This document shows positions 1 through 64,000 of a stretch of DNA of 64,000 nucleotides, in pieces (the stretch's first letter is position 1; the number at the start of each line of letters is the position of its first letter). A program made the translations under genes and the position numbers. Source of the stretch: Macrostomum lignano. Taxonomy: Eukaryota. The notes beneath the pieces were generated by a model. That model had not been told where the DNA came from, ran no database searches, and worked only from the letters and a program-made list of their open reading frames with translations. The DNA is taken from positions 85,717-149,716 of the forward strand of contig NIVC01002688.1 in the NCBI GenBank assembly GCA_002269645.1. The letters run 5' to 3'.

Positions 1-3000
1 TCCAGAACGTGCTGGGTTTCGACATTAGCATTGTCTTCGTCCGCATTAACTGGCTGCGAGTCGTTCACGAACAGCGTGTAGCCTCCGAACCTCTTTCGGT
101 AGTACTCCATCACTGTCGACTGGATGTAGTTTGTCAGGTTGTAGCCCTGCATGCTCTCCACAATGTCGGAGCTCATCAGAGACTTCCGAGCTGGCGTTGG
201 CCAGTCAACGCACTTGGCGCTGTTCGGGTAGTCCTTGTACGAGCACTGACACCACGATGTGTTGCTGGGCAGGTTGCTGGGAGTCTCAGACCACACAGAG
301 CCTCGTCGCTGCGTCTTGCACGGGAAGTCGGGGTTGCTGAACACATCCTCTCGCATGCAGCGAGTTCCGAGGAAGTCCGTGCTGTTCATGTGCAGCATCA
401 GCCGGTTGGACAGGTCGGTCAGGCTGTGGTTGTTTGGGTAGGCGGTCAGGCTGCGGCTCTGGAACACTGATAGGTCCTTGAGGCGAGATCGCTCAGGCTT
501 GCCGAGCATGTACCAGGGCGCCAGCTCCATCGGTGGACTGTCGCCGTCTTTGGGCACAATTTGCAGCAGAGCGAGGGTCAATAGGATAAAGACTGCAGGC
601 AGCACAAACTCGGCGAGGAATCCGATCTTTGAGCGACGCAGAACGTAAAAGCGTTTGAACCAGAGCGCCTTGATCTGCTGCCACATCGGTCGGGTAGTCT
701 GACGCAACCCTTTTAGAGCTGATAGATCTAATGTAGTATTTCTGGACGATAGACGAAGTTTTGAACTGGATAAAAGTTGCCTTTTTTCATTTAGCTTGCT
801 TCCACCAATTGATTCTGGAATCTCCACGAGAGAGGATTTCGGTGTTTCTCCAACCCATTCTGATTCGTAGCCAGTTACAGAGAGAAAGATCTCCTCAAGC
901 GAGCTGTCCTCAATTCCATACGTTGCAATATGAAGATCTGTCATTCTTTTTTCCAAATTACCAAATAGAGAGGCCAACTTAGTCTCGGAAGTGTATGGCA
1001 GCTTTACGTTTATTTCACTGGAAGTACAATCTCCTAGAAAAGCATCTGGAACCTTGGACTGCACCAAATCCAGTACTTTATCCGTGTCGCACTCTAAGGA
1101 CGCCTTTACCAGAGTCAGGGTGTAGCCCTCACCGAACACCCTTTTTAGGAATGTAGGAGAGCCTGAGCACACGAGACGGCCTTTGTTAATGATGCAGATT
1201 CGGTCGCCCAGAATGTCCGCCTCGTCCATGTGGTGGGTGGTCAGGATGATGGTGCGGCCCTGACGGAACTTCGCCAACACGTCCCAGATCGAGCGACGCG
1301 CGTGTGGGTCGACGCCTAAAATTCGCAGTTTTGTTTGTCAAACGGATGGTGGCTGAAAGAAATATCTTGTCGGTACAAAACCGCCGACTCACCAGCGGTT
1401 GGCTCGTCCAGTACGACGACCTTCGATCCGCCGACAAACGCCATGGCGACAGACAGCTTTCGCTTCATCCCGCCTGACAGATTCTTGCTTATTTCGTACT
1501 TCTTTTTCTGTAGGCCGACGTCTGCGATGAACGAGTCAACCTGCTGGGCGACCTCCGTCCGGCTGAGGCCTTTGAGCATGCCGTAGAAGTAGATGTGGTC
1601 CTCCACCGTCAAAGTGTCGAAAAGCACATTGTGCTGAGGACACAGGCCGAGTTGTTGGCGAATCTGGTCCATCTCTGTGCGGATGTCGTACCCGCCGATA
1701 AAGGCGGTGCCCGATGTTGGTGTGTACAAACCCGTCAGAAGGGACATTGTAGTTGTTTTGCCTTAAATTAAGTGCATGCCCAAATATTTCTTTTTGTTTT
1801 CAAAAATCAATTTGATTTTAAAAACTACCTTTTTTAATTTAGACAAAAAATTAGACTTTCCTCCATCATCACTTACCAGCACCATTGTGGCCCAAAAAAG
1901 ACGTCACTTGACCTTCAAAAAAATTGTAGCTGAGGTTTTCTACGGCTGAGATCGTCTTTGCCTTTTGACAGGGCCAGTTTCTTGATGAAAATATCTTGGT
2001 CAAGTTTTTAATTGCAATGCCAACCGGAAGATATTTTGGCTCCGTTTCAAAATGCTCAGGATTCAGATTATGAACAGTTTCGTCACTCAGTGGAAGTCCA
2101 GGACTCGATTCGTTTATGATTCGTTTATGGTCGATAGACTCCTGAGCCTTGTCCTCTAATTTGCTGGTTCGTTTTTCTGGTTTGCTAAATTTCCCGCACC
2201 AAAACGAGGGTTGGAATGGAAAGAACCATGGCTTGGGCACTCCGAACTCGCCGGGGAAAACTTTCTCAAGGTACCAGGTCAACAGCATGAGAATTGCGGA
2301 GTCTATCCATAGCATTAGAATTACCTGAAAGAGCAATGACGGGCTCTGTAAGATTAATGCGCAAAAGCTAAGATTTGAAATCGGTTTTTATCGCAATGAG
2401 ACATTTTTTGACACCACACTATCCCTAGATCGTTATCCAGACTCAGCTTGAGGAAACGAGATCTTGTGAAAACTATTCAAGTAGTTTTTTTTATTTCAAA
2501 CAGAAAATTTCTCACCAGGCCGAAGGACAGCTCTCCATTTGCGGCAGGAGAGTCAAAGAAGTTGTCATACTGCAACCCCACGGAAGCGAGCTCCCAATTG
2601 CTGATGAATTTGCAGCCAACTCCGAAAGCCAACTGGGGGATGAGGCAGCTCAGAATGTAGTGCGTCCGAGTCATGCTGTTGCCAAACGTTTCCAAGAGGT
2701 TGAAGGGTAGGTAGCCGGCGAAGTAGATCACTCTGGCAAAGGCAGCTGCTACGCTCGAGTTTGAGAAGAAAATTGACATGAAGAAGGCCTCAAAAATTGT
2801 GCTCACAACAAAAGACACGATGAAAAAGAACAGCAGAAGTGGGTTCGAGTAAATTATAATTTTTCCCATCGATAGCAGCAAGGTCATCAGGGCACTGGCG
2901 ATAGACATGATGGCAAGAGAGGTGATGAACCAGGAGACCCAGTGCACTCCGTCAGACAGTCCCATGATCTTCATCATCTCTTTCAGGCGCGTCTCTTTCT

Positions 3001-6000
3001 CGTAGACAATGGCGTTTACTAGCAGCGACACGTTGTAAATCCAGGATACAGTCATGAGCATAGGCAGGAAGGAGCCCATGGCGCTTATGAATTTGTCGTC
3101 AATGAAGCAGGCAGTGGGTAACATGGACATGTAGGTCTGGATCGGCGCGTCCACGCCAGAAATTGCAGCCTGGATTCCCTGTTCCAGCAGCTCCTGCAGG
3201 AGAGATCAGGTTTACCTTATCTTTATGGCGGAATTCTAGTATTGCATGTGAATGAATAATGTTGACAGCTACTTTATGCTTTTGGGTACGTTTCACGCCA
3301 TGGTCTTGCTTGGCTTCACTCGTTATATTGACGAGTCGATTGGAACTTATCTGATGGATCAGAACGGTAGCTTTTCGTACACTTTACTCACTACGAAGTA
3401 TCAGCAAGTTCTCACCTGGATGTGCAGAAAAAATGAAGTGAAGTACTTGAAGTCTGTGGGAAACTTAGTCCTGGACGTCTCGGTGTACTTATCGTCGATG
3501 ACATGAAAATAACGAGTGTCATCCACGTCATCCTCCGGAAAACGCAGCCGGTACTTCACGAAGCCAGACGTCTGATTGTCGAACAGCAGGGACGCAATGA
3601 AAAGCGGCTTTTTAGCTTCGCTGTGCTGGCCGAACTCGTCGATGAGGTAGCGGGTGTAGTTTTCCAGAGTCTCCAGGCTGCCGAAGCCGGGCAGCTTGTT
3701 CAACCGGAAGCAGGCTGTCATGTAGTACAGCCGGCGCATCAGCGAGTTTGTCAACTTTATTAGACCACGCCAGCTGCCGAAGCTGCCACCGGGGTCGGGC
3801 TTGGGCGCCAAGAATTTCAGCAGGCTGAGGCACATTTCGCCGTTCGACTTGCTGCCCAGAGTTCCGTGGCAAGCCAGCAATGCAGCCTGGGGTTTTCATT
3901 ATGAATTGAAGAATGAGAAACTGCAGACTCACAGCCGCTACATCTTCGTGTTGGACCTCATGACTGTCTAATTCCCCCCCTCAGAGTCATCGAGTTCATG
4001 GAGCCCTCTTCCGCTCTCCCAATCTCTGGTGTGCACTCACCCTGATCAGTCGCATCCGATTGCTTTTGCTCACAAACTCTTCGAGCTCGGGACTAAAGGC
4101 CTGAGTGAAGCTCTCAGCCAGGTAGGACAGCCTGCTCATGCCTTGTAGAGTCCGGTTCAGCTGCAGGGTTTGGGTACGGAATTTTTATGACTATCAGCAC
4201 AGTTATTAAAATATAATTCAACATCGAGTACGAAATACAACGCTCACTTTTTCGAGAAACTTGCGCGTCCTTGGGGTGTCCGGATAGAACGGGATGACGC
4301 CGAACATGACTTTGAGAATGCTGCCGAGCCCGATATCCGGCAGGACGTAGCGCAGCGATCCAAAAATGGCCGACTGAGAATTCCGATCGAGACAGACTGG
4401 GGAGTTTAAGCGGTATGGCCGGATATCGCGCTTTGTTAATGCGTGTAGTTTCTTCTTTTTTTAACCGTTGCACAATGTTTACAAAGGTCTTCTAAATTTG
4501 AGTTCAAAGATGAACTTACGATAGGTCAGGACGAGTTTCTGAGTTTTTAGAAGAACGAAAAACCATCGAAAAACGAAAAACTTTTTACGCACAATACTCG
4601 CAGGGGATATGTTTCTAACTCTGCAATCCCTACTTTCTTTTAGACGATCTCTTATTACAGAAAACGAGAGTAAAAACTACCGGAATGGTTTACATTTGTT
4701 TGAATTCTTACATTTCTCAGGCGGAACAAACTGCTCTAGCAAATCAGCAGCTTGACCCTCCTGATTTTTCTGCTTCAGCTTTTTAGTATCGTTCCTCCTA
4801 CTTTGCTGCGCTGCCGCCGCGGCCGCACCGACGTCTCTAGCCTTCCGGTGCAGCGCCCTGGCCGAGTCGTTGCCGTGTGTGCTGCCCTTCAGCGAGGCGA
4901 ACTGCTCGACCGGCAGCGACATCAGCGGCTGCAGCTGCTTGCGCAAGCGTTTCGCCACCTTGCTGAACACGGAGCGGCCGCTGCCGCACAGCACTCGGCT
5001 GAGCCGCAGAATCCCCCGCGTGGCCTGGTCCGAGTTGCCGCCGAGCCCGCCAGCCAGCGAGGCAGTCAAGTTCCACAACTCGTCGAGGGCGGCCAGTCGA
5101 CCGTTGAGTTTCAAATTTTTCAGCTGCGGAGGAGCAGCGGTTGTTGGTATGGCCTTGGCTTTACATGTGCTTTGACTTATGCGCACTGGTTCGCAAATAC
5201 AAACTTCTGCTCAGTTCCAAGCGTACGCAGTGGCAGCACTGGATGACAACGACCTGTATTGTTATTCGGTAAAAATTTCAGGTCGTCAGTGGAATTCAAT
5301 TTTTACTCACCCCAGAAAGCAGCGTCTTCAAGTTAGTCAGGTCATTAAGTTCCAGTTCAATTAGATGTGGATTAGTTTCGGTGGAAACCATCTGGGTTGA
5401 GTAGCGAAATATCGATATCTGTATTATTTGTACTTCGTATATGTATTGTATACGTGTTATTTGTATCTATAACATATCTATAAGTTCAGCTTCTGGAACT
5501 CCATCTGTTCATTTCGTCTTACCTGATCCAGGGCGGCATCCATGTCGAACTGCGACTTCAAATTTTCACGGAATTTTGCCTGTTCACAGAGTGTCGCCAC
5601 AGTCAGCCATCCGTCATCGCCTCCGCCACCGCTGCCACAGACTACGGCTGGTAGCGTTTCCGTCATCCGCATCAGCGGCTCCAGCATCAGCCGTTCCACC
5701 GGGCCTGCAGACAAATGCCAGCGCTGTGGGTTTTGGGCACGAGTGAGGGTTGCATTGTGCGGGGTTCGGGCATGAGTGAGGATTGCATTGTGCGGGGTTC
5801 GGGCACGAGTGAGGGGCTGCATTGTGCGGGGTTCGGGCATGAGTGAGGATTGCATTGTGCGGGGTTTGGGCATGAGTGAGGGCTGCATTGTGCGGGGTTC
5901 GGGCATGAGTGAGGGTTGCATTGTGCGGGGTTCGGGCACGAGTGAGGGCTGCATTGTGCGGGGTTCGGGCACGAGTGAGGGCTGCATTGTGCGGGGTTCG

Positions 6001-7510
6001 GGCATGAGTGAGGGTTGCATTGTGCGGGGTTCGGGCATGAGTGAGGGTTGCATTGTGCGGGGTTCGGGCATGAGTGAGGATTGCATTGTGCGGGGTTCGG
6101 GCATGAGTGAGGGCTGCATTGTGCGGGGTTCGGGCATGAGTGAGGGTTGCATTGTGCGGGGTTCGGGCACGAGTGAGGGCTGCATTGTGCGGGGTTCGGG
6201 CATGAGTGAGGGTTGCATTGTGCGGGGTTCGGGCACGAGTGAGGGCTGCATTGTGCGGGGTTTCGGGTAGAGGCAAAATGCAGACAGACCAGATGCTCAC
6301 TTTTGGAAATCGAAATTCTGCCTTTGCAAAATCTTTTTTCTGCGCTACCGTCGCGTCCACCCCGCTAAGCAGGGCCGTTGCGCCGCCGAACACCGAGCTG
6401 AGCTGTATAAGCTTCATGTCTGGGGAAACAAGGGAATGGACTTTCTCTGATCATCTAATTAAACGTTAGTTTTCTAAGCACTCTCTTTGCTTCCACATAA
6501 GCTGTGTCGTTGCTCACTGCTCACCTGTGTCATTGGCACCGGCGGGCACGGCCATGACAGCCTTCGCAAACTTCCTGACCGTGGGGTTGGTCAGAACCAG
6601 GTTGGCTGCTCGCAACACCTGGGTTATGTTTCGGAACCTGGAATATGCAGGAATGAGGACAGACAGGTACACCAGCTAGATTGGGTCATGGAAACCCAGA
6701 CCTAGAAATTGGAAAGGTTACGAGCTATCTGCTGACCCAACAGCAGCAGCCCGACCGGATCGGGGAGTCTTTGACACTAATAAATAGAATTGGAACTGCT
6801 GCTTCACCAGTTAAATTGGCTCATGTACTACTAGAGATTAATTAACTGGAATTGAAACGCCAATAAAGTTTGCCTTGCTGGCTCCTTACTCGGTGTCGTT
6901 GAACAGCCCCGCGTCCGAGCTGAAGTTCTGATCGCCCTGCTGGCAGACGCCCAGGTGGCAGAAGGCCCGGAGCGCCGCCAGCGGCCCCTTCGAGGCCAGG
7001 GCGGCCGGCTTGAACTGGCAGGCCGACGAGGCGTGTCTGAAGTCGCGCGAGTGCCGGACAATCAGCAGGAGAAGGAATGACAGCAGCGGGGCCAAGATCT
7101 CTAGCGCTGTGGCGCCCTGGTGGGGTGAGAGAAGGAAGTGGGTGCTACTTCACAGCCGCAGCCCACTGAGCTACGGATTGCACTGAGCCTTGTGACTGAA
7201 AATCCAGTCAGTAGCACAGAAACTGAGCCCTGTGACTGAAAATCCTGTCAGTAGCACAGAAACTGAGCCCTGTGACTGGAAATCCAGTCAGAAGCACAGA
7301 AACTGAGCCCTGTTACTGAAAATCCTGTCAGAAGCACGGGAGCCCGAAAGTCAATCGTATGCGATTTTCCTGACCCCCAGTGGCACAATTGCTGCCCTGG
7401 TCCTGCCTGGTGCTTTGTAAAGCGAGGCTCTAAAAACTTACAGGGTTTCGCTGCTTCAGCTTGAAATTTTTCCACTGCAGGATGTAGATCTTCTTGAGAA
7501 AGCCCAGCAT
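1..7510 (-). CDS. ABCA: ABCA-subfamily full transporter, copy A (multi-exon; 5' two-thirds, runs off window start)
   Basis: Exon 1 7510-7442 [23 protein letters not shown] followed by gtaagt; exon 2 ...[23 protein letters not shown]; TMD1 motif [17 protein letters not shown] (2477-3154); NBD1 [26 protein letters not shown]; last exon stays open to position 1. Confidence 0.93.
1318..1757 (-). CDS. ABCA: ABCA copy A NBD1 exons (Q-loop, signature, Walker B)
   Basis: ORF 1316-1747: [33 protein letters not shown]; GT-AG intron before GVDPHARR. Confidence 0.9.
5730..6264. repeat. 33-bp intronic minisatellite (~16 copies) in ABCA copy A
   Basis: Unit GGTTCGGGCATGAGTGAGGGTTGCATTGTGCGG; lies between the FRFPK|gtgagc donor and the next ECD1 exon. 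Confidence 0.95.
7180..7335. repeat. ~40-bp tandem repeat (3-4 copies) in intron 1 of copy A
   Basis: Repeated CTGAGCCCTGTGACTGAAAATCCTGTCAGTAGCACAGAAA. Confidence 0.85.
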
Positions 7511-9445
7511 AGTCGGCAGAGCAGTTTGGAGTTATGCAGCTGCAACTCAGAAGCGGTGACTTGAAATCGCGCATGAATTCATGCTATTGAATTAGATTCG
7601 CAACGCTATCTGCTGATGACAGGAGCGCTTGGACTGAGTATTCTAACAAATTAACAAACCTGATTGCACAAAGCGTCAGAAGTTACTAAAAGCAGAATGA
7701 GCTTTCTGGCCATAGACGCTAAAAAAAGACTCGTAAAAAGGTACGAGTAAAAATCAGGTTGGCGAAAAACTAAGAAAAGCCTTAATTAGTACAAAGGTCA
7801 ACTTGACAAGTTGACAACTTGAACCAGGATTAAGTTGTCCTTGCCTTAGCCCTTAGTATAGAAATTGCTCGGACAGTCACAGTGAAGGCTGGGTACACAT
7901 TAATTGTCAATTTGGTGGCAGACTATAGTGGCAGACTCTTGTGACAGACTCTTGGATCGGGAGGATGTGAGTGCACATATTCTAAATATTTAGTCGCGGG
8001 GGGGCACTAACCAAGCAATGCAGTCGACCCGCATCAAAAGATCGAGGTGGCAATAAAAACATTTCTATCGAAGACAAATATTTTAGTCAACGTATTTGCT
8101 TATCACTTAAATGATAAAAACCTGATAAAACAATTTTGCATCGAGAATTTAAAGTTTAGTCTGCTGTTTATTCAAAAGTATGGCATATGATTTCCTGTTT
8201 TTTCAAAAAATAATTATGCGGACTTTCGATATTTTGTTTATTTAAGTTGCGATAAAGTTATGTATCATTTTGAACAGCGCTTGTATCTAAGAAACAGTAA
8301 GAAACTTCTCCCCTGAAAATGGTATTATTGTTCTAATTGTAGTATAATAAAAAATAGAAAGTTTGCTGAGTACTCCGAAAATTCTCCTAGAAGCTTACTT
8401 CAAACAAGTGCGGGTTTTTCATTTCGGTATGTACAATATATTTTCTGATAAATGCCACCCTTACATGTATGGAATGTTGAAATAAATTAGTATAGCATAC
8501 ATATATTAACATAAAAGCGAAAAGGTGAATGAAACGAATAAATTAATTTAATTTAACTCTCTTGCATTATTGAATATTGTCTTTCTAATACCAGTACTTT
8601 CACTTTAGTGATTCATTGTATGGTTGTATTGAATGAATATCATTTTCTTATGCATCATGATTGTGGGTGATGGTGAAATTCCTTTGCTTCATTCAAGAAG
8701 TATAAGCTATTTATCTTTATCATCATATTTATCATCAATGGTTTTTATTTTGCTTAGACAGTGTATTATTTGATCTATTAAATTTTGTAAATTTAGGTAT
8801 ATTTTTTTAAATCTCTCATCAATATATCTACAAACAAATATTTTATTTCTAGCATATTGGATTTGTTCCAGTTTAGCCATTTTTGCTGATCAAAGAGTCC
8901 ATATTTGTGATAATTTTACCTTTGCTTCTATTTTTAATTTTAGGGAATAATCTATAGTATATGTACATATGGCTGTTAGGCATAGCTTCTTCTACTTTGG
9001 TAGCTATATGAGAAATTGATATAAATAAATAAAATTAAATTATTGCTTTGATAAAAAACAATTTATTTTATTTGAAATATATTACAAAACTACTTTCATT
9101 GTTTCAAGATGTTAAAACATGCTCGTTTTTTAAATTTCATTAAATTTCATATAATTTCACAAATATTAAAAAGCATTTTCATATGTATTTCTATAAAGTA
9201 TTTATATATCACTTTATAACTGATCATTGAATTTAATTATAATTCCATGTTCCAATGTCTTTTGTCTGATTATTAATTTTAGGCTTTAAAGCACTTGTGT
9301 TTGCTGTTCATCGCATTTTTGTTTTTGAATTCAACAGAAATCAGTTTTTGTTAGCATAGAAAGTGATTTATGTATCATCATTATCTGCCATCGCGAAACC
9401 TTAAGTATTGAGCCAAGTAAGCGAAATTTACTTTTTAGAATCGAA
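7511..9445. promoter_or_regulatory. Divergent intergenic region between the start codons of ABCA A and B; candidate bidirectional promoter
   Basis: ATG of A at 7510 (-) and ATG of B at 9446 (+); no ORFs; strongly AT-rich from about 8050 to 9440. Function is inferred from position only. Confidence 0.45.
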
Positions 9446-12400
9446 ATGAAGGCCTTCTTCAGACACATCTACCTGCTGCAATGGAAGAACGCCAAACTCA
9501 AACAGCGAAACAAGGTATTTGAGAAATTAAATATTGTTCTCATCATCAGGAAAACTCTCAGGTGCAATTCAATTCACTGCTTTCCCTCGCAGGTTCGAAC
9601 CCTGTTCGAGGTGATCGCCCCGCTGCTGTCCTTCCTAATCCTCATTGCCGTGCGCCAGTCCCAGGACTTCTACCAGCAGTCCCCGGACTGCCAGTTCAAG
9701 CCGACCGCCCTGGCCTCCAAGGGCCCCCTAGTGGCCCTCCGCTCCTTCTGCTTCCTGGGCGTCTGTCGCCAAGGCAACCAGTCTTTCGGGGTCGATTCCG
9801 GCCTGCTTAATGACACAGAGTGAGTCCTGTTCTCAGCATGCAGTACATTTTAATCAAAACGGTCGTTTTCGTTTCCTTTAACTCTAATAAGGCAGAGCAG
9901 CATTTCTTATTTCATGACTGCCTGCACTTTTGCCATGATTTAGCACGAGTTCTCTACGTCTCTGTCCCCACTCTCTCTCTATCATAAATCATAATTACTT
10001 TGGCCATTCCAAGTTCGCGTGCAAAAATAATTTTCGCACAGTTCTATCCGCGCTGCGTCACCGGCCACTGGCTCCGGCCTCTGCACTTTGCCCTCCACCC
10101 GACACACACAACAGTGTAGATAACGCTATGCACTGGGCCTGCTCTTATCTCTGATCGACTGCCGCACCTCTGCCCTGCCTCTCTGTCCCATCTTGTCTAC
10201 CTCTTCGTGTACCTCAACTTTCTCTCTCTCTACCTTTCTATCTCAATGCCATCGCGCTCCTTTCTGCCCTCCTTAGTGGGAGCTCCATTGTTTTTATCGG
10301 GGCCATCCAGTCTGAACTCGCCCTCGGCTCGGTCAACCAGCCTCTGAGAACAATTGGGCGCGCTTAATGGCCCCGAGTCGCTGTTATTTTGTCTAGCCCC
10401 TCCACCCCCTCCGAGTGCTCGGGCATGATCGGAGTGCCTCAAGGTTTTTTCGTCTCTTTTCGGTCCTGTCGCTTTGCTCTTAGCAGGCCCAGGTATAGCT
10501 CTCAGTAAACCAGCTGAGGGCTGCTGCTCTGGGCCTGGCTGTTGATGAGAACCCTTCTGGAGCAGGTCTAGATAGTTTATACTTTTGTCACAATAATCAA
10601 ATGGATTCCAGTGCTTTCAGCTTCTTGATTAACTGGTTATTAGTGCGTCTGTCCGTTTGAGTTCGTCACAAGATGAAGTGTTTTGAAATTTAGAGTATCA
10701 AAGCACTTGGCTGAACAGGACAGACGGGTCCAGTTCTCTGCAGCCCAGCTGCTCCATCACATCCATGCTGGTCCAGTTCTCTGCAGCCCAGCTGCTCCAT
10801 CACATCCATGCTGGTCCAGTTCTCTGCAGCCCAGCTGCTCCATCACATCCATGCTGGTCCAGTTCTCTGCAGCCCAGCTGCTCCATCACATCCATGCTGG
10901 TCCAGTTCTCTGCAGCCCAGCTGCTCCATCACATCCATGCTGGTTCAGTTCTCTGCAGCCCAGCTGCTCCATCACATCCATGCTGGTTCAGTTCTCTGCA
11001 GCCCAGCTGCTCCATCACATCCATGCTGGTCCAGTTCTCTGCAACCCAGCTGCTCCATCACATCCATGCTGGTCCAGTTCTCTGCAGCCCAGCTGCTCCA
11101 TCACATCCATGCTGGTCCAGTTCTCTGCAACCCAGCTGCTCCATCACATCCATGCTGGTCCAGTTCTCTGCAGCCCAGCTGCTCCATCACATCCATGCTG
11201 GTCCAGTTCTCTGCAACCCAGCTGGTCCATCACACCCATGCTGGTCCAGTTCTCTGCAACCCAGCTGCTCCATCACATCCATGCATCACAGTCTACCCGC
11301 TAATTATGATGAGTTTCGCTGGTAAAACGCAACCGCAGGTACCGGAACTTGTCCAAGACGCTGCAGTTCGCCAACGGAGCGCTGGCCAACCCAACCGTGC
11401 GGAAGATCGCCGGAGCGCTCGCCTCGCTGCCCACCAACTGGAGCGACCCGAGCCGTGAGTGCCTTGAGCAGCAAAAAGTCTGCGTTGCTATCTTCATTTT
11501 TAGCATTTCTTTGTTTAATGAGAACCGCAACCGATTGCAAACCTGCAGAGGCCAAGCCGATCCTCCTGGGCTCGTTGTTCAAGAGCAACTCGTCCCAGCT
11601 GTTCGACGGAGTCGCCGCCACGGCTGAGCAGCGGCAGGCTGTCTATGCTGCCAGCTTCCCCTTCCCTGCGGTGAGCGCTTCAGAGCCTGCAGAATCCCCT
11701 AGCTGCTCAGTCCAGTGACTGCAGAACCCCAGCTGCTCAGTCTAATGATTGCAGAACCCCAGCTGCTCAGTCCAGTGACTGCAGAACCCCAGCTGCTCAG
11801 TCTAGTGACTGCAGAACCCCAGCTGCTCAGTCTGGTGACTGCAGAACCCCAGCTGCTCAGTCTGGTGACTGCAGAACCCCAGCTGCTCAGTCTGGTGACT
11901 GCAGAACCCCAGCTGCTCAGTCTGGTGACTGCAGAACCCCAGCTGCTCAGTCTAGTGACTGCAGAACCCCAGCTGCTCAGTCTGGTGACTGCAGAACCCC
12001 AGCTGCTCAGTCTGGTGACTGCAGAACCCCAGCTGCTCAGTCTGGTGACTGCAGAACCCCAGCTGCTCAGTCTGGTGACTGCAGAACCCCAGCTGCTCAG
12101 TCCAATGACTGCCACCCCACATCACTCCCGCAGCGCTGGGACCTGTCCGTCAGTCCGTCGGTTCGAGTCGCCCTGTCGATGGCACTGCTCAGCTCCGGTG
12201 CGGTGCCCACCCTGGTGTGCTCGGGCGCCAGCAGCGGCGTCAAAAACTGGATGGACGTGAAGGCTCTGTGCAACCAGACCGCCTTCAGGAACAATCTGAA
12301 GGATCAGTTTGAGCTAGACAAAGCTCTGGACCAGGTGAGACGCTCTCCCACGCAGTTCTAATTTACATCTCCTTTCTCAGCACACCAAGTCACCTACCTT

Positions 12401-12758
12401 TGCTGTTCTGTCGTTCCAGATGACCTCAACTTTGCCCAACAAGCAGACGATCAGCGTGGAGCTGTCCGACGTCACCAACATTGTGCTCCTCTTTCAGGAG
12501 GTCAGAAAAAGCTTTGCTTTTGCGTGTTTCACTTTCTTATTTTAAGGAAATCTGCTTCTGCTTTCCAGACTACTGATATAAGTAGCAATCCTCGCATTTT
12601 AATATTAAAATCTAAGAAACAATGAAAGACAACCTTGTTGGATTCATTTCCGTAGAACTTGTGCCGCTCATTCATCTTCTGATTCAGTTCGACCAAATTA
12701 GAAAGGACGGCACGCTGAATGTCTTCAGCGACATCTACAGAAACTTGAGAGCTCTGAT

Positions 12759-12805
<47 letters not shown>

Positions 12806-15800
12806 GCGGCAGCAGCATAACCCAGCTGCTGGATATGATCAACAGCCTCAGCCGGCTGGTGTGCGGCAGCGGGGCGACTGTCTTCACTCAGTACGCCGAT
12901 TCGCTGCGCGCTCGCATGGGCAACCAGACCGGCGGTGACGCCACAATGCCGCCCACTACTGTTGCGCCTGGCAGCAACTCGTCCATTGACCTCAGCGTTC
13001 TGATCCCGCCGGAGGACTGTGAGATTGTTGGGGAATTCCTTTTGTGCTCTTGTTTCTCTGAATGGGGCTGGGTGGCCCCGGCTTATCTGGCTGGGGCTGG
13101 GTGGCCCCGGCTTCTCTGAATGGGGCTGGGTGGCCCCGGCTTATCTGGCTGGGGCTGGGTGGGCAGTGGCCCCGGCTCTAACAGTGAATCTGATGTCTGT
13201 ATATTGGCTTAGTGTTCCATTTTTGCTTCACATGACCATGTAAAAGTGGTCTTCCTTGTTTTCATAGCAAGCATTTTTTGCTCCATCGACCGCCTGCAGT
13301 TTGCTACAACACGAAGTACCAGAATGCCATTTTCGGCGGCATCAAGCAGCTGGCGTCTTCGCTAGGATTTGGTAGCATCTTCGACATCATTTTCGGCGTC
13401 ATTCCCTATTATCCTGACGTGCCCCAGACTCGAAATTTTCTTTCAAAGGTAAGCGGATAATATATAATAAGGTGATTAGTCTTTTAGAAACTTTTTAGCC
13501 CTATATTTCACTTCTTTGGTGGATTTCAGTTAAACGAAACGTTTTTGAGCATGAGCATGACGTCGTATTTGGCGGAGAACTTTACCCAGGATGAGAGTCC
13601 GCGCATTGCCAACTTTCTGGCCAACAGCAGTCAGATGGAGTCTGTCAGGGTGAGCAGTTTTGCTAGAATTGTACTAATTAACCTGCGTTTAAGTAAATCG
13701 TTTCACGTACGTTGCTCTGTGAGAGCCAACCCTATCTGCACACTGTGTGCGCTTCCTGACGACGAGAAATTCAGCGATCCTGTAGACGTACAGCCTGTGT
13801 AGAGTGTTCACCAGCGACGTACCTGTGTACAAGTCAAATGCCGCCTTTATTTTTTCACAGTACCCAAAATCCCACCTGTTTAGATGCACAGATGCATGGC
13901 TTGGCTCACGTTTGACTGTACAGTATCCAGATGCCAAAGGCTTATGGAGGCTAATTTATTCCTGGACAGACTGTGGTCCCGGTCCCGTGTTGCTACGAAT
14001 TGTCTCGTGTTATAAATATAGTAACTATAATACATGAAGCTAAAAAGGGCGTCTCACTTACCCATGACAACTATCTATCACATTACCACCGCAGAACGCT
14101 CTGACCACATGCAGCAACGTGCTCGGCAGCACACCGTACGGTCTGCTCTGCAGCAATTTGTCAGTATTTCTGGCTCCATACCCGGACATTGAGCCGCCCT
14201 CTGTTAGCATGGGCAACTGGCGAGACCTTCTGGACACGGTGGACTCTCTAATGCGCAGGTTGTACTTCTCTACCGCCTGCTTCCGCATGAATAAACTGTA
14301 CGGCTTCGAGAGCGAGCCGCTGCTAGAGAATTACACCAACTTCCTGATTGACGAGTTCGGCAAGAATAGAGGCGTAACAAAGCCGAAGTTCATTGCCTCA
14401 TTGGTGTTTGACAAACTGACGCCCAGCTTCACGAAGTACCGGCTGCGATACGAGCAGAAGTCGGTGGACGGCACGCGAAACTTTAAAGTGTTGGACCGCA
14501 CATTTAGACCCAGGCCGAGGAACTCTTTCCCTACCGATTTCAAGTACTTCACTTCCTTCTTTTTGCACATTCAGGTGAGTCTCTCAGCATTTCAGTAGTA
14601 AAGTATCTTGTCCTGAATTCCCATGCCTACTGGACAATTTAAAAAATCTATTGCTTCTTGCCTGAAAAAATAAAGTTAATTAAACATTAAGCATCTGATT
14701 TGCTCATCCACAGGAGCTGCTTGAGCACGGCATCCAGGCAGCCGTGACTGGTGTGAACGCGCCGTTCCAGACCTATATAAACATGTTCCCGTCGGCCTGC
14801 TTCCAGCAGGACAACTTCGCCAACGTGATGGGCTCCTTCCTGCCCATGATCATGACCATCTCCTGGATTTACAACGTGTCGCTGCTAGTGAACGCCATTG
14901 TCTACGAGAAAGAGACGCGGCTGAAAGAGATGATGAAGATCATGGGGCTGTCTGACGGAGTGCACTGGGTCTCCTGGTTCATCACCTCTCTGATCATCAT
15001 GGTTATCGCTAGCGCTTTTATGGTTCTGCTTCTGAAAACCGGGCAGCTTGTCGTGTACTCAGACCCTCTGCTGTTGTTCCTGTTTATCGTGTCGTTTGTT
15101 GTGAGCACAATTTGTGAGGCCTTCTTTATTTCAATTTTCTTCTCAAACTCGAGCGTGGCGGCCGCCTTCGCCGGCGTGATCTACTTCCTCGGCTATGTGC
15201 CGTACAGCGTGGTTGACAGCTTCTCGGACAGTATGACTCGGCCGCAGTACTTGTTGAGCTGCCTTATTCCTCAGCTAGCATTTGGAGTGGGCTGCAAGTT
15301 CATTGGCAGCTGGGAGCTCGCTTCGGTCGGGCTGCAGCACAAAAACTTTTACGATTCACCGCTTGCCACTAGCGAATTTACATTCAACCAGGTTGGTTTT
15401 CCGAAAAATAATTTGTAGCTTTTCGTTAACAACTATCAGGTAACTAAGTCAAAGAACCGTTACTTAGCTGATGCTATCATATACCTAATACGTTTCAAAA
15501 TCCTCAGGTAGTCGTTATGATGTGGATAGACTCTGGCATTCTTATGCTGCTCACCTGGTACCTGGAGAAGGTATTTCCGGGAGCCTATGGAGTGCCCAAA
15601 CCGTGGTACTTTCCGTTCTCGCCGTCTTACTGGTGCGGTCAGTCAAAGAAAGCTCTGACAGTTGATGTCGAAGGTGGCATTGACAATCTGGGCGCCTCTG
15701 CCTCATCCCTGGCATCGTCCCCAGTGTCCGACTCGTCCAGATCCTCCCAAGAAAAGCCTGCTTCAAACGGAGTCACGGCTGGTGTAGAGTTGAATGGTCA

Positions 15801-18800
15801 CAACTCTTCGCACTTCGAGGACGAGCCAAAGCACCTGAGCATTGGCATCAGCGTCAGGAACCTCACCAAGGTCTACGAGCCCGGCAGGTGCGCCTGCAAA
15901 AAGAATGCGAAGCCCTTCACGGCTGTGGACAATCTGAGCTATAATTTCTACGAAGGACAGGTCACCTCGTTCCTTGGTCACAATGGCGCTGGTAAATCCA
16001 ATGCAACAGATATTATTACTTCCAAGGCTCGTAAATTTAACACACGCGAAATTTGATCTCTGAATAACGGTATATACCTTGTGTTCTAAACAGGTAAAAG
16101 CACGACAATGTCCCTTCTGACGGGTTTGTACACACCAACATCGGGCACCGCCTTTATCGGCGGGTACGACATCCGCACAGAGATGGACCAGATTCGCCAA
16201 CAACTCGGCCTGTGTCCTCAGCACAATGTGCTTTTCGACACTCTGACGGTGGAGGACCACATCTACTTCTACGGCATGCTCAAAGGCCTCAGCAGGGCGG
16301 AGGTCGCCCAGCAGGTTGACTCGTTCATCGCAGACGTCGGCCTACAGAAAAAGAAGTACGAAATAAGCAAGAATCTGTCAGGCGGGATGAAGCGAAAGCT
16401 GTCTGTCGCCATGGCGTTTGTCGGCGGATCGAAGGTCGTCGTACTGGACGAGCCGACCGCTGGTGAGTCGGCGGTTTTGTACCGACAAGATATTTCTTTC
16501 AGCCACCATCCGTTTGACAAACAAAACTGCGAATTTTAGGCGTCGACCCGCACGCGCGTCGCTCGATCTGGGACGTGTTGGCGAAGTTCCGTCAGGGCCG
16601 CACCATCATCCTGACCACCCACCACATGGACGAGGCGGACATTCTGGGCGACCGAATCTGCATCATTAACAAAGGCCGTCTCGTGTGCTCAGGCTCTCCG
16701 ATGTTTCTCAAGAAAGTTTTCGGTGAGGGCTACACCCTGACTCTGGTAAAGGCGTCCTTAGACTTCGATACGGATAAAGTTCTGAGCTTAGTGCAGTCTG
16801 AGGTCTCAGAGGCGAGCCTGGGGGAGTGCACATCCAGCGAAATCAGCATAAAGCTGCCATACAGCTCTGTGCCTCTGCTTGCTGGCCTGTTTGCTAGCCT
16901 TGATGAGAAAATGGCCAACTTAAACATAGCAACTTATGGTATCGAGGACAGCTCGCTTGAAGAAATTTTCCTAGCTGTGACGGGTTGCAGCTTGGAGAAC
17001 AGCGAGGAGCTGCTCGATGATCCCTCTGTTGTCGGTTTCCGGCCGACTCTGCGGGAAAGTGTCCGGCGTAGGCAGCTGCAGCGCGCGATGCTCGGCTGCA
17101 GAAGTGCCGCTGACAGCGTTGTTGGAGCCGCTTCAGAAGACACTCCTAGTGAGCTTCCTATCAACTCCAGCTCCGAGTGCATCTGCCCTTACGATCCTGT
17201 CGATGATGTGGTTTCTTCCGTGGCCTCTGCAGTGCCTTCAACTGAGCCTGCGTCCTTGCGAAAGCACGAGCCAAGCCGAACGCGTCGGCCTTTGTGGCAG
17301 CAGATCAAGGCGCTCTGGCTCAAACGCTTTCACGTTCTGCGTCGCTCAAAGATCGGATTCCTCGCCGAGTTTGTGCTGCCTGCAGTCTTTATCCTATTGA
17401 CCCTCGCTCTGCTGCAAATTGTGCCCAAAGACGGCGACAGTCCACCGATGGAGTTGGCGCCCTGGTACATGCTCGGAAAGCCAGAGCGATCTCGCCTCAA
17501 GGACCTATCAGTGTTCCAGAGCCGCAGCCTGACCGCCTACCCAAACAACCACAGCCTGACCGACCTGTCCAACCGGCTGATGCTGCACATGAACAGCACG
17601 GACTTCCTCGGAACTCGCTGCATGCGAGAGGATGTGTTCAGCAACCCCGACTTCCCGTGCAAGACGCAGCGACGAGGCTCTGTGTGGTCTGAGACTCCTA
17701 GCAACCTGCCCAGCAACACGTCGTGGTGTCAGTGCTCGTACAAGGACTACCCGAACAGCGCCAAGTGCGTTGACTGGCCAACGCCAGCTCGGAAGTCTCT
17801 GATGAGCTCCGACATTGTGGAGAGCATGCAGGGCTACAACCTGACAAACTACATCCAGTCGACAGTGATGGAGTACTACCGAAAGAGATTCGGAGGCTAC
17901 ACGCTGTTCGTGAACGACTCGCAGCCAGTCAGTGCAGACGCGCAAAGTGCCAATGTTGAGGCGCAGCATTTTCTACGGACTTTAAATAACCTGACAGACG
18001 GGAATTCAACAGACTGGTAAGCAAAACTTGTTTACGTTTATTGATAAACGGCTCTGTAATCTTCTGCGGGCCGTTGAAAGCGCAATAGTTTTAAGTTCTA
18101 AACTTCAAAATTTTGCTGTTTAACAGGTTCATTGGACAGGTTTTGTCTTATCTTGAGAGCGTCCGGCTGCCAGCTAATCTGAGCTCCATTGTGAACCAAG
18201 TCTGGTTCGACAACCGGGGCTACGTGTCCGGGCCTGCCTACCTCAACACCCTCAGCAACGCCATCATGAGGGCTCTGGCTAACAAGAGCATCGGCTCGCC
18301 TGACCAGATCGGCGTGTCCGGCTGGACTCACCCCATCACACCTCGAACAACCTACATAAAGAATGTTCTTAACGCAAACACGGTAGTATCAGCCATGACA
18401 GTGGTGTCCATTATCTTCGCCCTGTCCTTCATCCCCGCCAGCTTTGTGCTCTTCCTCATCTCGGAGAGAACCACAAACGCTAAGCACCTGCAGTTCGTGT
18501 CCGGAATTAACCCTACTACGTACTGGATCGTGAACCACATCTGGAACCTGTTGAACTACATGGTGCCGCTGACCATCGTAATATTCCTGTTTGTGGCATT
18601 CAAGAACTACGAGTTCGTTGGTGCGCAGACCATCGGACCGTTCCTACTGACTATGGTTCTTTTTGGGTTCGCTAGTGCACCACTGATGTACCCCTTCAGC
18701 TGGGTGATGACCGTTCCGAGCAAGGCGTTCACCATGCTAGCCTGCCTGAACTTGGGCATCGGGTTCACAACAACAATGTCCGTCACAATTGTCAGGATGA

Positions 18801-21800
18801 TAGGCGAGCAAAACAACGATCAGAGCATGATAAACACCGCTGATACTCTGAAAGCCGTTTTTCTTCTCCTGCCGCACTTCTGTTTGGGCCAGTCTCTCAT
18901 GGAGTTAAACATCTACTACCAGGTATTGCTGGTCAATTGCAATTTAATTTTTTGCTGCTTTAGAAACATTTAGGGACTACATTAATGATGCCACACTTTT
19001 CCTGCAGATCAATGTCAGACTGGCGGAGCTGATGAAACAGACTGGAGCAAGTGCCTCTGACTTGAGCAGGTATGTTGAAGGTTTCGACGCGTATGACAAC
19101 CCCTGGAGCGCCTCTGGCCGATATCTGGCCTGCCTTGTGGCGCACAGTGTTGTGTACTTTGCACTCGTGCTGCTGCTCGAGTACAACTGCTGCTGCAAGC
19201 AGGGCCTCGTGTCCTCGCGCTTCTTCCGCCTCTTCTACCGCGCCGAGTACGAGCGCGCGCTGAGGCAGCCGGAAGCAGCGGAGATCGACGATGACGTGCT
19301 CGCTGAAGCTGCCAAGGTTGACGGAGCCGGCGCCAGCTCCTACTTGCTCGAACTGCAGCGGCTCGTCAAGATTTTCAGCACCAGCTCCGGACCGAGAGCC
19401 GCCGTCAAAGGCATCAGTCTGGGAGTGAAGTCTCAGGAGTGCTTCGGCTTCTTGGGCGTCAACGGAGCTGGCAAGACGACCACGTTCAAGATGCTGACTG
19501 GTGAGTCGCTGGGAGCAGATGCTGTCCGTAGGTTCAAGAGGTCCTATCGATTTGCTTTTTCTACTTAAATGCTCAATGCATGCATTTTCACCCTCGATGC
19601 CTCGATGACCTCAGGTGACCTCACACCGACGAGCGGAGACGCTCGAGTCGGCGGCTTCTCAATCCTGACGGAGGCTCTCGAGGTGCACAAACAGCTGGGA
19701 TATTGTCCCCAGTTCGATGCGCTGCTGCCACTACTGACCGGCAGGGAGACGCTGCAGCTGTACGCGAGGATTCGAGGAGTGGAGGAGGAGGACGTCGACC
19801 AGCTGGTGGAGACCATCTCAAAGAGGTTCGTCACCGATCTTGCTCTTGCTCGCGTTACTCTGATAAGTGAAACGATGGAAGTGAAATTGAAATTGAATGA
19901 ATGTTACTCTAATAAGTGCGCTTTTGAAATGAGAAGATTGTACGCAGAGCCACCTCGACACCGCAGGGTGGGCATCGAGGCGCACCTGGACAAGACCACT
20001 CAGGAGTACAGCGGAGGCAACAAGCGCAAGCTCTCCTGCGGCATCGCGTTCATCGGCAACCCGCCCATCGTGTTCCTGGACGAGCCAACTGCCGGCATGG
20101 ACCCTGGAGCTCGCAGATTCCTTTGGCGCTGCATCCAACGCATGGTCACTGCTGGCTCGTGCGTCATTCTCACAACTCACAGCATGGAGGATTGCCAAGC
20201 GCTGTGTCACAGGCTCACCATCATGGTGAGAGCAGCTCAGTGCTGGTATTTCAGCTCATGCAGCAGCCAAGCAGCTCACTTTCCCCACCATACCTTCACT
20301 AACATCTCACACAGGTGAACGGCAGACTGCAGTGCATCGGCAGTCCTCAGCACTTGAAGAACAAGTTCGGCCAAGGGTTCACCATCTTCCTGCGCGTTCG
20401 TCAGCCGCAGTCGCAGGAGGCGACATCCGCCTCTGCCTCGGCCTCCGCTACCATCGATAGCACGGAAGGTCAGCTGGAGAGAGCTCACGAAGCGTTCGTG
20501 TCGGCCTTTCCGGACGCCGTGCTGTGCGAGAACCACGCGGCTGTGCTGCAGTACCAGCTGAAGCAGACCGTGAGGCTCAGGACCATCTTTGAGAGCGTCC
20601 AGAGGCTCAAGGACAACGGTCTGGTGCTGGACTACAGCGTCAACCAGACCACTCTGGACCAGGTAACCTCATTGTTTAACCTCACAAGTAAAGCGTTTTT
20701 GCTGATAGCCTATGACAGTGCATGCCAATTCCGGTGCTGCAGGTGTTCATCAACTTCGCCAAGAACCAGACGGAGACATCCGAAGAGACGAGTCGCAAAG
20801 ACAAGGGTCTGCTGAAGCGGCTAAAAAGTAAGTGGGAGTGTTTTGACACTTGACCTAAGTGATGGTTTCAGCTGGTAGTATCTACAGACGACGTCAGCAG
20901 CTCCTCTATTGTTAGGGTAGTCGGAGGCTCCAAGTGACCTCTACCTGACCGCCCTGACCTGACCCCGTCGCAGCTCTCTTTAGTACAGCGTATTTTTTGT
21001 TTCTTTTGCTGTTGTTGATGGTGGTGGTGTTGCTGCTGCTGTTGTTGGTGTCATTGTTGCTGTGGCTACTGTATATGCAGGTCATCTTCGATCAGTGTCC
21101 CAATGCAAGCGGATTCCTATTTGGCTCCACGTCAAGAGCTCTCATCTCAGCCAGACTTTTTTCCCTTTGCCCAGACTGCATGAGCTCAAGGAAAGTCAGC
21201 GACGCGAAATTGTCAGACGAGGATGAGGCCGATGGCGCCCACAGCGGGTGCTCACGTGAGGCGGCATGGGCGGCCCCGGTGCTCAATGGTAGCGATATCA
21301 GTTTGAAATCAATAAAAGGCATGAATAGAGCCGCTTTCAATTGTTCGCAAGTATCAATACTTATCGCTGATCAATTATGAGTTTGTCTCGTGATTCACCG
21401 CGCAAATTATAGAAAAATATTTCTAGTATTATGGATATGAGCCCCCGCTTCTCACTACTTCTTGATTGATTTGCTGCTTTTAATGCATACCAGAGTATAC
21501 CGATATAGTTCCGGTGCATGCATTGTCCTGTTTCTAACAATGAAGTTAACATGTTCTTTTGACTTTGGCAGAGCTGGGCCGCAAGAAGCCGGCGGCCCGC
21601 TACCAGCCTTCCAGCCAGGCTGCCGGCCCGGCGCCCCGGTTGCTGCCAGCGGCGACGGAGCTCGGAGCGGCGTCTGCGATAGTGGGGACGCGGCGACTTG
21701 TGAGTTGGTTTTGTTAGTCTGCCGGGTTAGGTGTAACAGGTGATATTCAGTCTGCTGTGCCTTCTATGTTGGCTGGACTAGCAATCCATTCTACTGTAAT

Positions 21801-24800
21801 ATCCATATTGGCTAGACTAGCAATCCAATCTACTGTAATATCCATATTGGCTAGACTAGCAATCCATTCTACTGTAATATCCATATTGGCTAGACTAGCA
21901 ATCCATTCTACTGTAATATCCATATTGGCTAGACTAGCAATCCATTCTACTGTAATATCCATATTGGCTAGACTAGCAATCCATTCTACTGTAATATCCA
22001 TATTGGCTAGACTAGCAATCCATTCTACTGTAATATCCATATTGGCTAGACTAGCAATCCAATCTACTGTAATATCCATATTGGCTAGACTAGCAATCCA
22101 TTCTACTGTAATATCCATATTGGCTAGACTAGCAATCCATTCTACTGTAATATCCATATTGGCTAGACTAGCAATCCATTCTACTGTAATATCCATATTG
22201 GCTAGACTAGCAATCCATTCTACTGTAATATCCATATTGGCTAGACTAGCAATCCATTCTACTGTAATATCCATATTGGCTAGACTAGCAATCCATTCTA
22301 CTGTAATATCCATATTGGCTAGACTAGCAATCCATTCTACTGTAATATCCATATTGGCTAGACTAGCAATCCATTCTACTGTAATGTCCATATTGGCTAG
22401 ACTAGCAATCCAATCTACTGTAATATCCATATTGGCTAGACTAGCAATCCATTCTACTGTAATATCCATATTGGCTAGACTAGCAATCCATTCTACTGTA
22501 ATATCCATATTGGCTAGACTAGCAATCCATTCTACTGTAATATCCATATTGGCTAGACTAGCAATCCATTCTACTGTAATATCCATATTGGCTAGACTAG
22601 CAATCCATTCTACTGTAATATCCATATTGGCTAGACTAGCAATCCAATCTACTGTAATATCCATATTGGCTAGACTAGCAATCCATTCTACTGTAATATC
22701 CATATTGGCTAGACTAGCAATCCATTCTACTGTAATATCCATATTGGCTAGACTAGCAATCCATTCTACTGTAATATCCATATTGGCTAGACTAGCAATC
22801 CATTCTACTGTAATATCCATATTGGCTAGACTAGCAATCCAATCTACTGTAATATCCATACTGGCTAGACTAGCAATCCAATCTACTGTAATATCCATAT
22901 TGGCTAGACTAGCAATCCAATCTACTGTAATATCCATATTGACTAGACTAGCAATCCATTCTTCTGTAATATCCATATTGGCTAGACTAGCAATCCATTC
23001 TACTGTAATATCCATATTGGCTAGACTAGCAATCCATTCTACTGTAATATCCATATTGGCTAGAATAGCAATCCATTCTACTGTAATATCCATATTGGCT
23101 AGACTAGCAATCCATTCTACTGTAATATCCATATTGGCTAGACTAGCAATCCAATCTACTGTAATATCCATATTGGCTAGACTAGCAATCCAATCTACTG
23201 TAATATCCATATTGGCTAGACTAGCAATCCAATCTACTGTAATATCCATATTGGCTAGACTAGCAATCCAATCTACTGTAATATCCATATTGGCTAGACT
23301 AGCAATCCATTCTACTGTAATATCCATATTGGCTAGACTAGCAATCCATTCTACTGTAATATCCATATTGGCTAGACTAGCAATCCATTCTACTGTAATA
23401 TCCATATTGGCTAGACTAGCAATCCAATCTACTGTAATATCCATATTGGCTAGACTAGCAATCCATTCTACTGTAATATCCATATTGGCTAGACTAGCAA
23501 TCCATTCTACTGTAATATCCATATTGGCTAGACTAGCAATCCATTCTACTGTAATATCCATATTGGCTAGACTAGCAATCCATTCTACTGTAATATCCAT
23601 ATTGGCTAGACTAGCAATCCAATCTACTGTAATATCCATATTGGCTAGACTAGCAATCCAATCTACTGTAATATCCATATTGGCTAGACTAGCAATCCAA
23701 TCTACTGTAATATCCATATTGGCTAGACTAGCAATCCAATCTACTGTAATATCCATATTGGCTAGACTAGCAATCCATTCTACTGTAATATCCATATTGG
23801 CTAGACTAGCAATCCAATCTACTGTAATATCCATATTGGCTAGACTAGCAATCCAATCTACTGTAATATCCATATTGACTAGACTAGCAATCCATTCTTC
23901 TGTAATATCCATATTGGCTAGACTAGCAATCCATTCTACTGTAATATCCATATTGGCTAGACTAGCAATCCATTCTACTGTAATATCCATATTGGCTAGA
24001 CTAGCAATCCAATCTACTGTAATATCCATATTGGCTAGACTAGCAATCCATTCTACTGTAATATCCATATTGGCTAGACTAGCAATCCATTCTACTGTAA
24101 TATCCATATTGGCTAGACTAGCAATCCATTCTACTGTAATATCCATATTGGCTAGACTAGCAATCCATTCTACTGTAATATCCATATTGGCTAGACTAGC
24201 AATCCAATCTACTGTAATATCCATATTGGCTAGACTAGCAATCCATTCTACTGTAATATCCATATTGGCTAGACTAGCAATCCATTCTACTGTAATATCC
24301 ATATTGGCTAGACTAGCAATCCATTCTACTGTAATATCCATATTGGCTAGACTAGCAATCCATTCTACTGTAATATCCATATTGGCTAGACTAGCAATCC
24401 AATCTACTGTAATATCCATATTGGCTAGACTAGCAATCCAATCTACTGTAATATCCATATTGGCTAGACTAGCAATCCAATCTACTGTAATATCCATATT
24501 GGCTAGACTAGCAATCCAATCTACTGTAATATCCATATTGGCTAGACTAGCAATCCATTCTACTGTAATATCCATACTGGCTAGACTAGCAATCCAATCT
24601 ACTGTAATATCCATATTGGCTAGACTAGCAATCCAATCTACTGTAATATCCATATTGGCTAGACTAGCAATCCATTCTACTGTAATATCCATATTGGCCA
24701 GACTAGCAATCCAATCTACTGTAATATCCATATTGGCTAGACTAGCAATCCATTCCACTCCCTCATTCCAGTCGCCGGCCGCCAGAACGCGGCCTTCAGT

Positions 24801-24878
24801 GCCGAAGAGACCCCCAAAGAGCCGCCTGCTGCCCCGGCCTGCAAGTGGGTGGACTTCAACGAAGACTCAGTGGCTTGA
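9446..24878 (+). CDS. ABCA: ABCA-subfamily full transporter, copy B (complete, multi-exon; last two exons tentative)
   Basis: Exon 1 9446-9514 [23 protein letters not shown]; TMD1 14744-15390; NBD1 [23 protein letters not shown]; 481-aa exon 16540-18016; TMD2 18127-18922; NBD2 [26 protein letters not shown]; C-terminal TTLDQ|VFINFAK; probable terminal exons 21572-21699 and 24772-24878. Confidence 0.93.
10728..11285. repeat. 43-bp intronic minisatellite (~13 copies) in ABCA copy B
   Basis: Unit GGTCCAGTTCTCTGCAGCCCAGCTGCTCCATCACATCCATGCT. Confidence 0.95.
11700..12112. repeat. 30-bp intronic minisatellite (~13 copies) in ABCA copy B
   Basis: Unit GACTGCAGAACCCCAGCTGCTCAGTCTGGT, following the FPFPA|gtgagc donor. 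Confidence 0.95.
12760..12800 (+). repeat. (GGC)n coding microsatellite giving a poly-Gly tract in ECD1 of copy B
   Basis: In frame within exon: [20 protein letters not shown]; no such long run at the equivalent position of A or C. Confidence 0.85.
16540..18016 (+). CDS. ABCA: Large central exon of ABCA copy B (NBD1 end, R1, TM7, ECD2)
   Basis: ORF 16575-18020: [36 protein letters not shown]. Confidence 0.9.
19010..20662 (+). CDS. ABCA: ABCA copy B NBD2/R2 exons
   Basis: [59 protein letters not shown]. Confidence 0.9.
21752..24757. repeat. 39-bp minisatellite, ~77 copies (3 kb), probably in the last intron of copy B
   Basis: Unit CTACTGTAATATCCATATTGGCTAGACTAGCAATCCATT; flanked by a gtgagt donor (21700) and a polypyrimidine-CAG acceptor (24771). 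Confidence 0.97.
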
Positions 24879-25204
24879 AGTGCTCAACTTTGAGATTGAA
24901 GCTCATGCAGCGTGTATAATTGTCACTTTTTTGTACCCTGTTGATCTCTAAAACTATTGCTGACTCATATTGATGCCGTTTTAATGATAACTTGCCCAAA
25001 GCACTATTAACTAAACAAAATATTTTGCAACTGGTGAGATACGTAATAATCACAATTATTTTGTACAATTTTAGGTATGCATTAGAGGTATGTTCCGTGC
25101 TCTTCTGCGTTAAATCAGTGTCCACACCTTGCAGGCATTCGTGCATTCATGCGACATGTGCTGGTTGAATTTGGGAACTTATAGGCCAGTTGGGACACTT
25201 TTTA

Positions 25205-25652
25205 GACTGTTCAGACAGTATTGGGACTGTCCGGATATTATTGGGACTGTCCGGACATTATTGGGACTGTGTGGTTATTTTTGGGACTGCCCGGTTATTA
25301 TTGGAACTGTTCGGAAAATATTGGGACTGTCCGGACATTAGCGGGACTGTTCGAAAAATATTGGGACTGTCCGGACATTAGCGGGACTGTTCGGAAAATA
25401 TTGGGACTGTCCGGACATTAGCGGGACTGTTCGGAAAATATTGGGACTGTCCGGACATTAGTGGAATTGTTCGGAAAATATTGGGACTGTCCGGACATTA
25501 GCGGGACTGTTGGGAAAATATTGGGACTGTCCGGACATTAGCGGGACTCTTCGGAAAATATTGGGACTCCGGACATTAGCGGGACTGTTCGGAAAATATT
25601 GGGACTGTCCGGACATTAGCGGGACTGTTCGGAAAATATTGGGACTGTCCAG
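25205..25652. repeat. 20/40-bp tandem repeat between copies B and C
   Basis: Unit GGGACTGTTCGGAAAATATTGGGACTGTCCGGACATTAGC, made of two GGGACTG subunits. Confidence 0.9.
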
Positions 25653-25994
25653 ACAATTTTAACTGTCTTAACTTTCTTGACCGTGTCAAATTCAGATGGC
25701 GATTGAAACCATTCGCAAATTCTTTTGAGGTTTTTGTTTGTTAAATGTCTAAATGCATTGCCTTAATCAAAATATTAGATTTTTTATGCGTTTCTTAGAT
25801 TTTGTTTATTTTTTTATTCAGATATTTCTGTGATATTAAATGCACATTCTGAGACCTGCAGTAGTTCTTCTTTTACCAACCAATATAAACCGCGATCAGC
25901 CACTTTCAAGGAAACCTCTGTCACAAGTTCTATTCCAAATTGTTGTGAAAATTTGAATTCAACTGATCTTTGTTCAAGCTCTTTTCGCTGAAGT

Positions 25995-26365
25995 TCACCC
26001 CATCGCACACTCACCCCCTACTGCACACTCACCCCATTGCACACTCACCCCCTACTGCACACTCACCCCATCGCACACTCACCCCCTACTGCACACTCAC
26101 CCCATTGCACACTCAACCCCTACTGCATACTCACCCCATTGCACACTCACCCCCTACTGCACACTCACCCCATCGCACACTCACCCCCTACTGCACACTC
26201 ACCCCATTGCACACTCACCGCCTACTGCACACTCACCCCATCGCACGCTCACCCCCTACTGCACACTCACCCCATTGCACGCACACTCACCCCATTGCAC
26301 GCACACTCACCCCATTGCACGCACACTCACCCCATTGCACACTCACTCCCTACTGCACACTCACC
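25995..26365. repeat. 16-18-bp degenerate tandem repeat
   Basis: Alternating GCACACTCACCCCCTACT and GCACACTCACCCCATT. Confidence 0.9.
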
Positions 26366-26805
26366 CCCTGCTGCACCCTATTGCAAACTTGCAATATGAG
26401 ACACTTCGTACTGCATAAGCATAAGTATTGATATACCGCATAGTAGACACTTGGACGGCAGAAGATGAACTCTACAATGCGACACAGTAACATATATTTG
26501 TGAATCAATGCTGACAGAGCCGCTACAAAAGAACAGGAAAATAAAATTAATTTAGGAATGTTCTACTTGCATGTTCTGCTTGCATACTAGTAGCTAAAAA
26601 CATTTGCATTTTTGACCACCTACGAGCGTAGAGGCACCAGCAGTGGAAGTAAAATCTTATTGCTAAAGGGCTAAAACTGACTTCATTTGACTTATCTGGC
26701 ATGTACAATGACTAAAAGCAACACTGAAACTTCGCCTCATATTTCATCTTTCACGCGCGAAAGATTTGAGCAGGAGAATTCCGACTGGAGTTGAATGTCC
26801 AGCCC

Positions 26806-29800
26806 TCATGTTGCCATCTCTGACTGATTCTTAGCGAAATTGATGAACACCTGGAAAAATGAAACAAGATTGAAAATTTCAACAAACCCATAAAATATGT
26901 TGCTCGTTATTGACAGAAGTACCAGTTTACCTGGTCCAGAGTGGTCTGGTTGACGCTGTAGTCCAGCACCAGACCGTTGTCCTTGAGCCTCTGGACGCTC
27001 TCAAAGATGGTCCTGAGCCTCACGGTCTGCTTCAGCTGGTACTGCAGCACAGCCGCGTGGTTCTCGCACAGCACGGCGTCCGGAAAGGCCGACATGAACG
27101 CTTCGTGAGCTCTCTCCAGCTGACCTTCCGTGTTATCGATGGTAGCGGAGGCCGAGGCAGAGGCGGATGTCGCCTCCTGCGACTGCGGCTGACGAACGCG
27201 CAGGAAGATGGTGAACCCTTGGCCGAACTTGTTCTTCAAGTGCTGAGGACTGCCGATGCACTGCAGTCTGCCGTTCACCTGTGTAAGATGTTAGTGAAGG
27301 TATGGTGGGCAAAGTGAGCTGCTTGGCTGCTGCATGAGCTGCAATACCAGCACTGAGCTGCTCTCACCATGATGGTGAGCCTGTGACACAGCGCTTGGCA
27401 ATCCTCCATGCTGTGAGTTGTGAGAATGACGCACGAGCCAGCAGTGACCATGCGTTGGATGCAGCGCCAAAGGAATCTGCGAGCTCCAGGGTCCATGCCG
27501 GCAGTTGGCTCGTCCAGGAACACGATCGGCGGGTTGCCGATGAACGCGATGCCGCAGGAGAGCTTGCGCTTGTTGCCTCCGCTGTACTCCTGAGTGGTCT
27601 TGTCCAGGTGCGCCTCGATGCCCACCCTGCGGTGTCGAGGTGGCCCTGCGTACAATCTTCTCATTTCAAAAGCGCACTTTTTAGAGTAACATTCATTCAA
27701 TTTCAATTTCACTTCCATCGTTTCACTTATCAGAGTAACGCGAGCAAGAGCAAGATCGGTGACGAACCTCTTTGAGATGGTCTCCACCAGCTGGTCGATG
27801 TCCTCCTCCTCCACGCCTCGAATCCTCGCGTACAGCTGCAGCGTCTCCCTGCCGGTCAGTAGTGGCAGCAGCGCATCGAACTGGGGACAATATCCCAGCT
27901 GCTTGTGAACCTCGAGAGCCTCCGTCAGGATTGAGAAGCCGCCGACTCGAGCGTCTCCGCTCGTCGGTGTGAGGTCACCTGAGGTCATCGAGGCATCGAG
28001 GGTGAAAATGCATGCATTGAGCATTTAAGTAGAAAAAGCAAATCGATAGGACCTCTTGAACCTACGGACAGCATCTGCTCCCAGCGACTCACCAGTCAGC
28101 ATCTTGAACGTGGTCGTCTTGCCAGCTCCGTTGACGCCCAAGAAGCCGAAGCACTCCTGAGACTTCACTCCCAGACTGATGCCTTTGACGGCGGCTCTCG
28201 GTCCGGAGCTGGTGCTGAAAATCTTGACGAGCCGCTGCAGTTCGAGCAAGTAGGAGCTGGCGCCGGCTCCGTCAACCTTGGCAGCTTCAGCGAGCACGTC
28301 ATCGTCGATCTCCGCTGCTTCCGGCTGCCGCAGCGCGCGCTCGTACTCGGCGCGGTAGAAGAGGCGGAAGAAGCGCGAGGACACGAGGCCCTGCTTGCAG
28401 CAGCAGTTGTACTCGAGCAGCAGTACGAGCGCAAAGTACACAACACTGTGCGCCACAAGGCAGGCCAGATATCGGCCAGAGGCGCTCCAGGCGCTGTCGT
28501 GGATGTCGATTCCCCCGATAATTTTTTTAAACACTGCGCTGCTGAGTCCGGTTTCAATTCTCATTTTCTCTAGCTTGACCGATACCTGCGCCAAGATCAA
28601 GGCAGATGTTTTATTAATTTCTGAATGGTTTGAAGCACCGGTAGCAGGCCCTCAGAATAAAATTATGCATTTATTCTGCGCAGTTTCTCTGGAGCTTCTC
28701 AAGCTCCATGGAGACAGTAGGGACCAACTTGAGAAGGGGTCGGCAAACCACAAAGTCTAAATAAAGAATGCAGCTCAAGGCTGCGTGCCATGCCCAGATG
28801 AGAGAAGAAATGAGAAAATAGATGAGAGAATGAGAGAAAAGTTAAGAGGAGATGAGTGGACGAGAGAAGAAGAGAAGACATAAAAACATGAGAAGAGTCC
28901 TTATCGTAAACCTTAAGAGGGCCAGCCTGCTTATGGCCTGCTATGGTGAAGTTTCAGAGAACCTAAGGGCCTGATGGAGAAGCATCGCGGGCCCCATCTG
29001 GTCTGAATCAGAGGCTCAGACCCAGTCAACTGCGTGGCTTTTCCCTGCTGCAATCGGAGTTTCGACTTGAAAGACTTTCTACGGCAAAATATACAGGCTA
29101 CGCGGATTATCAGACTGAAGCGATGGTAGGATTAGCAAATTTCAATATACGAGTTATGATAAAAGCAGCAAATGCGTCATGACTGCGACTGGCCGAGCTC
29201 TCACCTGATAGAAGACATTCAGTTCGACTAGCGACTGGCCCAGACAGAAATGTGGCAGCACGAGAAATGCGTTCTTGAGTATGCCCGCCACGTGCAGCAG
29301 TGATTCGTCATTGTTTTGCTGACCGATGAGTCTGACAATGGTCACTGACATTGTGGTCACGAGTCCAAAGCACAAGTTCAGGCATGACAGCAAGGTGAAC
29401 GCCTTGCTCGGAACGGTCATCACCCAGCTAAAGGGGTACATCATTGGTGCACTGGCGAACCCGAAAAGAACCATGGTCAGCAGGAACGGTCCGATGGTCT
29501 GCGCACCAACGAACTCGTAGTTCTTGAATGCCACAAACAGGAATATTACGATGGTCAGCGGCACCATGTAGTTCAACAGGTTCCAGATGTGGTTCACGAT
29601 CCAGTACAGAATGGGGTTAATTCCGGACACGAACTGCACTTGTTTAGAATTTGTACTTCTCTCGGAGATGAGGAAGAGTACAAAGCTGGCGGGAATGAAG
29701 GACAGGGCGAAAACAATGAACACAATTATCGCGGCGGACATTGCCACATCGTTTTTAAGTACGTTTTTTGCGTGCTTCAGCCGAGAAGTGATGGGGTGAG

Positions 29801-32800
29801 TCCAGCCGGACACGCCGATCTGGTCAGGCGAGCCGATGCTCTTGTTAGCCAGAGCCCTCATGATAGCGTTGCTGAGGGTGTTGAGGTAGGCAGGCCCGGA
29901 CACGTAGCCCCGGTTGTCGAACCAGACTTGGTTCACAATGGAGCTCAGATTTTCTTGTTGTCGACTGCTCTCCAGCCAACTGTACAGCTGCTCCGTGCTC
30001 CTAATTGGGGATCAGATATTAGCGATTCGACTGACTGACTGACTGACTGACTGACTGACTGACTGACTGACTGACTGACTGACTGACTGACTGACTGACT
30101 GACTGACTGACTGACTGACTGACTGACTGACTGACTGACTGACTGACTGACTGACTGACTGACTGACTGACTGACTGACTGACTGACTGACTGACTGACT
30201 GACTGACTGACTGACTGACTGACTGACTGACTGACTGACTGACTGACTGACTGACTGACTGACTGACTGACTGACTGACTGACTGACTGACTGACTGACT
30301 GACTGACTGACTGACTGACTGACTGACTGACTGACTGACTGACTGACTGACTGACTGACTGACTGACTGACTGACTGACTGACTGACTGACTGACTACTG
30401 ACTGACTGACTGACTGACTGACTGACTGACTGACTGACTGACTGACTGACTGACTGACTGACTGACTGACTGACTGACTGACTGACTGACTGACTGACTC
30501 TGACTGACTGACTGACTGACTGACTGACTGACTGACTGACTCTGACTGACTGACTGACTGACTGACTGACTGACTGACTGACTGACTGACTGACTGACTG
30601 ACTGACTGACTGACTGACTGACTCTGACTGACTGACTGACTGACTGACTGACTGACTGACTGAATTAAAGGAGCCTACCTGTCAGATGTATTGCTGCCAA
30701 TAAGCGTGTCCATTTGCCTTAGCACCAACGAAGTCTCCTTTCCAGCGCGGGTGGCGTCTGCACTGACTGGCTGCGAGTCGTTCACGAACAGCGTGTAGCC
30801 TCCGAATCTCTTTCGGTAGTACTCCATCACTGTCGACTGGATGTAGTTTGTCAGGTTGTAGCCCTGCATGCTCTCCACAATGTCGGAGCTCATCAGAGAC
30901 TTCCGAGCTGGCGCTGGCCAGTCAACGCACTTGGCGCTGTTCGGGTAGTCCTTGTACGAGCACTGACACCACGATGTGTTGCTGGGCAGGTTGCTGGGAG
31001 TCTCAGACCACACAGAGCCTCGTCGCTGCGTCTTGCACGGGAAGTCGGGGTTGCTGAACACATCCTCTCGCATGCAGCGAGTTCCGAGGAAGTCCGTGCT
31101 GTTCATGTGCAGCATCAGCCGGTTGGACAGGTCGGTCAGGCTGTGGTTGTTTGGGTAGGCGGTCAGGCTGCGGCTCTGGAACACTGATAGGTCCTTGAGG
31201 CGAGATCGCTCTGGCTTGCCGAGCATGTACCAGGGCGCTAACTCCATCGGTGGATGTTCACCTACTTTAGGCACAATCTTGAGCAGAGCGAGGGCCAGGA
31301 GGATAAACATTGGAGGCAGCACAAACTCGGCGAGGAATCCGATCTTTGAGCGACGCATTACGTGGAAGCGCTTGAGCCAGAGCGCCTTGATTTGCTGCCA
31401 CAAAGGCCGCCGCGTCCTTCGTACTTTCTGCTGACTCTGAGACTCTGCTGATATATTTTCTCTTGAACTGCGGCTGCTCTCACCGCCTTCTGTATTGCTA
31501 CTCATCGCTTGTTCCAAGTACCGCCGTCGTACACTTTCCCTATAAGACGGGCGAAACTCGACAACGGAGGAGTTACAGAGCAGTTCCTCTTTTTTTTTAT
31601 CAGGCAGCCCAGTCACAGCGAGAAAAATCTCTTCGAGGGAGCTGTCCTCGATACCGTATGAAGAGATTCCCAGCTGTAGGGGAAGTTCGTCCAAAGTTTC
31701 AAACAGGTCAGCAAATAGAGGCACAGAGCTGTATGGCAGCCTGATGTTGATCTCACTGGATGTGCACTCCGCCAGATTTGCCTCTGGGACCTCAGACTGC
31801 ACAGAATTCAGCACTACATCAAGCTCGCAGTCTGGCGAAGCCTTCACCAGAGTCAGTGTGTAGCCCTCACCGAACTCTTTCTTCAGAAACATCGGAGAGC
31901 CTGAGCACACGAGACGGCCCTTGTTGATGACGCAGATTCGGTCGCCCAGAATTTCCGCCTCGTCCATGTGGTGGGTGGTCAGGATGATGGTGCGGCCCTG
32001 ACGATACTTTGCCAATACGTCCCAGATCGAGCGACGTGCGTGGGGGTCCACGCCTGAAGTTAAATATAATGGAGTACAATGGAGAATTCAAGAATGGGAT
32101 TCCAAACGCAGACATTTCATACTTTATGTCGAAGGAACGCTTCATCTGGTTCTGAGACGGTCTAAACCCACAAAAGTTTTGTCAATACAAAAGACTTCAA
32201 GAAAAATGGCTAAGTATAATTAAGTCAACTCTATTGGTTAATATAACGAAATTTTGCTGATTCTGATAATTAAACACAGACAAAAATTGTTGAACTTCAT
32301 GGAAACAACATGAAGCGGCGGTATTATAGTTGCAGCATATTCTGGTCAACAGGGCTCTCTCTTTTTCTCGCTTTGTAAGAGAGAAGAATGTCTTCAAATG
32401 TCACCCAGGCCACCCGCAGAGCTCACCGGCAGTTGGTTCGTCCAGAACAACGACTTTCGATCCGCCTATAAATGCCAGGGCAACAGACAGCCTTCGCTTC
32501 ATCCCGCCTGACAGATTACCGCAAATCTCGTGTCTCTTTTTTTCGAGGCCCACATCGGCGGCCAAGAAGTCAATCTGTACGTTCAGCTCCGCCCTGCTGA
32601 GGCCCTTCAGCATGCCGTAGAAGTAGATGTGGTCCTCAACCGTCAGGGTGTCGAACAGCACATTGTACTGAGGACACAGGCCGAGGTGCCTGCGAATCTG
32701 GTCCATCTCTGTGCGGATGTCGTACCCGCCGATGAAGGCGGTGCCCGATGTCGGCAGAAACAATCCAGTGAGAATCGACATTGTCGTGCTTTTTCCTGTG

Positions 32801-35800
32801 GCCAAAAGGTTACGTAAACTTTAATAGATCTGAGTTTGAATCAGCATACGAAAATGAATATCGGGTTCAGCAGCAGCAGAGCTTCGAGAACTAAAATCAG
32901 ATTTGTCACTGTTAGCTAGCGTTGCAACTCACCGGCGCCGTTGTGACCCAGAAAGGAGGTGATCTGATTTTCGAAGAAGTTGTAGCTGAGGTCGTCAACA
33001 GCAGTGAGAGGCTCGGTTTGTCTCCGGCAGGAGAAGCAACCGGGCCGGTAGATCTTCGACAAATTCCTAATCGCAACGCCCACTTTCAGGTTCGCGGGCT
33101 CGTCTTCGAAGTGCTGCTTGCTGCTTTTATTGGAATCCACTGAGACTGATTCTACTTTGCCATTGGAAAATGCCAGGCTGCTGTCACTGACACCATGTTT
33201 GCTTGTGTTCCCGAACCAGAAGGAGTGCAGGAAAGGAAAGTACCACGGCTTCGGGACTCCGTACGGGCCGGGGAATAACTTTTCCAGGTACCAGGTGAGC
33301 AGCATTAGAATGGCGGAATCGACCCACAGCATCAGAATCACCTAAAGTCGTTTGAAGGCGAGTTGACAATACAGATAGAAATATTTGATTAGACAGAAAT
33401 TATTCAGTGGGGGACTCTCAATCATAAATTTTTCATGACGCATAGTTTTAGTAGTATATTAAAATCAGTATGTACTGCATAAAGCTGTGCTAAAATATCC
33501 ATAATTTTAGTCCCGCAAATCGTCAAAGCAAAATCTTACCAAGAAAAATGACAGCTCCTCACTCCAGAGCGGCGCGCTGAAAAAGTTATTGGCCTGCAGT
33601 CCGATCACGGCCAGCTCCCAGTTGCTGATGATCTCGCTGCCAATGCCGAATGCAATCTGCGGAATCAGAAAGCTCACAATGAAGTGGGCTTGCCTCATGG
33701 TGCTGGTGAACTGTATGACCACCAGGTAGATCACGTAGCCGACAATGTAGGCCACGGCTGCGACCGCGGCCGCTACGCTTGCGTTGGAGAAGAAGATCGA
33801 TATGAAGAAGGCCTCACAAATCGTGCTGACCGCGAATGAGACGATGAAAAGGAACAAAAGCCCGGATTTGAGAGGCCGATTATTTGCCCAGCCTTCAGCA
33901 TCACTGTTATCAGAGTGCCCGAAACCAGCATGATTGCAAATGAGGTGATGAACCAGGAGACCCAGTGCACTCCGTCGGACAGTCCCATAATCTTCATCAT
34001 CTCTTTCAGCCGGGTCTCTTTCTCGTAGACAATGGCGTTCACCAGCACGGACACATTGAATATCCACGTGAAAATCAAGAGCATGGGTAAGAAAGCATTG
34101 GTGACTTTGGCGAAGGTGTCATCCATGTAGCACACTGATGGGAACATTGTCAAGTAGGTCTGGAGCGGCGCGTTCACGCCTGTAACTTCTGCTTGAATTC
34201 CGTGTTCGAGCAGCTCCTGGTGTAAAATGAGAAAATTAAAAAGAACTGCGAGTTAAAACAAGACGCGTCCCAGAGTCGTTGCAGGTAACACAGGTAAAAT
34301 AGAAAAGAAGTGACTCTAAAACGAGCGACACAAGTGACTCTGGGGCGCTTCTATAATGATGGGCAGTAAAGTCGAACCTGAGGCGTGCAAGAGTCGCTGA
34401 AGAGTCACTGAATTGTGTCTAAAGCGCATCTGAGTCACTCTTTGAAATAAAAATGTGCATTTCAGATTTTTAATAACTTTACGAGTGTATTTAGTCTGCT
34501 TGAGTTAGTAGAAAGGCCACCCCCAGGGATGGGCAAGCTGACCACCCCGAACAACATCCGTGATCTTCGCGAGTTGGTCCGAGATACCGGCCGGATGAAG
34601 GTCGCCGATGCCTCCTCTGTGAACCTGCCGACTACTTGCGGGGCTAAACCCTCGCACCAGGGTTAAACCTTCGTTTCATGTAAGTAAGTAAGGTAGAAAG
34701 TTAAGCGCTAACACAACGACTCTTATACTAATTTTGCGACTCTTTTACGATGTTACAGCTCCCGTGTTGCTCTCGTGACTCAACAGTGGCCTCTGCATTA
34801 CAGTCGTTTAAGTACTCGCATTTTTAAAAGTCCCAACAGGTACCCCAGAGTCTCTAGAGTCACTAGTGAGTTGTTTACTATCACCCTTCATCGGTTCTTG
34901 TCACGGTTGCTTTTTCAGTGGGAGTAGCTGGTATGCAGTTTGAAATCAGTAATCAAATTTTTCCAGTGAAAATATTTTTCTTGAATGACCTAATGGAAGA
35001 AAAGCTCACCTGAATGTATATGAAGAAAGATGTAAAGTACTTAAAATCGGTTTGAAAATTCGTTCGAGGCTTTGGTTTGAAATGGCTGTCCAATACTTTG
35101 AAGTGCCTGGTGCTGTCAATAGAGTTTTCTGGAAATCTTAAGCGGTACTTCACGAAGCCCGGCGCCAGCTTGTCGAAGAGCAGAGACGCAATGAACAGCG
35201 ACTTGTTCACTTTCTTGTAGTCTTCCAGTTCGTCGATGAGGAAGCTGGTGCGGTTTTCCAGCGACTTCTCGGTGCTGAAGCCGCGAAGCTTGCTAAGGCG
35301 GAAACAGGCGGTGGCGAAGTACAGCCTGAGCATTAGTGTGTTCGTTGTATTCAGGGAGTCCTTCCATGTAGAGCTGGTATTCGACTGAGCGGAAGGCGGA
35401 TCTGGTTGCAGAAACAGCTCCAGGTTCTTGCAGTTGCGACCGTTGGGCTGCCCGGCGTAGTAAATTTGGCAGTGACTCAGCAGTGTCTGAATGTGTGAAA
35501 CGAAGGCATACGCATCGAATGCAGACACGCAGTACAACCATATAGTATAAGGCAGCCCAGGCTCACGGGCTAAGGTCTGCGGTACTACACACGGTCCCTC
35601 TCTGTTTTGGTGTAAGAATGGGTAGAGAACCTTCCTCCATGCTGATTCACAAGCCGGTCTAGGGGTTCGCCTCCAGCATATGCTTAATGAGGCTGGACTG
35701 ACAGGGCTCCAGTGGGGGGCAACCCATCCGTGGCCTTGACTTTTGATTTGGTCATGTTGGGTACGCGGGTTCTCCTGGAAGTGTACCTTTGCGTATCAGG

Positions 35801-38800
35801 TGCCTCTGGCTACGGATCTAAGGGACTGGTGTTGCCTTTTGAATTTAACAGGGTATGCGGCCAGCCCACCAGCCTCTGGAGACAGCCTCTTTGTCTATCA
35901 AGAGCCCAGTGTAGCACCGCACTGATGGTCTTTTGGCTCAGCCTCTTACCAGGTTCTTAACTGAGGAGTTTCTCAGTTGCTAGCCAAGAAGAAACGCAAA
36001 AGCAAGCAGGAAAGCCAAGTCCGACAAGTGTCACCAATACTGCACGGAGCTGGAGGGCGCTACTTCACGCGTGGTCAAGACCCTCACTCTTGACGAGATG
36101 TCAAAGCTCTTAGTTCTCAAAAGATCAGGTGTATTACCCTCCAGTACGTGCCCAAGGCCCGGAAAGAGGCTACGATTGTTTTCATTTCCAAAGCTGGGAA
36201 GGGAGACTGTGAGTGCATCACTCTGCCAAAGCCTACCGCCCCATCAGTCTGACGTCCCTCGTACTCAACCAGAATGCTGTTCGATCTGGATGTTTCATCG
36301 AAAGCGCTGCACGCCATTGCCGACAAGCTCATGTTAATGTGCCGTTTGAAACCTTTAGATGAGGCTTAGCTATGTGCGCAACTTATGAAATTTCCACCGT
36401 GGAAAACTTTGAGGTTGGGAAAGAATATGAAATTTCGAGCTTATGAAACACCCGGCCCCCCTCCCGCCGAGGGTTTGCGGAATGAGCGGTGATGATTCCC
36501 CGCTGCATCCGGATGCCCAAAGACCCCTGCAGCTGATTCAAACTTAATATACGTAAGAATCTTTGCTGTTTCAGAGGCAGCCAAGTCAGCGCAATGCCCA
36601 AACCGTCCAAAACACCCGAAACAAAATCGCACCAACCCGCATATTCGCCATCTCGCTGCTGTTGGTGATGAAGTTGGCGATGCGAGGACTCGTTGACTTC
36701 ACGAAGTTCTCCGCTATGTAGGATGCCCAGGACGCTGCAATAAGGGTCTCGTTCAGCTGGAGTGTTGAATTATAAGTGTAAAGATGCTTGCATTGTTTTC
36801 AACTCTCAAAATTCAGTTTGTTTGCTTCATCGGCTTACTTTCTTGAGAAACTTTCGCGTCCTTTCTGATTCAGGATAGTAAAGGATTTCTCCGAACATGA
36901 GCCGTTTGAGGCCGGAGAACCCGAGCTTGTCGAGCAGCCAGTCAGGAAGCAGCAGGATGGCATTCTGATAGCGCTTGTCTGAGCAAACTGCGGGTGAGAA
37001 ACGTCCTTTCTCTTCTTGCATTCAAAATTTAAAACTCTTTACTGCACAGTGAAGAGGTCTGATAAAATGGCACAAATATTTTTGATTTCCAACTCTAGAA
37101 GATAAAATCAGGTGATAGTTGAATGTCTTGATGATACTGACTGTGAGCACAAGTTGACATTTTGTGCTGAGTCATAATGCACACTCAGCAACACGACAAT
37201 GAAAAGTCGCGACTCTATGCGCCAGTGAGCAATTTCTCTCGGACTATTATGAAATAATAAATACGAGAAAACTGATCGGGGCAGCTTTAATCCGTCCAAC
37301 CCTCGCACACCGCTCCCCCCCCCCTACTTCATTTCTCAACTTAAGTCTGCCGCGGCGTAGCTAAGATGCCTCACCTGCTAAGATTGAGACTTTACCTGCC
37401 CTCATAAAAGTGGCGACCACAGACGGAATCTTCTGTGATGGCGAAATTTCGATGTTGCTGAGTATCAATAGAAGATGCAAGTTGAGATAATTCTTGGGCT
37501 GCAGGAACACCCAAAGTGCTCCGAAAGCATATAAAAAACGTGCATTCTGAGGACTGCATTAGAAAACAAGGTGCTCACACTCCTCTGGAGGCAGAATGGT
37601 TGTCAGATTGACTGTCTCCTCTGAATCGTTTGTCGATTTCTCGATTAATTCGTTTGGCTCGAAGTCTTCGGCTACATCTTCGACCATCTCGCGGTCCAGG
37701 TAGTCCGACAGGACGTTCTTGCCGGAGCCGCAGACATGGCCGGCTAAGATCTTTACAGACCGCAGCCAGCCCTTCAGTCTGCTGCTCGACAGGCCTTCAG
37801 TCACATTCACGGCGAGGTCGCGCATCTTTTGAAACACGAGCAGCGTTCCATCGTTGCTCATCTCGTTAATCTGCGGGATATTTTAATTCAACGTAATGTA
37901 CGAAAGAAGAGCCTCGTAAGAGCGTGTGTTGTGCTGTCAGATCTACCATGATATCTATTTCAATTTGCCAATCTTCAACCATGGAGCTTACCTGAGAAAG
38001 AAGCATCTGCAGACTCTTGAGGTCACTGGGGTTGAGCAGAACGCTGCGCTTGTTGCTGTCTGTAGAGGCCATCTTTTAATGAAAATGATTGGGTTGGAGT
38101 TGGAGTCACAAGGCTTAATTTGCTGCTAAGCTCTTTAACGCATAAGTAACCTCTAGTCTCTGGAAAGCACAGCTCTAGACAGGTGTCAAGAACTCCATCC
38201 CTCTCACCTGGGCCCGAACCGCGTCAAAATCCAGCTGAGACCGGAGGTTTTCGCGGAACCGCGGCTGCTTGCAGAGCTCCCGCACTGCCCGGGTCCAGTT
38301 GGCGGTGGCGCCGGCCCCGCTGCACAGGATATTGGGCAGCCCGCTCTGCGACAGCATCAGGCCAGCCATGCCGGGGCCCATGGACAGGTCCAAGAGCTGC
38401 AATGGGTGATGTCTAATTGTACAAAATTCTAACACGGAGTCCCGTAGGAAGTGGTGAGCATGTCCTAAGACTTTATCCGTACAGCTCATAGTTAATACTC
38501 AATAGTTAATATTTCATTGTTCTCAGTTCATAGGCACATTCAGGCAGTGAAATTCAGCTAATTTTATTCCACTTTACCTTGGGAAACGGCACTTCCGCCG
38601 TCTCGAAAGACGCTCTCTGCTCCTTTGTTACCTTGACGCCATCGAACAGCGCGCTGCCGTTGTTTTTGAAAAGCGAGCGGAGTTTGATCTTCTTCATCTC
38701 TGCAATGTCATGACCCATTTTCATGCAGGGACGGGTGATTGCAGGGATAGGAGAGAGCAGGGATAGGAGAGTGCAGGGACAGGAAAGAGCAGGGATAGGA

Positions 38801-40641
38801 GAATGCAGGGACAGGAGAGAGCAGGGACAGGAGAGAGCAGGGACAGAAGAGTGCAGGGACAGGAGAGTGCAGGGACAGGAAAGAGCAGGGATAGGAGAGT
38901 GCAGGGACAGGAGAGAGCAGGGACAGGAGAGAGCAGGGACAGAAGAGTGCAGGGACAGGAGAGTGCAGGGACAGGAGAGAGCAAGGACAGGAGAGAGCAG
39001 GGACAGGAGAGAGCAGGACAGGAGAGAGCAGGGACAGGAGAGAGCAGGGACAGGAGAGTGCAGGGACAGAAGAGTGCAGGGACAGAAGAGTGCAGGGACA
39101 GGAGAGTGCAGGGACAGGAGAGAGCAAGGACAGGAGAGAGCAGGGACAGGAGAGAGCAGGGACAGGAGAGAGCAGGGACAGGAGAGTGCAGGGACAGAAG
39201 AGTGCAGGGACAGAAGAGTGCAGGGACAGGAGAGAGCAGGGACAGGAGAGTGCAGGGACAGAAGAGTGCAGGGACAGGAGAGTGCAGGGACAGGAGAGAG
39301 CAAGGACAGGAGAGAGCAGGGACAGGAGAGAGCAGGGACAGGAGAGAGCAGGGACAGGAGAGTGCAGGGACAGAAGAGTGCAGGGACAGGAGAGTGCAGG
39401 GACAGGAGAGAGCAAGGACAGGAGAGAGCAGGGACAGGAGAGAGCAGGGACAGGAGAGAGCAGGGACAGGAGAGTGCAGGGACAGAAGAGTGCAGGGACA
39501 GAAGAGAGCAGGGACAGGAGAGTGCAGGGACAGCTCAGCTCAGCTCACTTGTGGGGTCGGACAGGGCAGGGCGCGTGGCCGAGGCGGCGAGTGACAGCTT
39601 CTTGATGGTGTTGTGGTTCAGCCAGAAGTTGATCGCGCCCATCACCCGCGATATGTTTCTGAAACTGGAACGAGGCGAATAATAAAATTAGCTGGAACTT
39701 TTCGCCTTGACCAAGGAGAGATCTCACCCCTCGTCAGTCACGAGGTCTTGGTCTGTGTGGAAAGTCTGGGCTCCCTCTCGACAAACTCCCAGGTGACAGA
39801 ATGACCTGAGCACCGCACCCAGGCCGCTCGAAGCCAAGGGGGACGGTTTGAACTGGCAGGCCGACGATCTCTGAAAGAAGTCCTGCGACTGCCGGATGCC
39901 GATGAGGATGGAGATGATCACCAGCGGAGCGAGCAGCTCCATCAAAGTGGAGATCTGCAGAGTTTGAGCGGCGGTGTTGGATGATTCAGCGCTGAATTCG
40001 GGGCAGCCTCATCACTGCGAATCGGGACAGCCTCATCACTGCAATTCAGGACAGCCTCATCACTGCGAATCGGGACAGCCTCATCACTGCGAATCGGGAC
40101 AGCCTCCTCATTGCGAATCAGGACAGCCTCATCACTGCGAATCGGGACAGCCTCCTCATTGCGAATCAGGACAGCCTCATCACTGCGAATCGGGACAGCC
40201 TCATCACTGCAATTCTGGCTGGTTAAGGAGGCCGTAGCCCAGTGGTCAAGTGCGGCGCTCTTATGTGCCAGCGGCCCAGGCTCAACTCTTATTGAACATA
40301 AGAGCTCAAGTGCAGTCACATTAATTTGGGGCTCGGTTGGAATAACGGCTTGGGACTACTTGTGCAATCAACGCAATTGAGGGCAAACCTCCGAGGCACA
40401 GCCTAACGATAAACGAAGTTAGGGCCGCTGTACACTCCTGCCTGTGTGCCTGTGTGTATGACTGCGTACGTATCCGCGCTTGTGCGCCTGCTCAGGGGGA
40501 TTTCAGGAGGAAGTAGAAATGTAAAACCAATGAAACCAGCGCGTCACAAGCGTTGCGCCACCGCGGACTTACCGGCCGTCTCTGCTTCAGCTTGATGTCC
40601 TTCCACAGCAGCACGCAGATCTGCTCACAGGCAGTCACCAT
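26806..40641 (-). CDS. ABCA: ABCA-subfamily full transporter, copy C (complete, multi-exon)
   Basis: Exon 1 40641-40573 [23 protein letters not shown] followed by gtaagt; TMD1 33530-34215; NBD1 [15 protein letters not shown]; 458-aa exon 30675-32051; TMD2 29154-29970; NBD2 27275-28540; last exon 26850-26806 [14 protein letters not shown]. Confidence 0.93.
30028..30662. repeat. (GACT)n tetranucleotide microsatellite, ~155 units, in an intron of copy C
   Basis: Directly visible; starts about 16 nt inside the splice donor of the ECD2 exon. Confidence 0.98.
30678..32053 (-). CDS. ABCA: Large central exon of ABCA copy C (NBD1 end, R1, TM7, ECD2)
   Basis: ORF 30675-32051 with the same motifs as the B central exon. 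Confidence 0.9.
34515..34695 (+). mobile_element. Possible 3' fragment of a non-LTR retroelement in a copy C intron
   Basis: GC-rich segment ending in a (TAAG)3 tail within AT-richer intron; no diagnostic RT motif seen. Confidence 0.25.
38722..39532. repeat. 16-bp intronic minisatellite (~50 copies) in ABCA copy C
   Basis: Unit GCAGGGACAGGAGAGA / GCAGGGACAGAAGAGT between two ECD1 exons. Confidence 0.95.
39995..40212. repeat. 24-bp tandem repeat (~9 copies) in intron 1 of copy C
   Basis: Unit CGGGACAGCCTCATCACTGCGAAT. Confidence 0.92.
40228..40300 (+). pseudogene. tRNA-derived fragment / SINE head
   Basis: A-box-like TAGCCCAGTGG and B-box-like GGCTCAACTC at tRNA-like spacing; acceptor stem does not close. 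Confidence 0.35.
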
Positions 40642-42205
40642 GTTCGTCTGTTTACTTTGAGAAATGCCGCTTCAACTCCGAGAGAGCGAGAGGCAGATTT
40701 TATTCTCCGAGCAGTGCAGCTTATTGCGTCAGAGCGGCTCTGAGAGCACGAAGCAAATTGTTGGCTGTGATGCACGCTGCCGCTCGCCAGTGAGGCCGAT
40801 CCGGACTGAGAGAAGTGACGGTTTCAGCCGTAATTAAGCCATTTCGACTGCTCAATTGGCGCCGTGCTGCTCCTTCGGCCACAGACAAACTAAAATGCGA
40901 GCCAATTAGGCAAACGGCTGCGAACTAAACTGCTTGCTTTTTACTTATTGCTGCGATGTGAATTGCTATTCCTACAAGTTGCAGCAGCTGTATTGTGTTG
41001 TGTTGCGTGTTGCGTGTATTGTGATCGGGCCTTTGGTGCACTTTACTCTCAAGATTTATCGATTCAATTCAAATGGGAGGTCCACTCCATTTTGTACACC
41101 AAATCGATTGCCTTGTACATCACACTGGGGCGTGAGCCTCGAGGGTTGCTGCACCTGCTGATGAAGAGGGAGAGTCTAATGAATTTACATAGGAGTTTTT
41201 ACTCATCTAGACCAACACAAGTTGAGACCTGAAAAACCAACCGTGCTGCCATTTGAGTCAGTGCGATTTCAACAGGTGAGTCGTGCGCATCAGACTTGTG
41301 ATTGAGCAGCTTGCAAGCACGTAGATATGTACGCTTAGCAACCCCATCGCTGGGGTACTTAAAGCGGCATTGTCACACAACCGGCGAGAGGCATTGCTGC
41401 CCATTCCGCCGACTCCCCCGAGCAGTCAGGCGCATAAGCACACACTCGCACAGGAGTGTACAGCGTTTATTATTTACGGCGTTGGTTTATTGTTGGCCTT
41501 GGGGTTGGCTCTAAAAGGCGTTAATTTACGGACAGAATGACTGAAAGAATTTTGATCGCGTTTCCTGCAATAGATGTCACAGCATTCAGGCACCTTTCGC
41601 AAAAATTTAGTCAATCTGCGTCATATATTTGCTTGGTGTGGTTACTGACTGTCTGAAATTGAACTAAAATAGATTACGTCATTGCTTGCAGGCAGGTGAA
41701 GACTGTGCATTGGGGCAGAGTGCAATTCTGGCTGGGTGCAAAAGGTGAGAATGGGTAATCAAGGGTGTCCAAAGCATTGCGTCTTCTTTGCATAGCTCTG
41801 GTTTTGCTAAATTTCTAAAGACTGATACTGACTGCCTGTGAAATCTATTACGCCATAAGTGCTTCCTTTAACTGACTTGATGTGAGAACAAATTTATCGG
41901 GAGACCCAGCCTAGATGTGAACAGACTGGACTGCTGATGCAGCGAGCAGGGTTAGAATTTTGCACACGTTAAAACACCTGTTTTTATCGGTTTTTAGCAG
42001 TACACCGATACAAATCCTGACAGCACAAGAGAATTTCTGTCTGACTATAGTGCTCTGTGAAATTTTTGAGAATCATCTGTGCTGTCACACTGGGCACAAC
42101 ACTGCACAGAGCATTGCGCAGTGCATTGCACGTGCACGTTAATGGAAGGTTAATATGAAGCGAGAATTAAAGTTAATGGCCAAATTGCCACTTGTGCGCT
42201 GAAGC

Positions 42206-42822
42206 GCCAGCACCAGGGGCGCCAGCACCAGGGGCGCCAGCACCAGGGGCGCCAGCACCAGGGGCGCCAGCACCAGGGGCGCCAGCACCAGGGGCGCCAG
42301 CACCAGGGGCGCCAGCACCAGGGGCGCCAGCACCAGGGGCGCCAGCACCAGGGGCGCCAGCACCAGGGGCGCCAGCACCAGGGGCGCCAGCACCAGGGGC
42401 GCCAGCACCAGGGGCGCCAGCACCAGGGGCGCCAGCACCAGGGGCGCCAGCACCAGGGGCGCCAGCACCAGGGGCGCCAGCACCAGGGGCGCCAGCACCA
42501 GGGGCGCCAGCACCAGGGGCGCCAGCACCAGGGGCGCCAGCACCAGGGGCGCCAGCACCAGGGGCGCCAGCACCAGGGGCGCCAGCACCAGGGGCGCCAG
42601 CACCAGGGGCGCCAGCACCAGGGGCGCCAGCACCAGGGGCGCCAGCACCAGGGGCGCCAGCACCAGGGGCGCCAGCACCAGGGGCGCCAGCACCAGGGGC
42701 GCCAGCACCAGGGGCGCCAGCACCAGGGGCGCCAGCACCAGGGGCGCCAGCACCAGGGGCGCCAGCACCAGGGGCGCCAGCACCAGGGGCGCCAGCACCA
42801 GGGGCGCCAGCACCAGGGGCGC
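42206..42822. repeat. 15-bp near-perfect minisatellite (~41 copies)
   Basis: Unit GCCAGCACCAGGGGC. Confidence 0.98.
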
Positions 42823-42999
42823 CATGTCTGAACTAGGACTTTCAGTTAATGACCATTCTTGACCAGCCATTAAGCAGAGGTCATTACCGTGAAGTGACAT
42901 TTCGATCAATGCCAATGCTCAAGGGCAAGTTGCTGAGATGTCAAGGCCATGGAATTCTAGATATTAACCTAAATTAACCTTCCCGGATGAAGTCATCGT

Positions 43000-43208
43000 C
43001 CTTGAATTGCAAGGAGCAAAATCTTGATTGTTTTCTTGGGCTGCATTTTTATCTTTGAATGCGTTGCAGCAATTCTAGGAGAAGCAGTGGATTCGTGTAC
43101 AGGAAACCCAAACAATGAAATTCTGCTGTCCGTTTCAGGATTCTCAGTGAAATTTCTTTGCAAGTAGCCGCCAGACTGACAGTTGATTGCAGCACATCTG
43201 TAGCCCAT
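43000..43208 (-). pseudogene. N-terminal fragment of a THAP zinc-finger (THAP/P-type transposase relic)
   Basis: MGYRCAAINCQSG...ISLFGFP matches the THAP start M-x3-C-x4-C...F-x-F-P; the conserved W and C-x2-H-F were not recovered. Confidence 0.5.
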
Positions 43209-43504
43209 GTTTACAATTCTCAGAGAAAGAATCTTTCTGCAATCGCAACCCTGAACAAGTGGTCCTATTGGACTTTCAAGCAAAATGGGGGCTCAACTCA
43301 AAAGCCCAGGTTTTCTGGCTGTACATTTGTGCAGTCCTTTGTGCAAAGCTAAGTACGTTCAGCTGCTGGCCCAGCCAAGGAAATCTAGATCTAGTATCTG
43401 GAATAGCAACTCTTGAGTGGAGGCGCTCGGACCCGGACCCCAGTAGGCTGGTGCGAGGATAGAGAAAAATGGGGGAAGTCCGTGTGGGAAGGGGGGGCAG
43501 GCAC

Positions 43505-44520
43505 AGACCAATAGCAGACAACAGACCAATAGCAGACAACAGAACAATAGCAGACAACAGACCAATAGCAGACAACAGACCAATAGCAGACAACAGACCA
43601 ATAGCAGACAACAGAACAATAGCAGACAACAGAACAATAGCAGACAACAGACCAATAGCAGACAACAGACCAATAGCAGACAACAGACCAATAGCAGACA
43701 ACAGACCAATAGCAGACAACAGACCAATTGCAGACAACAGACCAATAGCAGACAACAGACCAATAGCAGACAACAGACCAATAGCAGACAACAGACCAAT
43801 AGCAGACAACAGACCAATAGCAGACAACAGACCAATAGCAGACAACAGACCAATAGCAGACAACAGACCAATAGCAGACAACAGACCAATAGCAGACAAC
43901 AGACCAATAGCAGACAACAGACCAATAGCAGACAACAGACCAATAGCAGACAACAGACCAATAGCAGACAACAGACCAATAGCAGACAACAGACCAATAG
44001 CAGACGACAGACCAATAGCAGACAACAGACCAATAGCAGACAACAGACCAATAGCAGACAACAGACCAATAGCAGACAACAGACCAATAGCAGACAACAG
44101 ACCAATAGCAGACAACAGACCAATAGCAGACAACAGACCAATAGCAGACAACAGACCAATAGCAGACAACAGACCAATAGCAGACAACAGACCAATAGCA
44201 GACAACAGACCAATAGCAGACAACAGACCAATAGCAGACAACAGACCAATAGCAGACAACAGACCAATAGCAGACAACAGACCAATAGCAGACAACAGAC
44301 CAATAGCAGACAACAGACCAATAGCAGACAACAGACCAATAGCAGACAACAGACCAATAGCAGACAACAGACCAATAGCAGACAACAGAACAATAGCAGA
44401 CAACAGACCAATAGCAGACAACAGACCAATAGCAGACAACAGACTAATAGCAGACAACAGACCAATAGCAGACAACAGACCAATAGCAGACAACAGACCA
44501 ATAGCAGACAACAGACAACT
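43505..44520. repeat. 18-bp minisatellite (~56 copies)
   Basis: Unit AGACCAATAGCAGACAAC. Confidence 0.98.
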
Positions 44521-44523
44521 GTT

Positions 44524-44562
44524 TTTGGCGTTGTGAAATTTAGATCTTATGAAGCGCCCCCG
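44524..44562. mobile_element. Solo terminus of the 45127-45527 MITE family
   Basis: GGCGTTGTGAAATTTAGATCTTATGAAGCGCCCCC is nearly the reverse complement of the start at 45127. Confidence 0.7.
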
Positions 44563-45126
44563 CTGGTAATATGCGAATGCAGATTTATCCATCCTCATTC
44601 AATGCAAAACTGTAAGGCCGTTGCCATAATTATACATTTTGCATGCAATAAATAAGAATGTGTGTGCTTTTATTAATTATCTAAAAAATACAAAAATACA
44701 ATATTCGTTTCATTTCCATACTTGAAAATCCGATATTAGTTTCTAGCGAGCATCTCATAGCCAAATATTTGTTCAAAGGCAAAAGCATGTGCGGCTGTGT
44801 GGGGTTTCCCCAGTCAGCCTACTAGCGTACGGGGCCAAAGGAGTTCCGGGAAGACTCCAGGTTCTAGTTCTAGATCTCTATGATCCAATGTACGCTCGTA
44901 CAAAGACCCATATTTTCATAAAGCTGCACATTTGTCAGGCTCGGTGAAACATGCTGTACAATTTCATTCACTATATGGACTGTTGGGGAATTGGGATGAA
45001 ATGCAGAGACCATCTTGACACGGGTTTGAACACCCAATGGCCGTGGACTAGTCAGACATTCCACTAAACAAAAAATACCTGACTAAGTGAGTCCACGTGT
45101 GGAGCCACGAAGACCAGTCTGTGAGA

Positions 45127-45527
45127 GGGGGGCGCTTCATAAGACCTAAATTTCACAACGCCTAAAGCACATGACTTCACATCACCTAAATTTCATAACG
45201 CCCAAGTTTCACAACGCCTAAAATCGAAAATGCAGCCTCCTTCACAACGCCTAAATTTCACATCGCCTAAATTTCATATCGCCTAAATTTCATATCGCCT
45301 AAAACCAAAAATGCATCCTACTTCATATCGCCTAAATTTCATATCGCCTAAATTTCACAACGCCTAAAAATCTGCATGTTCTTTCATATCGCCTAAACTT
45401 CATATCGCCTAAATTTCACAACACCTAAAACTGAATGTGAAGGAGAGAAGCAAAGATTTTAGGCGTTGTGAAATTTAGGCGATATGAAATTTAGGCGTTG
45501 TGAATTTAGGTCTTATGAAAGCGTCCC
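45127..45527. mobile_element. ~400-bp MITE with GGG-starting TIRs and 8-bp TSD (Merlin- or Mutator-like)
   Basis: TIR GGGGGGCGCTTCATAAGACCTAAA...TTTAGGTCTTATGAAAGCGTCCC; CTGTGAGA at 45119-45126 and 45528-45535; iterated TTTCACAACGCCTAAA motifs. Confidence 0.85.
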
Positions 45528-45648
45528 CTGTGAGAGTCCGATCAGGTGATAGTGCACACGATATGCCAAGGAGCGCTGCCATTGGTCCGCGTGGACTGGA
45601 CTGCAGCCGTGGACTCGGGCTTCTCTGGGAATGGGAGAGCTAAAAATA

Positions 45649-45720
45649 GACTCATTGGCTGAGTGGGCCAGTGCGTCTGACTCGTAGTTAAAAGGTCGGA
45701 GGTTCGAATTTTGCTAGAGA
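45649..45720 (+). pseudogene. tRNA-derived pseudogene / SINE head (Trp/Arg-like)
   Basis: A box TGGCTGAGTGG, GCGTCTGACT anticodon-arm start, B box GGTTCGAATT; anticodon stem degenerate; followed by AT-rich sequence and (AT)n. Confidence 0.5.
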
Positions 45721-45746
45721 AAGTATTATGTAAATGTAAATAATAT

Positions 45747-45781
<35 letters not shown>

Positions 45782-46431
45782 CAAGAAAGCAGAAAATACA
45801 ATAAATTTTAATTTTAATGAACAAACTTGAAACTATATTTGCTAAGATTGTTAGATTACTAAGGATTATAACATTATTAAGATTAAGGCCTCGAAATACA
45901 AGCATAAGAAAAGTAGTATTGAAAGAGTTTAAATATTATTATTACAACATAAATATTCAAAAAGTGAAAATACTTTTTTTAAGTGTTAGAATTCGTATTC
46001 GTACTTCTTCATCTGTAATCACAATAGCTTGAATCATTGCTGGATTGTATCAATAGAATTTTAGGAATTGAAACAAAATTATTGCTTTCCACAACGGGTC
46101 GCAAGGTGGGGTCCGGTAAGGGGGCAAAGCATTGTCATGTTCCCCCTACAGCTTTTACTGAGGAACATGTCCCCTGTCCCCGCCGCTGGCGACGCCCCCG
46201 GTTATTGTCATGCATTTAACACAATAAAGTAAGGTAAAAATTATTTAGACAGGTACGAATTTCTCAGAGACCACTAGCAGTATATGCAGGACGCTGCACT
46301 CAAAGATAGTGCAATTTTTTTCGTGGCCGATTCCCTGGCAATAAATTTTAACTTTCTTATAAGTTTCGAAACCGTTTTTCACTCTTTCCAAACCCCGCCC
46401 TCTCCTAGCGGTCGGTCCCGAGTCCATGCAG

Positions 46432-46697
46432 GGAATTCTCTAGACCTGGACGGGGAATTCTCTAGACCTGGACAGGGAATTAATTCTCTAGACCTGGACA
46501 GGGAATTCTCTAGACATGGACAGGGAATTCTGTATACCTGGACAGGGAATTCTCTAGACCTGGACAGGGAATTCTCTAGACCTGGACAGGGAATTCTCTA
46601 GACCTGGACAGGGAATTCTCTAGACCTGGACAGGGAATTCTCTAGACCTGGACAGGGAATTCTCTAGACCTGGACAGGGAATTCTCTAGACCTGGAA
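46432..46697. repeat. 22-bp tandem repeat (~12 copies)
   Basis: Unit GACAGGGAATTCTCTAGACCTG. Confidence 0.95.
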
Positions 46698-47762
46698 GTG
46701 ACACTGGCCAATGGGGGCGGGCCAAGTCAGGTCGACCTCTTCCGAGCCTGAGCCCAGCCCAGTTCATGCATATTGATGTTGCAAGCAAATAAAAAAGACC
46801 TTAATTTGTTACTTAGAAACATCAAAAATTAGAATTCGAGTTATCATTATATACTGCACACAATAGAAATAGCATCAGATAGTAGGCATTGCCATTCAAA
46901 TTTACCAAAAACTGTCAGAAGCCAGGATATGAAGGGAAAAGCAACGGAGAGAAGTGGTCCGGAACTGGGGGTTCAACTTGGCAATTTTTCGGCAGCTGTC
47001 GTTTTCTTTCAGGCCATCAGTTCTTCGCTTGCGAACGAGGGAAGGACGATTGATCTCTGTAGTGAAGTTCTTAAGAAAGCAGTTGAGAAGGCGGAAGGAA
47101 AACTGCCGAATCACTTGCCTGTGAGAGTGCTTAGAGCAACGAAAGCGACACGATGCGAATTAAGCTGAATTCTGCATCTTGACAATGATCAGTGCAGCAA
47201 AGCCGCTGAGAAGCTTCTTCCAGATCGCTGCAGCCTCGAAGGTTCTCAAAAGCCACCTTGTCATCGCTGCTGAGACCATATATGGAGTCGCAGTGAAATT
47301 CCACTCCCTTCGCGGTGGTCACCTCGTCGATGATGAGGACCACATACTTCTCTCGAGGGTCAAGCGATCCTGCCCGCAGCTGAATGTACGCCTCATCCAC
47401 GATGCCAGACTCCTTGGAAAGAACGGATGTCAGCCTAACGAGATTCCTGATAGAGGGCAAGCAAATGGACCCATCGTCCAGAATCGCCTTGTGGGCAGCG
47501 CGGCTAGTTGAAAAAACCAAATACGCCAGTACTGTTGTTGTTGGCGTATAGCGACGAGACGGCCCCGGGTGTGGATCAGGGAAAATTGCTCGAGAAGGAA
47601 CTTCACTTGTCCTTGAACATCTGATTCATCGCTCAGAGATCCGAGGTAGCTCCTCAAAACCTCCTCCACGAAATCAGACGGTCTCTGACTGTTTTTACCC
47701 TGGTTGCCTCTCTGGCAGCTTGTCTAAGGGTTGTGCGCAATCCGATTGGCTATGCCAATTTC

Positions 47763-48958
47763 AAAGGGTCCGCCCCGGAGGGGCTGTGCCTGTTCTAAAA
47801 ATAAACCCTATTCTTTTTTTCTAATTTCGGCCCTCGGCCTTGGTTTAGGGGGGGTGGTGCCCGGAGTGAGTTGGTTCTCTGGACTGCAGTGTGGCTAGGA
47901 CGGGACTGAGCCCCCCGGTCGTACCCGCCCTGCAGGAAAGAAAATGACCAATTCACAAAGGTGTACGGTAGACCCAGTAGCATGCCAGCCCTGAGGCTGA
48001 GCACCCGGGCTGCAGGTCGGCAAGCTGCCTGCTCTAGGGCTATGGTGCTCCTCCCTTCTGCCAATCTTTTTTTCTGGGCTGGCATCCCAGCGCTGTTTTA
48101 TCCCAAGCTTTGTGCCTTTGTGGCTTTTTATTCTTTTAATCTTTTATCTGGCCAATAGAAGCCTTCCAATTCTCGGAGTTATGAGCTCTGCCCTTGCCCG
48201 GTCCATCTTGCCCTGTCCTCGGGTCCATCTCCTGGCTCCTGCTGAAGGTCCCTGCTTGCGTGTCTCTGGCTCTCATCCTGACAGTGGATTGGTGTCCTGG
48301 GAAGGATGTTCGTCCCGAACCGGGGACAACCGGCTGAGTCCGGAGTCCTCTTGCCCTGGGTGCCTCTTCTCCCGACCCCTTGGCCTGGCCCCCAATAATG
48401 AGCTGGATAGGCGATGCCCTTGGGTTGGTAGCAATAGAGGTGTTGCCATGTCCGCCTAGAGTCTCCCCCTCGGATACAAGCCTTCCAGACTCACTCCAAT
48501 ATAGAGCTGGGTAGTGAAAAGCCTTGAGGCTCGAGACCTACAGTTTATGCGGTTGCTGTATAGGATCGCTCTTGGTAAATAGCTGCCCAGACTCGCTCCA
48601 ATAGTTTAAGCCATTTCCGCAGGTTTAGGAGTAACTCCTCACTCGGACCGCTTTTTTCAGTAGTATTTCAAGCATTTCGCTTTCCAATTTTCTGCGCACT
48701 CCCAAAAACTCGCTGGCTGGGGGGTGGCCTGGGTGGACTCGGTCCTAGCACCGTCCCTGATTCCACTGTTTGGGTTGGCGGTGTCTTGTACCGTAGGCTT
48801 GGGTCAACTCGCCCTTTCCCTAGCTTTAAGCTGGGCCCAATCCCAATGTATTCATGGGGTATCTCGGGCCCTGGACAGCTAATGCCTTGGCCCCTGGAAG
48901 TGCCCCTCGCGGCAGAGCCCACCCCAGGGCTGATCCGCGGGTCCCCCTAGGACCCTTT
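47763..48958. mobile_element. Unclassified 1.2-kb insertion within the P-type transposase
   Basis: Transposase homology stops and resumes at these points; ends read AAAGGGTCC...GGACCCTTT; interior has only degenerate Pro/Gly-rich frames. Confidence 0.55.
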
Positions 48959-49051
48959 CGTTTAACAACAACAAATCAGACGACGTGATGGGATCACGTG
49001 TCTCTCCTGTCTGGGCCAGAGATTTGAGGAATGTCAGCAGGTTCTCAGAAG

Positions 49052-49287
49052 GGGTTGCCTTCACAAACGCGAAATTTCACAACCGCTAAATCACCTACTT
49101 TCATAAACGCGAAACTTTATAACCGCGAAACTTCACAACCGCTAAATCACCTACTTTCACAACCGCGAAACTTTAACCGCGAAACTTCACAACCGCTAAA
49201 AAGACTGCCGTTTATCAAAGTAAACGCAAAAATTTTAGCGGTTATGAAGTTTCGCGTTTGTGAAGTTTCGCGTTTATGAAACCCACC
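49052..49287. mobile_element. 236-bp MITE with imperfect TIRs and 8-bp TSD
   Basis: Flanks CTCAGAAG (49044-49051) and CTCAAAAG (49288-49295); TIR GGGTTGCCTTCACAAACGCG vs reverse complement GGTGGGTTTCATAAACGCG; removal restores the transposase frame. Confidence 0.8.
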
Positions 49288-49530
49288 CCTCAAAAGTGGA
49301 GAACAGATGGAGGGTGTCCTGCTGCTTTGGAAACAGATGTCCAAGCATGCTGCTAGTACAGTGAAGGCCATAAACAAATGCCTGATACGTGAGATCTTCA
49401 AAGACAGTCAGTGAAGCTGTGAGGTGTGGAGCGGAGTCTGAGATGGATGTGTCGATCAGGAAAAAGGAAGCTAATCCAGCGTTGGTGCTTCTTACAAATC
49501 CGGATGGAATATTGGCCGAATCCAACTTGT

Positions 49531-49770
49531 CTAGCAGGTCACTGAGTCTAGGTGGTCGGTTGATTCTCTGACGAAGTCAGCTTCCGTGAAGTGCTTCGAG
49601 CAGACACGCTGAGAAGACGTGGCCTTCAGGTCGGCGGTTGGTATAGCACGAAGCCACTGCTGTCTCAGTACAGGATGCTTTGGGAAAGCATAATACTCGT
49701 AGCTTATTCCCACAGTTCCTTCTGGCGAATAGCCTGATTTGCAGCCGAACACACAGCACTTGTAACCCAT
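49531..49770 (-). CDS. THAP (C2CH) zinc-finger domain of the P-type transposase relic
   Basis: MGYKCCVFGC...FPKHPVLRQQWLRAI...RVCSKHF has all canonical C, C, P, W, C, H, F residues. Confidence 0.88.
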   Translation of the reverse strand: MGYKCCVFGCKSGYSPEGTVGISYEYYAFPKHPVLRQQWLRAIPTADLKATSSQRVCSKHFTEADFVRESTDHLDSVTC

Positions 49771-50026
49771 GATTTATCTTTGCAAGTAATACAAAATGAG
49801 CAACTTGGGAACTTTGCGAAGACTTATACGACCGTATAAAGAACGTACACCCGAGAAGGGCAAAAGTTGGTAGGCTGTGCATAGAACTTTTTGTCCCTCA
49901 CAATGTACAATTGTGCATAATGTCTTTGTCTGCAATCTTCCTCAGTTCCTTTTCTTCTTTCCCAAATGCACATTTCTTCCTTCCCTCCTTATCTTACACC
50001 CCCCATCTTCTTATCATTCACTCTTC

Positions 50027-50087
50027 CAGGGAAGCCTCTTTGTTCGCTTCGCTCACGGTGAGCGAAGCAAACAAAGAGGCTTCCCTG
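50027..50087. repeat. 61-bp near-perfect palindrome
   Basis: 30-bp arms CAGGGAAGCCTCTTTGTT(C/T)GCTTCGCTCAC, one mismatch, 1-nt loop. Confidence 0.95.
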
Positions 50088-50278
50088 ACTCTTCCCCTCA
50101 AGCCTATGGTTTTTTCTAACATGTCTTACACTCAGTCGGTTCCTCTCTTGTCCCTTCACAGCCAAAAATGAATGGCCTGACTTGGCCCGGGCACCCCGGC
50201 CCAGGGAATACTCTACAGAGTATTCTACAGAGTACTCTATAGAGTATTCCCTAGACAGATAAGCAAGGCCTTTGTGCC

Positions 50279-50881
50279 ATGCTACAAAGAGTTTTACAGG
50301 ATATTCCGTCACATCTACAAGCAAGAAGAATAGAGGAACTAACCACCTTTTTCGGTCTAGAAACTGGCGACCTACCAATCGAGTTTTTCGCCATGGCCCC
50401 TGATGATATCGCCGCAGCGAATGTGAGTAGCGAAGAGAAGAAGATGGCGGATCTGCAGAAATTCAGGGAGAAGCTGTACGCATCCCGCGTAACACTAACT
50501 GATCAGCTGATGGACGCTGTTGATCACCAGCTTCCATCTGGCGAGCAGAACATCATCACTAGGGTGAAGGCGGCTCTAGCAATGTACAAGAAGACTCAAA
50601 TTGGAGGTCTATATTGGATTCTCGAAGTTGGGCGGCTGCTTACAACTTATCGCACACAAGAGAAAAAGAAATTTGAACAAGATGTTAAAGTGCGGTCCGC
50701 CCATTTGTGCAAAATGGTAAACATCCAGCAATCAACTGGCTATTTTTACATTCGTCTGTACAAACTGTCTGTTACCTACCCAGGCTTGAGACAGGTGTCG
50801 ATGCCAATTAGGGAATTAAACTCTAAGATGAAGTTTCTAGAAGAAATTTTAGCCCGTGATCCTGCGTGGAAAACTGTGTAA
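50279..50881 (+). CDS. Intronless 200-aa hypothetical protein, possibly mobile-element or viral
   Basis: Uninterrupted ATG-TAA ORF with ordinary protein composition, predicted helical; no family recognised with confidence. Confidence 0.6.
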   Translation: MLQRVLQDIPSHLQARRIEELTTFFGLETGDLPIEFFAMAPDDIAAANVSSEEKKMADLQKFREKLYASRVTLTDQLMDAVDHQLPSGEQNIITRVKAALAMYKKTQIGGLYWILEVGRLLTTYRTQEKKKFEQDVKVRSAHLCKMVNIQQSTGYFYIRLYKLSVTYPGLRQVSMPIRELNSKMKFLEEILARDPAWKTV

Positions 50882-51399
50882 TTTTAAATTTAGTTCATTT
50901 AGAATTTTTCTAACGCGTTAGAATTCAAAGAGAAGATTCAACTACTAACTGGAGGCAACCGATTGGTTAAGTAGAGGAGGGAAGCAATTTTCTCAGTGCT
51001 GCGTACAGCTCAATCGGGGGTTTGGAATTCTAACGCTGTTAGAAATTTCTATGTGAAAAGTTTCCCGCAAGATAAGCTTGGGCACACCAAATGTTCACAT
51101 AGAAATTTCTAACAGCGTTAGAAAATCTAGCTGCTGGCTCACAGGAAAGCTAGGCTGGCTCAGTATGTTGTTGAAAAATTCTAACGCGTTAGACAATTCT
51201 GAGAGCCTACATAGTGTCTGTTTTTTTCTATCAATTTTTTATAATCTTGTAGTAGTTAATAAATATATAGTTCTAAATAATTAATAATAAAATTAATAGG
51301 CAAGCTGTAAGAAAAGTATCCTCTTCCTTCTCTTCAAATTCACTGTTATTTTTGCAATTTGTAGAATGAGCTCTCAATAATTCTCTCTTAACTCATAAA

Positions 51400-51640
51400 T
51401 TCCTTTCTGTTTTACTTCCTCAATCTGTTTTGATTTTCTAGAAAACGTCTTTACTAAAAACTCTGTAGCTGGAGGACAAATGCTGGTAGAGAAACCAAAT
51501 CCAGTGAAAAGAGTTGTATTGAGTAATAAGGAGATTCACGAGATTGTGCTACAGTTTGAGACTGAAGATGGGGTGGGTGTTGATTTCAACGGTGAAGAGT
51601 TTGTATTGAAGTTGATCATTGAGAGAATGTGCGAAAAAAA
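51400..51640 (+). pseudogene. Possible C-terminal fragment of a Polinton minor capsid (penton) protein
   Basis: GQMLVEKPNPVKRVVLSNKEIHEIVLQFETEDGVGVDFNGEEFVLKLII resembles my recollection of the Polinton mCP C-terminus (xxE-P...I-x2-I-x-I-x4-DG-x2-DFxGE-x3-L-x-L); N-terminus absent. Confidence 0.45.
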
Positions 51641-51641
51641 A

Positions 51642-51881
51642 TTACAATTGCCTAATGATTTCTGCAAAGTTATAGTAGCTGTCGTAATCTGTTACGTAGG
51701 TTACTCCATACTTAAGAAACCAGTGGCTTTGGAGAGCTTGATTAATATTAGGGACATTGATATCAACGTCGGGCCAATATTTTCTCATGTTCTCACTGCA
51801 TTCTAGTTTGCATTGGTACTTACTCTTGTAATTAGGCTCGGGGGCTTTGTAATAAGAACCTGGAGAGACGATTGGAAGCAT
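51642..51881 (-). CDS. 79-aa hypothetical protein, left copy, in the terminal region of the Polinton-like remnant
   Basis: Paralog of 54879-55121 with many synonymous differences; AAAAAATG start context. Confidence 0.65.
   Translation of the reverse strand: MLPIVSPGSYYKAPEPNYKSKYQCKLECSENMRKYWPDVDINVPNINQALQSHWFLKYGVTYVTDYDSYYNFAEIIRQL

Positions 51882-64000: not shown

What the first reader, a model, noticed from the sequence alone, without database searches (positions are those of the whole stretch)
1..40641. Inverted ABCA triplet that is a patchwork: homogenised motor domains, diverged ECD1
Three paralogs share an identical 23-codon exon 1 and conserved intron positions. ECD1, the R1 linker and short luminal loops are hard to align at the DNA level, while NBD and ECD2 blocks are nearly identical with abrupt edges inside exons. 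This suggests segmental gene conversion that keeps the ATPase core uniform while ligand-facing parts diversify. The alternating orientation could let neighbours pair as fold-backs (inference).
Basis: partly seen in the sequence, partly recalled or inferred. Interest (0 to 1): 0.7.

Follow-up and report, generated by a model that had tools for sequence, protein, structure and literature searches.

The report
Gene-conversion mosaic in flatworm ABCA triplet
Three old, neighbouring lipid-transporter (ABCA) genes of the flatworm Macrostomum lignano keep overwriting short stretches of one another, a well-known process (gene conversion between neighbouring copies) that is seen here unusually clearly because the genome carries the cluster three times.

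Summary
The window is the last 64 kb of Macrostomum lignano contig NIVC01002688.1. It holds three ABCA1/4/7-like genes in alternating orientation: A (-, cut by the window start), B (+, 19 exons, about 2,350 aa) and C (-, 19 exons).

- **Background divergence:** the paralogs are old. Away from the tracts, 47-56% of four-fold sites differ and introns cannot be aligned.
- **Tracts:** six sharply bounded tracts are 97-99.4% identical, including silent sites and four whole introns.
  - A=B, NBD1 (B 16105-16699)
  - A=B, TM7/ECD2 (17293-17929)
  - A=B=C, ECD2 core (17457-17929, to 17941 for B=C)
  - B=C, two TMD2 patches
  - B=C, 19102-20666 (end of TMD2, NBD2, R2)
- **Replication:** the two other subgenomic copies of the cluster show the same tract edges. 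Within tracts, B and C of one locus share locus-specific variants; in one locus they differ by 0.13% against 1.2-1.8% to their counterparts. One short patch went in opposite directions in two loci.

Recurrent, ongoing interlocus gene conversion is strongly supported. The adaptive reading is not: homogenisation is pair-specific, and the only three-way tract is luminal ECD2. "Identical exon 1" holds for length only. C carries a 1-bp frameshift here that the other two copies lack. This is a known kind of phenomenon.

The parts
1..7510 (-). Gene A, an ABCA1-like paralog. Exons 1-13 are in the window: 7510-7442, 7116-6890, 6637-6525, 6419-6301, 5723-5523, 5123-4712, 4396-4248, 4160-4041, 3886-3416, 3193-2516, 2324-1877, 1761-1393 and 1315-1. 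It is cut by the window start inside exon 13 (ECD2). The assembly annotates it as 2,318 aa.
   Evidence: Gene model: 1,563 codons with no stop. Annotation length.
9446..20853 (+). Gene B, a full-length ABCA1/4/7-like transporter (BOX15_Mlig028120g1). The 19 exons are 9446-9514, 9593-9819, 11339-11454, 11549-11670, 12134-12334, 12688-13018, 13300-13448, 13530-13649, 14095-14574, 14714-15391, 15508-15991, 16094-16462, 16540-18016, 18127-18922, 19008-19500, 19615-19825, 19967-20225, 20315-20662 and 20743-20853. The public annotation adds a 27-aa exon in intron 5 and a different 3' end.
   Evidence: Pfam gives ABC_tran twice, ABC2_membrane_3 twice and R1_ABCA1. The best solved structure is human ABCA1, 1,290 bits. 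P0033 matches with 0 mismatches.
26806..40641 (-). Gene C, an ABCA1-like paralog (BOX15_Mlig019968g2). The 19 exons are 40641-40573, 39954-39728, 39658-39549, 38699-38578, 38396-38208, 37870-37579, 36987-36839, 36756-36637, 35486-35010, 34216-33540, 33341-32933, 32795-32427, 32053-30679, 30000-29205, 28585-28093, 27978-27768, 27626-27368, 27278-26931 and 26850-26806.
   Evidence: It is annotated as only 1,487 aa because of the frameshift.
33863..33864 (-). A 1-bp deletion (frameshift) in exon 10 (TMD1) of C. The window reads AATCC-GGGC where the copy on NIVC01000571.1 reads AATCCTGGGC. The third copy is annotated as a full-length 2,274-aa protein that starts at the same exon 1.
   Evidence: Exon 10 is 677 nt in C against 678 nt in A and B. 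L002 is intact at this site. P0035 is full length.
16105..16699 (+). A-B conversion tract T1, covering NBD1 from just after Walker A (B residues 997-1169) and including the whole of intron 12. The partner in A is 1156-1750. It is 595 bp with 5 differences.
   Evidence: (intron 12 is 100% identical; exon 12 is 97.8%).
17293..17929 (+). A-B conversion tract T2, covering TM7 and the first half of ECD2 (B residues 1367-1579). The partner in A is 49-685. It is 637 bp with 8 differences.
17457..17941 (+). Three-way core in ECD2 where A, B and C are all alike. The partners are A 49-521 and C 30754-31238. B-C has 4 differences in 485 bp. A-C has 3 in 473 bp. All pairs share the 3' edge at about 17930-17942.
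   Evidence: The 4-fold sites differ at 0/20 to 1/20 per 40-codon window.
18176..18339 (+). B-C tract Ta, at the end of ECD2 and the start of TMD2. The partner in C is 29788-29951. It is 164 bp with 1 difference.
18520..18733 (+). B-C tract Tb in TMD2. The partner in C is 29394-29607. It is 214 bp with 6 differences. At 18577-18592 the window's B carries the C-type haplotype, while in the third locus C carries the B-type haplotype.
19102..20666 (+). B-C tract Tc, covering the last TMD2 helix, NBD2 and R2 (B residues 1905-2311) and including introns 15, 16 and 17. It is 1,565 bp with 15 differences. With its partner it forms a 1.57-kb inverted repeat around a 6.26-kb spacer.
   Evidence: (98.9% over 1,575 bp).
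26927..28491 (-). The partner arm of tract Tc in gene C.
20854..26805 (.). The tail-to-tail spacer between B and C. It holds minisatellite arrays: a 39-bp unit repeated 77 times at 21769-24759, a 40-bp unit at 25205-25655 and a 34-bp unit at 25995-26376.
7511..9445 (.). The head-to-head spacer (1.9 kb) between the ATGs of A and B.

Best explanation
A, B and C are old tandem paralogs of an ABCA1/4/7-like lipid transporter. Their silent sites are close to saturation. They undergo recurrent, short-tract, non-allelic (interlocus) gene conversion.

**Inferred mechanism.** A break in one copy is repaired from a neighbouring copy by homologous recombination (synthesis-dependent strand annealing or heteroduplex repair). 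The template sequence is copied in, silent sites and introns included.

**Why the edges are stable (inferred).**
- Conversion needs a stretch of near-identity to start. Already-similar segments therefore keep being re-homogenised, while diverged flanks act as stable edges.
- The long, unalignable, minisatellite-filled introns of the 5' half also act as barriers. So do introns 13 and 14, which differ greatly in length between B and C.
- This would explain why the 5' half (ECD1, TMD1) escapes conversion.
- It would also explain why the B-C tracts in exons 13, 14 and 15 stop 50-190 nt short of introns 13 and 14.

**What is shown.**
- The identity is a mosaic.
- Introns and 4-fold sites are homogenised inside the tracts.
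- The tract edges are the same in all three subgenomic copies of the cluster.
- Exchange continued independently in each copy after the copies diverged, and in both directions.
For: - **Introns.** Introns inside tracts are 100%, 100%, 98.6% and 96.6% identical (I12 for A-B; I15, I16 and I17 for B-C). Introns outside tracts are 4.5-55% identical.
- **Silent sites.** Four-fold sites differ at 2.7-4% inside tracts and 47-56% outside. Fisher p runs from 1e-17 to 1e-45, and 0 of 20,000 permutations reach the observed runs.
- **Replication.** The same tracts with the same edges occur in NIVC01000571.1 and NIVC01002100.1.
- **Site patterns across six copies.** In tract Tc, 0 sites are paralog-specific, 8 are shared by B and C within a locus but differ between loci, and 11 are mixed. 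In the non-tract stretch 16540-17285, 157 sites are paralog-specific and 9 are mixed.
- **Distances in Tc.** In locus 3, B and C differ by 0.13%, against 1.15-1.79% between either copy and its B or C counterparts in loci 1 and 2 (0.70% for C2 versus the window's C). In the window B-C is 0.96%. In locus 2 it is 1.97%.
- **Direction.** At 18577-18592 the window's B has the C-type haplotype, and C of locus 3 has the B-type.
- **Independent assembly of the copies.** Differences persist between the copies (15 in 1,565 bp), so the copies were assembled separately rather than collapsed.
- **GC bias (weak).** GC3 is 0.785 inside tracts and 0.707 outside. Short introns inside tracts have GC 0.43-0.52, against 0.31-0.37 for seven of the nine short introns outside (the other two are 0.43 and 0.45).
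Against: - No sequencing reads were examined.
- All three loci come from one PacBio-based assembly of a neopolyploid. In that assembly 36% of assembly length lies in chimeric scaffolds and 93% of read pairs map to several places (PMC10733133). Some singleton differences, and the frameshift in C, may therefore be errors.
- The A-B tracts could not be replicated. A is cut off at the end of the contig in L001 and is not covered in L003.
- A's 3' half is outside the window.
- No sister-species sequence was available to root the tracts.
- The barrier role of the introns and the GC bias are inferences from small numbers.
Confidence: 0.88

Rival explanations
1. Assembly or polishing artefact. The identical tracts were created when reads from different paralogs, or from the three subgenomes, were mixed during consensus calling or short-read polishing of the Mlig_3_7 assembly.
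For: The genome is a neopolyploid that is hard to assemble. 36% of assembly length lies in chimeric scaffolds and 93% of read pairs multi-map (PMC10733133). Divergence between B and its counterpart in a second locus (B') is higher in the tract exons 16 and 18 (1.7-2.4%, though 0% in exon 17) than in most non-tract exons, which could reflect noise in repeated sequence. The 1-bp frameshift in C looks like a typical long-read indel.
Against: Polishing cannot turn roughly 50%-identical introns into identical ones. The tracts are in frame and collinear. They recur with the same edges in three separately assembled contigs. The copies keep private differences. Locus-specific variants shared by B and C differ between loci, which random mixing of six copies would not produce. 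Tracts of 0.16-1.6 kb are much shorter than PacBio reads, which anchor in unique flanks.
Confidence: 0.04
2. Selection-maintained homogenisation. Conversion happens along the whole genes, but selection keeps it only where uniform function is needed (the ATPase core) and removes it where diversity of ligand-facing domains is favoured (ECD1).
For: The tracts cover NBD1 (A-B) and NBD2 plus R2 (B-C). ECD1 is the most diverged part, with pN of 0.34-0.38. Models in which selection opposes conversion exist for RHD/RHCE (cited in PMC3966223).
Against: C's NBD1 is not homogenised. The Walker A part of NBD1 lies outside the A-B tract. The only three-way tract is luminal ECD2, and TMD2 patches are converted too. 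ECD1 pN/pS is about 0.55 with a saturated pS, which gives no sign of positive selection. Unalignable introns offer a purely mechanical barrier.
Confidence: 0.07
3. Purifying selection alone. The identical blocks are just the most conserved protein domains of old paralogs.
For: NBDs are the most conserved parts of ABC transporters. TMD1 reaches 70-87% DNA identity with no conversion.
Against: Introns and 4-fold sites are identical inside the tracts. In conserved TMD1, where A-B nucleotide identity reaches 87% per 40-codon window, 4-fold sites still differ at 4/16 to 12/14. ECD2 is normally a variable domain.
Confidence: 0.01

Closest known systems
Interlocus (ectopic) gene conversion between adjacent paralogs, as catalogued in Caenorhabditis and Drosophila (for example C. 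elegans hsp16 inverted modules, hsp70-7/8, col-12/13; PMC3966223, PMC3924832)
   Same: Short tracts are copied between neighbouring duplicates in either orientation. Identity is a mosaic, silent sites are homogenised, and the process depends on existing identity.
   Different: These genes are very large (about 2,300 codons, 19 exons) and otherwise saturated. There are several separate tracts per pair. One tract is shared by three copies. Three subgenomic replicates show independent events.
Human RHD/RHCE (own knowledge; modelling cited in PMC3966223)
   Same: Two multi-exon membrane-protein genes lie tail to tail and exchange exon-scale segments. Hairpin or fold-back pairing in cis has been proposed. 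Selection is thought to oppose homogenisation at some sites.
   Different: RHD and RHCE are young and about 97% identical throughout. Here the background is saturated and only islands are alike. A directly oriented pair (A-C) also shares a tract.
Arm-to-arm conversion in palindromes such as the human Y ampliconic palindromes (own knowledge)
   Same: The B-C tract Tc forms a 1.57-kb inverted repeat, 99.0% identical, around a 6.3-kb spacer and is kept alike by conversion.
   Different: The arms are short and lie inside two otherwise diverged genes. The rest of the 'palindrome' is not homogenised.
ABCC6 and its pseudogenes ABCC6P1/P2, and CYP21A2/CYP21A1P (own knowledge)
   Same: Conversion occurs between an ABC-transporter gene, or another gene, and a nearby copy that may be defective. 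In this window C carries a frameshift.
   Different: C is intact in the other two subgenomic copies, so it is not an established pseudogene. No disease context applies.

Membership tests
ABCA subfamily full transporter (ABCA1/4/7-like) | Two halves, each with a membrane domain and an ATP-binding cassette | tested here: met
   Pfam gives ABC_tran twice (1e-58) and ABC2_membrane_3 twice (2e-45) on B.
ABCA subfamily full transporter (ABCA1/4/7-like) | Walker A, signature and Walker B motifs in both NBDs | tested here: met
   GHNGAGKS at 988, LSGG at 1087 and VVVLDEP at 1107. GVNGAGKT at 2023, YSGG at 2122 and IVFLDEP at 2142.
ABCA subfamily full transporter (ABCA1/4/7-like) | Large extracellular or luminal domains after TM1 (ECD1) and TM7 (ECD2), plus R regulatory domains | tested here: met
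   Alignment to human ABCA1 structures (7TBZ, 5XJY) covers residues 391-892, 949-1206 and 1384-2337, 1,290 bits. ABCA4 and ABCA7 are the next best matches. R1_ABCA1 domain at 2256-2320.
ABCA subfamily full transporter (ABCA1/4/7-like) | Lipid export or flippase activity | not testable with these tools
   No functional data.
Interlocus gene conversion / concerted evolution | Sharply bounded high-identity tracts in otherwise diverged paralogs | tested here: met
Interlocus gene conversion / concerted evolution | Homogenisation of sites not under protein-level selection (introns, 4-fold sites) | tested here: met
Interlocus gene conversion / concerted evolution | Phylogenetic incongruence: paralogs of one locus group together inside tracts and by paralog outside | tested here: met
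   Six-copy site patterns and distance matrices across three subgenomic loci.
Interlocus gene conversion / concerted evolution | Read-level or population-level confirmation of the tracts | not testable with these tools
   No reads or population data were available.
Fold-back (hairpin) conversion between inverted neighbours, RHD/RHCE or palindrome type | Partners in inverted orientation with near-identical arms around a spacer | tested here: met
   B-C tract Tc: arms at 19102-20666 and 26927-28491 with a 6,260-bp spacer.
Fold-back (hairpin) conversion between inverted neighbours, RHD/RHCE or palindrome type | Exchange limited to, or clearly favoured between, inverted partners | tested here: not met
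   A and C are in direct orientation and share the ECD2 core at 99.4%. This could also arise through B as a go-between.
Fold-back (hairpin) conversion between inverted neighbours, RHD/RHCE or palindrome type | Identity highest next to the centre of symmetry | tested here: inconclusive
   True for B-C, where Tc lies at the 3' ends next to the spacer. False for A-B, where the 5' ends next to the head-to-head centre are the most diverged.

The most novel reading that the evidence does not exclude
The first half of ECD2 (B 17457-17941, about 160 codons) may be a true conversion hotspot or a selected 'common interface'. It is the only segment kept alike in all three paralogs and in every copy available (A from the window only; B and C from all three subgenomes), and all share one 3' edge. 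More broadly, the three subgenomic replicates may form a natural triplicate experiment. From it, the rate, tract length, direction and GC bias of interlocus conversion since the recent genome duplication of M. lignano could be measured. That would include conversion between a frameshifted copy and its intact neighbour.
Probability: 0.2. Interest if true: 0.5.

Novelty: new member of a known kind. Interest (0 to 1): 0.35.

Why it matters
- **Phylogeny and dating.** This is a clean, replicated example of how conversion makes old paralogs look young in places. Trees or duplication dates for flatworm ABCA genes built from the NBDs or ECD2 would be wrong.
- **Genome analysis.** Tracts 97-99.4% identical within a locus, multiplied by three subgenomes, are a trap for read mapping, expression counting and RNAi or CRISPR targeting in a model flatworm.
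- **Measuring conversion.** Because the cluster exists in three recently diverged copies, the rate and direction of conversion can in principle be measured against the age of the genome duplication.
- **Limits.** It does not reveal a new mechanism.

Tried and rejected
- The first protein search, with the ECD2 exon alone, found only distant ABCA relatives and did not identify the organism. The full-length B model did.
- My first model of B exon 4 (acceptor at 11504) was replaced by 11549, using paralog exon lengths. The public annotation agrees.
- My B model lacks a 27-aa exon and uses a different 3' end from the annotation. Neither touches the tracts.
- Purifying selection as the sole cause was rejected on intron and 4-fold-site identity.
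- Positive selection on ECD1 could not be assessed properly, because pS is saturated at 0.6-0.8.
- The control distance matrix for exon 10 failed because L003 does not reach that far into B. The site-pattern control was used instead.
- A's 3' half and the other two A copies could not be fetched.
- Literature searches found no earlier description of this cluster or of gene conversion in M. lignano ABCA genes.

Full report
**What is in the window.**
- The sequence is eukaryotic, with short GT-AG introns and many minisatellites.
- A self-comparison shows three collinear copies of one large gene in alternating orientation.
- I built exon models by translating open frames, matching them between copies and choosing splice sites that keep the frame.
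- Gene B (+, 9446-20853) has 19 exons and encodes about 2,350 residues with no stop.
- Pfam finds two ABC_tran domains, two ABC2_membrane_3 domains and an R1_ABCA1 domain.
- The best solved structures are human ABCA1 (1,290 bits), then ABCA4 and ABCA7. Both NBDs have Walker A, signature and Walker B motifs.
- Gene A (-, ATG at 7510) is intact for 1,563 codons and is cut by the window start inside exon 13.
- Gene C (-, 40641 to about 26806) has the same 19 exons.

**Where it comes from.**
- The full-length B model hits Macrostomum lignano proteins at 98% identity.
- P0033 (BOX15_Mlig028120g1) matches B with no mismatch.
- Its locus shows that the window is the last 64,000 bp of contig NIVC01002688.1 of assembly GCA_002269645.1, Mlig_3_7.
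- In that annotation A is 2,318 aa, B is 2,454 aa and C is only 1,487 aa.

**Checking the observation.**
- Exon 1 is 23 codons and phase 0 in all three genes, but only 61-69% identical in sequence. "Identical" therefore holds for length only.
- All intron positions and phases are shared.
- ECD1 exons are 45-68% identical. The linker between R1 and TM7 is 23-62% identical with indels.

**The tracts.** Against that background there are sharply bounded tracts:

| Tract | Pair | B coordinates | Size and differences | Content |
|---|---|---|---|---|
| T1 | A-B | 16105-16699 | 595 bp, 5 differences | NBD1 after Walker A, all of intron 12 |
| T2 | A-B | 17293-17929 | 637 bp, 8 differences | TM7 and first half of ECD2 |
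| Core | A=B=C | 17457-17929 (to 17941 for B-C) | 3-4 differences per pair | ECD2 |
| Ta | B-C | 18176-18339 | 164 bp, 1 difference | end of ECD2, start of TMD2 |
| Tb | B-C | 18520-18733 | 214 bp, 6 differences | TMD2 |
| Tc | B-C | 19102-20666 | 1,565 bp, 15 differences | last TMD2 helix, NBD2, R2, introns 15-17 |

Most edges lie inside exons.

**Conversion or constraint.**
- Introns inside tracts are 96.6-100% identical. Those just outside are 10-50% identical.
- Four-fold degenerate sites differ at 8/189 (A-B), 14/343 (B-C) and 2/73 (A-C) inside tracts. Outside they differ at 170/302, 200/429 and 185/360, which is close to saturation.
- Fisher p values run from 1e-17 to 1e-45. The longest runs of identical silent sites (57, 82, 67) were never reached in 20,000 permutations.
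- TMD1 is well conserved as protein (A-B up to 87% DNA identity per 40-codon window) but still has 4/16 to 12/14 four-fold sites different.
- Purifying selection alone is therefore excluded.

**Independent replication.**
- M. lignano is a recent polyploid whose assembly holds three subgenomic copies of most loci. These differ by about 2.2% overall and 1.1% in coding sequence (PMC10733133).
- I recovered the two other copies of this cluster. NIVC01000571.1 gives L001 (part of A, all of B) and L002 (all of C). NIVC01002100.1 gives L003 (all of C, the 3' 5.4 kb of B).
- They are collinear with the window at 96-99% identity and show the same B-C tracts with the same edges.
- Site patterns across the six B and C copies are decisive.
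  - In the non-tract stretch 16540-17285, 157 sites separate all B from all C and 9 are mixed.
  - In tract Tc no site separates B from C. Eight sites differ between loci but are shared by B and C of the same locus, and 11 are mixed.
- Distances agree. In the third locus B and C differ by 0.13% in Tc, while either copy is 1.15-1.79% from its B or C counterparts in loci 1 and 2 (0.70% for C2 versus the window's C). In the window B-C is 0.96%, and in the second locus 1.97%.
- At 18577-18592 the window's B carries the C-type haplotype and the third locus's C carries the B-type.
- Exchange has therefore continued separately in each locus since the subgenomes split, and in both directions.

**How it most likely works.**
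- Shown: the mosaic, the homogenised neutral sites, the shared edges and the locus-specific exchange.
- Inferred: breaks are repaired from a neighbouring copy by homologous recombination. Because this needs near-identity to start, similar segments are re-homogenised while diverged flanks and unalignable introns act as barriers.
- The gene structure fits this.
  - The 5' half has exons of 69-484 nt (one of 678 nt), separated by introns of up to 1.5 kb that are full of copy-specific minisatellites.
  - The 3' half has exons of 1,477, 796 and 493 nt.
  - The two diverged islands between B-C tracts are centred on introns 13 and 14. These are 110 and 85 nt in B but 678 and 619 nt in C.
- GC3 is somewhat higher in tracts (0.785 against 0.707) and in-tract introns are more GC-rich. 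This is a weak hint of GC-biased conversion.

- Gene conversion is supported.
- The claim that it serves to keep the ATPase core uniform while ligand-facing parts diversify is not.
  - NBD1 is homogenised only for A-B, and only after Walker A.
  - C's NBD1 is not homogenised.
  - The only three-way tract is luminal ECD2.
  - ECD1 has pN/pS of about 0.55 over a saturated pS, with no sign of positive selection.
- Fold-back pairing is possible for B-C, where Tc forms a 1.57-kb inverted repeat around a 6.26-kb spacer. It is not needed in general. A and C are directly oriented and share a tract, and the A-B tracts lie far from the head-to-head centre.
- Reviews of nematode paralogs likewise conclude that conversion occurs in either orientation (PMC3966223).

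**Artefact?**
- The assembly is known to be difficult: 36% of assembly length lies in chimeric scaffolds and 93% of read pairs multi-map. I saw no reads.
- Several points argue against an artefact.
  - Polishing cannot make unalignable introns identical.
  - The tracts recur with the same edges in three contigs.
  - The copies keep private differences.
  - The locus-specific variants shared by B and C differ from locus to locus.
- I put the artefact at about 4%.
- Single differences, and the 1-bp frameshift in C, may well be errors. The window reads AATCC-GGGC, the second locus reads AATCCTGGGC, and the third locus's C is annotated full length.

**Verdict.** This is a real and unusually well-replicated case of recurrent interlocus gene conversion in a triplet of old ABCA paralogs. 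It is a known kind of process in a new place. It matters mainly for ABCA phylogeny, for read mapping and gene targeting in this model flatworm, and as a possible yardstick for conversion rates after a recent genome duplication.

Noticed in passing
window 33863-33864 (- strand, exon 10 of C): A 1-bp deletion shifts the frame in TMD1 of gene C, and the public annotation of this copy starts downstream of it (1,487 aa). The site is intact in the second subgenomic copy (L002), and the third copy's C is annotated full length (2,274 aa). It is either early gene loss in one subgenome or a long-read indel error.
   Followed up: yes
window about 56,700-63,000: A fragment of a Maverick/Polinton-like element. 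There is an ORF with an integrase core domain (57279-57893), a phospholipase-A2-like domain ORF on the opposite strand (56748-57491), and a protein-primed type-B DNA polymerase split over three consecutive ORFs (59582-62770), so it is probably broken by frameshifts. I examined it ORF by ORF only and did not assemble it.
   Followed up: partly
window 5728-6267, 10727-11284, 11687-12102, 30029-30663, 38725-39533, 39998-40210: Copy-specific minisatellites and one microsatellite fill introns of A, B and C. The units are 33, 43, 30, 4 (GACT repeated 160 times), 16 and 24 bp. Array lengths differ between the subgenomic copies. They make the 5' introns unalignable between paralogs.
   Followed up: partly
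window 21769-24759; 42204-42824; 43503-44516; 52654-53676: Large intergenic arrays. They are a 39-bp unit repeated 77 times (98% matches) in the B-C spacer, a perfect 15-bp unit repeated 41 times, an 18-bp unit repeated 56 times, and a 1-kb CT-rich low-complexity block. These produce the long spurious ORFs on both strands.
   Followed up: no
L001 18473-23783, against window 20861-21007: The second subgenomic copy has about 5.3 kb of extra sequence just downstream of B that the window lacks. It also has a roughly 100-bp AT-rich insertion in intron 16 of B (at B coordinate 19911).
   Followed up: no
window 12335-12687 (intron 5 of B) and 20826 onwards: The public annotation of B includes a 27-aa exon inside intron 5. 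It also splices from KRLK near 20826 to a further 3' exon that adds 102 residues. Neither has a counterpart in my models of A and C. They may be B-specific or alternative exons.
   Followed up: partly
window 12760-12810 (exon 6 of B): A run of 16 glycine codons (GGN repeat) sits in ECD1 of B only. The annotation removes 13 of them as an intron.
   Followed up: no
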